64,000 nt of DNA, from positions 3,700 to 67,699 of the forward strand of contig JALWUQ010000088.1 of NCBI GenBank assembly GCA_026993075.1. The letters run 5' to 3'. The position numbers and the translations under genes were made by a program. Within the stretch, counting starts at the first letter, position 1. The number at the start of each line of letters is the position of its first letter. A model generated the notes under the pieces. That model was not told where the DNA came from and made no database searches. It saw nothing but the letters and a program-made list of their open reading frames with translations. Below are positions 1-64,000 of this stretch, one piece after another. The DNA comes from Campylobacteraceae bacterium (GTDB lineage Bacteria; Campylobacterota; Campylobacteria; Campylobacterales; JALSKU01).

Positions 1-580
1 TATCTTTGAAATCATTTATACATTGTTGCAGATAAAGAGCAGTTGTCCCCGTACCGGAGGGCAAAAAAATTTTTAAATTTTTAAATTTTTTATTTTTTTT
101 AAATTCTATAATCTCTTGTGATAGTTTATTTATACCGTATCTTGAAGTTTCGCATCTTCCCCCTTCAGGAATGAAGAGAGTACTTCCAATCTTTTCTGTT
201 TTTGAGAGCAAATTTCTATTGTTTAGCAAAAGGCTGTATTTGCAAGTTTTAAAAAGATAAATCTTCATACCGTTATCGACAGCATATTTATAATTACCCA
301 CAGGGTTTAACTGTAAAAATTTAGGAATATGATCTGTATAATATTCAAAATCTATATTTTTATCTTTACACAAAACCGAGAGTGAATACATTGCATTTGA
401 TTGATTAGACCCAAATGAGACAATTTTTGTAATGCCACATAAGCCGTTATCAAGAAAGTATAAAAATTTTCTTGCCTTATTACCAGAAAAATCGGTACTT
501 AAAAGATCATCTCTTTTTATAAATATATCAAAATCTAAATAATTTATCTTTTGAATTGGAGAATTTTCAATTTTTATCAA
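1..580 (-). CDS. PLP-dependent enzyme, ACC deaminase / D-cysteine desulfhydrase family (C-terminal part runs off the window)
   Basis: Absent from the ORF track because there is no in-window stop. My reverse-strand translation reads ...DFDIFIKRDDLLSTDFSGNKARKFLYFLDNG...VSFGSNQSNAMYS...IPEGG...LPSGTGTTALYLQQCINDFKD, which carries the KRDD..GNK.RK and GTGTT signatures of this family. The start is tentatively TTG at 580-578, overlapping the fba stop, and is uncertain. Confidence 0.6.
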   Translation of the reverse strand, partial: MIKIENSPIQKINYLDFDIFIKRDDLLSTDFSGNKARKFLYFLDNGLCGITKIVSFGSNQSNAMYSLSVLCKDKNIDFEYYTDHIPKFLQLNPVGNYKYAVDNGMKIYLFKTCKYSLLLNNRNLLSKTEKIGSTLFIPEGGRCETSRYGINKLSQEIIEFKKNKKFKNLKIFLPSGTGTTALYLQQCINDFKD

Positions 581-1643
581 TACAGCCTAAATCCTTAAAA
601 GCACCCACCAATCTTTCTTTCATTGATATTTCACCAGCTCTTAAAAGTTTTCTCGGATCATAATAGCTTTTATTTGGCTTATCTTCACCTTCAGGATTTC
701 CTATTTGAGATTTTAAATAATCACGATTTTGATGTATATATTTTGTAACTCCATTACAAAATGCCCATTGTGTGTCTGTGTCTATATTCATTTTAACAAC
801 ACCATAATTAACAGCTTCTGTAATCTCTTGTTTTGTAGAACCACTTCCTCCATGAAAAACAAAGTTAACTGGCTTATTATCTGTTTTAAACTTTTTCTCT
901 ATATATCTTTGAGAATTATCTAAAATTTTTGGAGTAAGTACAACATTGCCCGGCTTATAAACGCCGTGAACATTTCCAAAAGAAGCGGCTATTGTAAATT
1001 TATCACTGATTTGGCTGAGTCTCTCATAAGCTATAGCCACATCTTCAGGCTGAGTGTAAAGCTTGGAATTATCAATATCGCTATGATCAATACCATCTTC
1101 TTCACCACCTGTAACTCCAAGTTCAATCTCTAAAGTCATATCAATCGCACTCATTCTTTTTAAATATCTTTCACAAGTTGCAATATTTTCTTCCAAAGAT
1201 TCAACGGATAAATCAATCATGTGTGAACTAAACAAAGGTTTACCAAGTTTGTTGAAATGTTCAGAGCCTGCATCTAACAAAGCATCAATCCAAGGTAATA
1301 ATTTTCTATTTGCGTGATCTGTATGTAAAACAACAGGAATTCCGTATGCTTCTGCAATGGTATGGATATACATCGCACCGCCAATGGCACCTAAAATGGA
1401 GGCTTTTGAAGAATTTAGAGATTTTCCTGCGAAAAAACCTGCACCACCATTTGAAAATTGTATGATTATTGGCGAATTAACTTCTCTTGCAGATTCCAAT
1501 GCAGCGTTTATTGAGTTTGTTCCTACAACATTAACCGCTGGAAGGGCAAACTTTTGCTCTTTTGCAAGAGCAAAAAGTTTTTGCAAATTCTCTCCAGAAA
1601 CTATGCCTGTATCTATCAAATCCAAAACTTTCTTAGCATCCAT
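567..1643 (-). CDS. fba: Fructose-bisphosphate aldolase, class II
   Basis: 358-aa ORF with a typical class II FBA N-terminus (FALPAVNVVGTNSINAALESA..., SPIIIQFSNGGA) and HTDH and GVYKPGNV motifs. Confidence 0.93.
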   Translation of the reverse strand: MDAKKVLDLIDTGIVSGENLQKLFALAKEQKFALPAVNVVGTNSINAALESAREVNSPIIIQFSNGGAGFFAGKSLNSSKASILGAIGGAMYIHTIAEAYGIPVVLHTDHANRKLLPWIDALLDAGSEHFNKLGKPLFSSHMIDLSVESLEENIATCERYLKRMSAIDMTLEIELGVTGGEEDGIDHSDIDNSKLYTQPEDVAIAYERLSQISDKFTIAASFGNVHGVYKPGNVVLTPKILDNSQRYIEKKFKTDNKPVNFVFHGGSGSTKQEITEAVNYGVVKMNIDTDTQWAFCNGVTKYIHQNRDYLKSQIGNPEGEDKPNKSYYDPRKLLRAGEISMKERLVGAFKDLGCIDKN

Positions 1644-1659
1644 TTTAGCTCCTAAATTT

Positions 1660-2478
1660 TTAGAATATTTTCACTTTTGCATGAGCTCTTAACTTTTTAG
1701 CTATCGCTCTGACATTTTTTTGAAATTCTACTATTTTTAACTGAGATTTTATCCTATTTTTTACATTTGCAAAAGAAACTTCTTTTCCACCTCTTTTTGC
1801 TTCAACATATATAACATGATATCCAAACTGAGTTTTTACAGGAGTTTTTGTGTATTGTCCTTTTTTTAAAGCGAATGCAGCATTTGCAAATGGAGGAACC
1901 ATTCTGTTTTTAGGAAACCATCCAAGTTGTCCGCCGTTTTTTCCAGTAGGTCCGACAGATTTTGTTTTTGCAAGCTCTATAAATTTCTTTTCAAGTTTTT
2001 TTCCACTTAATCCTTTTAATTGTGCTATAACGGCCTCAGCTTGTTTTTTTGTTTTTAAAAGTATATGTCTTGCTTCAACTTCAGGCGGTTGTATAAATTT
2101 ACTTGGATTTTCGGTGTAAAATTTCTTAGCTTCCTTATCTGTCACTTTTGCTTGATTGTATTTTTCTTTCATCCATGTTTCTAATGCTAAGTCATTTTTT
2201 AATTTAGCTAAAGCATTCTTGAAAGCTTGTGTTTTTTCAATACCGTCTTTTATGGCTTTTTTTGCCAAAAGTTTACTGTCAATCGCTTGATTTAATACTT
2301 TTTTTTGTGTTATAGCAGGTAGTTTGCTAAAATCAATCCTTGGATTTCTAATAACCATAGCAATATCACTTGCTGTAATATTGGTACCATTGACTGTTGC
2401 ATAAACCTTTTCAGCCGCTAAACTTGAAGTAGTTAGAACAACTGTTGCGGCAACTACACTTAAAATAATCTTTCTCAT
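1660..2478 (-). CDS. Periplasmic parvulin-type peptidyl-prolyl isomerase/chaperone (SurA/PpiC family, PEB4-like)
   Basis: Signal peptide (MRKIILSVVAATVVLTTSSLAA) and a C-terminal parvulin domain (ARHILL...GGQLGWF...FGYHVIYV). Confidence 0.8.
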   Translation of the reverse strand: MRKIILSVVAATVVLTTSSLAAEKVYATVNGTNITASDIAMVIRNPRIDFSKLPAITQKKVLNQAIDSKLLAKKAIKDGIEKTQAFKNALAKLKNDLALETWMKEKYNQAKVTDKEAKKFYTENPSKFIQPPEVEARHILLKTKKQAEAVIAQLKGLSGKKLEKKFIELAKTKSVGPTGKNGGQLGWFPKNRMVPPFANAAFALKKGQYTKTPVKTQFGYHVIYVEAKRGGKEVSFANVKNRIKSQLKIVEFQKNVRAIAKKLRAHAKVKIF

Positions 2479-2536
2479 ATTTATCCTTTTTAAAATTTTT
2501 TAAAATTATACATAAAAAAAGTAACTCTAAAGTTAA

Positions 2537-3250
2537 TCAACTCATATTATGATATACATTTTCAACATCATCGTTTTCTTCTAAAACATCTATAAGTCTC
2601 TCAACTTTCAAAGCCACTTCATCCTCAACATCTACTTCATTATTTGCAACCAATCCTACTGAGCTTTCAAGAATATTAACATCAAGTTTTTCAATAGCCT
2701 GTAAAAGCTCGTTAAAGTCACCTGGCTCTGACTCAAGTAAAATAAAATCATCAAATTCTTTTATATCACTTGCACCATTGTCCATAGCTATTTCCATAAT
2801 CTCATCATCCAAATCACTTTTTTCAATGGTAATGATACCTTTTTTATCAAACATCCAAGCTACACAGCCACTCTCACCCATGCTTCCGCTATTTTTAGAA
2901 AAAGCATGTCTTATGCTTGCAACTGTTCTATTCTTATTATCTGTTAGGCATTCTACCATTATGGCTACCCCGTTTGGCCCATAACCTTCATAAGTTATTT
3001 CATCATAATGAACGCCTTGAAGATTGCCTGTTGCTTTATCTATTGCTCGTTGTATATTTGATGCGGGCATGGAAACTGCTTTTGCTCTTTCAACAGCAAG
3101 TCTAAGTGCAGCATTTGCTTCAAGGTCTCCACCACCGGATCTGGCTGCTGTGGTAATGTCTTTAATAGCTTTTGTAAAAGTTTTACCTTTTATGGCATCT
3201 TGTTTTGCCTTGACATGTTTTATTTTTGACCATTTATTGTGACCGGACAT
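2537..3250 (-). CDS. yebC: YebC/PmpR family DNA-binding transcriptional regulator
   Basis: Canonical N-terminus [21 protein letters not shown] and a length of 237 aa. Confidence 0.9.
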
Positions 3251-3357
3251 TTACTTCCTTTATAAATTTGGACTGATTATACACAATAAATCTTTAAAAT
3301 ATTGTAAATTTTATAATAAACTTGTTACAATACAATAAAAAAAGAGAAGGAACAATA

Positions 3358-4386
3358 TTGCAAACAAAAAGAGTAAAACAAGCAATCGAGGATATAAAAT
3401 CAGGTAAAATGGTTATTATGGTGGATGATGAGGATAGAGAAAATGAAGGGGATTTGGTGTATGCTGGAACTTTTTCTACTCCTGAAAAAGTTAATTTTAT
3501 GGCAAGTTATGCAAAAGGTCTTATATGTGTTTCTGTTTCCAAAGAAATATCAGACAGATTAAATCTTTCACCAATGGTTAGTAACAATGACTCTCAGCAT
3601 GAGACTGCTTTTACAGTAACCGTTGATGCTAGGGAGTGTACAACAGGAATTTCCGCTTATGAGAGAGACATGACTATAAAAGTACTATCTGATTATAACT
3701 CTAAAGCACATGACTTAGTAAGACCAGGACATATTTTTCCACTTATTGCAAAAGAGGGAGGTGTGCTTGTAAGGACCGGCCATACCGAAGGATCTATAGA
3801 CATATGCAAAATGGCAGGGGTTTCACAAGTAGCAGTTATTTGCGAAATTATGAAAGATAATGGTAGAATGGCTAGACGAAATGATTTGGAAATTTTTGCA
3901 AAAGAATATGGTTTAAACATTGTATACATATCAGATTTGGTTGAATATAGATTGCAAAATGAGTCTCTCGTAAGGGAAATAGCTGAAGCGAGAGTTGATT
4001 TTTTAGGAAGCGAAGTGAAAAAGATTGATTATATTGACCATAGAGATTCTCACCATATAGTATACCAATTTGGTTTACTGAAAGAAACATCAAATGTCAG
4101 ATTTCAAAATATAGGTTTAGACATTTCATTATTATCAAATACTAATAAATATAATAATGTAATTAATTCTATAAAATATTTGCAAAAAAATGGGGGCTTG
4201 CTTATATTTTTAGAAAAAGAAGAGCATAAAAATCCTTATATGAAAGAATATGGTATAGGAGCTGGAATACTCAAAGATATGGGGGTAAAAAATATAAGAT
4301 TACTTGTTGGTAAAAAAGGTGTAGAATTTGTAGGTCTTAGTGGTTTTGGTTTAAATGTGGAAAAAGAGATAGAGATTGGCTCATAA
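3358..4386 (+). CDS. ribBA: 3,4-dihydroxy-2-butanone-4-phosphate synthase fused to a degenerate GTP cyclohydrolase II-like domain
   Basis: RibB motifs are present (VDDEDRENEGDL, TGISA.ER, RPGHIFPL, VLVRTGHTE). The ORF track starts at TTG 3322, but TTG 3358 follows an AGAAGGAA Shine-Dalgarno and is preferred. The C-terminal half contains no cysteine. Confidence 0.85.
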   Translation: MQTKRVKQAIEDIKSGKMVIMVDDEDRENEGDLVYAGTFSTPEKVNFMASYAKGLICVSVSKEISDRLNLSPMVSNNDSQHETAFTVTVDARECTTGISAYERDMTIKVLSDYNSKAHDLVRPGHIFPLIAKEGGVLVRTGHTEGSIDICKMAGVSQVAVICEIMKDNGRMARRNDLEIFAKEYGLNIVYISDLVEYRLQNESLVREIAEARVDFLGSEVKKIDYIDHRDSHHIVYQFGLLKETSNVRFQNIGLDISLLSNTNKYNNVINSIKYLQKNGGLLIFLEKEEHKNPYMKEYGIGAGILKDMGVKNIRLLVGKKGVEFVGLSGFGLNVEKEIEIGS

Positions 4387-4770
4387 GTGAAAATAAGAGT
4401 CTATTATGAAGATACTGATGCAGGTGGTATCGTTTATCACAGCAAATATATAAATTTTTGCGAAAGAGCAAGAAGTGAACTTCTTTTTCAAAAAGGATTA
4501 TCACCTAAAAATGGTAACTCTTTTTTTGTTGTCAGAGATTTAAATGCGAGATTTTATAAAAGTGCAACTCTTGGTGAAATACTTGAAGTTGTTACTAAAA
4601 TTGATAAAATCAATAAAGTCAGTATGGATTTGATACAAGAAATTTATAATGCAAAACAGACACTAATTTTTAAGATGAATATTAAATTGGTATATATAAA
4701 AAATTTAAAACCTTCCAAAATGGATGACAATATTCTTATGATTTTAAAAACATACTTTGAAGGTCCATAA
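4387..4770 (+). CDS. ybgC: Acyl-CoA thioesterase, YbgC/4HBT family
   Basis: The N-terminus IRVYYEDTDAGGIVYHSKYINF.ERAR is the YbgC hot-dog fold signature. GTG start directly after the ribBA stop. Confidence 0.8.
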   Translation: MKIRVYYEDTDAGGIVYHSKYINFCERARSELLFQKGLSPKNGNSFFVVRDLNARFYKSATLGEILEVVTKIDKINKVSMDLIQEIYNAKQTLIFKMNIKLVYIKNLKPSKMDDNILMILKTYFEGP

Positions 4771-4828
4771 CAATCTTTATTTTGCCAAATTATGAGATAA
4801 AATAGAAACGACCGAGATTTCAGCTAAT

Positions 4829-6046
4829 TTAATTATTAAAAATATCTATCTCTTTAAAACTTGATTTTGTAGGTTTTACTATGGATATATTGTAATTTAC
4901 CTGATTATTTATGATATTTTCATTAAATAATCTTTTTGCATTATTATTAAAATATAGTGTATATATATAATCTATCCCAATTGAAGTGGAATAGTTAATC
5001 CAATCAAACAAGATATTATTACCTAAAAGTTTATTGATTGCAAGTAAGTTGGTATCACTTTTACCAATAGAATTTGCTATATAAAAATTTTTTCTATCAT
5101 CATATTGAGTTAAGCTTAGAAGAAGAGGATTGTAATTGATTTGTGTTGAAAAAAGTGCATAAGGCAAAATCCCGTAAAATCTAAATTGTGATGATAAAAG
5201 ACTTGTTTTTACTAAAGGAGTATTTAAAAAGACAGAACTGTTTGTTAATCTTCTGTTGTATCTTAAAATAGATCTAAAATTACTTTGAGACTGCGGTATA
5301 ACTTTTTGATAAACTATCCTTTTATCGCTGTTTTGGAGATAACTACTTAGTTTATAACCTATGGAGCTTTCATCTGAAAAAATAGCAATTCTGTCATTTG
5401 TCAAAGATAATAATTTGTCAATTTGCTTTTTATAATTGATACCGCCAAAGATAAAATTTGTATTATTTCCGGAAAATTCAATTTTATTTATTGTAGGGAT
5501 ATAAAATATTAAAGAAGTTTTGATTTGTGATAGATTGTTTACACCTTTTATAGTAAAAGGAGCAATTACAAAGCTGTACCCACTTTCTTGTATCTTTTTT
5601 ACAGACTCCTTTATCAGTGGTAGAGTTTCATTTTTACAGTTAAAAAGTTCGAATTTAAAATTAATATTTCTATCTAAAAGATAAGCAATAATTGAATTGG
5701 CTGTACTTATGGCATATCTACCGATAACTTGTTTAGGAATCATTAATGCTATTGATAATTCTTGTGTAGTAACTAATTGTCGAATATTTAAAGACTCTTT
5801 TAGTATTTTATAGCTTGAGGAAAGGTTTGCATCTGTATTATTTTTGTCATAGTAAGCTAAAAAAGAAAATACCTTCCCATTTTGAAGAAAAGTTCTCAAG
5901 CAAACTGTATCACAATTTTTTACACCAAGATTTATAACATGAGTACCCGGCAATGGCAAGGTTGACAAATATAGACTTTTAGCAAAGATTACCTGACTTG
6001 AGATAAAAAATAATAACAATACAATAAATTTCAAAAAAAACTCCAT
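4829..6046 (-). CDS. Hypothetical secreted/periplasmic protein, N/I/S-rich (possibly a type-1 periplasmic-binding-protein-like fold)
   Basis: 405-aa ORF with an N-terminal signal/anchor (FIVLLLFFISSQVIFA). I recognise no catalytic motif. The alternating beta-alpha pattern is only weakly reminiscent of LivK/LpoA-type folds. Confidence 0.5.
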   Translation of the reverse strand: MEFFLKFIVLLLFFISSQVIFAKSLYLSTLPLPGTHVINLGVKNCDTVCLRTFLQNGKVFSFLAYYDKNNTDANLSSSYKILKESLNIRQLVTTQELSIALMIPKQVIGRYAISTANSIIAYLLDRNINFKFELFNCKNETLPLIKESVKKIQESGYSFVIAPFTIKGVNNLSQIKTSLIFYIPTINKIEFSGNNTNFIFGGINYKKQIDKLLSLTNDRIAIFSDESSIGYKLSSYLQNSDKRIVYQKVIPQSQSNFRSILRYNRRLTNSSVFLNTPLVKTSLLSSQFRFYGILPYALFSTQINYNPLLLSLTQYDDRKNFYIANSIGKSDTNLLAINKLLGNNILFDWINYSTSIGIDYIYTLYFNNNAKRLFNENIINNQVNYNISIVKPTKSSFKEIDIFNN

Positions 6047-6087
6047 AAATTATATGAATTGATATTATATCCAATTTTTGTTTGATA

Positions 6088-6168
6088 TAACTGACTTTAT
6101 GCACTTTTTTCTCGAAAACTCCTACTATTCGTAACTTCAAGGGAGTTGTAAGAACTTAAGGTCGGTTA
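6088..6168. repeat. MITE-like intergenic repeat, copy A (terminal inverted repeats TAACTGACTTTA...TAAGGTCGGTTA)
   Basis: Its first 70 nt align by hand, with one 1-nt gap, to 58946-59014 (about 59 identical positions). Its termini match 46559-46588. The right terminus TTA supplies the stop codon of the minus-strand UDG gene. Confidence 0.75.
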
Positions 6169-6834
6169 TAATAAATTTTTTACTTTTTTCATATCTAAAA
6201 AAACGAATTTTTTAGCAGATGGATTTCTTAGTAAATAACTAGGATGAAAAGTAGGTATAATTTTTATATTATTTAATTCGATAATTTCTCCTCTAATCTT
6301 TGAAATAGGAGTTTTGTCGCCAGTTAGATATCTGTATGCAGTTGCACCTAATGTTACTATGATTTTAGGATTTATTATATCTATCTCTTTCAATAGATAT
6401 GGCAGGCACTCATTAGATTCTTCTTGTGTCGGCACTCTATTGTTTGGAGGCCTGCATTTTACAATATTTGATATATAAACTTCCTCTCTTTGTAATTCTA
6501 AAACATTTTCTATTATTTTTACCAGCAAATCTCCAGCTCTGCCGACAAAAGGCCTTCCTGTTTCATCTTCACTGACACCCGGGCCTTCTCCTATAAAAAA
6601 TAAGGAGGAGTTAATATCTCCTTCTCCAAAGACAGTATTTTTTCTTGTTTTTGACAATGTGCAAAGATGACAGTTTAAGACGGTATTTTTCAATTTATTT
6701 ATTGAATTTGGAAGAGAATTAGATATTTGCATATCTGTCTGTTTGATATTTTTTATATCATTAAAATACTCTAATCCCAATGATTGATAAGTATATAATT
6801 CTTTTAGCAATCTTAACTTTTTTAATTCTTTCAT
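6166..6834 (-). CDS. Uracil-DNA glycosylase, family 4
   Basis: CHLC...VFGEGD...FFIGEGPG..ED..G.PFVG.AG.LL and a C-terminal HPS motif are typical of family-4 UDG. Confidence 0.85.
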   Translation of the reverse strand: MKELKKLRLLKELYTYQSLGLEYFNDIKNIKQTDMQISNSLPNSINKLKNTVLNCHLCTLSKTRKNTVFGEGDINSSLFFIGEGPGVSEDETGRPFVGRAGDLLVKIIENVLELQREEVYISNIVKCRPPNNRVPTQEESNECLPYLLKEIDIINPKIIVTLGATAYRYLTGDKTPISKIRGEIIELNNIKIIPTFHPSYLLRNPSAKKFVFLDMKKVKNLL

Positions 6835-6965
6835 TTAGAAATTTCTTTTTAGAGATATTAAGCTTATATAAAATATTAGAATCTAAAGTATGTTTTTAGA
6901 TTTTAAACTCTATTTAAAATAACGATACTGAACCCTCCATCTTTTTAAAGACAGAGGATATATTT

Positions 6966-7358
6966 TTATTCTGTTACTTCTACTACTTTTGGATCACTTT
7001 CCCAGACACCATGCTTTGTACAATAACTTTGAGCAACCAAAGTCATTTTTTTACCTTGAGGCTTGATTTTAAAAGTTACTTCGGCATGACCTTTTTCACC
7101 TTGTCCACCTAAAGTTCCTGCGACAAAATCAGCTCTGGCTAAAAGAGTTTCTTTATTATACAAAGACATATTTGCAATATAATGATCAAAATCATCAGGG
7201 TGAGTGTATTCGTTTCCTACTTTTACAGTTACTTCAAATACATCAGAACTTTTAGCTGTATCAGCACAATGGATAAACGGGGAATGTCTGTCAATATAAT
7301 CTTTTTTTGACTCTCTTTCAACAGTATCTATATCAACATATCTATTTATTTTTGGCAT
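6966..7358 (-). CDS. Superoxide reductase (desulfoferrodoxin ferrous-iron-binding domain family)
   Basis: Candidate iron ligand motifs are present: DRHSPFI (cf. KHVP.I), HPDDFDHYI (cf. HPM...H.I) and SYCTKHGVWES (cf. C.LHGLWE). Confidence 0.8.
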   Translation of the reverse strand: MPKINRYVDIDTVERESKKDYIDRHSPFIHCADTAKSSDVFEVTVKVGNEYTHPDDFDHYIANMSLYNKETLLARADFVAGTLGGQGEKGHAEVTFKIKPQGKKMTLVAQSYCTKHGVWESDPKVVEVTE

Positions 7359-7415
7359 TTTATAACTCCTTTTTTTAATGTGAGTTATTATATCTTTATT
7401 ATTCTTATATTATTA

Positions 7416-7448
7416 ATATAAATAGGATATAAAATATCCTATTTATAT
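7416..7448. terminator. 33-nt perfect palindrome (15-bp arms, 3-nt loop) between the sdh/frd operon end and the SOR gene start
   Basis: ATATAAATAGGATAT-AAA-ATATCCTATTTATAT read directly. It lies 5 nt after the sdhE-like stop on the minus strand. There is no clean U-tract, so it may be a terminator, an RNA stabiliser or an operator. Confidence 0.45.
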
Positions 7449-7452
7449 ATAT

Positions 7453-8331
7453 TTAAAGAAAAGTAACCTCACTTACATTGTGATCCAATCCAAGTGCATC
7501 AGGTGTGATACCCAAAGCTAAACCAATCATTTGTGGCAAGTGAAGTACTGGCATGTTGACATCCCTTCCAATTTCTTTTGATATGTTATGTTGTTGAACA
7601 TCAAGTCTCAAATGACAAAGAGGGCAGGGAGTTACAACAACATCAGCATCATTATCCATAGCATCAAGCATTGCATCACCTGAGAGTTTGTTCGCAGTTT
7701 TTGGGGCTTGAAGCTCAACATGGAAGCCACAGCATTTATTTTTGTGTGCATAGTTTACACTATTGCCTCCCAAAGCAGATATTAATCTCTCCATAGAATT
7801 TGGTACATAAGGATTCTCGCCTCCATTATTATTTTTATGAAGAGAGCTTGGTCTGATATTATGGCATCCATAAAATGGAGCAATATTTAAATTTTTCAAT
7901 GGCTTTGTAACTTTTTCTGCTATGGCATCAACTCCAATATCATCTATAATTGCATATAAGAAGTGCTTAACATCAGAAGTACCTTTATACTCTAGTCCAA
8001 CTTCAGATAATTTTTGATTTACTTTTGATTTCAACGATTCGTCATTATCAAGTTTTTCTTTTGTTAGAGAAGTATTTAGCTGACAGGTATTGCATATTGT
8101 AACCATTGTTAATCCAAGTTTTTCAGCATAACATATATTTCTGGTATTTAGTGTTAGAGATAAAAATTCATCAAAATCTTGCAAATGACCAGCGCCACAA
8201 CAACTTGCTTCTTCCAGGATTATAAGCTCTATATCAAGTGCTCTAGCCACAGCCATAGTTGACTTTAAGAGTTCCGGGGTGCTTTCCTTTGCAGTACATC
8301 CTGTGTATAATGCATATTTTAATTTACTCAT
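7453..8331 (-). CDS. sdhE: Succinate dehydrogenase/fumarate reductase type-E third subunit (CCG-domain, HdrB-like)
   Basis: Two cysteine-rich CCG-type motifs (ASCCGAG..., KCCGFH...PCPLCH), no TM helices, and a position downstream of the flavoprotein and Fe-S subunits. Confidence 0.8.
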   Translation of the reverse strand: MSKLKYALYTGCTAKESTPELLKSTMAVARALDIELIILEEASCCGAGHLQDFDEFLSLTLNTRNICYAEKLGLTMVTICNTCQLNTSLTKEKLDNDESLKSKVNQKLSEVGLEYKGTSDVKHFLYAIIDDIGVDAIAEKVTKPLKNLNIAPFYGCHNIRPSSLHKNNNGGENPYVPNSMERLISALGGNSVNYAHKNKCCGFHVELQAPKTANKLSGDAMLDAMDNDADVVVTPCPLCHLRLDVQQHNISKEIGRDVNMPVLHLPQMIGLALGITPDALGLDHNVSEVTFL

Positions 8332-8340
8332 ATTCTTTCC

Positions 8341-9318
8341 TTAAAAATCAACTGTTGAACTAATTTCAACGAGTTTTTTAATTTCATCCATATTTTTGGA
8401 TTTTGGCATATTCCAAGGCATAACTATCTTGCCTTTTTTCCACATAGTGTAAGCTTCGGGCAAATGTTTTAAAACTCCTATGCTTCCTTCGCTGTATCTT
8501 ACCAATTCTCCTTCATCTAATATTCCATGTTTTTTAATAGAAGATTTAAAGCCAACTGCATGTCTTGTTGCAACATTATTGATTGCTTTGTTATTTTGGA
8601 ATATTTGATTGTGAAGTTTCCCTATTTTGCTTATAGGTGAGAGATCTTTAGGACAAGCCTCTGCACACTCATAACACTTAACGCAATCCCAAACTCCTGC
8701 ACCAGGCTCATTTACAATATCCAGCCTTTCATTTTTTGCATTATCTCTTATGTCTGCATTAAATCTAAAAGCTTTTAGTAGGGCTGCTGGTCCAAGATAC
8801 TCATCGTTTACTTTAACAGAAGGGCAGGCGTAAAAACAATTTCCACATTGAATACAATAATCAGACTCATCTAACAAATCTACCTCTTCTTGCGAAATAA
8901 TATTTTCATGTTTTGGATGATTGTTTATTTCTGCCACTAAAAATGGTTTTACCTTGGAGTATTTTTGCCAAAAGTTCTTTTTGTTAATCACCATATCTTT
9001 AACAGCTCTTTTTTCATCTTGAGGCTCAAGAACTAACTCATTTCCATACATATCAATCAAATTAAAAACATTTTCCGTACAAGAAAGTACAGGTTTTTGA
9101 TTTACTTTTATAGCACAGCTTCCACAAATTCCATGTCTGCAACTCCTTCTATAACTGAAACTGCCATCAAACTCCCACTTAATTCTATTTAAAATATCTA
9201 AAATCACCTCATCTTGTGCAACTTCCATTTCATACTTTAAATAATATGGTAAATGGTCCGTTTCTTGATTAAATCTAAAGACTTTAAATATTACCTTTCT
9301 TTTTGTATGTTCTCTCAT
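8341..9318 (-). CDS. sdhB: Succinate dehydrogenase/fumarate reductase iron-sulfur subunit
   Basis: 2Fe-2S motif (SCRHGICGSCA) and two ferredoxin-type Cys clusters (CIQCGNCFYACP, CVKCYECAEACP). Confidence 0.9.
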   Translation of the reverse strand: MREHTKRKVIFKVFRFNQETDHLPYYLKYEMEVAQDEVILDILNRIKWEFDGSFSYRRSCRHGICGSCAIKVNQKPVLSCTENVFNLIDMYGNELVLEPQDEKRAVKDMVINKKNFWQKYSKVKPFLVAEINNHPKHENIISQEEVDLLDESDYCIQCGNCFYACPSVKVNDEYLGPAALLKAFRFNADIRDNAKNERLDIVNEPGAGVWDCVKCYECAEACPKDLSPISKIGKLHNQIFQNNKAINNVATRHAVGFKSSIKKHGILDEGELVRYSEGSIGVLKHLPEAYTMWKKGKIVMPWNMPKSKNMDEIKKLVEISSTVDF

Positions 9319-9413
9319 CCTAAAATCTCCTTTTTAAAAGGTGTAAAATCCTTGACAATTTGATTTGTATCTCTAATTGTATCAATATTGAAATATGATT
9401 TTTTAATTTTCAT
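9315..9413 (-). CDS. Candidate 32-aa small ORF between sdhA and sdhB (MKIKKSYFNIDTIRDTNQIVKDFTPFKKEILG)
   Basis: Hand translation. A GGAG lies 8 nt upstream of the ATG, which starts 12 nt after the sdhA stop. Its TGA overlaps the sdhB ATG (ATGA). It is below the ORF-track length cutoff. Confidence 0.35.
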   Translation of the reverse strand: MKIKKSYFNIDTIRDTNQIVKDFTPFKKEILG

Positions 9414-9425
9414 TGTTTCCGCTCC

Positions 9426-11147
9426 CTAATAAGTTCGTTCTTGTGGCTCAAAAATACCAAGTTGCACATCTTTGTATTCCATATTTATCTCACCGTTTTC
9501 ATTCATAGTAGCATAAGTATGTTTCAAAAAGTTTTTGTCATCTCTTTTTGGATAATCATCCCTAAAATGAGCACCGCGACTCTCTTTTCTTGCTATTGCA
9601 CCTTCAATTATAAAAAGTGAATAATCAAGCATGTGACCAAGTTCAAGTGCTTCTTGTAAGTCTGTATTATAAATTTTTGATTTATCATCAATTCTAATAT
9701 TTTTAAATCTTTCTCTAAGATTTTTTAATTTTCTTCTTTGTTTTAGCAGTGACTCCTCAGTTCTAAAAACACCAGCGTTTTTAGTCATACTTTCTTGAAG
9801 CTCAGTCCTTAAGACTGGAACTTTTTCATCTCCGCTTGAAGTTAAAATATTATTTATTTCATTGAGCATTCTATCAGCATCTTTCATATCCGGCTTTTTG
9901 TGAATTAAAAAGTCTTTATCATTCAAATCAGATACTATTGTCTGCCCTACATGTCTTCCGAAGAATATTGCTTCCAGCAGTGAGTTTGCGCCAAGTCTAT
10001 TGGCACCATGCACACTTACACAGGCACATTCTCCAGCAGCATAAAGTCCGTGTATTCTATGTTCTTGATTTAGTTTTGCTCTTCCATCATTATCTACTGG
10101 TATTCCTCCCATTGAGTAATGAGCGGTTGCAGCAATCATAATAGGTTCTTGTATCATGTCAAGTCCTAAAAATGTAATTGCTAAATCCCTCAATTCTGGT
10201 AATCTTGAGAGTATTTTATCTTTTCCTAAATGAGTTAAATCCAAATATACAGCATCTTTGTTAGGACCAATTCCTCTTCCTTCTAAAATCTCTTTTGTAA
10301 TAGCTCTGCTAACTAGATCTCTTGGTGCCAATTCCATCTTTTCAGGTGCATATTTTTCCATAAATCTTTCACCTTCGCTGTTAAAAAGTCTTCCACCTTC
10401 TCCTCTTGCAGCTTCACTTATAAGTATACCTGTACCAGCTAAACCTGTTGGATGAAATTGTACAAATTCCATATCTTTAAGAGGTAATCCATGTCTTGCA
10501 TAGATAGATAATCCATCGCCTGTATTGGCATGAGCATTTGAATTGATTTTATAAGCTCTTGCATACCCTCCAGTTGCTAACATTACAGCTTTCGCATTAA
10601 ATATAGCTGGTTCTAAGGTTTTAAGGTTATATGCAACAACACCATAGACATTTTTATCTTCTTGAATTATATCAGCCACATACCATTCATCCCAATATTC
10701 AACTCCATCACGATCTGCTTGTTCAAATATAGTTTGGAGTAAAGTGAGACCAGTCCGGTCTTTTGCGTAACAAGCTCTTGGGAAAGATTGACCTCCAAAA
10801 GGTCTTTGAGCAATATCTCCATTTTTCTCCCTGCTAAATACAACACCCATGCCCTCAACCCATCTTATAGTTTCCGGCGCACCTTCGCACATCAGTTTAA
10901 CAGCATCCTGGTCAGCCAAATAATCACTTCCTTTTATAGTATCAAACATATGCGAATCTATACTGTCTTTATCTTTTAAAGCAGCATTTATGCCGCCTTG
11001 AGCCGCACCCGAATGACTTCTTAGGGGATGAAGTTTACTTATTACTGCAACATGTTTTCCATGACTTTCTAACTCTCTAGCCGCAGCAAGCCCAGCAAGT
11101 CCAGCTCCAACAATAATTGCATCAAAACGGTGAATTGGTATATTCAT
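9426..11147 (-). CDS. sdhA: Succinate dehydrogenase/fumarate reductase flavoprotein subunit
   Basis: FAD-binding [21 protein letters not shown], and HPTG and RGEGG motifs. The start was moved to ATG 11147, preceded by GGAGGAAA. There is no twin-arginine signal. Confidence 0.92.
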
Positions 11148-11327
11148 GGGATATTTCCTCCAATAAATTTTCTTAAAACGAGTTACATTATACAAACACT
11201 TTCTTTAAAAAGTACAAAAAGTAACATTTTTTAATACAAAAATAATGCATTTGTTACATTTATACACAAAATAATCAATACAAAATTGTGTTATAATACT
11301 ATTTGTATATTTATATAAAGGTAAAGT

Positions 11328-12146
11328 TTGAATAAAGAAGATTATTTTATATCACTTTTCAATAATAAATTTCTCGGCGATGATGGTGCTGTAATAAAGA
11401 ATCAGGTTATATCGAAAGATCTTTTTTGCGAAGGAATACATTTTAAAAGAGAGTGGATGAGTTTGAGAGAGATTGCCATAAAAAGTATTCTCGTTAATGT
11501 CTCTGATGCTGTCGTAATGAATGCAAAGCCAAAATATGCGCTTTTGGGCATAATGTTACCGAAAGATTTTTCATTTGCAAATATGAGAGAGCTTAAAAGT
11601 GGATTTGATTTTGCCTGTTCAAACTATAATATAACAATAATAGGAGGAGATACAGTAGCTGGTGATAAACTTGATATATCTATTACTTTAATTTCAAAAA
11701 CAAAAAATCCAATAAGAAGAAAAGGAATGAAAAAGGGTGATTATCTGGCATATACCGGTGATATTGGCAATGTGAGAAAAGATTTAAAAAAATTATTAAA
11801 AGGTTTAAAAGTAAACAAAAAGTCTAAATTTACAGAACCAAAATTAAAAGATAAATTCTTTTATAAAGCTTCAAAGTACATTAGTAGTGCCTTGGATATT
11901 TCAGATGGATTATCCAAAGATCTCTCAAGACTCTCAAGTACAAATAAAGTTGGGTTTAAATTTAAGAAAAATTTTAGCAAAGAAGAATTTTGTAGTGGGG
12001 AAGAATATGAGATTCTTTTTTCATTTGATAAAAGAGATAAGCAAAAAATCTTATCTCTTGGAAAATTGACAAAAACACCTATAAATATCTTTGCCACAGC
12101 AAAAAGAGGAAGCTTTAAAAGCAGATGTAAAGGAAATCATTTTTAA
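11328..12146 (+). CDS. thiL: Thiamine-monophosphate kinase
   Basis: AIR-synthase-like motifs (GDDGAVI, EGIHF, NVSD..VMNAKP, GGDT). TTG start downstream of a TGTTATAAT extended -10. Confidence 0.85.
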   Translation: MNKEDYFISLFNNKFLGDDGAVIKNQVISKDLFCEGIHFKREWMSLREIAIKSILVNVSDAVVMNAKPKYALLGIMLPKDFSFANMRELKSGFDFACSNYNITIIGGDTVAGDKLDISITLISKTKNPIRRKGMKKGDYLAYTGDIGNVRKDLKKLLKGLKVNKKSKFTEPKLKDKFFYKASKYISSALDISDGLSKDLSRLSSTNKVGFKFKKNFSKEEFCSGEEYEILFSFDKRDKQKILSLGKLTKTPINIFATAKRGSFKSRCKGNHF

Positions 12147-12155
12147 GCCAATCCC

Positions 12156-12398
12156 TCAACCGCCTCCAACTTTTGGAAATATGGAAAAAGTATCACCATC
12201 TTTTAATATATAGTCTTTTTTAACATGTCTACCATTTACCATTAAAACACCTATTGGTAAATCATCTTCATCTATTCCTATATCGCTTACTATATCCGCA
12301 GCACTTATATCCTGAGGGTAAATCTTTTGATCTACTTTAAATCTACCCTCTCTGTAATGTGCAAAAAGCTTAACAGTAATGTTAATGCTATTTTTCAT
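12156..12398 (-). CDS. MoaD/ThiS-family ubiquitin-like sulfur carrier protein
   Basis: 80 aa ending ...IFPKVGGG (C-terminal Gly-Gly). The ATG at 12398 overlaps the AOR stop by 11 nt. The longer ORF-track N-terminus lies inside aor and is rejected. Confidence 0.7.
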   Translation of the reverse strand: MKNSINITVKLFAHYREGRFKVDQKIYPQDISAADIVSDIGIDEDDLPIGVLMVNGRHVKKDYILKDGDTFSIFPKVGGG

Positions 12399-14136
12399 CA
12401 AGATAGCCCCATACACTATCAAGTTCTTCATTTGTAAAATCCCAAACAACATTGTGAGGAGGAAGTTGTTCATACTTCATAAATTCAGGAAGTCTATCAT
12501 CGCTATTTGTAAGACCTGCTTTTTTATTAAATTCTCTTTCTATTTTTATTATATTTTCACCTAAACTAGTTACATCTTCAGCTGTTAAATTTATACCAAA
12601 TCTGGCATTTATCATATCTATTAGTGCCGGTAAACATTTAGGATCATCAAGTGCGGGAAAAGCTACAAAGATACACATTCCTGTACTGTCAACTGCTGCT
12701 GAGGCAATTTGCAGATTTCTGGATAATTCCAACTGTCCGTCTTTTTTGAGCGGATCTATGTATCCTCCACTATTTAATATATTTGTAGCGACTGCATAAC
12801 CTGCTGTATGATCTGCTCCCATTGGTGTAGTAGCATAAGTTACACCTTGACCTTTAACAGCTCGTGGTTCATAAGCAGGAATTCCTTGGTTTTTAACAAC
12901 AGGAACCCTTACAAGTCCATAGAGTTTGCCAAGATTACCGGCACCGCTTCCAATAATTCTTCCAAGCGGAGTACCTTTTGCCAATTCATATTTTAGTATT
13001 TCATAAGCTCTCTCACCATCACCGTATTCAATAATCCCAGCATCAACGGCAAGACTTAAAGTTACTCCTGTTTCTATGGCATCAACCCCTATATCATCCA
13101 TCAAAGCATCGATTTTAGCTATCATATCTAAATCTTTGATACCGAGATTTGCTCCAAATGCCCAAATCATTTCATACTCAAACCCGGAAGTTAAGTAATT
13201 TCCATCTTTATCATCATATACTTGAGAGCATTGTATGACACACCCTGCATGACATCCATGAGTGGTTTTCCCGCCCCTTTCTTTTATATTTTCCGCCATA
13301 GTTTCACCAGAAATATTTTCAGCAAATTCAAAATTACCGCTTCTAAAATTTCTAGTTGGCAAAGCTCCAGCTTCATTAATAATATTTACTAGTACATCTG
13401 TGCCAAAAGCAGGAAGACCTTCACCGCTTATAGGGTTGTCTTTTAATGCTTTTGTAAAAATTTTACTTGCTTCTTTAAATTTTTCAGGATCAGCTATGGT
13501 TGCTTCTTTGTACTTTTCGGCATCAACTGTTATACATTTTATCTTTTTAGAACCCATAACAGCACCCATTCCGCCTCTGCCATGACTTCTAAACTTGCCT
13601 TGAGGATCTTTTACTGAAATATTAGAAACCAACATTTTCATTTCGCCGGGACGGCCTATGGTCATAACAGCGACTTTTTTATTATATTTTTCTAGCATAG
13701 CATCTAAAACAGCATAATTATCTTTTCCAACAAGTTCTGGCACTGCTTCAATCTCTACTTTTTCTTTTGTAACATGCAAATGATAAAAGGTCGAGTCATC
13801 TTCAGGAATACCTTCTATGATAAGAGCCTTAACTCCGAGTTTTGCAAATATTCCTGCACTTGTTCCACCGACATTACTTTCTTTTATACCACCTGTTAAC
13901 GGACTTTTGGCTCCAAGTGAGTTTCTACCTGAATTTGCAGCAGTTGTACCTGAGAGAAGTCCTGGTGCAAATACCATTTTATTATTTGGTCCAAGCGGAT
14001 GACATTCAGGATCTACCTCGGCCGCTACGATAGTAGAAGTCAATCCTCTGCCTCCCAATCCCTTCCACTCCTGCGGAACATCTTCTATTTTATAACTTAA
14101 GTCTTTCATGTTGACTCTGTAAATTTTATCTGACAT
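12388..14136 (-). CDS. aor: Aldehyde:ferredoxin oxidoreductase family (tungsto-/molybdopterin enzyme)
   Basis: The N-terminal AOR domain (GLGGRGL.S......V.P...PLGP.N...FA.G.L.GT......R.....KSPLTGG) and the 582-aa length are typical of the AOR family. Confidence 0.9.
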   Translation of the reverse strand: MSDKIYRVNMKDLSYKIEDVPQEWKGLGGRGLTSTIVAAEVDPECHPLGPNNKMVFAPGLLSGTTAANSGRNSLGAKSPLTGGIKESNVGGTSAGIFAKLGVKALIIEGIPEDDSTFYHLHVTKEKVEIEAVPELVGKDNYAVLDAMLEKYNKKVAVMTIGRPGEMKMLVSNISVKDPQGKFRSHGRGGMGAVMGSKKIKCITVDAEKYKEATIADPEKFKEASKIFTKALKDNPISGEGLPAFGTDVLVNIINEAGALPTRNFRSGNFEFAENISGETMAENIKERGGKTTHGCHAGCVIQCSQVYDDKDGNYLTSGFEYEMIWAFGANLGIKDLDMIAKIDALMDDIGVDAIETGVTLSLAVDAGIIEYGDGERAYEILKYELAKGTPLGRIIGSGAGNLGKLYGLVRVPVVKNQGIPAYEPRAVKGQGVTYATTPMGADHTAGYAVATNILNSGGYIDPLKKDGQLELSRNLQIASAAVDSTGMCIFVAFPALDDPKCLPALIDMINARFGINLTAEDVTSLGENIIKIEREFNKKAGLTNSDDRLPEFMKYEQLPPHNVVWDFTNEELDSVWGYLDEK

Positions 14137-14372
14137 GATATCTCCTTATTTATTATTTGCAATTATTTTAGCACTTTTTACTGTGAAATAGCAAGAAAAA
14201 TTATAAAATTATATTATGCTTTTTTTGCATATTAATATTTAACACAATATATACATCTTTGGGTGTAAAAAGTTTATGATATTATGGGTGTCTGTATTGT
14301 GCAGTGGTCTCTTTAAGTATAAAGTCAATATAATTTCAGGTTAGTTATAAAAAAATAAAATTATGGAAAAAG

Positions 14373-15470
14373 ATGATGGATAGATTATATTATACAAATC
14401 ATTCTCCAATAGATGTTCATTTTAGTAAAAACAGTAGAGATTTTATTGTAGAAGAAGTTCCTTTGTATGAATTTAGCGGGGTTGGCGAACATCTTGTCTT
14501 AAAAGTTAGAAAAAAGGATATGACCACTTGGGAGATGGTTCAAAAATTTAGTGAATTTTTAGGATGTAAAGTTAGAGATATCGGGTATGCGGGGTTAAAA
14601 GATAAAGATGGATTGACTTCCCAATTTATTTCAATCTATAAAAAATATGAACAAAAGCTTGAAAATTTAGGTGATATAAAGATAAAAATATTACAAAAAT
14701 ATTACCATAGCAATAAATTAAGAATCGGACATTTAAAAGGTAATAATTTTTATTTAAGATTAAAAAAGGTCAATCCAGTTAATGCTCAAAAACTTGAAGA
14801 AGCATTGAATATAATACAAAAAGAGGGTATGGCAAATTATTTTGGATACCAAAGATTTGGTCGTGATAAAAATAATTATGAAATAGGAAAAGATATACTT
14901 TTTGGGAAAAAAAGAGAAAGAGACAGAAAAAAGAGAAAATTTTTTATCAGTGCATATCAAAGTCATATTTTCAACTTATGGCTAAGCAAAAGAGTTGAAA
15001 TGAGTAAACTTTTTAATTCATTTAATTTAAAAGAACTTGATGATTTGTTTGATTATCCTAAAATTATTTTAAACAATATCATAAAGCAAAAAACTTTTTT
15101 TAAAATATTACCGGGAGATATAGGGCATCATTATCCCTATGGGAAAGCTTTTGAATGTGGTGATTTGAGTGTAGAATCTAAAAGATTTGAAAATAAAGAG
15201 ATTACAATAACAGGTTTTTTACCAGGTTCAAAATCTACAAGTGCAGTTGATTTAGCAGGTATCATAGAAAAAGATTTTATACAAGAGAGCGAAGCTGTGA
15301 TGGATAAAATGCAAGGTTCAAGAAGATTTGCCTGGATATTTCCTGAAATTTTAAATTATAAATATAAAAAAGAAGAAGCTTGGTTTGAGTTTTCTTTTTT
15401 CTTGCCAAAAGGCTCTTATGCCACTGTTTTGCTTGAAGAAATATTGCATAAAAAAATTCAGGATTTTTAA
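14373..15470 (+). CDS. truD: tRNA pseudouridine(13) synthase
   Basis: GYAGLKDKDGLTSQ and NYFGYQRFG motifs, 365 aa. Confidence 0.9.
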   Translation: MMDRLYYTNHSPIDVHFSKNSRDFIVEEVPLYEFSGVGEHLVLKVRKKDMTTWEMVQKFSEFLGCKVRDIGYAGLKDKDGLTSQFISIYKKYEQKLENLGDIKIKILQKYYHSNKLRIGHLKGNNFYLRLKKVNPVNAQKLEEALNIIQKEGMANYFGYQRFGRDKNNYEIGKDILFGKKRERDRKKRKFFISAYQSHIFNLWLSKRVEMSKLFNSFNLKELDDLFDYPKIILNNIIKQKTFFKILPGDIGHHYPYGKAFECGDLSVESKRFENKEITITGFLPGSKSTSAVDLAGIIEKDFIQESEAVMDKMQGSRRFAWIFPEILNYKYKKEEAWFEFSFFLPKGSYATVLLEEILHKKIQDF

Positions 15471-15484
15471 AATATTTATTTTTA

Positions 15485-15791
15485 TGATATAATATCTAAC
15501 TTTGTGATATTGAGGTTATACTGTGTTGATTTTGACAAATGACAATTTTTTAAATGATATGATTATATGTACATATTTTTCTACAATAAATGTAAAAAAT
15601 CCGGTACATTGCAACTGTATCTTTAAAAGAAAATGCAGTATTATTTTAAAAATTACAAAAAATCTTGGAAAACCTCATTGTAATTGTGAAAATTACAGTT
15701 TTCGGCGAACGGGTATCTCTCCTCCAAAACTCCTTGTAGCATAATAAAATAATCAAAAACTTTTTATAAATAATTAAACAAGGATATAACT
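15485..15791 (+). promoter_or_regulatory. metE promoter plus long structured leader (candidate cobalamin-type riboswitch/attenuator)
   Basis: Extended -10 TGATATAAT at 15485-15493. AATCCGGTAC..GCAACTGTA (15598-15619) and TTGGAAAACCTCA (15664-15676) loosely resemble the cobalamin core and B12 box. There are mutually exclusive hairpins, AATTACAA/TTGTAATT (15651-15685) versus TGTAATT/AATTACA+GTTTT (15679-15702). TCCTTGT (15731-15737) can pair with the SD region ACAAGGA (15778-15784). Confidence 0.4.
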
Positions 15792-18059
15792 ATGGCTAAA
15801 AATTGGGTTACAGGCTTTCCTAGAATTGGAGAGCAAAGAGAGCTTAAGAAGGCATTAGAGTCTTATTGGGCGGAAAAAAGCGGATTTGATGAAGCTGAAA
15901 AAACTTCTAAAATTTTAAAACAAAGACATTGGCAGTATCAACAAGATGCAGGTGTGGAGCATATAAGTTGTAATGATTTTTCATTGTATGATAATATGCT
16001 TGATATGAGTGTATCCTTAGGAGCGATACCGTCAAGATTTCAAGATATAAAAAATGAACATGAGCTTTACTTTGCCATGGCAAGAGGAAGCAAGAATGCT
16101 ACTGCAATGTCAATGACAAAATGGTTCAATACAAATTATCACTATATAGTGCCGGAACTTTCTATAAAAGATAAATATAAATTAAATATTAAAAAGATAA
16201 AAAATGAATATCTTGAAGCAAGAGAATTCGGTATAAAGCCTAAGATAAACCTTATAGGAATTATCACATATATTGCTCTTTCAAAAGCGATAGATTTTGA
16301 AGATAAATTTCAAATTTTTGATAAAATTTTACCTATATATGAAGAGCTTCTGCAAGAAATTTCAAAATTTGATAAAGAAGTTATTGTTCAATTTGACGAG
16401 CCATATTTTGCCAAAGATTGTACTTCAAAAGAGTTATCACTTTTAAAAATTGCTTATGATAGACTAAGTAGTGTTTCAAAGCATATAAAAATAGCTGTTG
16501 TTACTTACTTTGAGCATTCAAGTGAAGCTACTCTTGTTTTGGTAAATACAGGCATTTGGGCAATAGGGCTTGATTTTGTGTATGGTTCGAAAAATATAAA
16601 TGTACTTCCTGAGATAGCAAAAAACAATAAAGTGTTAATAGCTGGAGTTATAGACGGGCGAAATATTTGGATAAGCGATATAGAAAAAAAAGTTTCACTG
16701 CTAAATGAAATATCTTCACAGATAAACAAAGATAGGCTTATAGTCTCAACTTCTTGCTCGCTTTTACATGTGCCTTTTACACTCAAATATGAAGATAAAC
16801 TTGATAATGAGATAAAAAGCTGGATTGCATTTGCAGTAGAAAAAATTGGTGAATTAAATCTTATTTCAAATTTATTTTTTAATGGTATGAATGCTTTGAA
16901 TGATGAAGATAAAAAGCAGTTAGCCGCAAACAAAAGAGCTTTGCATTTTAGAAAAGTTTCCAAAAAAATTCATAATGAAGAGGTGAAAGCAAGGATAAGC
17001 ACTATAAATTCAAGTAATAGAGAATTGCCTTACAGTGAAAGAATAAAAATACAAAAAAAAGTTTTAAATCTTCCTGTTTTGCCGACAACTACAATAGGTT
17101 CATTTCCTCAAACAGTTGAACTTAGAAAAGCAAGAAGAGAGTATAAAAATGGTGATATATCAAAAGAATCTTATGAGAAAGAGATTAAAAACTATATAGA
17201 TGAATGTATTGAATTTCAAGAGAGTATAGGGCTTGATGTGTTAGTTCACGGTGAACCTGAAAGAAATGACATGGTTGAATATTTTGGCGAAATGCTTGAT
17301 GGTTTTGCCTTTTCAAAAAATGGCTGGGTGCAAAGCTATGGTAGCAGATGTGTTAAGCCTCCACTTATCTTTGGAGATGTCAGCAGGCCGCTTGCTATGA
17401 CAGTAGAGTGGATCAAGTATGCCAAAAGTAAAACAAAGCAAATCGTCAAAGGTATGTTAACCGGTCCTGTAACCATCCTTAACTGGTCATTTGTAAGAGA
17501 TGACCAGCCAAAAGAAGTTACTTCTATGCAAATCGCTTTATCTATAGCTGATGAGATAAATGATTTGCAAAATGCCGGTGTAAAAATAATACAAGTTGAT
17601 GAGGCAGCCTTTAAAGAAGGATATCCTCTTAGAAATGAAAATATAAAATCGTATGAAAAATGGGCGGTTGAGAGCTTTAAAATCTCTACCTCTGTTGCAA
17701 AAAATAAAACACAAATCCATACCCACATGTGTTATAGTGATTTTAATGATATCATGCAAACAATCGAAGCTATGGATGCCGATGTTATCACAATCGAAAC
17801 TTCAAGAAGTGGTAACAGGCTTTTGAAAGTTTTCAAAGAGGTCGGATATAAAAAAGAGATTGGACCGGGAGTTTATGATATACACTCACCGAGAATCCCA
17901 AGTGTAGATGAGATAAAAGAGCAAATAGTAAAATTACTTGAAGTGTTGCCAAAAGAGCAACTATGGATAAATCCTGATTGTGGTTTAAAAACTAGAAAAT
18001 GGAATGAAGTTAAACCAAGTTTAAAAAATATGGTAGAAGCAGTAAAAAGTAATAGATAA
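15792..18059 (+). CDS. metE: Cobalamin-independent methionine synthase (5-methyltetrahydropteroyltriglutamate-homocysteine methyltransferase)
   Basis: 755 aa, N-terminus GFPRIGEQRELKKALE.YW, and C-terminal Zn-site region (IHTHMCYS..., PDCGLKTR). Confidence 0.95.
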   Translation: MAKNWVTGFPRIGEQRELKKALESYWAEKSGFDEAEKTSKILKQRHWQYQQDAGVEHISCNDFSLYDNMLDMSVSLGAIPSRFQDIKNEHELYFAMARGSKNATAMSMTKWFNTNYHYIVPELSIKDKYKLNIKKIKNEYLEAREFGIKPKINLIGIITYIALSKAIDFEDKFQIFDKILPIYEELLQEISKFDKEVIVQFDEPYFAKDCTSKELSLLKIAYDRLSSVSKHIKIAVVTYFEHSSEATLVLVNTGIWAIGLDFVYGSKNINVLPEIAKNNKVLIAGVIDGRNIWISDIEKKVSLLNEISSQINKDRLIVSTSCSLLHVPFTLKYEDKLDNEIKSWIAFAVEKIGELNLISNLFFNGMNALNDEDKKQLAANKRALHFRKVSKKIHNEEVKARISTINSSNRELPYSERIKIQKKVLNLPVLPTTTIGSFPQTVELRKARREYKNGDISKESYEKEIKNYIDECIEFQESIGLDVLVHGEPERNDMVEYFGEMLDGFAFSKNGWVQSYGSRCVKPPLIFGDVSRPLAMTVEWIKYAKSKTKQIVKGMLTGPVTILNWSFVRDDQPKEVTSMQIALSIADEINDLQNAGVKIIQVDEAAFKEGYPLRNENIKSYEKWAVESFKISTSVAKNKTQIHTHMCYSDFNDIMQTIEAMDADVITIETSRSGNRLLKVFKEVGYKKEIGPGVYDIHSPRIPSVDEIKEQIVKLLEVLPKEQLWINPDCGLKTRKWNEVKPSLKNMVEAVKSNR

Positions 18060-18065
18060 ATTTTT

Positions 18066-18089
18066 CGGCTACGGATAAAATCGTAGCCG
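18066..18089. terminator. GC-rich hairpin between convergent metE and the cinA-like gene
   Basis: CGGCTACG-gataaaat-CGTAGCCG is an unusually GC-rich stem for this genome. It has no canonical U-tract on either side. Confidence 0.5.
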
Positions 18090-18105
18090 GATGCCTAACT
18101 GAATT

Positions 18106-18849
18106 TTAGAGATCTTTTATCTCTAATTCTTTCTTGGCAGTTTCAGTTTTAAAAAAGTTGCACCATTTTTTAACTTTTTTTTGATCTTTATCGGCTATGT
18201 ATACTTCTACATATCTTTTTTCACCTACAAATTTTGGGAGTGAAGAAAACTCAATATTAGGTGGCAAAGCTTCCATGATACTTATAAGTTCATTTTCGCT
18301 TGAAGTTACTATAAAGTTACAAAAATATTTTTTTTCATTTTTAGGATAAAATCTATCCAATGCTTCTACTATCATGTGCTGTGACATTTGTGGAAAACCA
18401 GGAACAAAGAAAAACCTTTCATCTATCCCAAATCCAGGAACTTTATTGACTGTATTTTTAAGCAATATAGCATTTTTTGGAAGATTTGCCATATTGACTC
18501 TGTATGGATAAGCATCTTCTTTAAACTGCTCTTTTATAAGTGCAAGTGCCTTTTTGTTTTGTTCTGTTTCTCCATTAGTAAAAATATCAGCTGCTGCCTT
18601 TCTTGTGAAGTCATCAGGAGTAGCACCAATACCACCAAAACTAAACATCACAGAATTTGGATCTTTTTTAACAAGACTAAATACATCTTTCATAAAAGAA
18701 GGATCATCTTTTATGACAAAGTTTGCTTTTTGCTCCCATCCTCTTGCCAAAAGCTCATCATTTAAGAATTTAAAATGCTTATCCTGTCTTCTTCCGTTAA
18801 AAAGTTCTGTTCCTATGATTACGCTGTAAAAAGATGGGTTTTTTATCAT
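18106..18849 (-). CDS. Molybdopterin-binding (MoCF biosynthesis) domain protein, CinA N-terminal-like
   Basis: The pattern IIGTELFNGRRQDKHF.FL...L...G and FSFGGIGATPDDFT matches the MoCF/CinA N-terminal domain. Confidence 0.7.
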   Translation of the reverse strand: MIKNPSFYSVIIGTELFNGRRQDKHFKFLNDELLARGWEQKANFVIKDDPSFMKDVFSLVKKDPNSVMFSFGGIGATPDDFTRKAAADIFTNGETEQNKKALALIKEQFKEDAYPYRVNMANLPKNAILLKNTVNKVPGFGIDERFFFVPGFPQMSQHMIVEALDRFYPKNEKKYFCNFIVTSSENELISIMEALPPNIEFSSLPKFVGEKRYVEVYIADKDQKKVKKWCNFFKTETAKKELEIKDL

Positions 18850-18862
18850 TTTTTCCTCTATA

Positions 18863-19441
18863 TTAGTTTGTTATAGCAATTTTTATATAGTTTTCCATTT
18901 CAGATACAATTTCTTCTATACTTCTTTCGCCATTTATCTTTTTTAAAAGTCCAAGTTCTGTATAAAAAGATTGTATTTTTTTCAATGGTTCCATATAAAC
19001 TTTCATACGGTTATAAAAAACTTCCGCATTATCATCATCTCCTCTTGCTCTGCCTAAGACTCTCTCTTTAGCAATCTCTTCACTAACTTCAACTTCGATA
19101 ACTGAGACTAACTTAACATTTTTTTCATTTTTCAATATTTCATTGAGTGCATTCATTTGTTCCACACTTCTTGGAAAACCATCTATCAAAATAACATCTT
19201 TGGGAGCATTTTTAATAGCTTGGACTATTGTATTGATAACTATATTAAGTGGTACTAGATTGCCTTTTGAAGTAAAGCTTTCTATTGTCTTTCCAAGCTC
19301 GCTCTCACTTGCTACCTCAGCTCTTAGCAAGTCGCCTGTTGAATAGTGGATAATTGTGTCACTATTGTTTTTAGCTATTATCCCAGCATCTGTTGTTTTT
19401 CCACTTCCTGGAGCTCCTATGATCAAAAAAAGTTGTTTCAT
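18863..19441 (-). CDS. adk: Adenylate kinase
   Basis: P-loop [11 protein letters not shown] and GDLLR and IDGFPR motifs. The start was set to ATG 19441, preceded by AAGGAG. Confidence 0.92.
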
Positions 19442-19476
19442 TGTAAATTTCTCCTTTTTAAAATTATGCAACAAGT

Positions 19477-21237
19477 CTAATCTTTATTTTCCATTACTGT
19501 TTTTCTAACTCTAAGCCCCAACTCTTTGAGTTGTTCATTATTTACAATGCTTGGTGCCTGTGTTAAAAGACATTGAGCTTTTTGAGTTTTTGGAAATGCT
19601 ATAACATCTCTTATACCCTCTGCTTTGCTTAAAAGCATGATTAGTCTGTCAAATCCTATAGCAAAGCCACCGTGAGGAGGAGCACCAAATTTTAATGCTT
19701 CAAGTAAAAATCCAAATTTTTCATTGGCTTCTTCTTCTGAAATCCCCAAGAGTTTAAATATCTCATTTTGTATTTCTTCTTTGTGTATTCTTATGCTCCC
19801 GCCACCTAATTCAACACCGTTTAACACGATATCATAAGCTATAGAGCTTATCTCTTCTATATTCTCTTTATTTAAATCTTTTGGCATTGTAAAAGGATGA
19901 TGAAGTGCCTTAACAGACCCTCCTTCAACTTCAAACATAGGAAAGTCAACAACCCATATAAAGTTAAATTCATCTTTGGGAATAATATCCATAAGTTCAG
20001 CTAAATAAATCCTAAATCTACCCATATAATCTAAAACAACTTTTTTATCTCCGGCTCCAAAAAATACAACATCACCGACTTTAAGCTTACTTGCTTTTAT
20101 GATTTCATTTAAATCATCTTCACTAAAAAATTTTGTCAACGGTCCTTTAAGGCCATCTTCTTTCATTTGGAAATAACCAAGACCTTTAGCTCCAAATTTT
20201 CTAACATATTCTTCAAAACCTTTCATTTGTCTTTTTGAAAATATGTTATCTCCGTTTGGAACTTTAAGTGCTTTTATACGGTTGTGGGCTTTATCTTTTG
20301 CAATTGAGCTAAATATCTCATTTGTACTATTTTCAAAAATATCTATAACATCAACCATTGATAAATCATATCTAAGATCCGGCTTATCACTGCCATATTT
20401 TTCCATAGCTTCATCATAAGTTATTCTATCAAAGCTTTTAGGCACATCATGACCACAAGCTTTAAATATACTATAAAGCAAGTGTTCGGCAACTTTTATG
20501 ACATCTTCTTGTTTGCAAAAACTAAGTTCAACATCTATCTGGGTAAATTCAGGTTGTCTATCAGCTCTTAAATCCTCGTCTCTAAAACATTTTGCTATTT
20601 GAAAATACTTGTCAAATCCACCTATCATCAATAATTGTTTAAAGAGTTGAGGAGATTGAGGAAGAGCGTAAAACTCCCCATTATGTACACGGCTAGGCAC
20701 CAAATAGTCTCTAGCTCCCTCAGGAGTTGATTTTGTTAGAACTGGGGTATCAACTTCCAAAAAACCTAGTTCATCCAAGGCATTTCTTGCTGCTATTGAA
20801 GCTTTGCTTCTTAATTTGAAAATATTAAAATTTTTTTTGGTTCTAAGCTCAAGGTATCTATATTTTAATCTTATCTCTTCATTTACTCTCTCATCTCCTA
20901 AATCAAATGGCATGGGAAGGGATTTATTTTCTATTATTAAATTGTCAACAACAACTTCAATCTTACCTGTTTTTAGATTTGGATTTTCTAGTCCTTCACC
21001 TCTGTATCTTACCTTTCCGCTCGCTTTTAAAACGAATTCATCTCTGATGCTGTCAGCTATTTTCCAAGATTTTTCATTGTCTTTAGGGTCGCAAACAAGT
21101 TGTATAAGTCCTGTTTTATCCCTTAAATCTATAAAAACCACTCCGCCATGGTCTCTTCTGCTGTTTACCCATCCGCAAAGTCTTATTTCTTTGCCAATAT
21201 CTTTTTCGCTAACCTCGGTGTTATAATGAGTTCTCAA
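19477..21237 (-). CDS. aspS: Aspartyl-tRNA synthetase
   Basis: 586 aa with class II aaRS motifs ([29 protein letters not shown]) and an N-terminal OB fold (GWV...RDHGG..FIDLRD). Confidence 0.95.
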
Positions 21238-21300
21238 TATCTTTTCCTCGTTTTATCAAAATTAAGTCGTGATTATATCCAAAAATAGTTAAATACAAGT

Positions 21301-21846
21301 TTATGTATCTTGTAATGATGTTACCAATTCTTGATAAGTTGTTTTGTGATCTTCTAAAAAATCAGATAATAGCTTATATGAAGCATTCATGCCGCCTGTT
21401 TTCTCAACTTCAACTAATTGTTTATATATAGGCTCAATTGTCTCGATGGCTTTTTTTGGAGGTTTTCTTCTAACTGAGTAGTATCCCAAAATATTTCCAT
21501 TCGTATCAACTGAAGCTGTTATATTGGCAAATACCCAATAAAATCCACCGTCTTTTCTTAAATTTTTAACAAATCCGAAAAATTCTTTTTTTTCTTTGAT
21601 TAAATCCCATAAAAGTTTAAAAGCAATTCGAGGCATATCAGGATGTCTTATGATATTGTGATTTGCTCCTATAAGCTCGCTTTCACTATACATGCACATA
21701 TCCATAAATATTTTATTGCAATATGTTATAAAACCTTTTTTATCGGTTTTTGAAACTATAAAATCATTTTCACCCATAACTTTTTCATCATTAATCAATA
21801 CTTTAGGTGCATCAAGTTTACTCAGCCTTTTACTGCTCATAAACAC
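21301..21846 (-). CDS. Stand-alone PAS-domain sensor protein (Aer/CetB-like energy-taxis type)
   Basis: The Aer-type PAS signature is present (IVSKTD.KG.ITY.N..F......Y...EL.G..HNIIRHPDMP...F..LW). There is no TM segment or output domain. Confidence 0.7.
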   Translation of the reverse strand: MFMSSKRLSKLDAPKVLINDEKVMGENDFIVSKTDKKGFITYCNKIFMDMCMYSESELIGANHNIIRHPDMPRIAFKLLWDLIKEKKEFFGFVKNLRKDGGFYWVFANITASVDTNGNILGYYSVRRKPPKKAIETIEPIYKQLVEVEKTGGMNASYKLLSDFLEDHKTTYQELVTSLQDT

Positions 21847-21903
21847 TCCTTTAAAAAACTTTTGCTATTATACAGAAAATAATTTTAATTATAAAGGTAT
21901 AAG

Positions 21904-22779
21904 GTGCAAATTGTAAATATACATGAAAAAATTACAAAAATTACAAAAGTAGGTTTGATTTTAAGACCAAACAGTTACAATTTACAGCCATATTATGATA
22001 AAATAAAGAAAAAATTTGATGAACATAATGCCGAACTGTTGATATTTAAAAAAAGTGCCAAATTATTAGGCATAAACGGGGTTGACTTTGATTATATGTG
22101 TAGAAACAGTGATTTGCTTATTTGTGTCGGAGGAGACGGCACCCTTATATCTATCAGCAGAGAAAGTTATATTTATGATAAACCAATACTTGCTATAAAT
22201 GCCGGAAAACTTGGATTTTTAACTGATATTAATTTTGATGAAATAGAATCCTTTATAGACAAACTTTTTTTAGGTGATTACAGAATAGATAAAAGAATGG
22301 TTTTGAATGTATTTTTTCATACGAAAAATAGTAAAAAAAGTGCAGTAGCCTTTAATGATATAGTTTTTTCAAGGCAAATGATAGGCGGAATGATAAATTT
22401 AAAAGGATATATTGACGGAGTTTTGTTTAATAACTATTATGGAGATGGGCTGATAGTCTCAACTCCTACAGGCTCAACCGCATACAATCTCTCAAGCGGT
22501 GGACCGGTAGTTTATCCTTTAACAGAAGCTTTAATATTAACTCCTCTTTGTTCTCACTCTTTAACTCAAAGACCTCTTATATTACCGGTTGATTTTCAAG
22601 TAGAATTAAAAAGTAAAGATGATGTTTCTATCTCATTAGATGGACAAGAGAATTTTAATATGAAAGATTATGAAAGTGTGGAGTTTAAAATTGCTCCAAG
22701 GGGGGTAAAATTGATACATAGAACTGAAAGAAACTATTTTAAAGTTTTAAGAGAAAAATTAAATTGGGGTGATGTTTGA
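21904..22779 (+). CDS. nadK: NAD+ kinase
   Basis: GGDGTLI, the NDIV region and TPTGSTAYNLS.GGP motifs. The GTG start is uncertain. Confidence 0.9.
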   Translation: MQIVNIHEKITKITKVGLILRPNSYNLQPYYDKIKKKFDEHNAELLIFKKSAKLLGINGVDFDYMCRNSDLLICVGGDGTLISISRESYIYDKPILAINAGKLGFLTDINFDEIESFIDKLFLGDYRIDKRMVLNVFFHTKNSKKSAVAFNDIVFSRQMIGGMINLKGYIDGVLFNNYYGDGLIVSTPTGSTAYNLSSGGPVVYPLTEALILTPLCSHSLTQRPLILPVDFQVELKSKDDVSISLDGQENFNMKDYESVEFKIAPRGVKLIHRTERNYFKVLREKLNWGDV

Positions 22780-24320
22780 TAGAGAGATTTTACCTAAAAG
22801 ATTATCTAAGTTTTAAAGAAGTTGATTTGGAATTTGATAATGGCTTAATACTTTTTAGCGGAGCTAGTGGGGCAGGGAAGTCTATACTTTTGGATGCGAT
22901 ACTTGGAGTTTTTGCACTTAAAGATTTAAAAGCTTCCCTGGCAGAGGTCAGTGTTGATAATGTACTTGATATAGATGACTATGGTATAGAAAATGATGAG
23001 CCCAATATCTTTAGGTTCAGCAAAGGAAAAAGTGCCAGATATTTTATAAATCAAAGTCAGATTTCTAAAAAAAGTATCAAAGAGATATCTAAAAAAATTA
23101 TTGATTATCTTTCATTAAGAGAATACAAAGAGTTTAAAGATGAAAAGATTTTAAAAATATTAGATGAAATTATTCGAAAAGATAATATGAATTATGATGC
23201 AATCCTTAATGATTATAAAAAATATTTTACAGAATTTAAAGAAGCAGCAAGCAAGCTCAATACAATAGAAAATGAAGAGAAAAAAGTCGAAGAATTAAAG
23301 GAATTTGCACTATATGAAATAGAAAAAATTGAAGAAATTTCTCCAAAAATTGGTGAATATGAAGAGCTTTTAAATACAAAAAAAGCTTTATCAAAAAAGG
23401 AAAAAATTACTGAAACTATACAAAAAGCCAATTTATTATTTGAATATGAGGGTTATGCCAACGAAGCACTGAGCCTATTGGAGATAGATAATTCATTTAT
23501 CAGTGAAAGTCTTAATGAACTTAGAGTTCATTTTGAAAATGCAATAGAAAAATTGAATGAGATAGATGAAGAAGAAATTGAAAATATATTAGACAGGATA
23601 GAAAAACTTTCTTCGTTAAAGCAAAGATACGGCTCTATTGAAGATAGTTTGGAATATCTTAAAAAGAAAAAAAGAGAAGTTGAGCATTATCAAAATATCA
23701 AGTATGAAAAAGATGAATTAAAACAACTATATGAAGCTTTACAAAACAGATGTAAAGATTTATCTAAAAAGATTTCCAATAAAAGAAAAGTTGCGATAAA
23801 AAAATTGAATAAAATGATAAATTTATATCTTAAAATGTTGTACCTTGAGGATATAACAATATCGTTACAAGAAAAAAACTTTGATATTACAGGTAGAGAT
23901 AAAATATATATTGATCTTTGGGGGATAAATATTGATAAGATAAGTACAGGAGAATTTAATAGAGTAAGACTTGCTTTTTTAAGCTCTTTTAATGATGTTA
24001 TAAATCAAAACACAAATAACATATTGATTCTTGATGAGGTTGATGCAAACTTAAGTGGAAAAGAATCAATGTCAATAGCAAAATTATTGAAAAAACTCTC
24101 AGTTAATTATCAAATTTTTGCTATTTCTCATCAGCCACAATTAACATCGACAGCAAATATGCATTTTTTAGTCTACAAAGAGGATGGAATCAGTAAAATT
24201 AAAGAATTAAAAACAGAAGAATTAAAAATAAATGAATTAGCAAGGATGATAAGCGGAGAAAAGATAGGTGAGGAAGCGATAGATTTTGCAAAAAGTTTAA
24301 GGAAAAAAGATGATTATTGA
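22776..24320 (+). CDS. recN: DNA repair protein RecN (short form)
   Basis: Walker A GASGAGKSILLDA, a long coiled-coil, and C-terminal LILDEVDA plus ISHQPQ. The start overlaps the nadK stop (TTGA). Confidence 0.85.
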   Translation: MIERFYLKDYLSFKEVDLEFDNGLILFSGASGAGKSILLDAILGVFALKDLKASLAEVSVDNVLDIDDYGIENDEPNIFRFSKGKSARYFINQSQISKKSIKEISKKIIDYLSLREYKEFKDEKILKILDEIIRKDNMNYDAILNDYKKYFTEFKEAASKLNTIENEEKKVEELKEFALYEIEKIEEISPKIGEYEELLNTKKALSKKEKITETIQKANLLFEYEGYANEALSLLEIDNSFISESLNELRVHFENAIEKLNEIDEEEIENILDRIEKLSSLKQRYGSIEDSLEYLKKKKREVEHYQNIKYEKDELKQLYEALQNRCKDLSKKISNKRKVAIKKLNKMINLYLKMLYLEDITISLQEKNFDITGRDKIYIDLWGINIDKISTGEFNRVRLAFLSSFNDVINQNTNNILILDEVDANLSGKESMSIAKLLKKLSVNYQIFAISHQPQLTSTANMHFLVYKEDGISKIKELKTEELKINELARMISGEKIGEEAIDFAKSLRKKDDY

Positions 24321-25089
24321 TACTCATTGTCATTTAGATGATTTAAGATACAGTGATGATTTGGATATTGTTATAGAAAAAGCGAAAAAAAACGGAGTTT
24401 TGGGATTTGTGATACCGGGAGCTGATATAAATGACTTGAAAAGAGCTAAAAGTATTGCCCATAAATACTCAGAAGTTTTCTATGCGGCAGGAGTTCATCC
24501 ATATAATATAAAAGAGTATGATGAACATATCTTAAAAGAATATTTAAAAGATGATAAGTGTATCGCTGTCGGTGAGTGCGGACTTGATTATTTTCGACTT
24601 CCCAAACTTGACTTAGATAAAGATGAAGAAAAAAATAATCAAAAAAGTATATTTAAAAAGCAAATTGAGCTTTCTTTTGAATTTAAAAAACCTTTGATAG
24701 TTCATATCAGGGATGCTAACTTAGATAGTTTTGAAATTATAAAAAGCTATGGAAGCTTTAGTCAGCTTGGCATACTTCACTGCTTTAATGCAAGTGAGAT
24801 GCTACTTGAGCTTGCAGACAGTGGATTTTATTTTGGAATAGGAGGAGTATTGACTTTTAAAAATGCTAAGAAATTGGTAGAAGTTTTACCCAAGATTCCA
24901 TTAGATAGAATAATTTTAGAAACTGATGCGCCATATCTGACTCCACATCCATACAGAGGTAAAAGAAATGAGCCAATTTATACTACTTTAGTTGCTAAAA
25001 AAATGGCTGAAATTTTAAATTTAAGTTATGAGCAAATATGTGATATAACAACAAAAAATGCAAAAAGAGTTTTTAAAGAGTTTTTATAG
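24310..25089 (+). CDS. tatD: TatD family metal-dependent hydrolase
   Basis: IDTHCHL, GECGLDY, HIRDA and ETDAPYL motifs. Confidence 0.9.
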   Translation: MIIDTHCHLDDLRYSDDLDIVIEKAKKNGVLGFVIPGADINDLKRAKSIAHKYSEVFYAAGVHPYNIKEYDEHILKEYLKDDKCIAVGECGLDYFRLPKLDLDKDEEKNNQKSIFKKQIELSFEFKKPLIVHIRDANLDSFEIIKSYGSFSQLGILHCFNASEMLLELADSGFYFGIGGVLTFKNAKKLVEVLPKIPLDRIILETDAPYLTPHPYRGKRNEPIYTTLVAKKMAEILNLSYEQICDITTKNAKRVFKEFL

Positions 25090-25125
25090 TAAAATATTAG
25101 AATTTGTTTTTGAAAGGGTATAAAT

Positions 25126-26334
25126 TTGATTAAAATTTTTTTAGCTTTATTGTTATGCTTTCAAGCATCTTGGGCTTTTTTGACTGTTGAAAATGACTAC
25201 ACAAAAGAGGTCAGAGTATTAAGAAGTTTGGATATAAGCGATAGTTTTTTAAAAGACCCTGTTTTTATATCAATGAATAGTAATCTCGAAAAGTACAGAA
25301 CAAAACACTTTCTAAAAGTTTTGCAAGATGGGCATACTTTTATTCCAGTATTGAGAAATATGTTAGCAAAAGCAAAAATTCCCAAAGCTTTTTTATATCT
25401 AGCAATGGTCGAATCAAGCTTTTCCGCAAAAGCAAAGTCAAAAACAAAGGCAGTTGGTCTTTGGCAATTTATGCCAAGAACTGCAAAAATAATGGGTTTG
25501 AAAATAAATAGATATATTGATCAAAGAAGAGATCCTATAAAGTCAACAAAAGTAGCCATAAAGTATTTAAAATTTCTTCACAAAAGATTTGGCAAATGGT
25601 ATTTGGCTGCTTTGGCATATAATTGTGGCGAAGGAAAGTTGAGTAGAGTTATTAAAAAACTCGGTACAGATAATTTAAGTGTACTTATAAATAATAAGAA
25701 AAAGTATTTGCCAAGAGAGAGCAGGCTCTATCTTAGAAAAATCATAATGATGGCAAATTTATCTAATAATGAAGATTTTATTTCAGAAAATAAAATGGAA
25801 CATTTAATGAATAGAGGAAATACTTTTTTTCTTAAACCTGTAAAAGTAAATGGCGGTGTCTCTTTGGCAAGTATAGCCCAAAGTGTACATTTATCACCGA
25901 GTGAGTTAAAAGAATATAACCCTCAGTTAAGGTATTATTTTACCCCACCGTTTAATAAAAAATATACAATATATTTACCATATTCAAAATATTCTCTCTT
26001 TAAAAGTAATTTTAAACAAAAAAACAGTAATAAAAAATTCTATGTTTATAATGTAAAAAAAGGCGATAGTTTGTATCTTATAGGCAAGAGATTTGGGGTA
26101 TCTTATAAAATTATACGGGATTTTAATCATTTAAAAAGTAATTTATTAAGTTTAAATAAGAGATTAATTATACCATCTATTAGACCAGCATATATAAAAT
26201 ATATAATAAAAAGAGGTGATACACTATCTTTTATATCAAAAAAATTTAGAGTAAAAATAAAAAAAATTATGGAAGCAAATAATATGAAAAATTCTTTTTT
26301 GAGGCCGGGAGTTAAGATTGTTATACCAAATTAG
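25126..26334 (+). CDS. Lytic murein transglycosylase with C-terminal LysM repeats (MltD-like)
   Basis: SLT-domain catalytic region (AMVESSF.....S...A.GLWQFMP.TA) followed by two LysM-like repeats ([13 protein letters not shown]..., [13 protein letters not shown]...). Confidence 0.8.
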
Positions 26335-27094
26335 AAATTTTAGTTTAATCATTTTTATAATCTTCACTATAGCAGGGTGCTCTTCAAAAAACTATTATAA
26401 TGGAGGTTTTGTATACAACAGACCATTAAGTCATCATATAAATAATTCTGCAAGTATACAACACGCTACAATGAGACCTTATGTGGTAAATGGCAAAACC
26501 TATTATCCAACTGTCGTTCAAACCGGAAATGTATATAGAGGTATTGCAAGTTGGTATGGTCCTAATTTTCATGGCAAGAAGACTTCAAATGGTGAATATT
26601 ACGATATGTATGCTCTTACTGCTGCAAATAAAACATTACCAATGAACACGATTGTAAAAGTTACAAATTTATTAAACGGCAAAAGTGTTGTGGTCAGAAT
26701 AAATGATAGAGGGCCTTTTGTAAAAAATAGAATCATCGATTTATCATATGCAGCTGCAAAAAGATTGGATGTCATATCAAAAGGTACTGCTCCTGTTAGA
26801 TTGGAAGTTTTAGGATTTAATGGTATAATTACGGCAAAAAGTGCTAAAAAACAATCCGTACAAATAAATAATTTTTCTGTACAAATTGCTTCTTTTAGAA
26901 GAATCCAGGGTTCAAGAATATATAAAAATAGATACAACAATTATCTAAACAGATATAAAACTTCTATAATAAAAGGTATATATCAAGGAAGACCAATATA
27001 TAGAGTTTGGCTAAATGGCTTTAAAAGTGAAGAAGAGGCAAGAGATTTTATCAAAAGAGGTGATTTTGGTGGCGCCTTTATAGTTAGGAGATAA
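26318..27094 (+). CDS. rlpA: Septal ring lytic transglycosylase RlpA family lipoprotein with SPOR domain
   Basis: Lipobox IAGC, DPBB domain (GIASWYG..FHGK.TSNGE.YD...LTAA.KTLP....[16 protein letters not shown]), and a C-terminal SPOR-like segment. Confidence 0.85.
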
Positions 27095-27096
27095 TT

Positions 27097-27669
27097 TTGA
27101 CAGAAATAAAAAGAGAAACAAAAGAGACTAATATAGTTTTAAAATTGGATATGAAAACAAAAGGCAAATGCAATATTATCACAGGAATTGGCTTTTTTGA
27201 TCACATGCTAGAATCATTTTGTAAGCACTCATTAATTGATTTGGAATTAGATTGCAAAGGTGATACCTATGTTGATTTTCATCATAGCGTAGAAGATGTT
27301 GGGATAGTGATTGGAAAAGCTTTATATAAAGAATTGTATCCTCTTAAAGATATAGAAAGATTTGCTGATGCTACTATAGTTATGGATGAAGCTTCTGTAA
27401 AATGTAGTATTGATTTATCAAATAGGCCATTTTTAGTATATGATGTTCCAATTTTTGGAAAAATTGGCGATTTTGATGCGGAATTGATAGAAGAATTTTT
27501 TAGAGCTTTAGTGTTTAATGCATCAATAAATGCACATATAATAAAAGAAAGAGGCAGCAATAAGCACCATATTGCAGAAGCTGCATTTAAATCTTTTGCT
27601 ATATCTCTAAGACGAGCATTGAAAAAAAATCAAAAAACTGGTATTCCAAGTACAAAAGGTGTACTATGA
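27097..27669 (+). CDS. hisB: Imidazoleglycerol-phosphate dehydratase
   Basis: RETKET.I, GIGFFDHML, D.HH..ED and HHI.EA.FK motifs. TTG start after AGGAG. Confidence 0.92.
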   Translation: MTEIKRETKETNIVLKLDMKTKGKCNIITGIGFFDHMLESFCKHSLIDLELDCKGDTYVDFHHSVEDVGIVIGKALYKELYPLKDIERFADATIVMDEASVKCSIDLSNRPFLVYDVPIFGKIGDFDAELIEEFFRALVFNASINAHIIKERGSNKHHIAEAAFKSFAISLRRALKKNQKTGIPSTKGVL

Positions 27670-28163
27670 GTCTTAAACTTGTAGTTTTTGATGTAGATGG
27701 GTGCATGACTAATGGTGATATACTTTATGATGATTCAAATAAAGAAATTAAAGTATTTAATGTAAAAGATGGATTAGGAATAGTTTCTTTGAAAAAATTA
27801 GGTATAAAAACTGCTATAATAACCGGTAGAAACTCAAAAGTAGTTTCTATTAGAGCTAAAGAATTGGGCATTGATTATTTATATCAAGGAGTTAGAAAAA
27901 AGATAGATAAGTTGGATCTTATACTAAAAGAAGAGAGTATAAAATATAGTGAAACAGCATATATAGGAGATGATATAAATGATGTTTGTATATTGGAAAA
28001 AGTTGGTTTTTCTTTTGCTCCAAATAATGCAACAAAATATGCAAAAGATGCTTCAAAAATTAAGTTAAAAAGCAATGGTGGCGATGGAGCGATAAGAGAG
28101 ATGGTTGAAATACTCTTTGAATACAATAATTTAACTGAGAGGTTTTTGAAACTTTGGGAATAA
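27666..28163 (+). CDS. kdsC: 3-deoxy-D-manno-octulosonate 8-phosphate phosphatase
   Basis: HAD motifs (FDVDG..T.G, F.VKDG.G, ITGR, GDD.ND), 165 aa, followed by lptC/lptA-like genes. Confidence 0.85.
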   Translation: MSLKLVVFDVDGCMTNGDILYDDSNKEIKVFNVKDGLGIVSLKKLGIKTAIITGRNSKVVSIRAKELGIDYLYQGVRKKIDKLDLILKEESIKYSETAYIGDDINDVCILEKVGFSFAPNNATKYAKDASKIKLKSNGGDGAIREMVEILFEYNNLTERFLKLWE

Positions 28164-28672
28164 AATTTTTTTCTTTTTTTATAATATTTTTTTTCTTATC
28201 TTCTGTTTTTATAATTTATCAAAAAGAAAAAACACTAAAACCTGATAAAAATCAAGCAAAAGCTCTTATGGAATTCAAAGATATTAAAACATACAATATC
28301 ACATATAATGGCATTGATGGGAAGTTACAGGCAAAAAGTGCAAAACGATATAAATACAAAGATATATTTTATGGCATACATTCAAGCAGAAATAGAATAA
28401 ACGCTAAAGAGCAAATATGGGCAAATAAAGGAATTTTAGAAAACAACATATTAAACTTATACGGAAATGTTCTTTACAAAAGCGATTTAAACAGAACTCT
28501 TTCTAGTAATACAGTAACTTATAATTTAAAAAAAGATATACTTTCAAGTAAGACAGCTTTTAAATCTACATTTGATAATAGCACTCTTATTGGAAGTTCT
28601 TTCATATATTATAAGAAGCAAAAGAGATTAATTGCTAAAAATATAAAAGCACAAATACATACGGAGAGATAA
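28154..28672 (+). CDS. lptC: LPS export system protein LptC-like (membrane-anchored periplasmic protein)
   Basis: N-terminal TM anchor, about 170 aa, and a position between kdsC and the lptA-like gene. Sequence similarity is judged only by context and size. Confidence 0.55.
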   Translation: MGIKFFSFFIIFFFLSSVFIIYQKEKTLKPDKNQAKALMEFKDIKTYNITYNGIDGKLQAKSAKRYKYKDIFYGIHSSRNRINAKEQIWANKGILENNILNLYGNVLYKSDLNRTLSSNTVTYNLKKDILSSKTAFKSTFDNSTLIGSSFIYYKKQKRLIAKNIKAQIHTER

Positions 28673-29142
28673 TGAAATATATATTGTTGGGTTTACTGCT
28701 TACAGTAAGTTTTATGCAAGGAAAAAGCCAAAGCGTTACAGTAACATCAAAATCTTTTGAGGCCAATGAGATAAAACAAATATCGAGATTTATTGGAAAT
28801 GTAAAAGTTGTGAAAGGATATGATACGATTACAGCAAATAAGCTTGTAATACATTTTGACAAAAAGAGAAAGCCCATAGAGTACATAGCTACTGGAAATG
28901 CGAAATTTAAATTGATACTAAATAAAAAACATTATTCCGGGAAAGCAAATGAAATTATATACGATCCTAATAAAAAAATTTATCATTTTATAGGTAATGC
29001 CTTTTTGCAAGATTTAAACAGCAGTAAAAAAATATATGGTGATGATATACAAATAGACCAACTTAATGGAAAATATGATGTTAAAAGTGATGGCAAAAAG
29101 CCTGTAAAATTTATTTTTAAAGTTAAAGATAATACAAAGTGA
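28672..29142 (+). CDS. lptA: LPS transport periplasmic protein LptA (OstA-like domain)
   Basis: Signal peptide and an OstA-like beta-jellyroll pattern (F.GNV.V.KG...I.A.K......). The ATG overlaps the lptC stop. Confidence 0.65.
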   Translation: MKYILLGLLLTVSFMQGKSQSVTVTSKSFEANEIKQISRFIGNVKVVKGYDTITANKLVIHFDKKRKPIEYIATGNAKFKLILNKKHYSGKANEIIYDPNKKIYHFIGNAFLQDLNSSKKIYGDDIQIDQLNGKYDVKSDGKKPVKFIFKVKDNTK

Positions 29143-29732
29143 TAAGAGTGGTTGAAGCAAAATTTTTAACTTCTTGTACTTCGGAAGAAAATATGATAAG
29201 TGAAGGTATGAGCGAGATTGCATTTTTGGGAAGAAGCAATGTCGGTAAAAGTTCATTTATAAATCTCCTTACAAATAAAAAGAATTTGGCAAAAAGCTCT
29301 GGAACACCCGGAAAGACAAGACTTATAAATTTTTTTGATATAGTGTATAAAAATGAAGATAAGAAATATTTAACAAGATTTGTGGATTTACCTGGTTTTG
29401 GATACGCAAAAGTTTCAAAAAGTTTGCAAGAACAATGGAGTAAAAGCTTAAATTATTTTATAGTAAATAGAATTTCCATAAGAGTATTTATTCATCTTAT
29501 AGATGCAAGACACCCAAATCAAAAAATTGACAATGATGTTAGAGAATTTCTAAAAAGTATAAAAAAAGATGATCAAAAAGTAATTGAAATATTTACTAAA
29601 ACAGATAAGCTAAATCAAAAAGAATTATCAAGATTAAAAAAAGATTTCAAAGATTGCATTTTCGTCTCAAATCTTAAAAAAACTGGAGTAAATAAAGCAA
29701 ATAAAGCCATCTTTGGTTATTTGTTTAATTGA
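29139..29732 (+). CDS. engB: Ribosome biogenesis GTP-binding protein YihA/EngB
   Basis: EIAFLGRSNVGKSSFIN, PGKTR.INFF, DLPGFGYAKVSK and TK.DK motifs. Confidence 0.9.
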   Translation: MIRVVEAKFLTSCTSEENMISEGMSEIAFLGRSNVGKSSFINLLTNKKNLAKSSGTPGKTRLINFFDIVYKNEDKKYLTRFVDLPGFGYAKVSKSLQEQWSKSLNYFIVNRISIRVFIHLIDARHPNQKIDNDVREFLKSIKKDDQKVIEIFTKTDKLNQKELSRLKKDFKDCIFVSNLKKTGVNKANKAIFGYLFN

Positions 29733-29735
29733 AAT

Positions 29736-30197
29736 ATGAATATTATATATGAAAAACCCGTATTAAGTGATATAGATGATATGCAGGATTTAGTACGATT
29801 TGATGTTGAAAACGGTACTATTTTATTTAGAAGTGATGATGAGATCGCTACTAATATAAGATCATATACAGTTGCAAAAATTGATGGAAAAATCATAGGT
29901 TTTTGTGCATTGCATATATTTTCAAAAAAATTAGCAGAAATAAGAAGCATCATAATTGATAAAAATTTTAGAGGTATGTATATAGGACAAAACCTTATTA
30001 AAAGAATGATTTTTGAAGGTAAAAAACTAAAAGTTGAAGAAATTTTTGCATTGACTTATGAAAGAGATTTTTTTCAAAAAATGGATTTTACAGAAATAGA
30101 TAAAACAAAACTTCCTGAACAAAAAATTTGGAAGGACTGCATCAAATGCAAATATTTTCCGGTATGCAACGAGATAGCATTTATAAAAAAAATTTAA
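29736..30197 (+). CDS. GNAT family N-acetyltransferase (ArgA-like)
   Basis: Acetyl-CoA binding motif region (LAEIRSIIIDKNFRGMYIGQNLI), 153 aa. Confidence 0.75.
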   Translation: MNIIYEKPVLSDIDDMQDLVRFDVENGTILFRSDDEIATNIRSYTVAKIDGKIIGFCALHIFSKKLAEIRSIIIDKNFRGMYIGQNLIKRMIFEGKKLKVEEIFALTYERDFFQKMDFTEIDKTKLPEQKIWKDCIKCKYFPVCNEIAFIKKI

Positions 30198-30619
30198 AAT
30201 ATTTTATAATTTTTATACTATTGATAATTTATGAATCAATAAGCTCTATTTATTTATTTTTTACTCCACTTTTTGGTGTTTCTTTTTACTTCATATTGAC
30301 CAATATAAATAAAAAAAACTGTATATTTCCTGTTACATTGGCATTTATATATATATTTATTTTTGAAATAGATAAAGGCTTTATACCATTTTCTTTTATT
30401 ATATTTTTCATAATATATTATTTTTTTATTTTTCATAAAATTAATAATTTTTTTAGTGAAAAAAATTATAGAATTTTTTTTCATATTATTAATGCTTATA
30501 TCGGTTATTATTTTGTAAATTTGATTTTAGATTATTTATTTAATTTTGCAATTCCATCTTTAAATTTTATATATTTATTATATATAGTATCAGATATATT
30601 GGTAGCGGTTCTGATATGA
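30164..30619 (+). CDS. Small polytopic membrane protein, possibly MreD-like
   Basis: Very hydrophobic F/I/Y-rich ORF whose stop overlaps the mrdA ATG (ATGA). The assignment rests on context only. The true start is uncertain because the ORF-track TTG 30128 lies inside the GNAT gene. Confidence 0.35.
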   Translation: MQRDSIYKKNLKYFIIFILLIIYESISSIYLFFTPLFGVSFYFILTNINKKNCIFPVTLAFIYIFIFEIDKGFIPFSFIIFFIIYYFFIFHKINNFFSEKNYRIFFHIINAYIGYYFVNLILDYLFNFAIPSLNFIYLLYIVSDILVAVLI

Positions 30620-32406
30620 GAGAAAAAATTGCCATAAGCTTTTTTGTTGCTATTTTGCTTATTTTATTAACAAGAGTTTACTATATATCAGTAAAATCGC
30701 ATGTTTTGTACGCACAAATAGCAAAAAATAATATAACTAAAACTGAAGATATATCTCCTCAAAGAGGTATAATAAGAGATAGAAATGCAATTGCACTTGC
30801 TGTAAATAAGTTAGGTTTTAGTATTGCATTGGCTCCACATTTAAGAGGAAAATCAAAATTTGCTATATTCAATAAAGAAATAAGTAAAATTTCAAAATAC
30901 TTTCCAAAGTATAAAAAAGAGTATTTGAAAAAAGAGTATTTGAAAAAAGACTCACCTTATGTTCATAAATATGTTAAAGTAATCAGTTTTCTATCTTATG
31001 ATAAATTGATACCGTATTTTTCAGAAATATCACTTGATCCATATATAAAAATTGCATCTGCATCAAAAAGATATTATCCTTATGGTAAACTTTTATCTCA
31101 CATTATAGGATATGTATCAAAAGCCAATATAAGAGATATAAGGCATGATAAGGTAGCTAGTTTAACTGGTTTTATCGGAAAAACTGCTATAGAAAAATAT
31201 TATAATAAAGTTCTTGAGGGGACACCCGGTATTAAAATCACAGAAGTATCCGCATACAATAAAGAAGTAAAAGTTTTAAAAAAAGTTATGCCTACTAAGA
31301 AAAATATTACACTAAATATAGATGTTAGACTTGAAGAATACATATCAAAGTTATTTAAAGGAAAAACAGGTGCTATTATCGTTATGAATGCAAAAACAGG
31401 TGCTATCATAGCTGCTGACTCATACCCAGGATTTGATCCAAATGAGTTTGTAAATGGCATAAGTTACAAAGAGTGGAAAAAAATATCTACAGATTTTAAC
31501 CATCCATTTACAAATAAGTTGATAAATGGACTATATCCTCCCGGCTCTATCGTAAAGCCTGGAGTTGCACTATCGTTTTTAGACAGTAGATATATCAATA
31601 AAAATACAATATTTTTTGATCCGGGATTTATAGAATTAGGAGGCAGAAAGTTTAGATGCTGGAAAAAAGATGGACATGGTAAAGTAAATATAATAAAAGC
31701 GATACGAGAGAGTTGTGATGTTTATTTTTATAAAGGAAGCTTAAAAGTTGGAATTGACAGAATGTCTAAAACTCTTACAAGATTTGGATTTGGACAAAGA
31801 ACAGGAGTTGATTTGCCAAATGAATCAGTAGGTATATTACCATCAAGAAAATGGAAACTTAAAAAATATGGAAAACCATGGTTTCAAGGCGAAACAGTAA
31901 TAAGTGCGATAGGGCAGGGTTATTTTTTGGTAACTCCTATGCAAATAGCTAAATATACGGCTATATTGGCAACAGGTAAATCTGTAACCCCACATTTTAT
32001 TTATAAAATTGGAAATAAAAAAATACTTTATCAAGAAAAACCATTATTTAGCAAAAAAGAAAATAGATATTTAAGAACTATTAGAAAAGGTATGTACGAA
32101 GTTGCAAATTCACCTCATGGTACTGCGATGTATTATCTTCATAGGTGTAAAGTAACATTGGCAGCTAAAACAGGAACTGCCCAAATAGTAGGGATCCCTC
32201 AAGAAGAAAAAAAAAGAATGAAAGAGGATGAATTGACATATTTTAAAAGATCACAAGCTTGGCTTACAACATATGGCCCATATAAAAATCCTCAGTATGT
32301 CGTTACTGTGCTTGTAGAACACGGAGGACATGGAGGCTCAGCCGCAGGTCCAATGGTATCAAAAATTTTTAATAAACTCTTGAAATTGGGTTATATCAAA
32401 AATTAA
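30616..32406 (+). CDS. mrdA: Penicillin-binding protein 2 (peptidoglycan D,D-transpeptidase)
   Basis: N-terminal anchor plus dimerisation domain (RG.I.DRN...LA) and transpeptidase motifs (PGSIVKP ~ SxxK, SCD ~ SxN, KTGTAQ ~ KTG). Confidence 0.9.
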   Translation: MREKIAISFFVAILLILLTRVYYISVKSHVLYAQIAKNNITKTEDISPQRGIIRDRNAIALAVNKLGFSIALAPHLRGKSKFAIFNKEISKISKYFPKYKKEYLKKEYLKKDSPYVHKYVKVISFLSYDKLIPYFSEISLDPYIKIASASKRYYPYGKLLSHIIGYVSKANIRDIRHDKVASLTGFIGKTAIEKYYNKVLEGTPGIKITEVSAYNKEVKVLKKVMPTKKNITLNIDVRLEEYISKLFKGKTGAIIVMNAKTGAIIAADSYPGFDPNEFVNGISYKEWKKISTDFNHPFTNKLINGLYPPGSIVKPGVALSFLDSRYINKNTIFFDPGFIELGGRKFRCWKKDGHGKVNIIKAIRESCDVYFYKGSLKVGIDRMSKTLTRFGFGQRTGVDLPNESVGILPSRKWKLKKYGKPWFQGETVISAIGQGYFLVTPMQIAKYTAILATGKSVTPHFIYKIGNKKILYQEKPLFSKKENRYLRTIRKGMYEVANSPHGTAMYYLHRCKVTLAAKTGTAQIVGIPQEEKKRMKEDELTYFKRSQAWLTTYGPYKNPQYVVTVLVEHGGHGGSAAGPMVSKIFNKLLKLGYIKN

Positions 32407-33341
32407 TGAGGCAAATAAATAGTGTGTTCAATAACCAATGCCATCATAGCCAGCAAAACGATACCAGCAGATTTTGAGTAAAGTCTGTTTGCCATAATAA
32501 AAACCAACATCATTGAAAGAATAAGAACTGCAGCAATATCAAATAAATTTTTTAATGGATTTATATGTAAAGGATTTATTAACGAGGACGCACCTAATAC
32601 CATAGTAAAATTTGCAACATTTGAGCCAATTATATTGCCGATTGCCATATCTGCATTTCCTTTTTTTGCAGCTTTAATACTAACAACAAGTTCCGGAAGA
32701 CTTGTTCCAAATGCTATCAACAGAAGTGCAATATTCCATTCGCTGACTCCAAGATTTCTTGCTATATTTGAAGCACTTTCAATAGTAAAATTTGCACCCC
32801 CTATAACTAATACAAATCCAGTTATAAGTAAAATAATAGTTTTGAGCCAGTTAAATTTTTCTTTTATTAGTGAGTGATTTATCTCTTTTGTTAACTCCTT
32901 GACATCATTAACTAAAAAAATAAGATAAGCTATCATGACAAGCAAAAATAAAAATCCGTCAAACCGGCTAATACTGCCATTAAAAATCATAACAATAAAT
33001 ATAAAAACCGGAAACAAAGCCCATGCACTATCTTTTTTAAATAAATCTCTTTTTGGAGATATATTTTTGGCTATTAAGAAAACAAGTCCCAAAACCAATG
33101 ATATATTAAATATAACACTGCCTATAACATTTGCTACTGCCATATCACTTTTATGATAATAACTTGCGGTCATAGAAGCAGCCATCTCTGGTAGGCTTGT
33201 ACCAAAGGCAACAAGTGAAGCTCCTATAACAAATGATGAAATATTAAAGTGTAGTGCAATCCTTTCAGATTCATTAACAATAAAATCTGCACCATATATC
33301 AAAGAAGCAAGAGATAAGACAAATACAATATATTCCATCAT
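32403..33341 (-). CDS. Ca2+/Na+ antiporter, CaCA (YrbG-like) family
   Basis: Two alpha-repeats with GTSLPE (AFGTSLPEMAAS and AFGTSLPELVVS), polytopic, 312 aa. Confidence 0.8.
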   Translation of the reverse strand: MMEYIVFVLSLASLIYGADFIVNESERIALHFNISSFVIGASLVAFGTSLPEMAASMTASYYHKSDMAVANVIGSVIFNISLVLGLVFLIAKNISPKRDLFKKDSAWALFPVFIFIVMIFNGSISRFDGFLFLLVMIAYLIFLVNDVKELTKEINHSLIKEKFNWLKTIILLITGFVLVIGGANFTIESASNIARNLGVSEWNIALLLIAFGTSLPELVVSIKAAKKGNADMAIGNIIGSNVANFTMVLGASSLINPLHINPLKNLFDIAAVLILSMMLVFIMANRLYSKSAGIVLLAMMALVIEHTIYLPH

Positions 33342-33754
33342 TGATTTCTTATAATAAGACTTTTAGGAAGTGAAAACTTTTTTATTATATACTCTTCTTT
33401 TTTTCTCATCTCACCATTGTCTACCTCATGATCATAGCCCAATAAATGTAATAATCCGTGTAAAAACAAAAGTGTAAATTCATCATTCTTGTTATGTTTG
33501 TATATATTAGCATTTTCTTTTACTTTGTCAATATTTATAACTATTGATCCCAAAGGTGAATGTGGATATTTTTGAAGAGGAAAACTAAGGACATCTGTAC
33601 TTTTATCTATATTTCTAAAATTTCTATTAAACTCTTGAATCTCTTTTGAATCTGTAAGAATTAGCTCAATCTGTTCGCTACATAAAGAATTTAAAATATT
33701 TTTACAATTATCCAAATCCATAACATCATGTACTCTATTATCAAAATCGATCAA
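33338..33754 (-). CDS. ybeY: rRNA maturation endoribonuclease YbeY
   Basis: Zinc motif HGLLHLLGYDHE, 138 aa. Confidence 0.9.
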   Translation of the reverse strand: MIDFDNRVHDVMDLDNCKNILNSLCSEQIELILTDSKEIQEFNRNFRNIDKSTDVLSFPLQKYPHSPLGSIVINIDKVKENANIYKHNKNDEFTLLFLHGLLHLLGYDHEVDNGEMRKKEEYIIKKFSLPKSLIIRNQ

Positions 33755-33781
33755 ATTACCACCTTATGCCAAATTACTTTA

Positions 33782-33814
33782 TTTTATCCATCTTTATATA
33801 AAAGATGGATAAAA
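33782..33814. other. Perfect 14-bp-stem hairpin downstream of the TRAP operon
   Basis: TTTTATCCATCTTT-atata-AAAGATGGATAAAA, located 7 nt after the dctM stop on the minus strand. The T and A runs are part of the stem, so its role as a terminator is unclear. Confidence 0.4.
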
Positions 33815-33820
33815 AATGAG

Positions 33821-35188
33821 CTAAGTGTGAAATCCATAAAAGCCAGGAAATATAACAACTGATGCCAAGACAAGTATCTGTAATGTTATAAAAGGAATAA
33901 CACCCTTGTAAATGTCTGTTGTTCTTACGCTAGGTGGCGCTACTCCTTTGAGATAAAACAGTGAAAAACCAAACGGAGGTGTTAAAAATGATGTTTGTAA
34001 ATTTAGTGCTATTAAGATTGCAAACCATAGCGGATTTAATCCTATAGTGTGGGCAATTGGTAAAAGTATAGGTACAACTATATAAGAAATTTCTATAAAA
34101 TCGATAAAAAATCCCAAAAACATAATTGCCAGCATAGAGAGGATTAAAAAACCCCATTTAGCTCCTGGTAGATGAGTCATAAATTGTGCTGTTAAATCAT
34201 CTGCTCCACTGTATACAAAAACCATAGAAAATGCTGTTGCTCCAATTAATATTGCAAAAACCATTGCTGTTATCTTAATCGTGCCAAGTGATGATTCTTG
34301 AATCATTTTAATATTTAGTTTTCCATAACCAAAGGCTAAAAGCATTGCTCCTACTGATCCTACAGAGGCTGATTCGGTAGGAGTTGCAATTCCTGCAAAG
34401 ATAGATCCTAAAACTAAAATAATTAAAACCAAAGGAGGTATAATACTTATAAGAGCTTTTTTTATATTTTGTGCTTTTGTTATACTTTCATCTATTTCAA
34501 CTGCTGGAGCTACATCTTTATCCAAATAAGCAACAATAAGTATATAAATAACATAAACGGCAACAAGTACAAGTCCAGGAAAAAAAGCAAATTTAAATAA
34601 ATCACCGACAGGAAGTTGAAAAACATCACCTAAAACAATAAGAACTATTGAAGGAGGTATTATCTGCCCCAATGTTCCTGCTGCACATATTGTACCGGTA
34701 CTCAGCTTTTTTGAATAACCGTGTTTTAGCATGATAGGAAGAGAAATAACTCCCATAGCAACAACACTTGCTCCTACAACTCCTGTTGATGCGGCGAGTA
34801 AAGCTCCTATTAAAACTGTACTGACTGCCAACCCACCTCTAACTTTTCCAAAAAGAACACCCATTGATTCAAGTAATCTTGTAGCAAGATCAGACTTTTG
34901 TAAAACTATACCCATATATATAAAAAGTGGTACAGCCATAAGAATTTTGTTTGTCATAATAGAATAAATTCTAAAAGGCATCATAGCAAACATAGATAAA
35001 AATTCATCTGTAAAATCTGCCATGCTCCAGCCTGAAAAAAAATGTAGTATAGTCCAATGATCTGGAACAATATTTAAAAAAGCGGCAATTGCCCCAAAAA
35101 ACATTGCAACCGCACCAAAAGTAAAAGCGACTGGATACCCTACTACTAAAAGTATTAACGCTGCCGCAAACATTATAAGGCCAGTCAC
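33821..35188 (-). CDS. dctM: TRAP transporter large permease subunit
   Basis: 455-aa polytopic protein with a typical DctM composition. It overlaps the upstream small permease gene. Confidence 0.9.
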   Translation of the reverse strand: MTGLIMFAAALILLVVGYPVAFTFGAVAMFFGAIAAFLNIVPDHWTILHFFSGWSMADFTDEFLSMFAMMPFRIYSIMTNKILMAVPLFIYMGIVLQKSDLATRLLESMGVLFGKVRGGLAVSTVLIGALLAASTGVVGASVVAMGVISLPIMLKHGYSKKLSTGTICAAGTLGQIIPPSIVLIVLGDVFQLPVGDLFKFAFFPGLVLVAVYVIYILIVAYLDKDVAPAVEIDESITKAQNIKKALISIIPPLVLIILVLGSIFAGIATPTESASVGSVGAMLLAFGYGKLNIKMIQESSLGTIKITAMVFAILIGATAFSMVFVYSGADDLTAQFMTHLPGAKWGFLILSMLAIMFLGFFIDFIEISYIVVPILLPIAHTIGLNPLWFAILIALNLQTSFLTPPFGFSLFYLKGVAPPSVRTTDIYKGVIPFITLQILVLASVVIFPGFYGFHT

Positions 35189-35724
35189 GATAATGCTCCT
35201 TCTGGATCTTCTTGAGGTAAATCCTCATAGCCTCTATATATATTTATATTCTTAATAATATAGTGAAATGCTTCTATTAGTAATATTGAAAAAGACAGTG
35301 GAATCATAGCTTTTATCATCCATAAATGTTTTAATCCTCCAGGATCACTGGAGACTTCATTGGTTGTATAAGAATCCATGACAAAAGGAATAGAGCCATA
35401 TATAATCAAAATAATAAATGGAAGCAAGAATATTATAGTACCGATTATATTTATCATAGCCTTTGTTTTGATACTAAGCCTATCATAAACAAAATCCACT
35501 CTAACATGGGCATCCTCTTTTAGTGAATAAGATACCCCAAAAAGTATCACTATTGAAAAAAAATGCCACTCCATTTCTTGCATAGCTATGGAACTGTTAT
35601 GAAATACATATCTCATAATAACATCATAAAAAACATTAAGTATCATAAGAAGTAGCATAACGACTAAAATATTGCCCAGTATATCAATAAATTTATTGAG
35701 TATTTTTTCTATAGTTATTAGCAT
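35185..35724 (-). CDS. dctQ: TRAP transporter small permease subunit
   Basis: 179 aa, 4 TM helices, positioned between the DctP-like and DctM genes. Confidence 0.8.
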   Translation of the reverse strand: MLITIEKILNKFIDILGNILVVMLLLMILNVFYDVIMRYVFHNSSIAMQEMEWHFFSIVILFGVSYSLKEDAHVRVDFVYDRLSIKTKAMINIIGTIIFLLPFIILIIYGSIPFVMDSYTTNEVSSDPGGLKHLWMIKAMIPLSFSILLIEAFHYIIKNINIYRGYEDLPQEDPEGALS

Positions 35725-35749
35725 TATTAATCTCTTTGATTTATTTTGG

Positions 35750-35771
35750 TTGGCCGGTTAATACCGGCCAA
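35750..35771. promoter_or_regulatory. GC-rich intra-operon hairpin between dctP and dctQ
   Basis: TTGGCCGGT-taat-ACCGGCCAA is a 9-bp GC-rich stem in an AT-rich genome. It lies 10 nt after the dctP stop and has no U-tract. Confidence 0.5.
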
Positions 35772-35781
35772 AGTGGAAAGA

Positions 35782-36858
35782 TTATTTTCCAGCTCCAACT
35801 TCTTTTGAAGCTTTCAAATAGTAGTATTCGCTCATCATTGTCCAAACTCTAGCTTTTTTCAAATAAGCTTGATAATCTGTCCAAATCTCTTTAAATAATT
35901 TATTTTTTTGTGCATAAGAATTCATAACTTCATCTGTAGCTTTTTTCATAGCTTTTAAAACAGGTATAGGGAATGATTTAACTTTTATATTAGGATATTG
36001 TTTCTTCATTTTTTGCCAAGCTGTTACACTTTTTGCAAAATTTTCTATAAACATATCAGCTGCTGCTGCTTTCATAGCAGTTGTAAGCATAACTTTATAT
36101 TTTTTTGGAAGCTTATTAAAAGCCTTTTTATTTACCAAAAATTGCATTTCACTTGCTGGTTCATGCCATCCGGTATAATAATAAGGTGCAACTTTATAAA
36201 AACCCATTTTAATATCCATTGCCGGTCCAACCCACTCTAAAGCATCGATTGTACCACGATCAAGTGAAGTATAAAGTTCACCTGCAGGAATATTTACAAC
36301 ATTTACGCCAAGTCTTGCCATAACCTTTCCGGCAAATCCGGGAATTCTCATCTTGAGACCTTTTAAGTCTTTTACACTTTTAATCTCTTTTCTAAACCAA
36401 CCACCCATTTGAACTCCTGTGTTACCAGCTGGGAAGCTGTAAACTCCAAATTTATCATAAACTTTTTTCATATATTTCATACCGTTTCCATAGTAGAACC
36501 AGGCATATTGTTCAGCAGTCGTCATACCCCAAGGAACTGTTGTAAACCATACAGTATTTGGGTCTTTACCTATCCAGTAATAAGAACCGCTATTTCCCAT
36601 TTGATATGAACCACTTTTTACCATATCGAGTACACCAAGAGCAGCTTTTGTTTTTTCAGAACCTTCTACTCTTATGATAAATTTACCATGACTCATCTCT
36701 TTCATCCATTTTGCAACTTCAAGAGCAGGAGAAGCAAGAGGGGTTAAATTTGATGGCCAGCTAAGTGCCATTCTCCACCTAATTGTTTTTGCCGATGCGG
36801 GTAAAGCAATTAGCAAAAAAGCACTGAGAAGCATTAAAATCTTAAAACTTTTCTTCAT
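35782..36858 (-). CDS. dctP: TRAP transporter substrate-binding protein (DctP family)
   Basis: Signal peptide (LLSAFLLIALPASA), 358 aa, and an operon with dctQM. Confidence 0.85.
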   Translation of the reverse strand: MKKSFKILMLLSAFLLIALPASAKTIRWRMALSWPSNLTPLASPALEVAKWMKEMSHGKFIIRVEGSEKTKAALGVLDMVKSGSYQMGNSGSYYWIGKDPNTVWFTTVPWGMTTAEQYAWFYYGNGMKYMKKVYDKFGVYSFPAGNTGVQMGGWFRKEIKSVKDLKGLKMRIPGFAGKVMARLGVNVVNIPAGELYTSLDRGTIDALEWVGPAMDIKMGFYKVAPYYYTGWHEPASEMQFLVNKKAFNKLPKKYKVMLTTAMKAAAADMFIENFAKSVTAWQKMKKQYPNIKVKSFPIPVLKAMKKATDEVMNSYAQKNKLFKEIWTDYQAYLKKARVWTMMSEYYYLKASKEVGAGK

Positions 36859-36910
36859 ATTTTTCCTTTATAATAAATTTTAATTATTGTATAGGAATAA
36901 ACTTTAAAAT

Positions 36911-38077
36911 CTAATAAAATGCGGCAATAACGGCATAACTTAAGAAAAGCATCAAGTGGGAAAGTCCTTCAAAATAATTTGTTTCACCATCATCTGTAGT
37001 TTTCCAAGCTAAAATCACAGTAAATATCAATGCTCCAACTTGAAGTGAATTAAAATTTAATGTTAAATTTATGTTTACCATATAACCTAAGAAAAGAAGA
37101 ATTGGAACAGTCAAAAGTATTGAAACAGTCGATGCCCCCATTGCTATATTGATAACCCTTTGGATTTGATCATTTTTGGCTGCTTTTATGGCTGTAAAAA
37201 TTTCTGGAGTTACACTTATGATAGCTATAAGCAAACCTGCAATTCCAGTGGATATACCATAACTTTTAAAAAGCGGAAGACTGGTGGTTGCAAAAATTTC
37301 TGCCATTACGCCAATAATAAAAATCAAAATAAACATAGATAAAAAATTAAACATTTTCGGTAGTTTGTCAAATATATATATACTACTGTGATCCTCTTCT
37401 GTATCACCATTTTCCAAGTGTTCTTTTATCATTTTTTTATATCTGAAAATTCTGCTTCTTGCAGTTGATTTAAAAAAATGTGTATGTGTTTTTGTTTGAA
37501 ATATTAAAATAACTATATAAAATAAAAGCAGTATAAAAGCAATAGTCAAGCTTGCCTGCTTGATGATTTCGCCACCATGTCTTGTGTAATCCAATATACC
37601 AGGAACTAAAAGAGTAAGTGATGAAACATAAAGTATAGTTGTGTAAGTACTTGAAGTATCTTCATTGTGTTGTTGTTCTTTAAAAGATAAACCACCTATA
37701 AAAACAGATAATCCCAAAAGTACATTCATATCAACCAAAACTGCTGAAATTATACCTCCTTTTACTGTTTCAATGGCATCTGGGTTTTGTGTGCTTTGCA
37801 AAAGAATACTAAAAAGCAATATAATTTCTACAACTACTGCTGAAATTGTAAGTAAAAAACTTCCATAAGGCTCACTTATTTTATGGGCTAAAATCTCAGC
37901 AATTTCTGAAACTGTTATAGAAAGTAACCCGATGGATAATGCAGAAAATATAGTGTCTAATCCACCTATTTGAATATGATTAAAATATAATGCAAAAACC
38001 GCAGTTATTATGCCTAAGACTAAATCCCAATATTCTCTTATATAGCTATTGCTACTCGAGTCGGGTTCTTCACTCAT
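36911..38077 (-). CDS. Ca2+/H+ (cation/proton) antiporter, ChaA/CAX-like
   Basis: Polytopic 388-aa protein with two acidic-residue-containing repeats (TVSEIAEILAH..., ISVTPEIFTAIKAA...) separated by a hydrophilic loop. Confidence 0.6.
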   Translation of the reverse strand: MSEEPDSSSNSYIREYWDLVLGIITAVFALYFNHIQIGGLDTIFSALSIGLLSITVSEIAEILAHKISEPYGSFLLTISAVVVEIILLFSILLQSTQNPDAIETVKGGIISAVLVDMNVLLGLSVFIGGLSFKEQQHNEDTSSTYTTILYVSSLTLLVPGILDYTRHGGEIIKQASLTIAFILLLFYIVILIFQTKTHTHFFKSTARSRIFRYKKMIKEHLENGDTEEDHSSIYIFDKLPKMFNFLSMFILIFIIGVMAEIFATTSLPLFKSYGISTGIAGLLIAIISVTPEIFTAIKAAKNDQIQRVINIAMGASTVSILLTVPILLFLGYMVNINLTLNFNSLQVGALIFTVILAWKTTDDGETNYFEGLSHLMLFLSYAVIAAFY

Positions 38078-38097
38078 TTTTTGTGTCCTTCTTGGTT

Positions 38098-39093
38098 TTA
38101 AAATAAAGTTTTTTGTTTTTGTTTTTTTGTGATATAAGCAAATATATCATCTTTTTCCTTTTTTAAAATAAGATAAAAATTATAATTATTATCTTTAATT
38201 TTAAAAATATCATTCATATTGTCATAATTAATAATTTCAAAAATATTATCTGTAAAAATATTATTTTTTGGTAACATTAAACAACTTTTTGCATATCTTG
38301 CATAAGTATTTAGATATATCATCTCTTTACTTATTAGACTTAAATCTTTTTCTATCAGTAGCACTTTATTAGTTGACCCAAAGTCTTTAATATTTAAGTT
38401 TTTATCTATAAATACTGGTTCAAAATGCTCTTGTAAATAAATATCTGTAATAGAGTAGGCTATATTGTTTATTTGTAAAAAGTTTATAGCATTATTTAAA
38501 AAATGAAGGAATATTTTAGGAATTTTAATATTTTTATAGAAAATATCATTTATTATAAAATCAGATTCAAAAAGTGAATACTTTACTAAATTTATATGAT
38601 TTTTATCACTTTTTTTTATAGATGTGATGTCAGGGTTAATGCTACTTGTAAAATCTTTGTTATTTGAAATAAAAATAGAGCTATTATCAGCATTCATCAT
38701 TTTTGAAAAATTATCGAATAAACTTTTATCCAAGAAAATTACATTTTTATCATTGATCAACTGTTTTAATATCTGAAAAACTATATCATGACAATAAAAA
38801 ATCTTTAAAGATACCTGAATGGTTTTATATCTTAGATATCTAATAATAGTTTTTTCAATATTTGCAACTTTTATCCAGGCAATTTCTTTATCAATAATAT
38901 CAAAATTTTCTGAAAATATAATTGCGTAAGCTCCATTGTTTATAGCATTATGTAAATCATCTTTATTGAGGCACAAAAAAGCATCTGCTCTTTTAACTTT
39001 TTTTGCATCTATTCTGATTTGATCAATAAAAGAAACAGACGGTAAATTTAGTAGTTTACCGTCAATTACTTTAATTAAGTTTTCTATTCTCAT
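38098..39093 (-). CDS. Hypothetical protein with a MurF-like N-terminal domain but no ATP-binding P-loop
   Basis: The N-terminus (L..VIDGKL.....V.F..I.ID.KKVKR.DAF.CL......H.AI..GAYAIIF) resembles the Mur ligase N-terminal domain. No GxxGKT/S occurs anywhere. The start overlaps the metG stop. Confidence 0.4.
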   Translation of the reverse strand: MRIENLIKVIDGKLLNLPSVSFIDQIRIDAKKVKRADAFLCLNKDDLHNAINNGAYAIIFSENFDIIDKEIAWIKVANIEKTIIRYLRYKTIQVSLKIFYCHDIVFQILKQLINDKNVIFLDKSLFDNFSKMMNADNSSIFISNNKDFTSSINPDITSIKKSDKNHINLVKYSLFESDFIINDIFYKNIKIPKIFLHFLNNAINFLQINNIAYSITDIYLQEHFEPVFIDKNLNIKDFGSTNKVLLIEKDLSLISKEMIYLNTYARYAKSCLMLPKNNIFTDNIFEIINYDNMNDIFKIKDNNYNFYLILKKEKDDIFAYITKKQKQKTLF

Positions 39094-41018
39094 CCAACAG
39101 AGGAGCCATTAGACACATCTTTCTCGGGTCTTATCAGCGTTAGAGTATCTTTATCTTTTACAGCCAAAAGCATTCCTTCACTTTTTTTAGAAAAAATTCT
39201 TGCGGGTTTTAAGTTTGAAACAACACATATTTGAGTATTTAATAAATTTTCAGGCGAATAAAACTGCTTTATACCAGCTACAATTTGTCTGGGTTTTTCT
39301 TCATTTAAGTCTACTTGAAGAATTAAAAGTTTGTCACTGCCTTCAATCTCCTTAGCTTCAATTACAGTTCCAATTTTTAGCTTTGTTTGGAAAAATTGTT
39401 CTATTGTTATAATGCCATCATTTTCAATTTTTTCTTTTTCTTTTTTTGGCTCAACTTTAGGTTCGGGCGAAGTCATAAGCATTTTTTCTATTTTTGGAAA
39501 AAGTGGAGGTAGTTTTTCTAAAATTATCTCATCAAGCAGCTCATTATTTTCAATATATTTTTTATATGTCATATTATTTATATCAAATCCAAAAACAGTA
39601 GCTATTTTTAACGAAGTTTTGGGCATTACAGGGTAGAGTAATATAGAAACTTTTGCTAACAAATTGGCAATCAAAGCAACCAAAGCCATAGCTTCTTCAT
39701 CTTTTTCTTCTTTCATTTTTGTCCAGGGTTCATATATGGCGATAGATTGATTTGCAATACTTAAGACTTTCCATAAACCTTCCAAATATCTATTTAACTG
39801 CATTTCAAATATATTTTCTTGTAAAGAGTCAATAATTTCTTCGCACTCTTTTAATTCTTTTTTATGATATTTTAATACATCTTTTGAATTTACAGTAAAT
39901 TTGAAATACTTTCCGCTCATTCCTAAAACTCTATTTACCAAGTTTCCCAAATCATTGCTAAGATCAGAATTTATCCTATCTACAAGTGCTTTTTGAGAAA
40001 AGTCTCCATCTTGACCAAAAGGAACTTCCCTGAGCATAAAATATCTGAAATTTTCAAGTCCGTAAGCATTGGCAACTTCTCTTGGATCTACAACATTACC
40101 TTTTGATTTACTCATCTTCTCACCATTTCTAGTCCACCATCCATGAGCTGCTATATGTTTTGGAAGAGGCAAATCCAAACTCATCAAAAAGGCAGGCCAG
40201 TAAATAGCATGAAATCTCAATATATCCTTTCCCACAACTTGCACAGTTGCCGGCCAAAACTTCATAAGTTCCCCGTCATCAGCATATCCAAGAGCGGTGA
40301 TATAATTGAGTAGAGCATCCAGCCATACATACATTACATGTTTTGGATCATTTATACTTTTAGGAAGCTTAACCCCCCAGTCAAAACTTGTTCTCGTAAC
40401 AGAAAGATCTCTCAAGCCTTGTTTTACAAAGCTAATAACTTCATTTTTCTTACCTTTTGGAAGAACACAGTTTTCTTTTTCTTCATACCATTTTAAAAGC
40501 TTATCTTCGTATTTTGAAAGTTTAAAAAAATAACTCTCTTCTTTTACTATACTTGTAGTCTTACCACAATCGGGACAAAATTCATTTTCTATAAGTTGAT
40601 TTTGCGTAAAAAATGATTCACAGCTTACACAATAGTGTCCTTCGTACATGTCCTTATAAATATCACCTTTTTCATACATAACCTCAAAAGCTTTTTGTAC
40701 GCCTTTTTTGTGGCTTTCATCAGTCGTTCTTATAAATTTATCATAACTTATATCAAATTCATCCCATAGATTCTTAAAATATCCACTAATCTCATCAGCA
40801 TATTGTTTTGCACTTTTTCCTCTTTTTTTTGCAGCTTCTTCTATCTTTTGTCCATGTTCATCGGTTCCGGTTAAAAAATATGTCTCAAGACCTATAAGTC
40901 TTGAATATCTTGCTATTGTATCGCATATTATAGTTGTATAGGCATGACCTATATGAGGTATATCATTTACATAATAAATTGGAGTTGTTATATAAGCTCT
41001 TTTGCATTTATTTTCCAT
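39090..41018 (-). CDS. metG: Methionyl-tRNA synthetase
   Basis: HIGH-type motif (PHIGHAYT), KMSKS, a Zn knuckle (CVSC...CPDC) and a C-terminal tRNA-binding (EMAP/Trbp111-like) domain. Confidence 0.95.
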   Translation of the reverse strand: MENKCKRAYITTPIYYVNDIPHIGHAYTTIICDTIARYSRLIGLETYFLTGTDEHGQKIEEAAKKRGKSAKQYADEISGYFKNLWDEFDISYDKFIRTTDESHKKGVQKAFEVMYEKGDIYKDMYEGHYCVSCESFFTQNQLIENEFCPDCGKTTSIVKEESYFFKLSKYEDKLLKWYEEKENCVLPKGKKNEVISFVKQGLRDLSVTRTSFDWGVKLPKSINDPKHVMYVWLDALLNYITALGYADDGELMKFWPATVQVVGKDILRFHAIYWPAFLMSLDLPLPKHIAAHGWWTRNGEKMSKSKGNVVDPREVANAYGLENFRYFMLREVPFGQDGDFSQKALVDRINSDLSNDLGNLVNRVLGMSGKYFKFTVNSKDVLKYHKKELKECEEIIDSLQENIFEMQLNRYLEGLWKVLSIANQSIAIYEPWTKMKEEKDEEAMALVALIANLLAKVSILLYPVMPKTSLKIATVFGFDINNMTYKKYIENNELLDEIILEKLPPLFPKIEKMLMTSPEPKVEPKKEKEKIENDGIITIEQFFQTKLKIGTVIEAKEIEGSDKLLILQVDLNEEKPRQIVAGIKQFYSPENLLNTQICVVSNLKPARIFSKKSEGMLLAVKDKDTLTLIRPEKDVSNGSSVG

Positions 41019-41035
41019 TGTTTAATCGCCTTTTT

Positions 41036-41248
41036 TTAAAATTCAAATCCACCGCTTTGTCCTTTATTCATACTGTTGTAAACTGCTTTAACATACTCAT
41101 TTCTTATAGCGCAGCCTATAATTTTATCGCATTTTAAGCAACTTTTTATATTATTTTTAATCTGACATTCTTTTAATGCCTTTTCTTTTTCCATAACTTC
41201 TATATCATAATCATTTAACTCTTTTTTATCTGCTGAGTACAAATTCAA
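41036..41248 (-). CDS. Small cysteine-containing conserved hypothetical protein
   Basis: 70 aa with four Cys at C28, C37, C40 and C46 (C-x8-C-x2-C-x5-C), wedged between fbp and metG. The start overlaps the fbp stop. Confidence 0.5.
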
Positions 41249-42102
41249 AGCTCATCTTTATATGATTTTTTAACAAACTCTATCTCTTCATTGGAGCCAA
41301 AAAAACAAGGTGTTGTATCATGTATATGAGTGGGAATCAAATCCAAAAGTCTTTTTTTGCCATCTATCGCCTTGCCTCCGGCTTTTTCATATATAAAAGC
41401 AAATGGAAATACTTCAAACAACATTCTAAGTTTTCCTTTTGGTTTGTCAATAGTTCCGGGATACGAAAAAAGTCCGCCACCTTTTAAGAGTATTTGATGA
41501 AGATCAGGAACCATTCCTCCGGAATATCTTAGTCTGTATCCTCTGCTAAAAAGCGTATCAATCATTTTTTTGTGATATGCTCTCCAATACTGCTGAGTGC
41601 CTCCGGGAGCATTTAATTTACCTTTTTCATTTAGCATTATTCGATTTAAAAATTTAAATTTATTATTTGATCCAAGTTTATACATTTCTACAGTATCTCT
41701 GGCAATCACCATTTCAACTCTTGGTCCGTATATTACATATACAGCAGCCTTTAGATTTTCACCGCTTATCCCATCTTCATAAATTCCAAAAATCGAACCT
41801 ACACTTAGATTGACATCAGCTAAACTTGAGCCATCAAGAGGATCATAAGCAATGGTATATTTTCCATCTGGATTGATAGTAAGAATATGCTCTTTTTCTT
41901 CACTTATAATTTCTTTTAAAGTATATACTTTGCTTAATTCTTCCTCAACAATGAGATCAGATTTAATATCAAGTTTTAACTGTACATCTCCTGTTGCATT
42001 TATGGTATCGCTATAAGAGACATCTTCTTCTATGAAAGCACTTTTTATCCTTATGGCGATTTTTTCTATCGCTTCTATAACTTCAATCATTATATTCTCC
42101 AT
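41245..42102 (-). CDS. fbp: Fructose-1,6-bisphosphatase, class 1 (short form)
   Basis: DPLDGSS metal-binding motif, GSIFGIY and YSGGMV.D.H..L. 285 aa. Confidence 0.85.
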
Positions 42103-42580
42103 TATTTAAAATCCACTCTATTATCAAATCAATATTATTTAAATCTAGTATATCTATATTTTTTGGTATTTTATAATGATTTAAATCTACAGAATCATCA
42201 CAAGCTATAGCATTAATATATGGAAAATAATCCATATCAATACTGTTTCTAAAAATTCCTATTCTAGGCAGTTTTAAATATTTCAATCCTTCCACGATTA
42301 AAATATCATAATCCCCAAAAAGTTTTGATACATCTTCTATTGATTTATTTTCTTTAAAAAACATTGTTGTTCTATTTGGTGAAACAACCGCCACACTGGC
42401 TCCTGTATTTGAGAATTTCCAGCTATCTTTGCCTTCAACATCAAAATGAGCCTTGTCTCCTGGATCATTTTTAATGATGGCAACTTTATATTTTTTATTG
42501 AGTTTATTTGCAATCTTGACAATAGCAGTTGTTTTTCCACTGTTTGAGGGACCAGTAAAAGCGATAGAAATTTTTTTCAA
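42083..42580 (-). CDS. mobB: Molybdopterin-guanine dinucleotide biosynthesis adapter protein
   Basis: P-loop [11 protein letters not shown], 165 aa, MobB-like layout. Confidence 0.85.
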
Positions 42581-42716
42581 AATTTATCCTTAAAATTTAG
42601 TTGGCTGTATTTTACAATAAAAGTTTTTATTATTTAATAAAACTGTTATAGATTTTTTCATATAATTAACCATAAATTACTTTTAGTGAAAACTAAAGTT
42701 ACACAAAAAGAGTAGC

Positions 42717-43220
42717 ATGACTAAAAAAACATTTTTACCAAGTATTATTTTTTCTATTTTATTTCTAACAGGATGTACGCACAAAATCCCCTTAAGTCAA
42801 TTAAATAAAGAAAAAATGCATGAACTTAGCATAGTAAATACAAGAAAAGGGGAGATTGTCAGTTCACAAGAAACCAAAGCTATTATTGTGGCAACATATC
42901 TAAATCCAATCAATGTAGATTTTATAAATAATAAAGAAGATGTATTTTTAGTGGGAGTATATATAAGTAACGATACTGGTGCTAAAATAAAAAGTTCTGC
43001 CGACCCTTTTTATAAATTTTCTCTAAATGGAGATACTGATATAACTGATATCCAAAAATTAAATTTACATAGTAAATACTTAAAGTTAGTTCCTTTAATC
43101 AATAAATGGGCAGAGTATTATTTGGTAAAATTTCCCGCAAAAAAATCAAGGATTTTAACACTTACTTTTGAGAATAAAGATTATGGGAAGGCTGTATTAA
43201 CTTTTGAAAAAGCGATTTGA
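42717..43220 (+). CDS. Hypothetical lipoprotein
   Basis: Lipobox FLTGC after a hydrophobic signal. No recognisable domain. Confidence 0.6.
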   Translation: MTKKTFLPSIIFSILFLTGCTHKIPLSQLNKEKMHELSIVNTRKGEIVSSQETKAIIVATYLNPINVDFINNKEDVFLVGVYISNDTGAKIKSSADPFYKFSLNGDTDITDIQKLNLHSKYLKLVPLINKWAEYYLVKFPAKKSRILTLTFENKDYGKAVLTFEKAI

Positions 43221-44814
43221 TATTGATATGTTCACCCAAAAGATTACTATAAATCAGATAATTTGCCATAACTTTCTTTCCATATCTTCTACTTTGGGCG
43301 TATGGAATAAGCTCCATGCTTAAATATGGCTCAAACTTTCCTTTTTGAAAAAATCCATTTTTTAGCATTCTCTTTGTAAAGCCGATACCTCCATTATATG
43401 CATAAGCTATAAAAAGTGGTTGTTTTAACTTTCTTTGCAGGTACTTTATGTGTCTATATGAAAAATTGTATGCAATTTTAGGTTTGAACATATCATCAAG
43501 TTTAAAATCTTTTATTTTTTCCTGTTTTGCTATGGCTTTGGCTAAAAATGGCATAAATTGCATCATTCCTAATGCATAAGATGAGGATATCGAAGTAGGT
43601 ATAAATCGGCTTTCCTGTCTTGCTATAGCAAGAATAAGTGCTTTTTTATCATCTGAATATGAATTTAAATATTTTTTATATGGTTGTATGAAATAATTAT
43701 ATCTTTTATAATTGACTCTTTCTAACGCAAATGCTTTAAATGGAAGTTCATCGCAACTTTTAAAACTTTTTGCTATTTTTGTCTTGTTGGAATCTTTATT
43801 GTTTAACTTATCAAGAATATTTAACCATTCAAAAGGATTTTCAATATTTATTTTAGGTTTTGTATTTACACAAGTTAAATTGTTTACTATATTTTTTGGC
43901 TGAACTCCAAGTTTATGCAGAGCATATAAAGAATAAATGTTTATATCGAAACTTTTTGAAAGAGTATACAAAAACTCTAAATTATTAGAAATTAGATATT
44001 TCCAAAAAAGTACCTTATCTTTATCAAATCTGAAATAATATTTTTTATTTGCAATATCCAAATATTGTAAAGCTTTTTTATTTTCATTAAATTTTAGTGA
44101 ATTCATAGCAAGAAAAAAATTACTTTGAGCACTCAAATTTGAACCATTTATATCAAGTAATGATTTTTGCAGATTTTTTAGTTTTAAATTTGTAACAATT
44201 AGCTTAATGGTTTTATTAAATTTTTGATTTTTTGAATATAACAGTATTTTATTATGTTTTATTGTCTTATTTAGCCATTTTTGGCGATATTTCGAGCCTA
44301 CATTATTGAAAATATTAAAAAAAATATCTTTTTTTGCTTTTAATAACATTTTAAAAGGTGTATTGCTTGATAAAATTTTTAAAGATTTATCTAGTTTTTT
44401 GTATTTGTCTTTTATTATATGTTCTATAATACCCAATTTTTCTTTCGATAGTTTTGTTCCATCATAAATACTAAAACCTATCTTAATACAATCAGCATCT
44501 TGTTTTAAAAACTCATTTGGTTTCAACATATAACACTTTAGAACCTTTTTATAAACTTTTTTATTTATTTTCCTCGCAAATCTTATAAAAAGTTTTTTAT
44601 TCATACTTTTTACTTCGCTTATTAGAGAAAATGCATTGTTTGAGCTTATATTTTGATCCAAATATCTCCATATATAATAATCTTTATATATACTTTTTGG
44701 CTTTGATTGCAAAAACTTATAAGTTATCACTTTTGAAAAGGATAGATTGGAAATAACCAATAGACAAATAGCTATTTTTATAAAAAAAAATTGTCTATTG
44801 TTTTGTTCTGGCAT
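43162..44814 (-). CDS. slt: Soluble lytic murein transglycosylase (Slt70-like)
   Basis: The C-terminal SLT catalytic region (ARQESRF......S...A.GMMQFMP..A) is preceded by a long helical-repeat-like N-terminal region. Signal peptide present. Confidence 0.8.
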   Translation of the reverse strand: MPEQNNRQFFFIKIAICLLVISNLSFSKVITYKFLQSKPKSIYKDYYIWRYLDQNISSNNAFSLISEVKSMNKKLFIRFARKINKKVYKKVLKCYMLKPNEFLKQDADCIKIGFSIYDGTKLSKEKLGIIEHIIKDKYKKLDKSLKILSSNTPFKMLLKAKKDIFFNIFNNVGSKYRQKWLNKTIKHNKILLYSKNQKFNKTIKLIVTNLKLKNLQKSLLDINGSNLSAQSNFFLAMNSLKFNENKKALQYLDIANKKYYFRFDKDKVLFWKYLISNNLEFLYTLSKSFDINIYSLYALHKLGVQPKNIVNNLTCVNTKPKINIENPFEWLNILDKLNNKDSNKTKIAKSFKSCDELPFKAFALERVNYKRYNYFIQPYKKYLNSYSDDKKALILAIARQESRFIPTSISSSYALGMMQFMPFLAKAIAKQEKIKDFKLDDMFKPKIAYNFSYRHIKYLQRKLKQPLFIAYAYNGGIGFTKRMLKNGFFQKGKFEPYLSMELIPYAQSRRYGKKVMANYLIYSNLLGEHINIKSLFQKLIQPSHNLYSQK

Positions 44815-45087
44815 CTATAAAGTTCTAAGTATGTTTGAAAGAAGTAATTCCACAAATTGAAGAGCTAATATAAGAATTACAGGAGAGAGATCAATCCCAC
44901 CAATTACAGTTGGTATATATCTTCTTATGTAAACATAAACCGGCTCAGTTAGTCTGTTTAAGGTCTGCACTATTGGATTGTAAGGATCAGGTCTTACCCA
45001 GGTTATCAAAGCAGCTATGATAACAACCCACACATACAGGCTTATCACCATACTTAACATTTGTATTATGGTTATAAGTACAACCAT
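44815..45087 (-). CDS. yggT: YggT family membrane protein
   Basis: 90 aa, two TM helices, and a P..DLSP..L.. motif region. Confidence 0.7.
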   Translation of the reverse strand: MVVLITIIQMLSMVISLYVWVVIIAALITWVRPDPYNPIVQTLNRLTEPVYVYIRRYIPTVIGGIDLSPVILILALQFVELLLSNILRTL

Positions 45088-45176
45088 TCTAACTCCTTAT
45101 TATTTCAAGTAAATTTATTCTTTGTATATAAATTTTACTTGTTGTATCTGTAATATAAATCGTATTTTATCTTAAA

Positions 45177-45190
45177 TATTCTTAAGAATA
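45177..45190. promoter_or_regulatory. 14-bp perfect palindrome upstream of the tandem Crp/Fnr genes
   Basis: TATTCTTAAGAATA. Its centre is about 59.5 bp upstream of a TATAAT at 45243-45248. It is not an FNR-type half-site. Confidence 0.3.
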
Positions 45191-45273
45191 GCTCTAAAAT
45201 ATAGATATAACAATATACATAAAAATTTAAGTAAAAAGTGATTATAATACAAGCAATATTTAAAAGGTTTTAT

Positions 45274-45912
45274 ATGATGAATATAAAGGAAATACCATTT
45301 TTCTCCAAGTTTAATGATATTGAAATAGCCAAACTTGATATTTCATCAAGTATTAACTATTTTGATAAAACAGAAATTATATATTATGAAGGTGAGGAGC
45401 CAAAATACTTATATGTGCTTCTTGAAGGTAGTACCAATATATATAAAACAAATTCCAAGGGAAAGCAGCTTTATATACATACAATAAATGCTATTGATTT
45501 TCTTGGAGAAGTTGCAATTTTTAAAAAAATTCCTTATCCGGCAACTGCAGAATGTGAAAGAAAATGTAAAGTTTTAAAAATTGATTATTTTAATTTGGAT
45601 GATGATTTTTGTAAAAAACTATTTTTTTGTCAGAAATTATTAGAATCTTTATATAAGCGTATACTGATTTTAATGAATGTGATTGATGATGGGTTTTTAA
45701 CATCCAAAGAGAGGGTTATAAAATTTATTTTAGAAAATGTAAATGATTTTTACAATGCCAAATATACAGATATTGCAAAAAAACTAAATATGACGCCTGA
45801 AACTCTTTCAAGAGTATTAAATAAACTTAAAGAGGCTGGCTATATAAGTATTGAGGAAAATCATAAAATTAAAATTATCTCAAAAGAAAATTTGATTAAA
45901 CTAAGTGAGTAA
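45274..45912 (+). CDS. Crp/Fnr family transcriptional regulator (paralogue 1)
   Basis: cNMP-binding-like beta-barrel (LYVLLEGS..IYK....GK....H......FLGE.A) and C-terminal HTH TPETLSRVLNKLK. There is no N-terminal Cys cluster. The start was moved from GTG 45238, which overlaps the -10 element, to ATG 45274. Confidence 0.85.
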   Translation: MMNIKEIPFFSKFNDIEIAKLDISSSINYFDKTEIIYYEGEEPKYLYVLLEGSTNIYKTNSKGKQLYIHTINAIDFLGEVAIFKKIPYPATAECERKCKVLKIDYFNLDDDFCKKLFFCQKLLESLYKRILILMNVIDDGFLTSKERVIKFILENVNDFYNAKYTDIAKKLNMTPETLSRVLNKLKEAGYISIEENHKIKIISKENLIKLSE

Positions 45913-45915
45913 TTT

Positions 45916-46554
45916 ATGTATTTAAAAGATATAGCACTATTTAGTAACTTAAATAAAGAAAATCTTGAGGCGATAGATAAAATATCAACATTAGTTGAAT
46001 TAAAAAGTGGAGATATTTTATTTTATGAAGGAGAAATGCCATACTTTTTACATGTCTTGATAAACGGAGTTATTAAGTTATACAAAACAGACTCAAAAGG
46101 AAGACAAAAATATATACATCAATTTACTCCTATATCTCTTATAGGTGAGTTAGCAAATTTTGAAAATGTAACTTTTCCGGCTACGGCCGAAGCAGTAACA
46201 AAAGTAGAAGTTTTAAAAATAGATTATAAAAGGTTACATGTTAATTTTTTTACAAACCCAAATATATCTTTCAGCATTATAAAATCATTATCGCAAAAAA
46301 TAAAAATTTTATCAAATTTTATTCATCAGGAAATGATATTATCAACCGAAGCTAAAGTGGTAAAGCTTATTGTTGAGCATAGTGAAATATTTGAAAAATT
46401 AAAAAATACAGATATAGCTGCAATAACTAATATTACTCCAGAAACATTATCAAGAATTTTGACAAAGCTTAAAAAATTAAATTATATTAAGTTTAATGAT
46501 AAACATGAGTTAGAAATTTTAGATAAAGAATCTTTAACTAAAATGTTTACTTAA
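45916..46554 (+). CDS. Crp/Fnr family transcriptional regulator (paralogue 2)
   Basis: Same architecture as paralogue 1, with HTH TPETLSRILTKLKK. It starts 3 nt after paralogue 1. Confidence 0.85.
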   Translation: MYLKDIALFSNLNKENLEAIDKISTLVELKSGDILFYEGEMPYFLHVLINGVIKLYKTDSKGRQKYIHQFTPISLIGELANFENVTFPATAEAVTKVEVLKIDYKRLHVNFFTNPNISFSIIKSLSQKIKILSNFIHQEMILSTEAKVVKLIVEHSEIFEKLKNTDIAAITNITPETLSRILTKLKKLNYIKFNDKHELEILDKESLTKMFT

Positions 46555-46558
46555 TAAT

Positions 46559-46588
46559 TAACCTTGCACATATACTTAAGGTCGGTTA
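46559..46588. repeat. MITE-like repeat, minimal copy C (termini only; forms a hairpin)
   Basis: TAACCTTGCAC-atata-CTTAAGGTCGGTTA. The left end matches copies A and B and the right end matches copy A. It lies between convergent genes, and its right TTA is the stop of the minus-strand small ORF. Confidence 0.65.
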
Positions 46589-46774
46589 AAAATATTCTAA
46601 AAACAAACCACCGATTAAAGATAACAATATAGTTAAAATAACTGTAAAAAGATTAAAATAGAAACTACTTAATGTATTATTTTTATCGAAAAATTCAACT
46701 ATTTTTATAGCTGGATAAATTGAAAAGAAAAGCAATACTATCGAAAAAACTAACAATAAAACTATCTCATTCAC
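46586..46774 (-). CDS. Small two-TM membrane protein
   Basis: 62 aa. GTG start preceded by AAAGGAG at an 8-nt spacing. Two hydrophobic helices. Confidence 0.5.
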   Translation of the reverse strand: MNEIVLLLVFSIVLLFFSIYPAIKIVEFFDKNNTLSSFYFNLFTVILTILLSLIGGLFLEYF

Positions 46775-46921
46775 TCTAAAATCTCCTTTTTAAAGACATC
46801 AAAATCATATTTTTTTGGATAAATAAGCAGATATAATCTTTTTTTTGATTATACAATAATACTATTAAATATTTGAATATATTATTAACTTACTGTCTTT
46901 TTTAATAATAATCTATAAAAA

Positions 46922-46935
46922 TTGATTTAAATCAA
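46922..46935. promoter_or_regulatory. FNR/CRP-type box upstream of the nor-nirS operon
   Basis: TTGATTTAAATCAA is a perfect TTGAT-N4-ATCAA palindrome. -10-like hexamers (TATAAT 46954, TACAAT 46959) lie 25-31 bp downstream of the box centre. Confidence 0.6.
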
Positions 46936-47010
46936 TGTTTTTATTTTATTTATATAATACAATACAAAATATAATTTGAATATTAAAAATTAAACTTAAG
47001 GATAATTAAG

Positions 47011-47337
47011 ATGTCAGGACCATTATATGTGCGACCAATTATTGCAGTAAATGATTTCCTTCCCATCTTTTTATCAGCAGCATCTATTTTAATATTTGGA
47101 TTGTTGTATGCAAGTATAGTCACGCTTGTTAAAATGCAAAAACTAAAAAAAATATATATGTTTTTAGCATACTTTTTTTGGATTTTGCAAGTTTACTGCA
47201 CATATTTTCTTACGGAAAAAATCCATAGTCAGCCTTTTACAGTTAAAGCGATGATTATAGCGATGGTTGCTTATCTTATAGTACCATATATATATTTCTA
47301 TTTGATAACTAAATCCGAAGAAAGATATGAAAAATAA
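47011..47337 (+). CDS. Three-TM membrane protein, first gene of the nor operon
   Basis: 108 aa, AAGGA SD, three hydrophobic helices. It ends 13 nt before the norC ATG. Confidence 0.55.
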   Translation: MSGPLYVRPIIAVNDFLPIFLSAASILIFGLLYASIVTLVKMQKLKKIYMFLAYFFWILQVYCTYFLTEKIHSQPFTVKAMIIAMVAYLIVPYIYFYLITKSEERYEK

Positions 47338-47350
47338 AAAAGGAGGACAA

Positions 47351-48052
47351 ATGTCTAAGAAAAAAGTTTCCGTTTGGTCGGATAATCGTTTTTGGCAAAG
47401 ATCTGCTGCTTGGGTAACAGGATTTGCATCACTTTTGTTGATATGGTTAACATTTAACACAATGGGTCAGATAACAATGGGAACCCAAAAAGATATAAAT
47501 AATCATATTGATAAAAGAGTCCCCTCAGCAACTGTAATTAACTATGAGATTCAGTATAAAATGAATCCCAGAAGAGGACATGAAGTACCTGTTATAGGTG
47601 GCGGTGACGGGAAAGGTAACTCTTTGTTTAAAGTAAAAGAGAAGTTTTTTGGAAGAGATAATTATACTCAAAAAGAAGCTGATGCACTTTTACATTTAGG
47701 TAAACTCACCGAACAGGCTAAAAACTGTATGGATTGTCATACACTTCTTGGTAACGGTGGATACTATGCACCTGATCTTACAAAAGCTTGGCTTGATCCT
47801 GCTTGGGGAAAAAACGGACCGATGCAGGCGATGACCGGTAAAAGCACAAAAGCAGAGGCAATGGCAGAGTTTCTACAGCACCCTGGCAAATATCCAACGC
47901 ATGCAAGAATGATGCCAAATCTTCATATAACAGCTAAAGAGGCCAAAGGACTTGTAGCATTTTTGAAGCAAATGTCCTCTATTGATACAAATGGCTTCCC
48001 GCGAGGCTTTGGAAAGATTAAAGAAGGAGTAGTTTATGCAAGGTCGAAATAG
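47351..48052 (+). CDS. norC: Nitric oxide reductase cytochrome c subunit (extended form)
   Basis: N-terminal anchor, heme motif CMDCH followed by TLLGNGGYYAPDL (NorC signature), and ATG 47351 after AGGAGG. At 233 aa it is longer than classical NorC. Confidence 0.85.
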   Translation: MSKKKVSVWSDNRFWQRSAAWVTGFASLLLIWLTFNTMGQITMGTQKDINNHIDKRVPSATVINYEIQYKMNPRRGHEVPVIGGGDGKGNSLFKVKEKFFGRDNYTQKEADALLHLGKLTEQAKNCMDCHTLLGNGGYYAPDLTKAWLDPAWGKNGPMQAMTGKSTKAEAMAEFLQHPGKYPTHARMMPNLHITAKEAKGLVAFLKQMSSIDTNGFPRGFGKIKEGVVYARSK

Positions 48053-49460
48053 TTATAAATATGAATCACAAAAATTAGCGAGTTGGTATTTTACGGTTGC
48101 TGTCATTCTTTTTGGTGCACAACTTCTCTTAGGCTTAGTTGCAGCTATTCAATTTATTTATCCATCTTTTTTATATGATATATTAGATTTTTCAATTGCA
48201 AGAATTATACATATAAATGCATTAGTAGTCTGGATGTTATATGCAATGATTGGTGCGGTATATTATCTTTTACCGGAAGAAACGGGCATAGAGACAGTGG
48301 GTATTGGTATGGCAAAACTGTTGTTTTGGATATTGACTCTTGCAGTTGCTGTGGTTGTTCTTGTATTTATCTTTGTTCAAATTGGACCTGGAAAAACAAG
48401 TACGATCTGGTTTATTACTGAGGGAAGGGAATATCTTGAAGCACCAAGATGGGCTGATATCGGTATAGTTGTTGTAGTTCTTGGCTTTTTAGCAAATACT
48501 TTTTTGACATCTATAAAAGGTAGAAGAACCGGTATTATGACTGTAATTTTGGCAGATATGATAGCACTCGCAGGCTTATATTTAGCAGGTATGTTTTTTA
48601 CTGATAATATCACAATGGATCAATACTGGTGGTGGTGGGTTATACACCTTTGGGTTGAAGCCACTTGGGAGGTTTATGTCGGTGCATTAGCCGCTTATGG
48701 TCTTATAAAAATAGTAAATGCAAATAGACAAGTTGTTGAAATGTGGCTTTGGATAGAAGTTGCAATGCTGTTTGGTTCAGGTATATTAGGTTTGGGTCAT
48801 CACTATTTCTGGATAGGAACTCCAGAGTATTGGTGGGAAATTGGTGCTTTATTTAGTGCATTGGAGCCAGTACCTTTGATAGGAATGTTTGTTCATGTAT
48901 TGTATGACTGGGGTAAAGAAAAAGGTATGGCAATGAATGAGGGAAAAGATACAACTTCCAATAATACTCCTGCACTTATGTGGCTTGTTTCAAATGGTTT
49001 TGGTAACTTTTTGGGAGCTGGTGTCTGGGGATTTTTCCACACACTTCCGCAAGTAAATATCTATACTCACGGAACTCAGTTCACAGCTGCACACGGTCAT
49101 CTTGCTTTCTTTGGAGCTTATGCAACTATATTAATCGCAATGTTTTATATAGGAGTTCAAGGTAAGCACGGTATCAAAAAACTTAGATCTACATTTGCCT
49201 CAAATATGGCAATATTTCTTTTAACATTTGGAATGCTTGGAATGACTGTAGCATTAACTATCGCTGGATATGAGCAGGTGCTTATCGCAAGAGCCCAACT
49301 TGGTGCTACTTGGAATGCATTCTTTTTAGCTCAAAATCAGCAATGGTTTGCACAAGCTATGGATTGGAGATTTTTTATGGGTATTGTAATGACAGTCGGA
49401 TTTGTTTATCTTGTTAAGGATTTATTGACAATTGCTAAAAATCCTAAAAATGTTTACTAA
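48036..49460 (+). CDS. norB: Nitric oxide reductase large subunit (cNOR)
   Basis: 12-TM heme-copper oxidase fold with conserved His-containing helices (HINALVVW, WWWVIHLWVE, GLGHHYFWIG, AAHGHLAFFGAY). Confidence 0.93.
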   Translation: MQGRNSYKYESQKLASWYFTVAVILFGAQLLLGLVAAIQFIYPSFLYDILDFSIARIIHINALVVWMLYAMIGAVYYLLPEETGIETVGIGMAKLLFWILTLAVAVVVLVFIFVQIGPGKTSTIWFITEGREYLEAPRWADIGIVVVVLGFLANTFLTSIKGRRTGIMTVILADMIALAGLYLAGMFFTDNITMDQYWWWWVIHLWVEATWEVYVGALAAYGLIKIVNANRQVVEMWLWIEVAMLFGSGILGLGHHYFWIGTPEYWWEIGALFSALEPVPLIGMFVHVLYDWGKEKGMAMNEGKDTTSNNTPALMWLVSNGFGNFLGAGVWGFFHTLPQVNIYTHGTQFTAAHGHLAFFGAYATILIAMFYIGVQGKHGIKKLRSTFASNMAIFLLTFGMLGMTVALTIAGYEQVLIARAQLGATWNAFFLAQNQQWFAQAMDWRFFMGIVMTVGFVYLVKDLLTIAKNPKNVY

Positions 49461-49471
49461 AAGGAGATTAT

Positions 49472-49639
49472 ATGTATCATGCAATGTTTGAACCATTTAC
49501 AGATGTAAATTGGAGTTTTTTTGGTTGGCTTAATGAAGGTCCTTTGACTTTAAGCCTTTTTTTACATACTATTATCGTTCTTCCAATGTTTTGGATTTAT
49601 TTCCAAGAAAAAAAGAGATTGGAAAACGAAAATCAGTAA
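49472..49639 (+). CDS. Small single-TM protein downstream of norB (CcoQ/FixQ-like architecture)
   Basis: Hand-translated 55-aa ORF MYHAMFEPFTDVNWSFFGWLNEGPLTLSLFLHTIIVLPMFWIYFQEKKRLENENQ, with AAGGAG 5 nt upstream of the ATG. It is below the ORF-track cutoff. It has one TM helix followed by a charged tail. Confidence 0.55.
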   Translation: MYHAMFEPFTDVNWSFFGWLNEGPLTLSLFLHTIIVLPMFWIYFQEKKRLENENQ

Positions 49640-49678
49640 ATAATATTGGGTAGGGAATATAAAATTTAAGGAGGAAAC

Positions 49679-51388
49679 ATGAAGTTAGTAAAGACGATTA
49701 GCATTGCTATAAGTTCGGTAGCAATAGTTGGGTTTATGCAGGCTAACGCATCGGGCATGGATTATGCTAAAGTATATAAACAGCAGTGTCAGGGTTGTCA
49801 CGGTGCAATGCATCAAGGGGGAGTTGGAGCAAATCTTAAACCAAAGGCATTAAAAAGAGCAAATGCTCAAATGTTAGCTGAGACAATACTCTATGGTAGA
49901 GCTGGAACTGCAATGCCAGCGTGGAAAAGTATATTTACAAAAAACGATGCTGCAGGTATGGTTAGTTGGCTTATAGATTGGAAAAATACAGTTAAACTTA
50001 AACTGTCTCTTAAAGATGTCAAAAAAACTTGGAAGAAATTGGCAAATAGGGTAGAATTATATAAGAAATATCCAAAACCAGTTGATGTAAAAAGTGTAAA
50101 AGATATCACAATAGCAGTAGAAAGAGATGCATCTTTAATAGATTTTATCGATGGAACAACTGGAAAAATTTTGAGCAGGCATAAAGCAGGATATGCTATT
50201 CACATTGCTGAAACAAATAAAAGAATTCCAAGATATGCTTATTGTATAAGTAGATCAGGAATACTCACAATGTTTGATTTAAATGCTCCAGGTCAGCCGG
50301 CACTTGCTAGTGTTCATGTTGGAGAAAGTAGTCGTGGTATAGCAGCTAGCCCAGATGGAAGATATGTGATGGTAGGAAATTATAATCCTGGTGGTGCAAT
50401 TTTACTTGATGCTATGACACTAGAGCCTTTAAAAGTGTATCCTACTTCGAGTGTAATAAATACTCAAGGGGATATTGGGCCAAGTAGAGTTGCTTATATA
50501 GCTCAAACACCATATAGACCATATTTTACTTTTGCATTAAAAGATGGTGGACATGTTTATGTTGTTGATTATTCAAAACCTGGTTTTCCTATCATAGCTG
50601 ATATCCCTAATATAGGTAAAATATTACATGATGCTTTTGAAAACGAAGGAGTTGATGAAGGTAGATTTGTTTATGTTGCGTCTCAAGGAAGCAATTTAAT
50701 GGGTGTAATAGATCTTAAAACATTAAAACTTGCTGCTAAGATTTATACAGGTCCTGGTACTAAACCACACCCTGGTCCTGGAGCTTCTTGGTATAATAAC
50801 AAATATGGTCAGCTTGAAGCTACAAATAGCATGAATACAGGTGATGTTGTAATATGGAATAAAGACAATGAAGTTGTAAAAAATGTTATAACTGCAGGAG
50901 GTGGTTTATTTGTAAATACAGGCGAAAATACTCCATACATTTGGTCTGATTGTGTTCTTGGCGGTCCGCATAATTACAATAAATTATATCTTATAAACAA
51001 GCAAACTTTAAAAGTTGATAGAATTATTGAAGTAGGCAAGAAAAAAGGTCATTTAGTAGATGCACATACGGGTAAGATTCTTCAAACTTGGGATGCAACT
51101 CAGTATAAAACTGTTAAACATAAGGAGATTAAATCTAAAATTTCTAATGAATATATAGTACCTTATACTGCCAAGCATGGTGTAAGAGTTGCTAAACCTG
51201 TTCAACCAAGACTTCTTCATGCTGAACCTGCAAACTTTGGTAAATGGATGACTATAAGTGAATGGACAACAGGTCGTATAGGTATTTACAATGCAAAAAC
51301 TGGTAAATTTATAAAGTATATTTACAATCTTACAACACCAACTTTTACATATTCAATTTCTCATAGAGAAAAAGTTCCTGGTGCTTAG
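49679..51388 (+). CDS. nirS: Cytochrome cd1 nitrite reductase
   Basis: Signal peptide, N-terminal heme c domain (CQGCHG...MPAW) and a long d1 beta-propeller domain, 569 aa. GGAGG SD. Confidence 0.93.
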   Translation: MKLVKTISIAISSVAIVGFMQANASGMDYAKVYKQQCQGCHGAMHQGGVGANLKPKALKRANAQMLAETILYGRAGTAMPAWKSIFTKNDAAGMVSWLIDWKNTVKLKLSLKDVKKTWKKLANRVELYKKYPKPVDVKSVKDITIAVERDASLIDFIDGTTGKILSRHKAGYAIHIAETNKRIPRYAYCISRSGILTMFDLNAPGQPALASVHVGESSRGIAASPDGRYVMVGNYNPGGAILLDAMTLEPLKVYPTSSVINTQGDIGPSRVAYIAQTPYRPYFTFALKDGGHVYVVDYSKPGFPIIADIPNIGKILHDAFENEGVDEGRFVYVASQGSNLMGVIDLKTLKLAAKIYTGPGTKPHPGPGASWYNNKYGQLEATNSMNTGDVVIWNKDNEVVKNVITAGGGLFVNTGENTPYIWSDCVLGGPHNYNKLYLINKQTLKVDRIIEVGKKKGHLVDAHTGKILQTWDATQYKTVKHKEIKSKISNEYIVPYTAKHGVRVAKPVQPRLLHAEPANFGKWMTISEWTTGRIGIYNAKTGKFIKYIYNLTTPTFTYSISHREKVPGA

Positions 51389-51391
51389 GAT

Positions 51392-51428
51392 ATATTACCT
51401 GCCATTTTTGGCAGGTAATATCTTTTCT
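51392..51428 (+). terminator. Rho-independent terminator/attenuator after nirS
   Basis: ATATTACCTGCCA-tttt-TGGCAGGTAATAT (13-bp stem) followed by CTTTTCTT. It begins 4 nt after the nirS stop. Confidence 0.75.
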
Positions 51429-51442
51429 TACTTGGTAAGCAG

Positions 51443-52540
51443 ATGAGAATAATTTTTTTTGTTTCTCTAATCTTTTCATTGGGATATTCAGTATATCTTT
51501 CAAATAAATCTTGTAAAGAGTGTCATAAAAAAATTTATATGGAGTATCAATACTCTTACCACTCAAAGGGTTATTTCAATGATATACTACACCGAAAAAT
51601 TGCAGATAAAATAAGTACAAAAAAATATGACTGTGCTATTTGCCATATGCCCGCAGCAAATAACATAAGAGATATTATAGATGGGGTAGATAGACCAAAT
51701 AGTGCAAATGTAACTAACAGTGATGCTGTATCTTGTTTTTTTTGTCATGAAATAGCTTATGTTAAAAAATCACATAGATTTAATATAAATATTTTAACAA
51801 AACAAGCCAGCGGTTACAAACCAAGCCTATATGGTAATTTGAAAAACCCCGCCAATAATGCAAAACACTTCTCCTTAGATAATCCTTTGTATGAAAATAA
51901 TGTTTGCAAAGGATGTCATTCACATAAGAGAAATGAAAACAACTTACTTATTTTTCGGGCTATGAAAGATAGCCAAACTTCAAAAGAGTGTATAAAATGC
52001 CATATGCCTTATATTCAAGGTGGCAATGAGGACATAAATGAAAAGGCAAGAAAAGTACATAGAAGTCACTATTTTAATGGTATTTATAGTGATGAAATGA
52101 GAAAAAAAAGTGTTAATTTAAAACTTGCTTTTAAGAAAAAGTATCATATAATTATAACTTTAAAAAATAAGATGGGTCATCCTCTTATAATACAATCAGC
52201 AAGAGAAATGTTTTTGAGAGTATTAATAAAAAGAGGAAATAAAATTGTTTGGAGTAATAAAAAAGATAAAAATTCATATTTCAAATATGATTATCTAAAA
52301 GGAAAAAATGATATTGTTATCCCTTATACCGCAACTTCATATAAGTGGTATAATAATTTAGGAGCGAGAAAAAGTAAAATTTATAATTATTATATAAAAA
52401 ATTTGAAAAAGGGTGATAAGGTAGATGTATCTTTTTATATTATTATTGCCAGAAAAAAGTGTTTAAATGATATAGGATTAGCTAATAATGGTCTATACAG
52501 ACCACTTTTAGCTAAAAAGATAGTAAAAATTGTACAGTAA
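51443..52540 (+). CDS. Membrane-anchored/secreted pentaheme c-type cytochrome with a non-heme C-terminal domain
   Basis: N-terminal hydrophobic segment and five CxxCH motifs (CKECH, CAICH, CFFCH, CKGCH, CIKCH) in the first ~190 aa. The last ~170 aa lack heme motifs. Confidence 0.75.
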   Translation: MRIIFFVSLIFSLGYSVYLSNKSCKECHKKIYMEYQYSYHSKGYFNDILHRKIADKISTKKYDCAICHMPAANNIRDIIDGVDRPNSANVTNSDAVSCFFCHEIAYVKKSHRFNINILTKQASGYKPSLYGNLKNPANNAKHFSLDNPLYENNVCKGCHSHKRNENNLLIFRAMKDSQTSKECIKCHMPYIQGGNEDINEKARKVHRSHYFNGIYSDEMRKKSVNLKLAFKKKYHIIITLKNKMGHPLIIQSAREMFLRVLIKRGNKIVWSNKKDKNSYFKYDYLKGKNDIVIPYTATSYKWYNNLGARKSKIYNYYIKNLKKGDKVDVSFYIIIARKKCLNDIGLANNGLYRPLLAKKIVKIVQ

Positions 52541-52550
52541 AGGTATAACA

Positions 52551-52862
52551 ATGAGAAAAACAATAATATTTTTAATATTTTTTTCAGTGTATTTGATGGC
52601 AAGTGACAATATGGCTATGAAAGTTTTTCAAGGATACTGCTGGGGATGTCATCATCAAACAGCACAAGCCTTTGGACCTTCTTTTAGAAGTATTGCAAAC
52701 AAAAGAACAAAAGGTGAGATAATCGCTCAGATAAGGGACCCTAAGGATACTTATAAAATGTTGGGGTATAAGATAAATTCAATGCCTGCATTTAATGATT
52801 TAAATAATACACAATTAAATGCAATCGTTACATATATATTAAGTTTTAAGGATAAAAAATGA
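52551..52862 (+). CDS. Monoheme class I cytochrome c (NirC-like, or the cytochrome domain of a split NirN)
   Basis: Signal peptide, CWGCH heme motif and a distal NSMPAF Met-ligand motif. ATG 52551 is preferred over the ORF-track start. Confidence 0.75.
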   Translation: MRKTIIFLIFFSVYLMASDNMAMKVFQGYCWGCHHQTAQAFGPSFRSIANKRTKGEIIAQIRDPKDTYKMLGYKINSMPAFNDLNNTQLNAIVTYILSFKDKK

Positions 52863-53944
52863 AGAAGGCAGTAATAGTTTTATTGATTTTAATAGTTTCA
52901 GTTTTAAATGCAAGAGATAAAATATTTGTAGTAGAGAGAGAAAATTCAACTCTTGCTGTAATTGATCATCATCTTTTAGTAGATGAGATAAAACATATGC
53001 ATAATTTCAATCATGCCGTTGTTAAATTTAAGGGAAAAGATGGTTATGTTATAACAAGAGATGGATATATAATCAAATTTAATCCCATTAAAGATGTGAT
53101 AGAAAAAGAGTACAGAACAAGTCCGAGTGCAATTGGATTTATAATAGGCAAAAACTTTGTTGCTGTTGCAAATTATGGTAGCAAAACTGTGGAAGTGGTA
53201 AGTAGAAATTTAGTACCGATTCAAAGCATAAAAACAAATAGTAGAAATGTAGGTATCAAATTATATAAAAATTATCTTGTTTTCGAATGCATGGATACGG
53301 ATGAAATATGGGTTATGAAAAATATACAACCAAAAGCTAAAAAACCTCATTTTGTAATCTATAAAAAATTTAAAAATGTAGGAAAAGTCCCTTTTGATGC
53401 TCTAATAGATAAAAATCTTTATGTATCAGGATTTTTTAATTCACCTTTTATAGGTGTATTAAACTTAAATACTATGAAATATAAAACCATACCATTAAAT
53501 TTGGGAAAAAGAGATAGGGTGCTGAAAGTACCTCATTTTGGGTTTTGGAGCGTTTCAAAAGGATACTTTTTTATTCCTGCCGTGGGTGCTAGAAAAGTTT
53601 TTGTATTTACCCATAAGTTTAAGCTTGTAAAAGCTATAAATGTTATAGGCAATCCAGTTTTTACCTCTTTAAGTCCAAATAAAAAATATCTTGCAGTTAC
53701 CTTTAGCGGTAAAGATTTTCCAAGAGTTCAGATAGTTGATACAAAAACTCTAAAAATTATAAAAAATTTTAAATTTAAGGGTATGGTTTTACATGTAAGA
53801 TGGTCAACTAATGGTAAATATTTGTATGTTTCAGTTAATGGTGCCAATGAAGTACTGGGTATAAATACACATGGTTGGTGGAAAAACTTCTCATGGCCTG
53901 TGCCTAGATCATCAGGAATTTTTATATATAAAACTGGAAATTGA
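52859..53944 (+). CDS. nirF: Heme d1 biosynthesis protein, cd1-type beta-propeller (NirF/NirN-like)
   Basis: Signal peptide, 361 aa with repeated beta-strand propeller character, no CxxCH, located between the cytochrome c gene and nirJ. Its ATG overlaps the upstream stop (ATGA). Confidence 0.7.
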   Translation: MKKAVIVLLILIVSVLNARDKIFVVERENSTLAVIDHHLLVDEIKHMHNFNHAVVKFKGKDGYVITRDGYIIKFNPIKDVIEKEYRTSPSAIGFIIGKNFVAVANYGSKTVEVVSRNLVPIQSIKTNSRNVGIKLYKNYLVFECMDTDEIWVMKNIQPKAKKPHFVIYKKFKNVGKVPFDALIDKNLYVSGFFNSPFIGVLNLNTMKYKTIPLNLGKRDRVLKVPHFGFWSVSKGYFFIPAVGARKVFVFTHKFKLVKAINVIGNPVFTSLSPNKKYLAVTFSGKDFPRVQIVDTKTLKIIKNFKFKGMVLHVRWSTNGKYLYVSVNGANEVLGINTHGWWKNFSWPVPRSSGIFIYKTGN

Positions 53945-55071
53945 TTATGTTAAGAATATCTAATCTTATTGATTCTGTCATTAATGATAAAAAAGAGAGA
54001 TTACTTGATGGCAATATAATAATATGGAATTTTACAAATCGCTGTAATCTTTCATGCCATCATTGCTACTCTTATGCAGATCCAAGCTCAAAAGATTTTT
54101 TAACTACTGAATTTATTCTTGATTCTATTAAAGATTTAAAAAAAGCAAATGTAAAATTTGTTATTTTCAGTGGCGGTGAACCGCTTATAAGAAAAGATAT
54201 CTTTGAAATTGCTGATGCTATGAGAAAAGAGGGAATAATTACATATCTTTCTACAAATGGTCTTTATGTAAATGAAAAAAATGTTAAAGATATTATAGAT
54301 AAATTTAATTATATAGGAATAAGCATAGATGGAATTGAGAAAGTCCATGATAAGTTCAGAGGTTTGGACGGAGCTTACAAAAAAAGTATAGCTGCTATAA
54401 AATTGATACAACAAAATGGAGGTAATGCAGGCATTAGGTTTACTATGACAAAAGAGACTGAAGATAGTTTTTATGATATATTTAAACTTGCAGAAGATAT
54501 TGGTGTTGACAAGCTATATCTTTCTCACCTTGTTTATTCTGGAAGAGGACTTGAAAATTTAAAAATTGACATAAGCAAAGAAAAAAGATTAGAATTTGTA
54601 AATTTTATAATAGATAAGGCTATGCAGTATCAGCGTGATAATGTCAATATAGATATAGTCACAGGCAATATGGAAATGGATGCGATAATACTGCTTGAGA
54701 AATTCTCAAAAATTTACCCGGAATTAGAAAATAAAATGATCAAAAAACTCAGAGACTGGGGTGGCAATAGTGCCGGAAAAAGACTGGGTAATATTGATTT
54801 TATTGGTCTTGTCAAACCAGATCCTTTTTTTCCTTTTACAATAGGAGATATGAATGAAGAGAGTTTTGATAAGATTTGGCTCAATAAAGATAATGATATA
54901 CTAAGAAGACTTAGAAAAAATCCAAGAAGCATTAGTGGGAAATGTACAAATTGTAATGTTATAGATATATGTAATGGTGGCAGTAGGAGTAGAGCTTATG
55001 CATTACATAATGATTTGTGGGCAGAGGATCCGTCTTGTTATCTAAATGATTTTCAAAGAGGGATTAAATAA
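53941..55071 (+). CDS. nirJ: Radical SAM heme d1 biosynthesis protein NirJ
   Basis: Radical SAM motif CNLSCHHCY and a C-terminal Cys cluster (CTNCNVIDICNGG). Lies in the nir context. Confidence 0.85.
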   Translation: MIMLRISNLIDSVINDKKERLLDGNIIIWNFTNRCNLSCHHCYSYADPSSKDFLTTEFILDSIKDLKKANVKFVIFSGGEPLIRKDIFEIADAMRKEGIITYLSTNGLYVNEKNVKDIIDKFNYIGISIDGIEKVHDKFRGLDGAYKKSIAAIKLIQQNGGNAGIRFTMTKETEDSFYDIFKLAEDIGVDKLYLSHLVYSGRGLENLKIDISKEKRLEFVNFIIDKAMQYQRDNVNIDIVTGNMEMDAIILLEKFSKIYPELENKMIKKLRDWGGNSAGKRLGNIDFIGLVKPDPFFPFTIGDMNEESFDKIWLNKDNDILRRLRKNPRSISGKCTNCNVIDICNGGSRSRAYALHNDLWAEDPSCYLNDFQRGIK

Positions 55072-55826
55072 TGGGTATGGCATATTTGACTGGATCGGGA
55101 CCAGGTGATCTAGAACTTTTAACACTCAAAGCAAATAAAATAGTGCAAGAAGCCGATGTTATTATATATGATAGGCTCGCAAATCCTGATATATTAAAAA
55201 AAGCAAAAAGTGGATGTAAATTTATTTATGTTGGTAAAGAAGATGGAAAGCACACGATACCTCAGGAGGAAATTAATAAAATAATATATAAAAATACTAT
55301 TGAAAATGATATTGTAGTAAGGTTAAAAGGCGGCGATCCTTTCGTTTTTGGAAGAGGAGGCGAAGAGGGGAAATATTTACATGACAGAGGTATTGACTTT
55401 GAAGTGATACCTGGAGTTACTTCGGCTATAAGTGTACCTGCATACGCAGGTATACCGGTGACTCACAGAGGAGTGGCAGTTTCATTTAAAGTTATAACCG
55501 GACACGAAGCACCAGGAAAAGAGCATTCACAAATTGATTGGGATTCGCTAAAAGGTGATGGCACAATCATATTCCTAATGGGTTTACATAATTTGTCCAA
55601 AATAAGCAGAAAATTAATACAAATAGGAAAACCGAAAGATTTTCCCATTGCAGTTATAAGTAAAGGTACGACCAAAGAGCAAAAAGTTGTGGTATCTACA
55701 TTGGAAAATATAGTCAAAGAATCAAAAGATTTAAAAACACCTGCACTCATAATAGTGGGGAATGTTGTTAAATTGAGAAAAGATTTAGATTGGTTCAAAT
55801 CCCAAAAAAAGAGTGAACAAAATTAA
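55071..55826 (+). CDS. nirE: Uroporphyrinogen-III C-methyltransferase (SUMT; NirE/CobA)
   Basis: GSGPGD.ELLT.KA......AD.IIYDRL, LKGGDPF.FGRGGEE and PGVTSA motifs. Confidence 0.9.
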   Translation: MGMAYLTGSGPGDLELLTLKANKIVQEADVIIYDRLANPDILKKAKSGCKFIYVGKEDGKHTIPQEEINKIIYKNTIENDIVVRLKGGDPFVFGRGGEEGKYLHDRGIDFEVIPGVTSAISVPAYAGIPVTHRGVAVSFKVITGHEAPGKEHSQIDWDSLKGDGTIIFLMGLHNLSKISRKLIQIGKPKDFPIAVISKGTTKEQKVVVSTLENIVKESKDLKTPALIIVGNVVKLRKDLDWFKSQKKSEQN

Positions 55827-56166
55827 TTTGTTTTCTATTTTTTAAATTCAATGTTTTAATGGTCTGATTTTTATCATTATTTATAGACAAAACAGATCCT
55901 GTCAACTTAAGATGTTTTTTGCCCCACTGTCTTTCAAGTTGATCAAGCCTTTTAAAAACTATTTCATTACTTGGTTTTTCTTTAGTCTTAGTTTTCTCGT
56001 TAATTATAGTCAGACCTCCTAATCTTTTTTCGAGCCTATAAGGAATATAGGCAGATAAAGCATTCATAACCACTTTATTTTTTGTTTTTGGCATAGCATT
56101 TTTAAATGCTATAAAACTTAAAAACATAAATACAAATATTAAACCTATAAACATCTTTCTACTCAT
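55795..56166 (-). CDS. Hypothetical membrane-anchored protein, translationally coupled to sirC
   Basis: 123 aa with an N-terminal TM (FIGLIFVFMFLSFIAF) and a K-rich soluble part. Its ATG overlaps the sirC stop (ATGA). Its 3' end overlaps the nirE 3' end by 32 nt. Confidence 0.45.
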   Translation of the reverse strand: MSRKMFIGLIFVFMFLSFIAFKNAMPKTKNKVVMNALSAYIPYRLEKRLGGLTIINEKTKTKEKPSNEIVFKRLDQLERQWGKKHLKLTGSVLSINNDKNQTIKTLNLKNRKQINFVHSFFGI

Positions 56167-56735
56167 TGTTTTTTCCTTTTTTTGTCAAAAAAAAGTCTTG
56201 CTTTTTCATCTAAATATTTCATCCTTAAAGCTCCTTTTGGAAGTTTTTTCCTATAATTTTTCATATTGACTAAAAAGTTATCAATACCATTAGGCAAAAT
56301 TTGTTCTATATACTTTCTTAAGTACTTGGCAACAGCTGGTGAAGAACCGGAGGTGGAAACAGATATAGTCAAATCACCTTTTTTTATGTACGAGGGAAAG
56401 ATAAAATCACAATAATCGACTGAGTCAACAGCATTACATAAAATATGTTTTTTTGAAGCTTCTGTAAAAATATCTTTTTGTATTTTTACTTTATCTACTG
56501 CAATTATAACAATATCATAGCCATTTATATTATTTTTTTCATATTTTTTTTCAATAGTGGATAAATTATTTCTAAAAGCGATTGTTTTGATTTCGTCACT
56601 GATTTTTATTGCTATTATTGATATATTTTTAGTAAAATCAAGTAAGTGTACAAGCTTATCTTTTGCAATTTTTCCACCTCCTACAATGAGAACTTTTTTA
56701 TTATCAATTTTAATATATGCAGGAAAATAATTCAT
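56163..56735 (-). CDS. sirC: Precorrin-2 dehydrogenase / sirohydrochlorin ferrochelatase (CysG N-terminal / SirC-Met8 type)
   Basis: FP.Y......KVLIVGGGKIA..K...LL NAD-binding start and 190 aa are typical of the siroheme synthase N-terminal domain. Confidence 0.8.
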   Translation of the reverse strand: MNYFPAYIKIDNKKVLIVGGGKIAKDKLVHLLDFTKNISIIAIKISDEIKTIAFRNNLSTIEKKYEKNNINGYDIVIIAVDKVKIQKDIFTEASKKHILCNAVDSVDYCDFIFPSYIKKGDLTISVSTSGSSPAVAKYLRKYIEQILPNGIDNFLVNMKNYRKKLPKGALRMKYLDEKARLFFDKKRKKQ

Positions 56736-56788
56736 TTACAACTCTTTTTTAATTTGATATATTATAACATATTTTTATTTATTAAACT

Positions 56789-56802
56789 TTGATATTAATC
56801 AA
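56789..56802. promoter_or_regulatory. FNR/CRP-type box shared by the divergent sirC and ccp promoters
   Basis: TTGATATTAATCAA is a perfect TTGAT-N4-ATCAA. TATAAT hexamers start 29.5 bp from the box centre on both strands (plus strand 56825-56830; minus strand 56766-56761, as TGTTATAAT). Confidence 0.65.
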
Positions 56803-56874
56803 TGATTTAATTTTGATATTTATATATAATTAATACAAAAGATATGATTATTGGCTAAAAAAGGAGTTTTATGG

Positions 56875-57951
56875 ATGAAGAGTATTATTGTTCCGATATT
56901 TATAGTATTAATTATCCTGATAACAATAATCTTTATGCCTGTTTTTTTGCCAAAAAGAGGTCTAAAAAAATTTACAGATAATCAATTAAGGCAAACAGCA
57001 CTCTCAAGAAATATGTTACCTGTGCCAAAAACTTATAATAAATTATTAAAATTGGTAAATACGAAAGATAATCCAATGACAAAAGACAAGATATTACTTG
57101 GAAAAAAACTTTTTAATGATACGATATTATCAAAAGATAACACTATCAGCTGTGCATCTTGTCACATATTAAAAAATGGAGGTGCTGACAACCTTCCAAC
57201 TGCAATAGGATACAAAGGAAGAGCTAACCCTTTTCATTTAAATACACCAACAGTTTTAAATGCTGCATTGGCAAAAGAATTAAATTGGGATGGAAGTGCA
57301 AAAACTGTAGAAATTCAAGCAGATGGTCCATTGCAGGCACATTTTGAAATGAATTCAATACCTAAAACAATAGTACAAAAACTAAAAAGCAATCCATACT
57401 ACTCAAAAGAATTTAAAAAGATTTTTACAGGAGGGGTTAGTTTTGAAAATGTAAAAAAGGCAATAGGGGCTTACGAAAGAACTCTTCTAACTAGAGGGTC
57501 TTATGATAGATTTTTAGAAGGAGACAATAATGCAATAAGTAAAAAAGCAAAAAAAGGATTTGCCCTTTTTATAAATTTGGGTTGCAAAGGTTGTCATACA
57601 GGGATGAGTGTAGGTGGTCAGAGTTTACAAAGATTTCCTTTAAGACAGTGTGCCACCATATATGAGACTGATTGTATGTCAGGCAATAGAGTATTTCCAT
57701 TTAAAAATATTGGTGGTTTTTTGGGTAAAGACAATATGCAACTTTTTCGTGTTCCAATACTAAGAAATATTGCAAGAACCGCACCTTACTTCCATAATGG
57801 TATAGTAAAAAAATTAAGTAAAGCAGTAAAAATAATGGCTATTCATCAAATAGGCGTAAATCTTTCCAAAATTCAAATTAGTGAGATAGTGGCATTTTTA
57901 AAAACATTAAATGGTAAAATAGTTGATTATAATATAACTTCAAAGGAATAA
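56875..57951 (+). CDS. ccp: Diheme cytochrome c peroxidase (CCP/MauG family)
   Basis: Two heme motifs (CASCH, CKGCH), FRVP.LRN and APYFHNG motifs. ATG 56875 follows AAAGGAG. Confidence 0.88.
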   Translation: MKSIIVPIFIVLIILITIIFMPVFLPKRGLKKFTDNQLRQTALSRNMLPVPKTYNKLLKLVNTKDNPMTKDKILLGKKLFNDTILSKDNTISCASCHILKNGGADNLPTAIGYKGRANPFHLNTPTVLNAALAKELNWDGSAKTVEIQADGPLQAHFEMNSIPKTIVQKLKSNPYYSKEFKKIFTGGVSFENVKKAIGAYERTLLTRGSYDRFLEGDNNAISKKAKKGFALFINLGCKGCHTGMSVGGQSLQRFPLRQCATIYETDCMSGNRVFPFKNIGGFLGKDNMQLFRVPILRNIARTAPYFHNGIVKKLSKAVKIMAIHQIGVNLSKIQISEIVAFLKTLNGKIVDYNITSKE

Positions 57952-57952
57952 A

Positions 57953-58948
57953 ATGAGAAATCAAGTGCTATATGAATTGCAAAAAAATTTTCCACTTGTT
58001 CAAAGACCATTTGAACAAATCGCAAAAAAACTAAATATGGATGAAGATGAAGTGATAAAAATTGTACAAGAAGAGAAAGAAAATAAGACCATAAGACAAA
58101 CATCTGCTATTTTTGATACAAGAAGATTGGGATACAGTTCATCATTGGTGGCTTTTAAAGTTGATAACAGTGAGATTGAAGATACAGTTAAAATATTAAA
58201 TTCTCACCCTGGAATATCACATAATTATGAAAGAAATCATGACTTTAATATCTGGTTTACCCTTGCTGTCTCCCCCGAAAGCTCTTTTGGTTTGGAAGGA
58301 ACTATAAAATTGCTGGCAAGGTTATGTAATGCAGTAGAATATATAACACTACCTACATTAAAACTTTTTAAAATTTCAGTCAAACTTGATACGACAGGTA
58401 AAGCTGCAAAAAAAGAAAAAATTGAAAAGAAAAAATTTATAGAATTAGAGTTAAATGAACTTCATAAAAAAGTTATTAAATATTCACAAGAAGATATAAA
58501 GATAGAAAAAGAGCCTTTTAAGGATATGATTGATAAAATTGGTATAAATTATGAAACTTTTTTTAAAACTTTAGATGAACTTAAAAAATGTGGTGCAATG
58601 AGAAGATTTGCTACAATCTTAAATCATAGGAAAGCAGGTTTTAGTGCAAATGCCATGGTTGTTTGGGATATAGATGAAGAAAAAGCTGAAAAAATGGGTG
58701 AAAAAATGGCAACTTTCAGTGCCGTTAGCCACTGTTATTTAAGACCAAAATATAAAAATTGGCCTTACAATATATTTTCTATGGTACATGGTAAAACAAA
58801 AAAAGAGACAAATTTAATAGTAAAAGATATAGAAAATGAAGTAAAATACAATTCTAATCAATATCTTTATTCTTCAAGAGAATTTAAAAAAGTAAGAGTA
58901 AAATACTATACCGATGATACAATAAAATGGGAAGATAAGTATAAATAA
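57953..58948 (+). CDS. Siroheme decarboxylase, fused two-module NirD/L/G/H (AhbA/B-like, Lrp/AsnC fold)
   Basis: Two tandem modules each start with a winged-helix segment (L..LQ..FPLV.RPF..IA, and HKKVIKYSQEDIKIEKEPF) followed by an HPG.SH.YER-type segment. 331 aa, in the nir context. Confidence 0.8.
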   Translation: MRNQVLYELQKNFPLVQRPFEQIAKKLNMDEDEVIKIVQEEKENKTIRQTSAIFDTRRLGYSSSLVAFKVDNSEIEDTVKILNSHPGISHNYERNHDFNIWFTLAVSPESSFGLEGTIKLLARLCNAVEYITLPTLKLFKISVKLDTTGKAAKKEKIEKKKFIELELNELHKKVIKYSQEDIKIEKEPFKDMIDKIGINYETFFKTLDELKKCGAMRRFATILNHRKAGFSANAMVVWDIDEEKAEKMGEKMATFSAVSHCYLRPKYKNWPYNIFSMVHGKTKKETNLIVKDIENEVKYNSNQYLYSSREFKKVRVKYYTDDTIKWEDKYK

Positions 58949-59068
58949 CTAACCTTACGCACTTTTTTCTCGAAAAGTCCTACTTTTCGTAGCTTTAGGG
59001 GGTTGTAGGGACTTTGAGTTTCTGCCACTATAACGAGCTTTGTTTATTATAGTGAGTAAGGTCAGTTG
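58946..59068. repeat. MITE-like intergenic repeat, copy B (with a 42-nt internal insertion)
   Basis: 58946-59014 aligns to 6088-6157. The right terminus TAAGGTCAGTTG (59057-59068) matches the right ends of copies A and C. The insert 59015-59056 carries its own CACTATAA/TTATAGTG hairpin and TGAG at both ends. The left TAA is the nirDL stop codon. Confidence 0.75.
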
Positions 59069-59097
59069 TAATTTTAAAATTTAAAGGAGATTTTTAT

Positions 59098-59469
59098 ATG
59101 AAGGAATTTTTTGAGTTAGAGATAGGGTATATAGTAATTGCACTATTTTTTCTTGCGGTAACTGCTATCGTTACAACAAGAAGTTTTATGCCAAAAGGAG
59201 CATTTAAAAAAGGTATGATTGCAGTTGGAATCATTGTTGTGGCATTCATTTTATTTCATTATTATTCTACAGTAAGTAGGATGGAAATGATTGCAAAAGA
59301 GTTTAATAGTGGCAAAACGATACTTTGTGAAAATAGAGAAATGTTAAATGGCCCTAATGCAATCATTATTTTAAAAAAAGCTGGTTGGAGCTTAAAAAAC
59401 GGTATATTTACAAATCCTGAGTTTCATAGAGATTTTTATAGTGCAAGGTGTGCAGTAGATTTAAAATGA
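59098..59469 (+). CDS. Two-TM membrane protein with a Cys-containing soluble tail
   Basis: 123 aa, AAGGAG SD, two hydrophobic helices, then a ~60-aa domain with two Cys. Its TGA overlaps the ATG of the downstream Crp/Fnr gene. Confidence 0.55.
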   Translation: MKEFFELEIGYIVIALFFLAVTAIVTTRSFMPKGAFKKGMIAVGIIVVAFILFHYYSTVSRMEMIAKEFNSGKTILCENREMLNGPNAIIILKKAGWSLKNGIFTNPEFHRDFYSARCAVDLK

Positions 59470-60131
59470 TTGATCTAAAAATAAAAAAGAATTTAAAAAA
59501 AATTGAAATTTTTAATTGTTTAAATGAAGATGAATTTGATTTATTGGCATCTATTTCCAAATTAAAAATATATAGTTCACAAAATACTATTTTTTATGAG
59601 AAAGAAAAGCTTGACTTTATATATTTTTTGATAAATGGTGAGGTTAAGTTATATAAAATTGATAGATTTAACAGTGAGGTATTTTTAAATAAATTAGAAA
59701 AAAATTCTTTTATATATACTGTATCAAATATGTGCGGAGACAGTGAATATGGAGCCTTTTATAGTGTGGAGGCATTAAGTGATTGTGAAGTATTACTGAT
59801 AGATGTAAAAAAATTTAAGTCTCTTTTTTTAACAAAATATGAAATTCTAATGAGAATTTTAGAAGAATCATATAAATCTATATTGCAATTACAATATATT
59901 TTAAATAGAGACATAGTATTTGATGCAATGGCAAAAGTTGCATATATGCTCTCAAACAACTTGGATTCATTCAATAAAATGAAAAAGCATGAAATTGCAT
60001 ATTATCTGCATATTCAGCCGGAAACACTCTCTAGAATCTTAAAAAAATTAAGCAGAAATGAGTTTATCAAATCAGAAAACGGTAAAATTATTATCTGTAA
60101 TATTGATAAATTAAAAAAAATATACGAATAG
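59466..60131 (+). CDS. Crp/Fnr family transcriptional regulator (paralogue 3)
   Basis: cNMP-binding-like barrel (IYFLINGEVKLYK) and HTH QPETLSRILKKLSR. No N-terminal Cys cluster. ATG 59466 is preferred over the ORF-track start. Confidence 0.8.
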   Translation: MIDLKIKKNLKKIEIFNCLNEDEFDLLASISKLKIYSSQNTIFYEKEKLDFIYFLINGEVKLYKIDRFNSEVFLNKLEKNSFIYTVSNMCGDSEYGAFYSVEALSDCEVLLIDVKKFKSLFLTKYEILMRILEESYKSILQLQYILNRDIVFDAMAKVAYMLSNNLDSFNKMKKHEIAYYLHIQPETLSRILKKLSRNEFIKSENGKIIICNIDKLKKIYE

Positions 60132-60143
60132 GACTTATGTAAA

Positions 60144-61487
60144 ATGTTGAATAAGATAAGCAGTAAAATAAATTTTATAGGCGGGGCATTATCGTTTGTT
60201 GTAATTATGAATGTGATACTGACAATATACTTAACTAGAAAACAAGAAGGCGATTCTTATATCGTAAATATAGCCGGACGCCAGAGAATGTTATCTCAAA
60301 AGATAACAAAAGAGATATTTTACACAAAAAGTACCGGGAGCTTTGATTTTGAAACCTTAAACAGTGATATGAAAATTTTTCAAAAGAATTTATATATATT
60401 GATTGACGGAAATAAAAAATTAAATGTTTATAAGCCCCCAAATAAAGAAATTCAAGATAAACTAAAACAGGTTTTAAATATATGGGTACCTTTTCAAGGT
60501 AAAATCAAAAAACTTGAACAATATACAAATGATATCAAAAAAAGTAAAGAAATCATGATGAATAAATTTAATGAAATTTTAAAGATTTCAGATAAGGTAG
60601 TAAAAGCTATGGTAGATTATAATTTACCGGGTAGTTATATTGATCTTTCCGGCAGACAAAGAATGCTATCTCAAAGAATGGGGCTTTATTTTATAAGATA
60701 TCTTGATACTTCAAATCAAAATGATTTTTATATATACAATAAATCAATGAAACTTTATAATAATACAATAATTAAATTTGTAAATAATAATAAAATAAAA
60801 AGCAATAAAAATTTATATAAAATAGTTTCTTTAAATTATAAATATTGGAAAAATTTTCAAATTTATATAAGAAACTTAATGGAAAAAGAAAATAAAATAC
60901 AAAATACAATCAAATATATTCATGAAAACAATATAAAGCTTTTAAAAAATATGAATGACGCGGTTTGGCTATACACAAGTTATAGTGAATCGAAAAATAA
61001 TTTTATTAAGAATTTCTTGTATATTTCCGGCGTGTTGGCATTATTAATTATTTTATATACTTATATGATTGCAAAAAATTTAGAAAAACATGTCTTAAAC
61101 TTTGTAAGTAGAGCAAAAGAATTATCAAATAAAGACCCAATCTCTGAAAATGGTGAGTTGACTATAGATTTTTGTGGTGAAGATGAATTAAAAGAAGTAT
61201 CAACACATATTAATAAATTTGCCAATAAAGTAAAAAATGCTTATAATTATTCCAATGAAGCTTTAAAAAGAGCTGAATTAGCAGCAAAAGAATTACAAAT
61301 AATCGCTGATGATATTGAAATGGCAATAGATGATTCTGGTGTAAAAGATAAGAAAAATTTTGGTAAAAATATAGATGCAACTGAAGATATAGCCATAGAA
61401 TCTGCCGAAAGTTTACTTCATGTTTCTAATATGATTAAAAGGTTAAAAGAGAATCTTTCTGATATTTTAGACTCATATTCAAAATAA
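60144..61487 (+). CDS. Membrane sensor with two NarX-like N-terminal (PilJ-type) periplasmic modules and a HAMP-like segment, but no recognisable output domain
   Basis: TM1 at aa ~11-31. GRQRMLSQ occurs at aa 45-52 and 170-177. TM2 at aa ~291-312. A HAMP-like ...GEDELKEVSTHINKFANKV... is followed by a ~70-aa acidic helical tail. I see no H-box, ATPase or MCP hairpin motif. Confidence 0.65.
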   Translation: MLNKISSKINFIGGALSFVVIMNVILTIYLTRKQEGDSYIVNIAGRQRMLSQKITKEIFYTKSTGSFDFETLNSDMKIFQKNLYILIDGNKKLNVYKPPNKEIQDKLKQVLNIWVPFQGKIKKLEQYTNDIKKSKEIMMNKFNEILKISDKVVKAMVDYNLPGSYIDLSGRQRMLSQRMGLYFIRYLDTSNQNDFYIYNKSMKLYNNTIIKFVNNNKIKSNKNLYKIVSLNYKYWKNFQIYIRNLMEKENKIQNTIKYIHENNIKLLKNMNDAVWLYTSYSESKNNFIKNFLYISGVLALLIILYTYMIAKNLEKHVLNFVSRAKELSNKDPISENGELTIDFCGEDELKEVSTHINKFANKVKNAYNYSNEALKRAELAAKELQIIADDIEMAIDDSGVKDKKNFGKNIDATEDIAIESAESLLHVSNMIKRLKENLSDILDSYSK

Positions 61488-61510
61488 TCATAAATTTATA
61501 ATTTAATTTC

Positions 61511-61524
61511 TTGACTTAAGTCAT
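61511..61524. promoter_or_regulatory. FNR-like palindrome in the napA promoter
   Basis: TTGACTTAAGTCAT has a perfect 12-bp palindromic core TGACTTAAGTCA. Its half-site TTGAC differs from the TTGAT of the other two boxes. -10-like hexamers at 61540 (TATAAT) and 61548 (TAAAAT). Confidence 0.5.
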
Positions 61525-61582
61525 AGATTTTTGAATTCTTATAATGATAAAATTGCTTCATATCATTTTATAAGGAGAGAAT

Positions 61583-64000
61583 ATGGCACTTTCAAGAAGA
61601 GATTTTCTTAAAAGTTCGGCCGCAGCAAGTGCTGCCGCAGCTATTGGGATGAGTATTCCAAGCGATGTAGAAGCTGCAGCAACTCAGGCTCAAAGTGGCT
61701 GGAGATGGGATAAAGCAGCTTGTCGTTTTTGTGGAACAGGTTGTGGTATTATGTTGGCTACAAAAGGGGAAGGGTTAAATAGAAAAATTGTTGCTGTAAA
61801 AGGTGATCCTGCTGCTCCAGTTAATAGGGGACTAAATTGCATCAAGGGTTACTTTAATGCCAAAATTATGTATGGTGCTGACAGATTAACCACACCACTA
61901 CTTAGAGTAAATGAAAAAGGCGAATTTGACAAATATGGTGAATTTAAGCCTATTAGTTGGAAAAGAGCTTTCGATGAAATGGAAAAACATATCAGATATG
62001 CTCTTAAAAAGAATGGTCCAGAAGCCGTAGCAGTTTTTGCAAGTGGTCAATACACAATCACAGAGGGTTATGCAGCTCAAAAAGTTATGAAAGCCGGTTT
62101 TAGAAGCAATGCTTTTGATCCAAATGCAAGGCACTGCATGGCATCAGCTGTTGTCGGATTTTATCAAACATTTGGTATTGATGAGCCAAGTGGTTGCTAT
62201 GATGATATTGAACTTACAGATACCATTATCGCATGGGGTTCAAATATGGCTGAAATGCACCCGATACTGTGGTCAAGATGTACAGATAGAAAATTAAGTG
62301 ATCCAAATCATGTAAAAGTCGTAAGCATTCAAACTTATACAAACAGAACTTGTGATTTAGCTGATGATACTATCATCTTTAGACCCCAAACGGATATGTT
62401 GATGTGGAACTATATAGCAAGAGAAATAGTTTACAATCATCCTGAATCCATTGACTGGGATTTTGTAAAAAAACATATTATTTTTGCTGCTGGTCCTGTC
62501 AATTTAGGATATGGCATGAGAAGAAAAGGTGAGCCATCTCTGACTCCTGTTAGAGCAAACGGCAGTGCCGGAAGATACGATGCAAAAGAGATGCAAACTA
62601 TCAACAAAGAAATGAGTAAAACAGTCGGACAAAGAGAAGGTCCAGCACTTGAGCCTTACGGATACAAAGCTGGTGATACCATGAAAAATACTCCTGGAAC
62701 TTTAAAGCACTGGGAGATAAGTTTTGAAGAGTATAAAAAGTCACTTGCACCTTATACACTTGATTATGTTGCAACTGTTTCAAAAGGTGATCCTGATGAA
62801 GATATAAACAGTTTTAAAGCAAAACTTCAAAGATTAGCAAATCATTACATTGAAAAAGGGAGAAAAGTAGTAAGCTTTTGGACAATGGGCATGAATCAAC
62901 ATACTCGTGGAAGCTGGGTAAATACACTCTCATATAATGTTCACTTTTTATTAAACAAACAAGCAAAACCCGGCAATGGTGCTTATTCATTAACAGGCCA
63001 GCCAAGTGCTTGTGGAACTGCTAGAGAAGTTGGAACATTTACCCATAGACTTCCTGCGGATTTGATGGTAAAAGTTAAAAAACATAGAGTTATTGCTGAA
63101 AAAAGATGGCATATACCGGAAAATACTTTAAATCCAGTTGGAAATCAACATATTATGAAAATTCACAGAGACATAGAAGACAGATTTGTTAAATTTGCAT
63201 GGGTTAATGTTTGCAATGCATATCAAGACAGTGCAAGTGCGAAACATTGGATAAAAGCGGCAAGAGAAGTAAAAGATTTATTTTTGGTTACAAGTGATGG
63301 ATATCCTGGAATTTCTGCTATGGTTTCAGATATGGTATTGCCAAGTGCAATGATATATGAAAAATGGGGAGCTTATGGAAATGCCGAGAGACGAAGCCAA
63401 TGGTGGAGACAGCAGGTTCTTCCTGTGGGAAATGCCATGAGCGATACCTGGCAATGGGTTGAGCTTTCAAAAAGATTTACAGTAGATGATTTATGGGGTC
63501 CATATACTCTAAGAAACGGTAAAAAACTACCTGATGTCAGAGGAGCTGCCAGAGCTATGGGATATAGAGGCGATACGACAATGTATGAAATCCTTTTTGC
63601 AAACGAAAGAGGAAAATCTTATAAAGCCGACAGAGTTAATGATCCAATCCAGCGAGGATATGATGATAGTGAAGTATTTGGAGATGAAAGAAATGTAGTC
63701 GGAAGTGACGGCAAAGTATTTAAAGGATACGGTTTCTTTATTCATAAATACCTTTGGGAAGAGTATGCTGACTTTGGAAGAGGTCATGGTCACGACTTGG
63801 CACCTTTTGATGTATATCAAAGAGTAAGAGGATTAAGATGGCCGGTAGTAAACGGTAAAGAGACTCTTTGGAGATTTAATGCCGATTATGACCCTTATGT
63901 TAAGCATTTTGCAGGACCAAATGTACAATTTGCATTTTATGGACCTATTGCAAAAGCACTTCCTCATGGTGATTTAAGAGGCGTGAGAGTTAAAAAGAAA
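61583..64000 (+). CDS. napA: Periplasmic nitrate reductase catalytic subunit (3' end runs off the window)
   Basis: Absent from the ORF track because it has no in-window stop. Hand translation gives [24 protein letters not shown]... (twin-arginine signal) and then CRFCGTGCG (4Fe-4S motif). The frame stays open for 806 codons to the window end. AAGGAGAG SD. Confidence 0.93.

Follow-up and report, generated by a model that had tools for sequence, protein, structure and literature searches.

A probable family of short non-coding MITEs with conserved hairpins in Campylobacterota

Bacterial MITEs are elements of about 100-120 bp that are non-coding, end in inverted repeats, duplicate their target and lie between genes in multiple copies. 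A well-described case is RUP of Streptococcus pneumoniae, a MITE of 107 bp, and such elements are mobilised in trans by an IS transposase (PMC2229807). Similarly, MITEAba12 of Acinetobacter is a MITE of 113 bp (PMC6382973). Another group, formed by ERIC/IRU of enterobacteria (127 bp) and Correia/NEMIS of Neisseria, consists of small intergenic imperfect palindromes whose transcripts form a long stem-loop that pairs end to end; they often lie close to the ends of genes and have been reported to affect the processing or stability of mRNA (PMC2229807).

Here, we analyse three short repeats, copies A, B and C, in a stretch of 64,000 nucleotides, called the window throughout, that belongs to a 95-kb metagenome scaffold of a Campylobacteraceae bacterium and is AT-rich, with 30% GC. 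In our assessment, at a probability of roughly 90%, the three repeats are copies of one non-coding MITE family of about 117 bp and represent different stages of its decay. The family resembles bacterial MITEs in its general build. It has no sequence relationship to RUP or MITEAba12 and differs from both in the 7-8 bp that are duplicated at TTA-N1-2-TAA, in its three covarying hairpins and in its hosts, Campylobacterota of sulfidic and vent habitats. ERIC/IRU and Correia/NEMIS, which duplicate a TA dinucleotide, have other ends and likewise no sequence similarity to it. A literature search, with most subscription journals outside its reach, yielded no description of MITEs in Campylobacterota and no paper that contains the end or core strings. 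The family is apparently undescribed, a new one of a well-known kind of element.

Anatomy and spread of the family

The preliminary description of this DNA had reported three copies in the same orientation, and all of them are found in their places on the + strand, with boundaries that we set by family homology. Copies A and B are identical at 68 of 80 aligned positions (85%), with one gap of 1 nt, as had been noticed by hand, and one of 43 nt. A repeat search of the window groups the same two as a two-copy family, D6, with 86% identity across 57 nt. At the level of exact words, the 17-mer CACTTTTTTCTCGAAAA is common to A and B, and the 14-mer ACTTAAGGTCGGTT to A and C. The window contains no tRNA genes.

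Copy B (58949-59065, + strand) is full-length. It measures 117 nt, lies between the stop codon of nirDL and the start of a 123-aa ORF, is 95% identical to the family consensus and scores 123.6 bits with the covariance model introduced below. Its left terminal inverted repeat (58949-58962) reads CTAACCTTACGCAC, for which the family consensus has CTGACCTTACGCAC. Three hairpins follow on the + strand. The first, H1 (58971-58989), has the form CGAAAAGT-CCT-ACTTTTCG, with 96-98% of cells paired and compensatory changes at all 8 pairs in the wider family. H2 (59005-59025) reads GTAGGGAC-TTTGA-GTTTCTGC and includes G-U pairs on the + strand, while H3 (59026-59054), the CACTATAA...TTATAGTG hairpin that had been recognised from the start, shows compensatory changes in 9 of 12 pairs. 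The right terminal inverted repeat, GTGAGTAAGGTCAG, occupies positions 59052-59065.

Copy A (6091-6165, + strand) is internally deleted. It has 75 nt, 84% identity to the consensus and a score of 38.5 bits, and its neighbours are the stop codon of UDG on one side and the start of a 405-aa gene on the other; it is antisense to both genes. It contains neither the 3' half of H2 nor any of H3, and H1 has two mismatches. The preliminary description had seen the difference from the other side, as an insert of 42 nt in B. This stretch corresponds to the 3' half of H2 together with H3, and since the extra 42-43 nt of B are found in nearly every family member, it is A that has a deletion and not B an insertion. 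Copy A is an old copy with a 42-nt internal deletion and B is the intact element. Other internally deleted copies of the family, 63-72 nt long, carry different deletions.

Copy C (46558-46585, + strand) is a remnant of 28 nt between two convergent genes, in which the left end TTAACCTTGCAC and the right end ACTTAAGGTCGG are separated by ATAT. Its initial reading as two joined termini holds in that only the two ends are present; the joint is ATAT and the boundaries are those given here. As the deletion junction ACTT/AAGG and the right-end variants are common to C and A, C most likely descends from an A-type copy that was deleted further.

Across the family, the true element ends are CTGACCTTAYGCAC and GTGCRTAAGGTCAG, and the terminal inverted repeats of 14 bp, CTGACCTTACGCAC and GTGCGTAAGGTCAG, are perfect in the consensus; the terminal stem that they form is 77-85% paired in 88 matches. 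The consensus of 117 nt, derived from an alignment of 38 full-length copies, is CTGACCTTACGCACTTTTTTCTCGAAAAGTCCTACTTTTCGTAAGCTTTAGGGGGTTGTAGGGACTTTAGTCCCTGCCACTATAACGAGCTTTGCTCATTATAGTGCGTAAGGTCAG. The claim that the repeat has no coding capacity is borne out, as the only ORFs that cross it are short and inconsistent in frame, and indels among copies break every frame.

The distribution of the family was assessed in several sequence collections. A scan of genomes, one per species, with a 20-base core pattern returned 46 loci. The 11 Campylobacterota MAGs among them account for 44, and a single MAG shows up to about 15 copies; the other two loci, one in a Eubacteriales MAG and one in a Caldithrix MAG, were rejected as chance matches with unrelated flanks. 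Among the plasmids of PLSDB there is one related copy, on pSULKU01 of Sulfuricurvum kujiense (NC_014754.1, 45718-45857; L142 2434-2575). It has the left end of the family and keeps H2 and H3 via paired changes, and a different hairpin replaces H1. The copy sits where a TolC-family gene and an Rrf2 regulator diverge, in the spacer that separates them. Further genes of the plasmid include nap and cytochrome-oxidase/NorQ-like genes, and the presence of the copy in a cultured strain makes this an experimentally tractable carrier.

A further scan of metagenomes with the H2-H3 junction gave 40 loci with a GC content of 0.29-0.50, all of which share the core TCTC-(H1)-TAGCTTTAGGGGRTTG...GGACTTTAGTCCYTGCCACTAWAA. 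The members of higher GC have an additional 5' hairpin and the right end GTGCGTAACATCAG, and at least one of these (L164) has a perfect 7-bp duplication, TAAAAAT. A covariance model built on the proposed structure found 88 matches, which represent 87 distinct copies from 79 sources. In one locus (L179 1233-1471) the H2-H3-H1 module is repeated in tandem 2.6 times with a period of 92 nt and 100% identity, which is a recent local amplification of part of the element. Altogether the count comes to about 90 copies, from 11 MAGs or more, from metagenomes and from one plasmid, so that the search for copies beyond the window, proposed at the outset, gave a positive answer. Since dozens of other genomes carry the element, chance cannot account for the similarity of the copies.

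The same ends also occur on at least two other short families. The second MITE family measures about 255-270 bp (L063 ~809-1077, L064 ~1017-1281, and L018 from 5518 to the contig end) and has its inverted repeat extended to roughly 30 bp and, in L063, a 7-bp duplication, TTATAAA; its ORF of 51-64 aa is short and unstable in frame and has no protein family match. A third type, with shared ends (CTGACCTTAYGCACTATAC...), is found at L033 4743-~4860, where the right end is lost, and as a short copy at L023 2393-2455 with the perfect 7-bp duplication TTATTGA. Several MITE families with identical ends are expected if one transposase serves all of them.

Target duplications, occupancy and the missing transposase

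A first sign of transposition is found in the sequences that flank the copies. To compare them, element ends were defined by homology and the flanks examined afterwards. Of 42 copies with both flanks available, 16 have a perfect direct duplication of 7 bp and five one of 8 bp (21/42). Flanks that match in at least 6 of 7 positions were found for 20 copies, against 1.9 expected; the maximum in 1000 shuffles of the pairings was 7. Many of these duplications are non-palindromic, for example TTATCAT, TTATTAG and TAAGTAT (7 bp) or TGATTTAA (8 bp), and therefore they are not extensions of the inverted repeats.

The flank consensus has TAA directly to the left and TTA directly to the right, each in about 75% of copies, from which we deduce the target TTA-N1-2-TAA, with 7-8 bp duplicated. 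This defines the target-site preference that the preliminary description had proposed to look for, and it also corrects one of its points. The TAA and TTA had been counted as part of the inverted repeat, with ends that read TAAC...GTTA; by family homology and flank consensus these bases come from the target site.

In the window itself, the duplications are all degenerate. The best is that of C, with TTAATAA on the left (46551-46557) and TTAAAAA on the right (46586-46592), which agree in 6 of 7 positions, the pattern expected of a target-site duplication; on the - strand, the TTA at 46586-46588 serves a 62-aa ORF as its stop codon. Copy B is flanked by TAAATAA (58942-58948), whose last three bases are the nirDL stop TAA (58946-58948), and by TTGTAAT (59066-59072). 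Copy A lies between GATATAA (6084-6090) and TTATAAT (6166-6172), the TTA of which (6166-6168) forms the stop codon of UDG on the - strand. The stop codons originally noted at the ends of the three copies are thus all in place.

These duplications bear on a reading as REP or REPIN repeats, short palindromes spread by RAYT, an IS200/IS605-like tyrosine transposase, acting on single-stranded hairpins. The family is intergenic, hairpin-forming and multi-copy and one of its strands folds better, all of which such repeats would explain. However, REPs and REPINs make no target duplications, and here every second copy is flanked by a duplication of 7-8 bp; the ends are inverted repeats of 14 bp starting with CT, whereas REPs and REPINs are without DDE-type terminal inverted repeats; and none of the loci examined has a RAYT gene. 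The REP-like alternative offered in the preliminary description fails on the first of these points, and we consider this origin very improbable.

Comparison of close relatives provides a second line of evidence for mobility. The contig WFMT01000190.1 is 94% identical to window positions 4800-15745. It carries a copy (L044 3054-3171) that corresponds in position to window ~15746, a site without a copy in the window itself, and this is the kind of presence/absence polymorphism expected of a dispersed element. The flanks of this copy read ...GCATAATCA on the left and ATAA... on the right. In the window, positions ~15736-15760 read GCATAATAAAATAATCA, with 8 extra nt that nearly repeat the target ATAATCA; they could be an excision footprint or the result of simple slippage.

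At the site of copy A, the same relative has a full-length copy in the opposite orientation (L020 1293-1410), with flanks that are identical base for base. Both copies have the subfamily variants TTATGCAC and CTTCAA in common, and the target is near-palindromic (TTATAA/TTATAT). The opposite orientation reflects either an in-place inversion between the inverted repeats or two independent insertions. The spacer between UDG and desulfoferrodoxin in the relative contains a further degenerate copy (L020 2107-2223). The corresponding spacer of the window (6865-6945) has about 75 nt of unrelated sequence and therefore does not represent a clean empty site.

A local duplication, or ordinary conserved intergenic sequence without mobility, could account for a mere three copies in 64 kb, two of which, A and B, are without clean duplications. 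Against this stand the roughly 90 copies at unrelated loci of many genomes, with flanking genes that vary from copy to copy, and the differences between close relatives in occupancy and, at the same site, in orientation. We give this explanation practically no weight. Small size, lack of coding capacity, inverted repeats, target duplications and dispersal with variable occupancy are all found together, as in MITEs, and support the non-autonomous mobile element first suggested for this repeat. In such a scheme, a transposase encoded elsewhere would cut and paste the element into an AT-rich TTA-N1-2-TAA target, of which 7 or 8 bp would be duplicated.

The proposed search for a cognate transposase with matching ends came out negative: neither a transposase nor an autonomous element that carries these ends turned up across 85 kb of the source scaffold, in any of the fetched loci, among viral contigs or on pSULKU01. 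The scaffold sequence on either side of the window, about 9 kb upstream and 7.5 kb downstream, is without a transposase and without a further copy. In the viral contigs, a scan with a 17-mer core returned chance matches only, with unrelated flanks, and a scan with a 14-mer end gave 70 single hits without a credible inverted partner. Plasmid pSULKU01 has its one copy and no IS with the family ends. Among all loci, pairs of ends at IS scale were only chance or MITE-to-MITE pairs, and an all-versus-all comparison of 495 locus ORFs revealed no multi-copy protein. One candidate for the start of a transposase, an ORF of at least 45 aa in L018 that follows a left end and stays open to the contig end, was dismissed: it has no Pfam or NCBIfam match, and its matches in the protein database are two short proteins whose contigs show the MITE family of ~255-270 bp and not an IS.

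The ends of the family resemble the outside end of Tn5/IS50, CTGACTCTTATACACAAGT. The best fit is offered by the ISPepr1 subgroup of the IS4 family (De Palmenaer et al. 2008), which has 5'-CT ends with the consensus YT-AA-YTT---A, direct repeats of 7-8 bp and AT-rich targets (PMC2266710). The family end agrees with this consensus at 6 of 8 conserved positions and differs at 2, and it shares the 5'-CT, the 7-8-bp repeats and the AT-rich target; unlike members of the subgroup, the copies of the family contain no transposase gene. Judged by these features of ends and duplications, the transposase may be of the ISPepr1-like subgroup of IS4, a tentative placement with the odds somewhat against it.

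Conserved hairpins and the question of a host function

On the + strand, copies A and B fold significantly better than shuffled sequences (z = -3.9 and -4.4, respectively). The proposed structure, composed of the terminal stem and H1, H2 and H3, is 93% paired in the 38 full-length copies. It is 92% paired, counted by cells, in the 88 matches of the wider family, an alignment that was fitted to the model and so favours the structure, with the main compensations still visible by eye. Double changes that keep the pair are found for 30 of 39 pairs, in 221 cells versus 67 in shuffles (0/500 reach the observed value), and pairing falls to about 40% when the structure is slid by 1-3 columns. The structure was supplied by hand and tested by these pair counts; RNAalifold alone recovered neither the terminal stem nor H3. 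A good illustration is H3 itself, whose stem CACTATAA/TTATAGTG is swapped in other copies for CACTAAAA/TTTTAGTG, CACCATAA/TTATGGTG or CGCTATAA/TTATAGCG.

The two strands are not equivalent. The + strand is the better-folding one in 59-60 of 78 copies, with an advantage of 3-4 kcal/mol that is due to the conserved G-U pairs. As copies share ancestry and are not independent, this asymmetry is suggestive only.

In this context, we weighed whether the three-hairpin module might be a functional RNA that rides on the mobile element and is kept by selection on a + strand transcript, be it as a small RNA, as a stabiliser or processing signal in 3'-UTRs, or as an RNA for the element's own transposition machinery. 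Such a role would fit the strong covariation across genomes whose GC content ranges from 0.29 to 0.50, the replacement of H1 by unrelated sequences that still form a stem, and the G-U pairs conserved on the better-folding strand. It would also fit the copies that abut a single stop codon, 12 of which are sense and 5 antisense, a difference that is not significant. The strand asymmetry, however, is largely inherited from the founder sequence, and templated repair in DNA palindromes can mimic compensation. Moreover, orientation relative to the downstream neighbour is even, 19 copies being co-directional and 19 opposed, promoter-like matches are no more frequent than chance would give, and a terminator pattern is absent.

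A further argument comes from the fate of a resident copy. The ortholog of B in the 94% relative is 78% identical (91 of 116 positions), and the genes beside it are 96% (nirDL) and 95% (downstream gene) identical, with 93% and 88% at third-codon positions. Resident copies therefore decay at the neutral rate or faster, and in this ortholog, which decayed faster than synonymous sites, H2 is broken. Taken together, we regard a functional RNA kept by transcript selection as improbable.

Specific host roles fared no better. The preliminary description had cautiously suggested terminators or mRNA-stabilising hairpins; neither is supported, as orientation is random, the B ortholog has decayed below the 88-93% of synonymous sites, and no intrinsic terminator, that is, a GC-rich hairpin followed by a T-run, is present within A or B on either strand. 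In Rfam, the window has no match at gathering score, and over copy B there are only chance-level hits (E >= 1.3) at a relaxed threshold of E <= 10. A role in 5'-UTRs or as a riboswitch was considered for several metagenome copies that lie just upstream of start codons and was set aside given the 19:19 orientation. The string GTTGTAG / TTTAGTCCCT resembles type II-C CRISPR repeats; no CRISPR family appeared in the Rfam search, and the copies are single and not arrayed. Thus, promoter, terminator, Rfam, orientation and divergence tests gave no sign of host use of the element. For ERIC and Correia, experiments have shown effects at the RNA level; the present results contain no indication of one.

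The conservation of the hairpins at the level of the family is best explained by selection on those copies that are still transposing. The hairpins would then be kept because they are useful to the element itself and not to the host, and they might help the two ends to meet in DNA that is shorter than its persistence length.

Accumulation at gene ends

No copy lies inside a long ORF; all are intergenic. The link with stop codons, first noticed for the three copies of the window, holds family-wide. A stop codon is found between -6 and +8 nt from an element end in 23 of 41 non-redundant copies (56%), in five of them on both sides, whereas 3.9% of intergenic positions per side are that near to the 3' end of a gene. 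The excess is significant in a binomial test against twice the 3.9% rate, with 4-8% expected (p = 2e-15). One example is L024: its duplicated target, TTAAATAA, contains the stop, so that the genes on both sides retain it, and the two genes, which are convergent, end at distance 0. At eight element ends, which belong to seven copies (L017, L021, L025, L028, L031, L039 and L045), an ORF ends at the TGA within CTGACC; there, the element supplies the stop and replaces the original C-terminus.

The position next to stop codons, together with folding into a closed stem, recalls the attC sites of integrons, which are likewise imperfect palindromes and begin immediately behind the stop of the cassette gene. 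The copies are nevertheless dispersed among housekeeping genes and not in cassette arrays, they are flanked by direct target duplications, and they have no RYYYAAC or GTTRRRY ends. No integrase gene is listed in the tables for the source scaffold and the fetched relatives. A role as attC-like recombination sites can be given a negligible chance.

The target found here bears on the position at gene ends. Its motif carries an ochre TAA on both strands, and the duplication keeps a stop codon that lies in it. Insertions exactly on gene ends would thus be harmless and would accumulate there, and the TGA of CTGACC can provide a new stop codon. The window contains 103 TTA-N1-2-TAA motifs in ORFs, 15 elsewhere in intergenic DNA and 3 at stops, so that the motif combined with the loss of gene-disrupting insertions predicts about 17% of copies at stops (3 of 18 non-coding sites, an estimate with only these 18 window sites behind it), compared with the 56% observed. 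The excess calls for a further factor and is most simply explained if selection also purges insertions in promoter and 5' regions. Active targeting of stop codons by the transposition machinery, or the use of a hairpin-encoded RNA by element or host, seems unlikely to us; such an RNA might guide or regulate the transposase, for example, or form a 3'-UTR module that is mobile.

How an insertion at a gene end can change its surroundings is illustrated by copy B, which is present in the 94% relative (L187) and absent in the more distant L189 (JBPLUB010000010.1). In L189 (2500-2530), nirDL and the downstream gene for a small membrane protein overlap in ATGA (AAATGATG), the stop of one lying over the start of the other. 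In the window (58946-59100) and in WFMT01 the two are parted by the 117-nt element and a 32-nt spacer with its own Shine-Dalgarno sequence. Overlapping in L189 and separated by the insertion region in the other two, nirDL and the downstream ORF have thus been uncoupled. The surroundings contain a further set of repeats: three paralogous genes for Crp/Fnr-type regulators (45238-45912, 45916-46554 and 59448-60131), two of them adjacent, make up the direct-repeat families D1 and D2, and copies C and B each lie near one such gene inside the nir/nor/nap denitrification cluster.

In summary, these results reveal an unannotated family of repeats between the genes of Campylobacterota that live at vents and in sulfidic waters. 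Some of the intergenic sequence that seems conserved in their genomes is therefore transposon, and the repeats are points at which some MAG contigs break. Since occupancy and orientation differ between genomes that are 94% identical, the copies are possible strain markers. Stop-codon parking, conserved hairpins and same-site inversion take the family somewhat beyond a routine repeat, and the hairpins and the excess at gene ends bear on the question of how very short transposons are mobilised and targeted. A target with TAA on both strands lets a transposon settle harmlessly on stop codons, even between overlapping convergent genes, and the element can also part genes whose translation is coupled in relatives, of which nirDL and its downstream ORF are an example.

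Follow-up and report, generated by a model that had tools for sequence, protein, structure and literature searches.

Conserved TTGA-N6-TCAA boxes and linked Crp/Fnr genes point to a Dnr/Nss-type denitrification regulon in an uncultured Campylobacterota bacterium

In Wolinella succinogenes, the Crp/Fnr paralogues NssA, NssB, and NssC were reported to make nap, nrf, and nos inducible by nitrate, NO, and N2O (PMC6682613 and PMC8139620), and reviews treat nitrate sensing by the Nss regulators as an open question (PMC8139620). The TTGA-N6-TCAA consensus was credited to the 2016 Wolinella study of Kern and Simon by PMC11539149. In Nitrosophilus labii, Crp/Fnr genes were found upstream of nap and nor, together with exact TTGA-N6-TCAA boxes (PMC11539149). 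Campylobacter jejuni NssR, a Crp/Fnr member of the same phylum, is a nitrosative-stress activator; it carries A180/Q181, recognises TTAAC-N4-GTTAA upstream of globin genes (PMC1274295), and has a sensing mechanism reported as unknown (PMC4601167).

The arrangement already described in these related bacteria, Wolinella and Nitrosophilus, is also present in the stretch of 64,000 nucleotides analysed here (the window), which contains three boxes, at exactly the coordinates of the original prediction, and three Crp/Fnr genes (Table 1). As with NssA/NssB/NssC of Wolinella, the three paralogues of the window lack the FNR cysteine cluster and are predicted to serve N-oxide respiration genes, whereas N. 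labii HRV44 has two regulators (NIL_RS03760 and NIL_RS03815). Unlike Wolinella, an ammonifier, the organism is a denitrifier (nor, cd1 nirS, haem d1 genes), and its tandem crp1-crp2 is specific to its group; a Wolinella-type nrf context, in the order crp2-like, box, nrfHAIJ, crp3, pilJ, was found among related loci. By synteny with N. labii, crp2, which stands before nor, would be NssB-like. The PilJ-domain partner gene, the nap-specific TCAT variant, and the bidirectional box are features of the window that go unmentioned in PMC11539149. The gene names first assigned held for norC/norB, cd1 nirS, nirF/J/E, the sirC-like gene, CCP_MauG, and napA, but the first gene past box 1 proved to be the 108-aa membrane-protein ORF rather than norC.

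Table 1. Features of the locus, in window positions; -10 hexamers and transcription starts are predicted.
Feature	Position	Strand	Remarks
crp1	45274..45912	+	Crp/Fnr family; PETLSRVL; 4 scattered Cys; window's clade only, always in tandem with crp2
crp2	45916..46554	+	Crp/Fnr family; PETLSRIL; 0 Cys; widespread clade adjoining nor, nirS, nap or nrfH
Box 1, TTGATTTAAATCAA	46922..46935	.	Perfect TTGAT-N4-ATCAA; upstream of nor-nirS gene string
-10 TACAAT	46958..46963	+	22 nt after box 1; start ~46970; box centre -41.5
Gene string 1	47011..51388	+	108-aa membrane protein, norC (47327), norB (48036), 55-aa ORF (49473-49640), cd1 nirS (49679)
Terminator-like hairpin	51392..51421	+	13-bp stem and T-run, just 3' of nirS
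Genes 3' of hairpin	51443..55826	+	Genes for a multihaem cytochrome and a cytochrome c, then nirF, nirJ, nirE for haem d1 synthesis; lack an own box
Leftward target of box 2	55795..56735	-	sirC-like precorrin-2 dehydrogenase (56163-56735) and 123-aa ORF
-10 TATAAT, sirC-orf123	56761..56766	-	Preceded by TG; 22-nt gap to box 2; start ~56754
Box 2, TTGATATTAATCAA	56789..56802	.	Perfect TTGAT-N4-ATCAA; common to divergent sirC and ccp promoters
-10 TATAAT, ccp-nirDL	56825..56830	+	22-nt gap to box 2; start ~56837
Rightward target of box 2	56851..59469	+	CCP_MauG di-haem peroxidase (likely ATG 56875), nirDL-like sirohaem decarboxylase (57953-58948), insert, 123-aa membrane protein (59098-59469)
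crp3	59466..60131	+	Crp/Fnr family; IQPETLSRIL; ~30% identical to crp1/crp2; distinct widespread clade
PilJ447	60144..61487	+	Membrane protein; two PilJ/NarX-type periplasmic modules; conserved partner gene of crp3
Box 3, TTGACTTAAGTCAT	61511..61524	.	Conserved variant, promoter-proximal half-site imperfect; upstream of napA
Extended -10 TG-A-TAAAAT	61545..61553	+	23 nt after box 3; start ~61560; box centre -42.5
napA, cut by window end	61583..64000	+	Target of box 3

All three regulators were matched by PF00027 and PF13545 above the Pfam gathering cut-offs, which places them in the Crp/Fnr superfamily, and each carries the originally predicted PETLSR(V/I)L recognition helix with its E--SR pattern. 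P175, E176, S179, and R180 of crp2 align with R180, E181, G184, and R185 of CRP, and PETLSR corresponds by inspection to the VETISR of FNR. A published rule associates Pro or Ser at position 180 and Glu at 181 with TTGAC-N4-GTCAA-type motifs (PMC1274295). The likeness to E. coli FNR class II promoters extends to the consensus TTGAT-N4-ATCAA, the E--SR residues, and a predicted -41.5 geometry, but the N-terminal C-X2-C-X5-C cluster of FNR, which ligates [4Fe-4S] jointly with a central Cys, is missing from crp1, crp2, and crp3, as had been claimed, and direct oxygen sensing through [4Fe-4S] is therefore excluded. The further description of the paralogues as “Cys-less” was correct for crp2 and not for crp1 and crp3, each with four scattered cysteines; the first 40 residues hold none in crp1 and one in crp3, setting both apart from FNR sensu stricto, and no more than one in any of the 82 Crp-like proteins examined from related loci. 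The suggested NssR-like identity failed in the strict sense, as the window proteins have P/E, and not A/Q, at positions 180/181, and their boxes, in which the third base is G and the twelfth C, read TTGA[TC]-N4-[AG]TCA[AT] and precede respiratory reductase genes. Pseudomonas aeruginosa DNR (3dkw) is the closest full-length solved relative of crp2, yet the two share only ~20-25% identity, and DNR senses NO through haem, whereas no cofactor could be assigned to the window proteins. Two marks of the Dnr/Nss type were found: the E--SR helix, and TTGA-N6-TCAA boxes before N-oxide reductase genes that adjoin a regulator gene.

Counted over the whole window, perfect TTGAT-N4-ATCAA sites are only weakly above chance (three versus 0.49 expected, a number reached by 1 of 100 shuffles). 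One of them, at 63807-63820 within the napA coding sequence, was overlooked in the original prediction; because the palindrome is degenerate at the equivalent position in 11 other napA genes, this copy was attributed to chance. The intergenic DNA of the window (~2.96 kb) holds two perfect boxes versus 0.015 expected, a count reached by 0.015% of 20,000 shuffles. A composite motif, consisting of a perfect TTGA-N6-TCAA core and a TAnnnT -10 at a gap of 22-23 nt, occurs three times in the window, compared with 0.09 expected and a maximum of two in 200 shuffles. The absence of such boxes from housekeeping intergenic DNA was upheld, in that no further perfect core was found in the window's intergenic regions and the sole one-mismatch site in the others lies at 12327; the norB-nirS spacer has no box, though relatives carry one there. 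The marginal whole-window count and the copy at 63807, indeed a chance occurrence, would suit a reading of the boxes as chance palindromes in AT-rich spacers, but this has almost no probability in view of the intergenic enrichment, the composite test, and the conservation over ~90 loci, and is already refuted by the conservation data.

The three boxes are real and evolutionarily conserved. Footprinting covered ~90 related loci gathered via crp2-like genes, a sample in which targets near a regulator are over-represented and loci are not phylogenetically independent. At 15/15 loci, a perfect TTGA-N6-TCAA precedes the orthologue of the first nor-cluster gene, and one precedes nirS in the five of five cases where nirS directly follows a crp gene. 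Before napA, the core was matched at 17/17 loci: the match is perfect in 10, and 7 have a single core mismatch, which in 6 of them is the TCAT variant. The box-plus-promoter module also precedes nrfH among related loci, while no perfect site was found in ~100 control regions upstream of norC, norB, nirF, nirJ, nirE, yggT, and slt. Perfect boxes lie within 300 nt of 49 of the 68 crp2-like genes, whereas their background density is 1.7 per 10 kb. Syntenic relatives retain the identical box sequence in flanks diverged to ~35-60% identity: box 1 is identical in loci L092, L093, and L094, box 2 is kept in L004, L086, L088, and L090 and is absent from L087, which also lacks ccp, and box 3 is invariant in L004, L086, L087, L088, and L090 despite its diverged flanks. 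These comparisons also bear on whether the boxes serve a regulator encoded outside the window, such as an Fe-S oxygen-sensing FNR, with the neighbouring crp genes incidental. Although the view is limited to 64 kb of the genome and the boxes share their consensus with E. coli FNR, such a regulator is very improbable: across dozens of lineages and in varied contexts (nor, nirS, nap, nrfH), the boxes occur together with the regulator genes, and the low N-terminal cysteine counts of the 82 Crp-like proteins in these loci also speak against it.

Each box is followed by a -10 hexamer at a gap of 22-23 nt. Start sites were taken 7 nt past these hexamers, in DNA of 70% A+T, and the resulting predicted box centres (-41.5/-42.5) fall where a class II activator would bind. 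A 22-nt gap also occurs in 13/15 other nor promoters and in nearly all promoters of the related loci, and box 2 has a -10 at equal distance on both strands, towards ccp and towards sirC; a TATAAT at 61540-45 near napA is not conserved among relatives. In Nitrosophilus labii, the first base of the box precedes the start sites inferred from RNA-seq for napA, norE, and nosB by 48-49 nt (PMC11539149), which gives a centre of -41.5/-42.5, equal to that predicted for the window. The box-bearing promoters have a -10 element and no recognisable -35; the box would overlap the -35 region, so that a bound dimer would be expected to act as a class II activator. Overlap with the promoter would equally suit an operator, at which a Crp/Fnr protein represses until a signal releases it, and the negative causal relation inferred between one Crp/Fnr gene and nosZ in N. 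labii (PMC11539149) indicates that the regulation need not always be activating. Repression is nonetheless unlikely here: a missing -35 is the hallmark of class II promoters that depend on an activator, the fixed spacing of 22 nt is needed for activator contact and not by a repressor, and Wolinella nss mutants lose induction (PMC6682613 and PMC8139620).

The box sequences and their conservation, together with promoter geometry and gene linkage, lead us to infer that the boxes are most likely binding sites for the neighbouring Dnr/Nss-type Crp/Fnr regulators, with class II activation from -41.5/-42.5. The proposed control of the island by Crp/Fnr proteins that bind FNR boxes and lack the Fe-S cysteines is in this form supported by footprinting, fixed promoter geometry, and cis-linkage, and it agrees with the Wolinella/Nitrosophilus literature (PMC6682613, PMC11539149). 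The regulators would dock on the boxes via PETLSR, and the bound dimer would recruit RNA polymerase from about -41.5 at nor, ccp, and sirC and from about -42.5 at nap. Box 1 would control the nor genes and nirS, the cytochrome and haem d1 genes beyond the hairpin probably being transcribed by read-through; box 3 would control the nap operon. Box 2 would serve two divergent units, sirC and ccp-nirDL, the latter extending in relatives into crp3-pilJ, where these genes run on gap-free; in the window, a structured insert of 149 nt (58949-59097) separates the nirDL-like gene from that of the 123-aa membrane protein. No box was found for crp1/crp2 themselves, and crp3 lies in a box-headed operon in relatives, which suggests a possible cascade that would resemble the activation of dnr by ANR; no oxygen-sensing ANR/FNR partner was found within the 64-kb window.

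Most likely, the three paralogues share a core target and differ in signal: they would converge on one core sequence and respond to different N-oxides (nitrate, NO, N2O), by analogy with what is reported for Wolinella NssA/B/C. The T-to-C half-site difference, originally suggested as something that could partition targets among the paralogues, does not do so, as position 5 is T in the nor boxes of the window's clade and C in those of other clades, and among the relatives of that clade nirS boxes carry C and nor boxes T.

The strict conservation of the nap variant speaks against full equivalence of the paralogues. Downstream of pilJ, nap promoters carry TTGAC-N4-GTCAT, then AG, and a 23-nt gap in 11/11 cases, while those without pilJ carry TCAA in 10/10, with a 22-nt gap in 7/10 where a -10 was found; this co-occurrence was counted without phylogenetic correction. 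The flanks of the two pilJ sub-clades are only ~35-45% identical, and crp3 adjoins pilJ in 14/15 testable loci as well as in L086-L091. Given the strict co-occurrence of the nap variant with the crp3-pilJ pair, some target discrimination is possible. In a refined partition, Crp3 and PilJ447 may serve nap through TTGAC-N4-GTCAT at -42.5, and Crp1/Crp2 the perfect boxes (nor, ccp/sirC). The promoter counts (11/11 versus 10/10) and the gene adjacency favour this scheme, which is nevertheless doubtful: the base-contacting residues (P, E, S, and R of PETLSR) are identical across all three clades, which leaves no protein feature to account for either a deviating half-site or an asymmetry of the site, T/C at position 5 varies freely inside one target class, each Wolinella Nss protein affects the same enzyme set (PMC6682613), and the correlation is uncorrected for phylogeny.

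PF13675 matches PilJ447 twice (E 1e-23), which identifies it as a PilJ/P-box protein, and its fold matched PilJ (7zjr/8wdf) and the McpN-LBD (6gcv); NarQ (5iji) was a further match. Like the NarX/NarQ kinases and the McpN chemoreceptor, PilJ447 has the periplasmic four-helix PilJ/P-box, with AG-x-x-R-M-L-S-Q occurring twice and the conserved arginines R48 and R173 both invariant. Unlike these proteins, it lacks a kinase or MCP signalling domain (no HisKA/HATPase or MCP Pfam hit at E <=5), and its gene is fixed beside a Crp/Fnr gene. PF13675 is the only domain in each of the 120 homologues listed, the full-length ones measuring ~450 aa, and the cytoplasmic part of the model consists of a HAMP-like segment and a helical hairpin of ~100 residues. 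As a speculative possibility, Crp3 and the output-less PilJ447 could form a two-protein nitrate-sensing switch, in which PilJ447 would bind periplasmic nitrate through its NarX/McpN-type modules and control Crp3 directly via the short cytoplasmic helical tail, for example by membrane sequestration and release, and Crp3 would activate nap via TTGAC-N4-GTCAT with its 23-nt gap. If true, such a switch would explain how a Crp/Fnr regulator without an obvious ligand responds to nitrate.

These findings add one more uncultured Campylobacterota lineage to the published Wolinella/Nitrosophilus regulatory scheme. The box, combined with the 22-nt gap to the -10, provides a sharp and portable predictor of N-oxide-regulated promoters in the phylum, and is thus of some use for annotating denitrifiers of vents and the subsurface. 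Of greater use is the comparative result: the conserved crp3-PilJ pair and the strictly co-occurring nap variant offer a concrete, testable candidate for how nitrate is sensed in Nss-type regulation.

The three FNR-type palindromes predicted upstream of the nor-nirS operon (box 1), between sirC and ccp (box 2), and upstream of napA (box 3) were all confirmed in the sequence, and their best explanation is that the adjacent Dnr/Nss-type Crp/Fnr activators bind there, judging from statistics, spacing, and conservation. Over the whole window, the perfect TTGAT-N4-ATCAA motif was found three times, compared to 0.49 expected, a weak excess that was reached in 1 of 100 shuffles. Coding sequence makes up 95% of the window, and the 2.96 kb of intergenic DNA contains two perfect boxes, compared to 0.015 expected, a count of two being reached in 0.015% of 20,000 shuffles. 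The remaining intergenic regions, among them the housekeeping ones in which inspection by eye had shown no such box, were found to lack even the perfect TTGA-N6-TCAA core. A further perfect palindrome within the napA coding sequence had been overlooked; the homologous position is degenerate in 11 other napA genes, and this copy was therefore rejected as a regulatory site and regarded as a chance product of coding sequence. A one-mismatch site 21 nt from the start of the 62-aa ORF (orf62) was also rejected, as it lacks -10 phasing.

Positions of boxes, genes, and accompanying features in the window (gap, nt from box end to the -10 hexamer)
Feature	Position	Strand	Details
Partial copy of 149-nt insert	6101-6133		33 nt
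One-mismatch composites	17668, 30363, 37970		within coding sequence; rejected
crp1	45274-45912
crp2	45916-46554
62-aa ORF	46586-46774	minus
One-mismatch site	46789-46802		rejected
Box 1	46922-46935		TTGATTTAAATCAA; -10 TACAAT, gap 22 nt
108-aa membrane protein	47011		first gene after box 1; then norC, norB, 55-aa ORF, cd1 nirS
55-aa ORF	49473-49640		between norB and nirS
norB-nirS spacer	49641-49678		no box
Terminator-like hairpin	51392-51421		13-bp stem and T-run
Genes downstream of nirS			multihaem cytochrome, cytochrome c, nirF, nirJ, nirE
123-aa ORF and sirC-like precorrin-2 dehydrogenase		minus
Box 2 region	56761-56830		one palindrome
Box 2	56789-56802		TTGATATTAATCAA; plus-strand -10 TATAAT, gap 22 nt; minus-strand -10 TATAAT with TG, gap 22 nt
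Genes rightward of box 2			CCP_MauG peroxidase, nirDL-like sirohaem decarboxylase, 123-aa membrane protein, crp3
149-nt insert	58949-59097		between nirDL and 123-aa gene
crp3	59466-60131		followed by 447-aa protein with two PilJ domains, then napA
crp3-pilJ pair	59466-61487		also in related loci L032, L035, L038, L040, L042, L044, L049, L054, L055, L057, L058, L060, L064, L086-L091
nap promoter	61511-61553		compared with 20 loci
Box 3	61511-61524		TTGACTTAAGTCAT; -10 TG-A-TAAAAT, gap 23 nt
TATAAT near box 3	61540-45		not conserved in syntenic relatives
napA-internal palindrome	63807-63820		TTGATGTATATCAA; rejected

Each box is followed by a -10-like hexamer at nearly constant distance. If transcription starts 7 nt past the hexamer, the predicted box centres would lie at -41.5 (box 1), -41.5 and -41.5 (box 2, either strand), and -42.5 (box 3), which is the class II position of Crp/Fnr activators. 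The composite of a perfect core and a -10 hexamer at 22-23 nt occurs three times in the window, compared to 0.09 expected, and allowing one mismatch added only the nap box and three sites within coding sequence. A generic sigma-70 promoter scan was uninformative in this AT-rich DNA (126 matches, compared to 111 expected). At box 2, TATAAT lies 22 nt from a single palindrome on either strand, and because the gap is the same on both, one dimer site probably serves two divergent promoters. Leftward, it would drive sirC, the source of sirohaem for haem d1, and rightward, ccp-nirDL. Near box 3, it is the TG-n-TA[AG]AAT element at a 23-nt gap that is conserved in syntenic relatives.

Conservation was assessed in 80 loci from a metagenome scan using a crp2-homologue alignment, and in nine more from the contigs of five relatives (crp3/crp2 homologue look-ups), all of which share the gene order of the window. 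A genome-contig scan with the ccp protein yielded two loci, one of them a 96% relative, and was of little footprinting value. The window itself corresponds to metagenome scaffold ERZ23491869 (ENA), and the genome nearest to it is a MAG with the label Campylobacteraceae bacterium. A perfect TTGA-N6-TCAA core was found upstream of the first nor-cluster gene orthologue in 15/15 loci, and upstream of nirS in five of five loci where it directly follows a crp gene. All napA upstream regions (17/17 loci) match the core, ten of them perfectly and seven with a single core mismatch, which in six cases is the TCAT variant. None of ~100 control upstream regions (norC, norB, nirF, nirJ, nirE, yggT, and slt) contained a perfect core. 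The TAnAAT hexamer at a 22-nt gap recurs almost everywhere among the related loci, and in other lineages the same module precedes nrfH (nrfHAIJ), a NapC/NirT-type cytochrome, and porin-like and small DUF-like genes. Perfect boxes lie within 300 nt of 49 of the 68 crp2-like genes with enough flank, where the background density is 1.7 per 10 kb. In a crp2-like clade (~40% identical; L075-L085), a perfect TTGATTTAAATCAA lies ~20 nt before the called crp start, which suggests autoregulation of crp or mis-called starts. Perfect boxes with a 22-nt gap also precede ~110-aa proteins without known function in L014 (2532-2936) and L075 (1558-1966), which have GATxPFYTY at the start and a Cys motif at the end, and may be further regulon members.

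Among the syntenic relatives, whose Crp3 proteins are 66-68% identical to that of the window, box 1 is identical in L092-L094, box 2 persists in L086, L088, and L090, and box 3 is invariant in all despite diverged flanks. Both box 2 and ccp are absent from L087 (8511-8605), and in L088 (8175-8602) ccp has decayed to a pseudogene remnant with box 2 kept. Being absent in one relative and decayed in another, ccp is a passenger that the box-2 promoter can do without; in its absence, this promoter would drive nirDL.

Gene identities were checked by Pfam and NCBIfam, which bore out the original gene names; for the regulators, NCBIfam matches all stayed below threshold, and for norC/norB there were none. 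Crp1, Crp2, and Crp3 each contain PF00027 and PF13545 and carry the predicted PETLSR(V/I)L helix. Crp2 residues P175/E176/S179/R180 align to R180/E181/G184/R185 of CRP and show the pattern of FNR (VETISR). An FNR-type N-terminal cysteine cluster is indeed absent from all three; the description "Cys-less" fits Crp2, which has zero Cys, and is loose wording for Crp1 and Crp3, which hold four scattered Cys each. Of full-length proteins with a solved structure, Pseudomonas DNR is the best match to Crp2. The Crp3 clade is separate and widespread, with ~30% identity to Crp1/Crp2 and ~1000 homologues, including those of Sulfurospirillum.

The original proposal that Dnr/Nss-type regulators control the island is thus supported by the comparative evidence and by the literature, and the arrangement is already published for the phylum. 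In Wolinella succinogenes, nitrate, NO, and N2O induce nap, nrf, and nos through three Crp/Fnr paralogues, NssA, NssB, and NssC (PMC6682613, PMC8139620). In Nitrosophilus labii, exact TTGA-N6-TCAA boxes start 48-49 nt before the RNA-seq-inferred starts of napA, norE, and nosB (PMC11539149), the same geometry as predicted for the window promoters. Regulators and boxes also fit the work of Rodionov et al., whose specificity rule pairs Pro/Ser at 180 and Glu at 181 with TTGAC-N4-GTCAA-type motifs (PMC1274295). The C. jejuni NssR was rejected as a template, since it differs in both residues (A180/Q181) and motif (TTAAC-N4-GTTAA) (PMC1274295). No database match of Crp2 or Crp3 bears the name Nss.

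The operon structure differs between the window and its relatives. A perfect box and -10 hexamer lie directly upstream of nirS in relatives (L086, 257-363; L087, 1333-1438; L088, 987-1093), and the norB-nirS spacer of the window, L004, and L094 is shorter and without a box, which has been lost there. With its own box missing, nirS in the window probably depends on the nor promoter, in agreement with the predicted nor-nirS operon for this lineage. The strong hairpin and T-run right after nirS precede the multihaem cytochrome and haem d1 genes, and expression of the latter may therefore require read-through; the hairpin may be an attenuator setting the ratio of enzyme to accessory gene. Two small membrane ORFs without a family, of 55 aa (in all syntenic relatives) and 62 aa (conserved; after nirE in L017, L019, L023, and L030), probably belong to the nor/nir machinery. 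No relative has a box before crp1. In relatives, ccp-nirDL, a 125-aa gene, crp3, and pilJ are packed gap-free behind box 2; this abutment would place crp3-pilJ under Nss-box control, as a cascade or positive loop. ANR activates dnr, and the crp3-pilJ cascade is reminiscent of that. In the window, co-transcription into crp3-pilJ is uncertain because a 149-nt GC-rich insert (strong folding, -36 kcal/mol) intervenes, absent from relatives, where nirDL and the next gene abut. Given the 33-nt piece that recurs at 6101-6133, the insert is possibly a small repeat or a terminator; Rfam gave no match to it or elsewhere in 44000-64000.

The suggestion that T or C at position 5 of the half-site sorts targets among the paralogues does not hold. 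The nor boxes have T in the window clade and C in most other clades, the nirS boxes of the window clade's relatives have C, and the base-contacting residues are identical in the Crp1, Crp2, and Crp3 clades, leaving no recognition-helix difference between Crp2 and Crp3 at these positions to explain the nap variant. The variant is instead associated with pilJ. Nap promoters behind crp3-pilJ have TTGAC-N4-GTCAT followed by AG and a 23-nt gap in 11/11 cases, spanning two sub-clades with flanks only ~35-45% identical; those without pilJ have TCAA in 10/10, and a 22-nt gap in the seven with a -10 found. This association is a lead, not proof, because the loci are phylogenetically non-independent.

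A homologue of PilJ447, the 447-aa pilJ product, lies within ~10 nt after crp3 in 14/15 testable loci, and also in L086-L091. The pair either precedes napA or closes nrfHAIJ. PilJ447 has two transmembrane helices and, in its periplasmic part, a PilJ/NarX-type module present twice, the P-box arginines of which are invariant; sequence and fold matches include PilJ, the McpN nitrate receptor, and NarQ. The homologues behind crp3 (~450 aa) are likewise membrane proteins with two NarX/McpN-type PilJ modules. In a structural model, the cytoplasmic part shows nothing but a HAMP-like segment plus a helical hairpin. Neither PilJ447 nor any of the 120 homologues listed has a kinase or MCP domain. Annotation pipelines mislabel such proteins as chemotaxis proteins or nitrate sensor kinases. 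Since reviews describe the sensing of nitrate, NO, and N2O by Nss regulators as unknown (PMC8139620), we put forward, as a speculative and rather unlikely possibility, that PilJ447 and Crp3 form a sensing pair. This candidate sensor pair, together with the dedicated nap box variant, is the part of the system that merits experiment.

Follow-up and report, generated by a model that had tools for sequence, protein, structure and literature searches.

Among described systems, the sensor kinases NarX and NarQ, which work with NarL and NarP, belong to the same sensor superfamily as the receptor considered here; they share with it the G-x-x-R-M site motif and, if the receptor works as proposed, transmission from TM2 into a HAMP-like segment, and they govern nap/nrf-type respiratory genes, as the cassette proposed below would. 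Nitrate, nitrite and sulfite use one shared site in NarX and NarQ. Unlike these kinases, the receptor has neither a DHp (HisKA_3) nor a HATPase_c domain and lacks a conserved His; a NarL-type response regulator is missing from its neighbourhood, and its proposed output would be non-phosphorylative. N-box nitrate-binding PilJ domains are reportedly the subject of work by Martin-Mora et al. from 2019. The nitrate chemoreceptor McpN of P. aeruginosa (PA2788; 6GCV) resembles the receptor in its periplasmic PilJ four-helix bundle with an N-box, in the conserved key Arg and in the HAMP-like segment that follows TM2 in both transmembrane proteins. McpN combines a single PilJ module with a complete MCP signalling domain feeding CheA, whereas the receptor has two modules (one in a 333-aa variant), lacks the MCPsignal domain and has a Crp/Fnr gene as its obligatory partner. 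The experimentally defined nitrate-binding N-box consensus of McpN is [IVL]-[ND]-x-A-G-x-Q-R-M-L-[ST]-Q and includes R61, whose role has been described (PMC6381276); the receptor from which this consensus was derived is nitrate-specific. Over the whole periplasmic part, the best match is given by PilJ of P. aeruginosa (7ZJR/8WDF) and the HBM domain of McpS, with two stacked PilJ modules. PilJ is a full MCP in which neither module has an N-box, whereas the receptor keeps an N-box in both; as the closest solved double-PilJ domain, PilJ does not bind nitrate.

On the side of the regulator, the partner of the receptor resembles NssA, NssB and NssC of W. succinogenes and NssR of C. jejuni in its Crp/Fnr fold and in a box of the TTGA-N6-TCAA type. 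The Nss Crp/Fnr regulators of W. succinogenes are said to have been treated by Kern and Simon in 2016, and genetics in this organism reportedly assigns the mediation of the nitrate response to NssA. The available literature regards the Nss regulators as sensors that act alone, and reviews state that how they sense nitrate is unknown; here, by contrast, the regulator is paired with a receptor gene. No published description of this receptor/Crp-Fnr pair was found in the literature searched.

Gene order and pairing of receptor and regulator

An ORF check of the window (the whole stretch of 64,000 nucleotides that was analysed) found three ORFs of 123, 221 and 447 aa on one strand 5' of napA (Table 1). 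They agree with an earlier sequence-only reading of this DNA, also in detail: the TGA of the 123-aa gene overlaps the ATG of the Crp/Fnr gene (ATGA at 59466-59469), 12 nt separate the Crp/Fnr stop from the start of the 447-aa ORF, and the latter ends 95 nt before napA, with a palindrome in the gap. The three Crp/Fnr paralogues that had been counted in the window were recovered at 45238-45912, 45916-46554 and 59466-60131, and the 123-aa protein has the two TM segments (seen as two hydrophobic segments) and the Cys-containing tail ascribed to it. An Rfam scan of the window gave no matches; in a promoter/terminator scan of 58800-61700, promoters were not above chance and no terminators were found.

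Table 1. Features of the locus upstream of napA, in window coordinates.
Feature	Position	Strand	Remarks
Two-TM protein, 123 aa, C77 and C118	59098..59469	+	ATGA overlap with the Crp gene; co-transcribed here
Crp/Fnr regulator, NssA-type, 221 aa	59466..60131	+	cNMP_binding 1.7e-11, HTH_Crp_2 4.5e-10
Transmembrane receptor, 447 aa	60144..61487	+	Pfam finds PilJ only
N-box 1, aa 41-52, VNIAGRQRMLSQ	60264..60299	+	Exact fit to the McpN consensus
N-box 2, aa 166-177, IDLSGRQRMLSQ	60639..60674	+	Fits the consensus save A->S
Cytoplasmic tail, aa 313-447	61080..61484	+	HAMP-like helix-connector-helix (…GEDELKEVSTHINKFANKV), then helix-loop-helix
Putative Crp/Fnr (Nss/Dnr-type) box, TTGACTTAAGTCAT	61511..61524	+	TTGAC-N4-GTCA[AT] pattern
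napA, 5' part, periplasmic nitrate reductase	61583..64000	+	Twin-arginine leader; runs past the window end

The 123-aa protein had also been regarded as a part of the signalling module, and this assignment had to be given up. In BLAST comparisons the protein is missing from loci L002 and L008 and from the Helicobacter loci L009-L019. Elsewhere, members of its family follow nirDL in Sulfurimonas paralvinellae, with no Crp-sensor pair, and adjoin a Cu-oxidase gene and norCB in Ca. Thioglobus. Absent from most cassettes and linked to nirDL or norCB elsewhere, it was ruled out as a third component; its place is with the nir/nor genes, outside the core module.

The pairing of receptor and regulator was counted at 88 loci with enough upstream sequence. 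Wolinella, Helicobacter, Arcobacter, Sulfurospirillaceae and a 'Nitro…' genome are represented among them, and clustering at 95%, 70% and 50% identity groups them into 74, 22 and 8 clusters, respectively. At every locus the gene immediately 5' of the sensor gene is a Crp/Fnr gene (intact at 87, a split copy at one), and the gap between the two genes ranges from -4 to +20 nt in 86. The linkage that the sequence-only reading had put up for checking in related genomes is thus conserved as far as Crp/Fnr is concerned, and nap or nrf genes are often linked as well. The pair is kept beside nap, after nrfHAIJ or, in Helicobacter, amid housekeeping genes: the Wolinella homologue of the cassette, whose sensor is CAE10265 in W. 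succinogenes, lies directly upstream of napAGHBFLD, the Sulfurospirillaceae cassette adjoins the nitrite reductase genes nrfHAIJ, and napA is found downstream of the pair in 36 of 70 loci. The variant with a single PilJ module is likewise paired with an upstream Crp/Fnr gene. In the annotated loci, no receiver-domain gene adjoins the pair. The nearest one, in L029, lies about 3.5 kb upstream of the pair and is part of a separate 7TMR-DISM kinase pair.

In Pfam searches the partner regulator consists of a cNMP-binding-like effector domain (PF00027) and a C-terminal HTH (PF13545); its recognition helix, of the E--SR type, reads PETLSR (aa 185-190), which partners and paralogues have in common. 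The N-terminal Cys cluster that carries the [4Fe-4S] centre in the oxygen sensor Fnr is absent from the regulator, which has a single Cys (C18) within the first 80 residues, and the pattern Cys-X2-Cys-X5-Cys was not found in it. Partner regulators cluster apart from the other two Crp/Fnr paralogues of the window and conserve E134, D153, L166, N170, K174, Q184 and R197 as partner-specific residues relative to other Crp/Fnr paralogues. The regulator is 42% identical to the syntenic one of W. succinogenes, and the W. succinogenes partner in turn shares 46% identity with the regulator upstream of nap in the 'Nitro…' genome; for the nap-upstream regulator of N. labii, the reported identities are 44.8% to NssA and 29% to NssB. 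On such indirect grounds, the partner regulator appears to be orthologous to W. succinogenes NssA. Since the receptor gene always stands directly behind one particular Crp/Fnr gene, the receptor is, on this genomic evidence, the best candidate for the sensor through which nitrate induces nitrate respiration in Campylobacterota.

Sensor domain and cytoplasmic tail of the receptor

The receptor is composed of TM1, a double PilJ (HBM-like) periplasmic domain at about aa 34-289, TM2, a HAMP-like segment and a second helical module, after which it stops. PilJ (PF13675) matches it in two stretches (E 1.3e-23), Pfam detected no HAMP, HisKA, HATPase_c or MCPsignal domain at E<=1, and a search of NCBIfam gave nothing significant. 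A profile search returned PilJ (3e-18), McpN-LBD (7.5e-14) and, marginally, NarQ (E 0.008). Foldseek was run with an AF2 model of the receptor (pLDDT 79 overall, near 90 in the periplasmic part) and returned P. aeruginosa PilJ 7zjr (6e-7), the HBM domain of McpS and McpN.

Receptor homologues, collected in sets of 288 and 188, are nearly all 437-473 aa long; they span 28-98% identity and several genera and keep invariant residues in the sensor domains and in the tail. The single-PilJ variant (about 333 aa) has the same tail as the double-PilJ receptor. Two further statements of the sequence-only reading, namely that the protein has no output domain and that a frameshift-truncated kinase is unlikely, were upheld: the C-terminal 135 aa are without a transmitter in Pfam, NCBIfam and profile searches, and the homologues are not longer but uniformly about 440-460 aa. 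The uniform length of the homologues and the invariant tail motif indicate that the receptor is not a pseudogene, and a truncated kinase or MCP pseudogene was ruled out on this basis. A decaying chemoreceptor remnant with no signalling function would agree with an MCP-like tail that lacks a signalling domain, and some sources label homologues as methyl-accepting chemotaxis proteins; we nevertheless consider such a remnant very improbable in view of the uniform length, the residues kept invariant over this range of identities, the strict gene pairing and the detection of the N. labii protein. This orthologue, WP_187648281.1, was detected in the proteome and is listed between a Crp/Fnr protein and NapA; its gene is shown as 'hypothetical' in the N. 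labii study.

The motif GRQRMLSQ occurs twice, at aa 45-52 and 170-177, as had been noticed before, and each copy forms part of an N-box (Table 1). In the profile alignment N-box 1 aligns with INVAGAQRMLSQ of McpN 6gcv, and R48 is the counterpart of McpN R61. Across 117 sequences, G45, R48, M49, L50 and Q52 are invariant in N-box 1, as are Q172, L175 and Q177 in N-box 2, where R173 is at least 90% conserved. Family variants of N-box 2 follow [IV]D.[SA]GRQRML[ST]Q, and in about one third of the family E replaces Q in N-box 1. Nitrate, perhaps along with nitrite, is the most likely ligand of the receptor. The cassette could instead work as proposed with nitrite or another oxyanion as ligand, or with a different ligand for each module, and the sharing of the NarX/NarQ site by three anions, the S for A in N-box 2, the E for Q in many copies of N-box 1 and the nrfHAIJ genes beside the Sulfurospirillaceae cassette would fit this; however, N-box 1 is an exact copy of a consensus from a nitrate-specific receptor and nitrate reductase is the most frequent neighbour, and we regard a ligand other than nitrate as improbable.

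The cytoplasmic tail is acidic (net charge -8, pI 4.9). In the family alignment its residues E348, L349, E414, D415 and I416 show little or no variation, and the motif T-E-D-I-A-I-[EQ]-S-x-E-x-L at aa 413-424 is located in the helix-loop-helix. AF2 models the tail with low confidence (pLDDT 50-65) and gives its HAMP-like stretch as helix, 17-aa loop and helix. No conserved His was present in the alignment of family tails, and Pfam run on 30 of these tails gave no HAMP, HisKA or MCPsignal domain and no family, only coiled-coil noise. The sole match of the tail in a PDB profile search was the HAMP domain of HtrII, which is marginal (E 0.08). With hhalign, the tail matched MCP HAMP and the next ~85 aa with 95.5% probability; tail positions 7-55 were placed on the Pfam-HAMP region of the MCP P0322, the matched MCP region contains SEEAAIQTTED, and in the MCPs matching the tail PF00015 is located after the matched region. 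The HAMP-like stretch of the sequence-only reading is therefore backed by the MCP HAMP profile alignment and, marginally, by HtrII, but not by Pfam HAMP (none of 30 tails). The further description of the tail as an acidic helical end was right as to the acidity, but the tail is not an unknown stub. Because it is homologous to the HAMP plus about 85 residues of certain MCPs, the receptor resembles an MCP-type protein from which the signalling hairpin has been lost. SEDIAIQS.E, the best-conserved motif of the tail, is also present in MCPs without a Crp partner; it is therefore probably structural, and the case for EDIAIQS as a Crp-specific docking site is weakened.

The tail also bears on the alternative that the receptor senses nitrate and signals via an unlinked partner (an MCP, a histidine kinase or a respiratory complex, e.g. 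NapGH), possibly by heterodimerisation or modulation, with the adjacency to Crp/Fnr reflecting shared regulation or a shared regulon only. The homology to the HAMP-proximal part of MCPs speaks for it, as HAMP-type helices can pack with related receptors, and so does the frequent position of the cassette next to nap genes. However, the constant neighbour is Crp/Fnr, at 88 of 88 loci and even where nap or nrf is not nearby (Helicobacter), and no recurrent kinase or che gene lies beside the pair in the loci with listed neighbours. An unlinked partner is thus judged unlikely.

The box upstream of napA and the proposed signal path

TTGACTTAAGTCAT begins 72 nt before the ATG of napA, and a TATAAT at 61540-61545 is found between this box and napA. 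A TTGAC-N4-GTCA[AT] box is present in 40 of 40 distinct sensor-napA spacers, mostly 71-75 nt from the ATG; NapA itself matches that of L001 at 100% identity and the NapA of relatives at 85-92%. The Nss consensus is TTGA-N6-TCAA (PMC11539149). Sites resembling it are not enriched window-wide (68 found versus 82 expected), which leaves the phylogenetic footprint in front of napA as the one informative signal. A box that would be a candidate for autoregulation precedes the partner gene in only 10 of 76 loci. napA is the likely target of the regulator, and control of nap and nrf by the partner would follow from the napA-upstream box together with the published genetics of NssA.

We propose a two-gene cassette in which an NssA-type regulator would act together with the translationally coupled, dimeric transmembrane receptor encoded behind it. 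The periplasmic domain, predicted to be a stacked double four-helix bundle of the HBM/PilJ type with an N-box in each module, would bind the ligand on the dimer axis, with Arg48 and Arg173 taking the place of McpN Arg61. The ligand signal would pass through TM2 and a divergent HAMP to the second helical module, and HAMP and this module would correspond to those of an MCP-type receptor minus the kinase-control hairpin. The tail has neither a catalytic domain nor a conserved phospho-acceptor, and the output is therefore most likely ligand-dependent binding of the regulator. The ligand would change direct binding to the co-expressed Crp/Fnr dimer, either by membrane sequestration and release, in the way that a transmembrane anti-sigma factor controls a sigma factor, or by contact activation. 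Once released or activated, the regulator would bind TTGAC-N4-GTCA boxes, for instance that at 61511-61524, and induce nitrate respiration, with nap as the target here and nrf in ammonifiers.

ECF sigma/transmembrane anti-sigma pairs, which serve as an analogy only, likewise have the regulator gene in front of that for the membrane sensor, the two often overlapping by 4 nt, and an anti-sigma factor senses outside the cytoplasm and binds its regulator through a small cytoplasmic domain without enzymatic activity. In contrast to these pairs, the cassette involves unrelated families, no anti-sigma domain and, as the proposed binding partner, a Crp/Fnr activator. Whereas the domain content, the lack of an output domain, the conserved N-boxes, the invariant pairing and the napA box are observed, nitrate as the ligand, the contact with the regulator and the sign of regulation are what we infer. 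That the cassette is a phosphorylation-independent receptor/Crp-Fnr pair, with the contact deduced from gene coupling, seems to us moderately probable. The more specific proposal that an output-less, HAMP-only PilJ receptor controls a dedicated Crp/Fnr protein by ligand-dependent contact and provides the nitrate input to NssA is made more tentatively, as a possibility just short of probable.

Implications for nitrate respiration in Campylobacterota

Major nitrate reducers of vents, sediments, aquifers and guts include Wolinella, Sulfurimonas, Sulfurospirillum, Arcobacter and the enterohepatic Helicobacter. These Campylobacterota are not known to have NarXL or NarQP systems. The receptor, which is conserved and expressed, has two sites of the nitrate type and is encoded right behind the regulator gene, often with an overlap, is a concrete candidate for the nitrate input to NssA. 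If the proposal is true, the cassette would represent a class of transmembrane signalling not previously recognised and a functional replacement for NarX-NarL throughout Campylobacterota. If receptor and regulator are in direct contact, Crp/Fnr proteins would gain a new type of partner and HAMP-only receptors a new role, and this would bear on the prediction of nitrate and N2O turnover from genomes.

Gene order, the 123-aa protein and candidate DNA sites

Three plus-strand genes lie between the haem-d1/nir genes and napA in the window, which has a G+C content of 30%. At the protein level, this stretch is 95-100% identical to L001, a MAG that carries the label Campylobacteraceae bacterium S010_16. 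The layout given in the sequence-only reading was recovered: the ATGA overlap (59466-59469) of the 123-aa gene with the Crp/Fnr gene, the 12-nt spacer preceding the gene of the 447-aa sensor, two GRQRMLSQ motifs in the sensor (aa 45-52 and aa 170-177), its stop codon 95 nt before the napA ATG, and a palindrome in that gap, TTGACTTAAGTCAT.

Features in the window and related loci
Feature	Position	Strand	Remark
Crp/Fnr paralogue	45238-45912		in tandem with the next, 3 nt apart, upstream of norC/norB
Crp/Fnr paralogue	45916-46554
Exact palindrome TTGATTTAAATCAA	46922-46935		within 770-nt spacer before norC
norC/norB	47327-49460
nirS	49679-51388
Radical-SAM gene	53941-55071
190-aa gene	56163-56735	-	flanks the next palindrome
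Exact palindrome TTGATATTAATCAA	56789-56802		divergent promoter region
Cytochrome c peroxidase gene	56851-57951		flanks the preceding palindrome
nirDL-like gene	57953-58948
Perfect 8-bp inverted repeat CGAAAAGT-cct-ACTTTTCG	58971-58989		149-nt spacer, nirDL to 123-aa gene
123-aa protein gene	59098-59469	+	two TM segments
Crp/Fnr gene (partner), 221 aa	59466-60131	+	cNMP_binding 1.7e-11, HTH_Crp_2 4.5e-10
447-aa sensor gene	60144-61487	+	PilJ
TTGAC-N4-GTCA[AT] site upstream of napA	61511-61524		phylogenetic footprint
TATAAT	61540-61545		between the preceding site and napA
napA	ATG at 61583	+
123-aa family members	L114:5001-5405; L115:5001-5366

The 123-aa protein had been proposed as a component of the signalling module, which the comparison did not bear out. 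It was found only in part of the closest clade; L002 and L008 lack it, as do the distant loci with which it was compared by BLAST (Helicobacter L009-L019), which rules it out as a component of the cassette formed by the Crp/Fnr and sensor genes. Its small, unannotated family (59 matches) accompanies nir/nor genes: in Sulfurimonas paralvinellae a member follows nirDL without the Crp-sensor pair, and in Ca. Thioglobus (SUP05) a member adjoins a multicopper-oxidase gene and norCB. The protein is thus part of the nir/nor gene set and lies outside the cassette, and its family appears to be a denitrification-associated membrane protein common to several phyla.

A TTGAC-N4-GTCA[AT] site was present in 40 of 40 distinct sensor-napA spacers, in most of them 71-75 nt from the napA ATG. 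Window-wide, TTGA-N6-TCAA-like sites were not above chance (68 found versus 82 expected); the evidence for target sites is the phylogenetic footprint and not the site count. A box upstream of the partner gene is rare (10/76 loci). The inverted repeat behind nirDL has no T-run and was not called by the terminator scan.

Receptor integrity and probable ligand site

PilJ (PF13675) was detected in two stretches of the 447-aa protein (E 1.3e-23) as its sole Pfam domain; HAMP, HisKA, HATPase_c and MCPsignal gave no Pfam match even at E<=1, and an NCBIfam search added nothing significant, which upholds the proposal of a sensor devoid of an output domain. A profile of 117 family members matched three solved structures: P. 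aeruginosa PilJ through its double-PilJ periplasmic domain (7zjr, 3e-18), McpN through its nitrate-binding LBD (6gcv, 7.5e-14) and, marginally, NarQ (0.008). In an AlphaFold2 model computed from the 117-member alignment, the periplasmic part forms a long helical bimodular bundle (pLDDT about 90); Foldseek matched PilJ, the McpS HBM domain and McpN. A continuous helix (222-329), made up of the final periplasmic helix, TM2 and the initial cytoplasmic helix, is followed by a loop (330-346) and helices 347-398 and 403-446; pLDDT in the tail (aa 313-447) is only 50-65.

Two database searches yielded 288 and 188 relatives, which share 26-99% identity with the query used in each. Nearly all are 437-473 aa long, with 98-100% query coverage and PilJ as the only Pfam domain. 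This uniformity rules out a truncated gene and agrees with the earlier view that a truncated kinase is unlikely. A shorter form (327-346 aa) combines the same tail with a single PilJ module. Proteome tables published for Nitrosophilus labii report detection of the orthologue WP_187648281.1 (443 aa) and list it between Crp/Fnr WP_187648280.1 and NapA WP_187648282.1. A functionless relic is essentially excluded because the protein is both conserved and detected.

Nitrate in the McpN-LBD structure is bound on the dimer axis, with R61 essential, and the N-box was defined as [IVL]-[ND]-x-A-G-x-Q-R-M-L-[ST]-Q; in P. aeruginosa PilJ, the double-PilJ domain has no N-box and does not bind nitrate (Martin-Mora et al., PMC6381276). 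Sensor residues 41-52 (VNIAGRQRMLSQ) match the N-box exactly and residues 166-177 (IDLSGRQRMLSQ) match but for A->S. Family variants are [IV]N[IV]AG[KRQ][QE]RML[ST]Q for the first box and [IV]D.[SA]GRQRML[ST]Q for the second; G45, R48, M49, L50, Q52, Q172, L175 and Q177 are invariant, and R173 is conserved in >=90% of the family. The match of both modules to an experimentally defined motif points to nitrate, possibly also nitrite, as the most likely ligand, the rival reading being a different ligand such as nitrite.

Separately, two proteins, L020:5923-7614 (563 aa) and P0222 (546 aa), carry four PilJ domains in succession and lack TM2 and the cytoplasmic tail. The former has four N-box matches (regex); the latter has G-K/R-x-R-M-L-[ST]-Q in each PilJ stretch and a signal-peptide-like N-terminus (MKKIILSLLFAVLGFA…). 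Both may be soluble proteins of the periplasm that bind nitrate at multiple sites.

Pairing with one Crp/Fnr clade

Loci came from a genome scan, exact-protein look-ups and a tail-anchored metagenome scan, and pairing was counted in the 88 where the sensor gene is complete and preceded by >=700 nt of sequence. The suggested linkage to Crp/Fnr is conserved: an intact gene lies immediately upstream on the same strand in 87 of 88, at a gap of -4 to +20 nt in 86 of these 87 (4-nt overlap in 18). In the remaining locus, Helicobacter ganmani CIP106846T (L015:5337-5998), an intact sensor gene follows a partner gene broken into two overlapping ORFs of 140 and 99 aa; the split could reflect a frameshift, a sequencing error or the onset of cassette decay. 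Clustering by sensor identity left 74 (95%), 22 (70%) and 8 (50%) clusters, so the signal is not caused by near-duplicates.

The pairing was kept through every change of gene context compared. The order Crp-sensor-napAGHBFLD occurs in the window clade, a 'Nitro…' genome (AP025696.1), Arcobacter (CP041403.1) and the single-PilJ clade, nrfH-nrfA-nrfI-nrfJ-Crp-sensor in Sulfurospirillaceae, and hcp<- Crp-sensor ->(TauE)<- napAGHBFLD in Wolinella succinogenes DSM 1740 (sensor CAE10265), while Helicobacter has an isolated pair amid tatC, queA, gidB and an EamA gene. Among the 70 loci with sufficient sequence, 36 have napA <=1.5 kb downstream. Single-PilJ receptor genes (L029-L033, L088-L110; e.g. 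L029:7001-8002) overlap by 4 nt with a distinct Crp/Fnr clade, usually with napAGHBF next and moaA divergently upstream. A rival reading, in which the receptor signals to an unlinked partner and its adjacency to Crp reflects co-regulation only, is disfavoured: it is the regulator gene that stays adjacent, even without nap. In the 'Nitro…' (L026:16552-17082) and Arcobacter (L027:16959-17320) nap clusters, a small PAS-only protein gene lies directly 3' of napD, followed in L026 by a second, convergent Crp/Fnr gene.

The partners form their own cluster, separate from the other Crp/Fnr paralogues, among which both tandem paralogues of the window fall. PETLSR is the recognition helix of all copies compared, and E134, D153, L166, N170, K174, Q184 and R197 are conserved specifically in the partner clade. 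Given identities of 42% between the window and Wolinella partners, 46% between the latter and the AP025696.1 nap-upstream regulator, and a published 44.8% between the N. labii nap-upstream regulator and NssA (only 29% to NssB and 26% to NssC; N. labii paper), we infer that the clade corresponds to the NssA orthologue group. Reviews describe NssA as the regulator through which nitrate increases Nap, Nrf and Nos; how the Nss factors sense signals is stated as unknown in one. The N. labii paper places the gene between regulator and napA under 'hypothetical protein' in a figure legend and does not discuss it.

The cytoplasmic tail and a receptor-regulator reading

The cytoplasmic part, 135 residues long, is acidic (net charge -8 and pI 4.9, identical to the family median), with conserved E348 and L349 within '…EDEL…', a conserved motif T-E-D-I-A-I-[QE]-S-x-E-x-L at 413-424, and no conserved His in the family alignment. 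Against solved structures, a tail-only profile found no relative except a marginal HtrII HAMP match (E 0.08); against 1.84 billion cluster representatives it matched only 168 clusters at E<=1e-3, strongly 2xPilJ and 1xPilJ proteins and weakly (1e-9 to 1e-4) bona fide MCPs. Over its full length, the tail aligns co-linearly with the Pfam-HAMP region of these MCPs and the next ~85 residues, before MCPsignal (hhalign probability ~95.5%), with …SEEAAIQTTED… and …SEELAIRTAED… as counterparts of the motif. The tail is thus predicted to be a divergent HAMP plus a second, possibly HAMP-like, helical module of MCP ancestry, the kinase-control hairpin being absent. The proposed HAMP-like stretch is accordingly supported at the level of profile alignment and not as a Pfam match, none of 30 family tails matching any Pfam family. 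Because tail and motif are shared with MCPs, the motif is probably structural, and we do not claim it as a partner docking site. The ~85-aa module, without Pfam description and with the motif SE[ED]xAI[QR][ST]xED, occurs between HAMP and MCPsignal in a subset of MCPs (P0322, P0334 and others) with non-PilJ sensor domains (dCache, sCache, 4HB).

By its sensor domain the receptor belongs to the N-box PilJ group (McpN, NarX/NarQ), and the regulator to the NssR/NssA branch of Crp/Fnr. Unlike a NarX-type kinase, the receptor has no DHp, ATPase or NarL partner, and unlike an MCP it has no signalling domain; both assignments were rejected. In all genomes compared, translational coupling ties the receptor gene to one specific Crp/Fnr clade. 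With nitrate-type sites outside, HAMP-type helices only inside and a coupled Crp/Fnr gene, the system is most economically read as a receptor-regulator pair that works without phosphorylation. Nitrate binding outside the membrane would release a sequestered regulator or, alternatively, promote an activating receptor-regulator contact. The gene logic resembles that of sigma/anti-sigma operons, with the regulator first, the membrane sensor second and frequent overlap. Neither the receptor nor its association with Nss regulators was found described in the literature searched, which covered few subscription papers. We class the pair as a new combination of known parts; the likelihood that its signalling logic is new is substantial.
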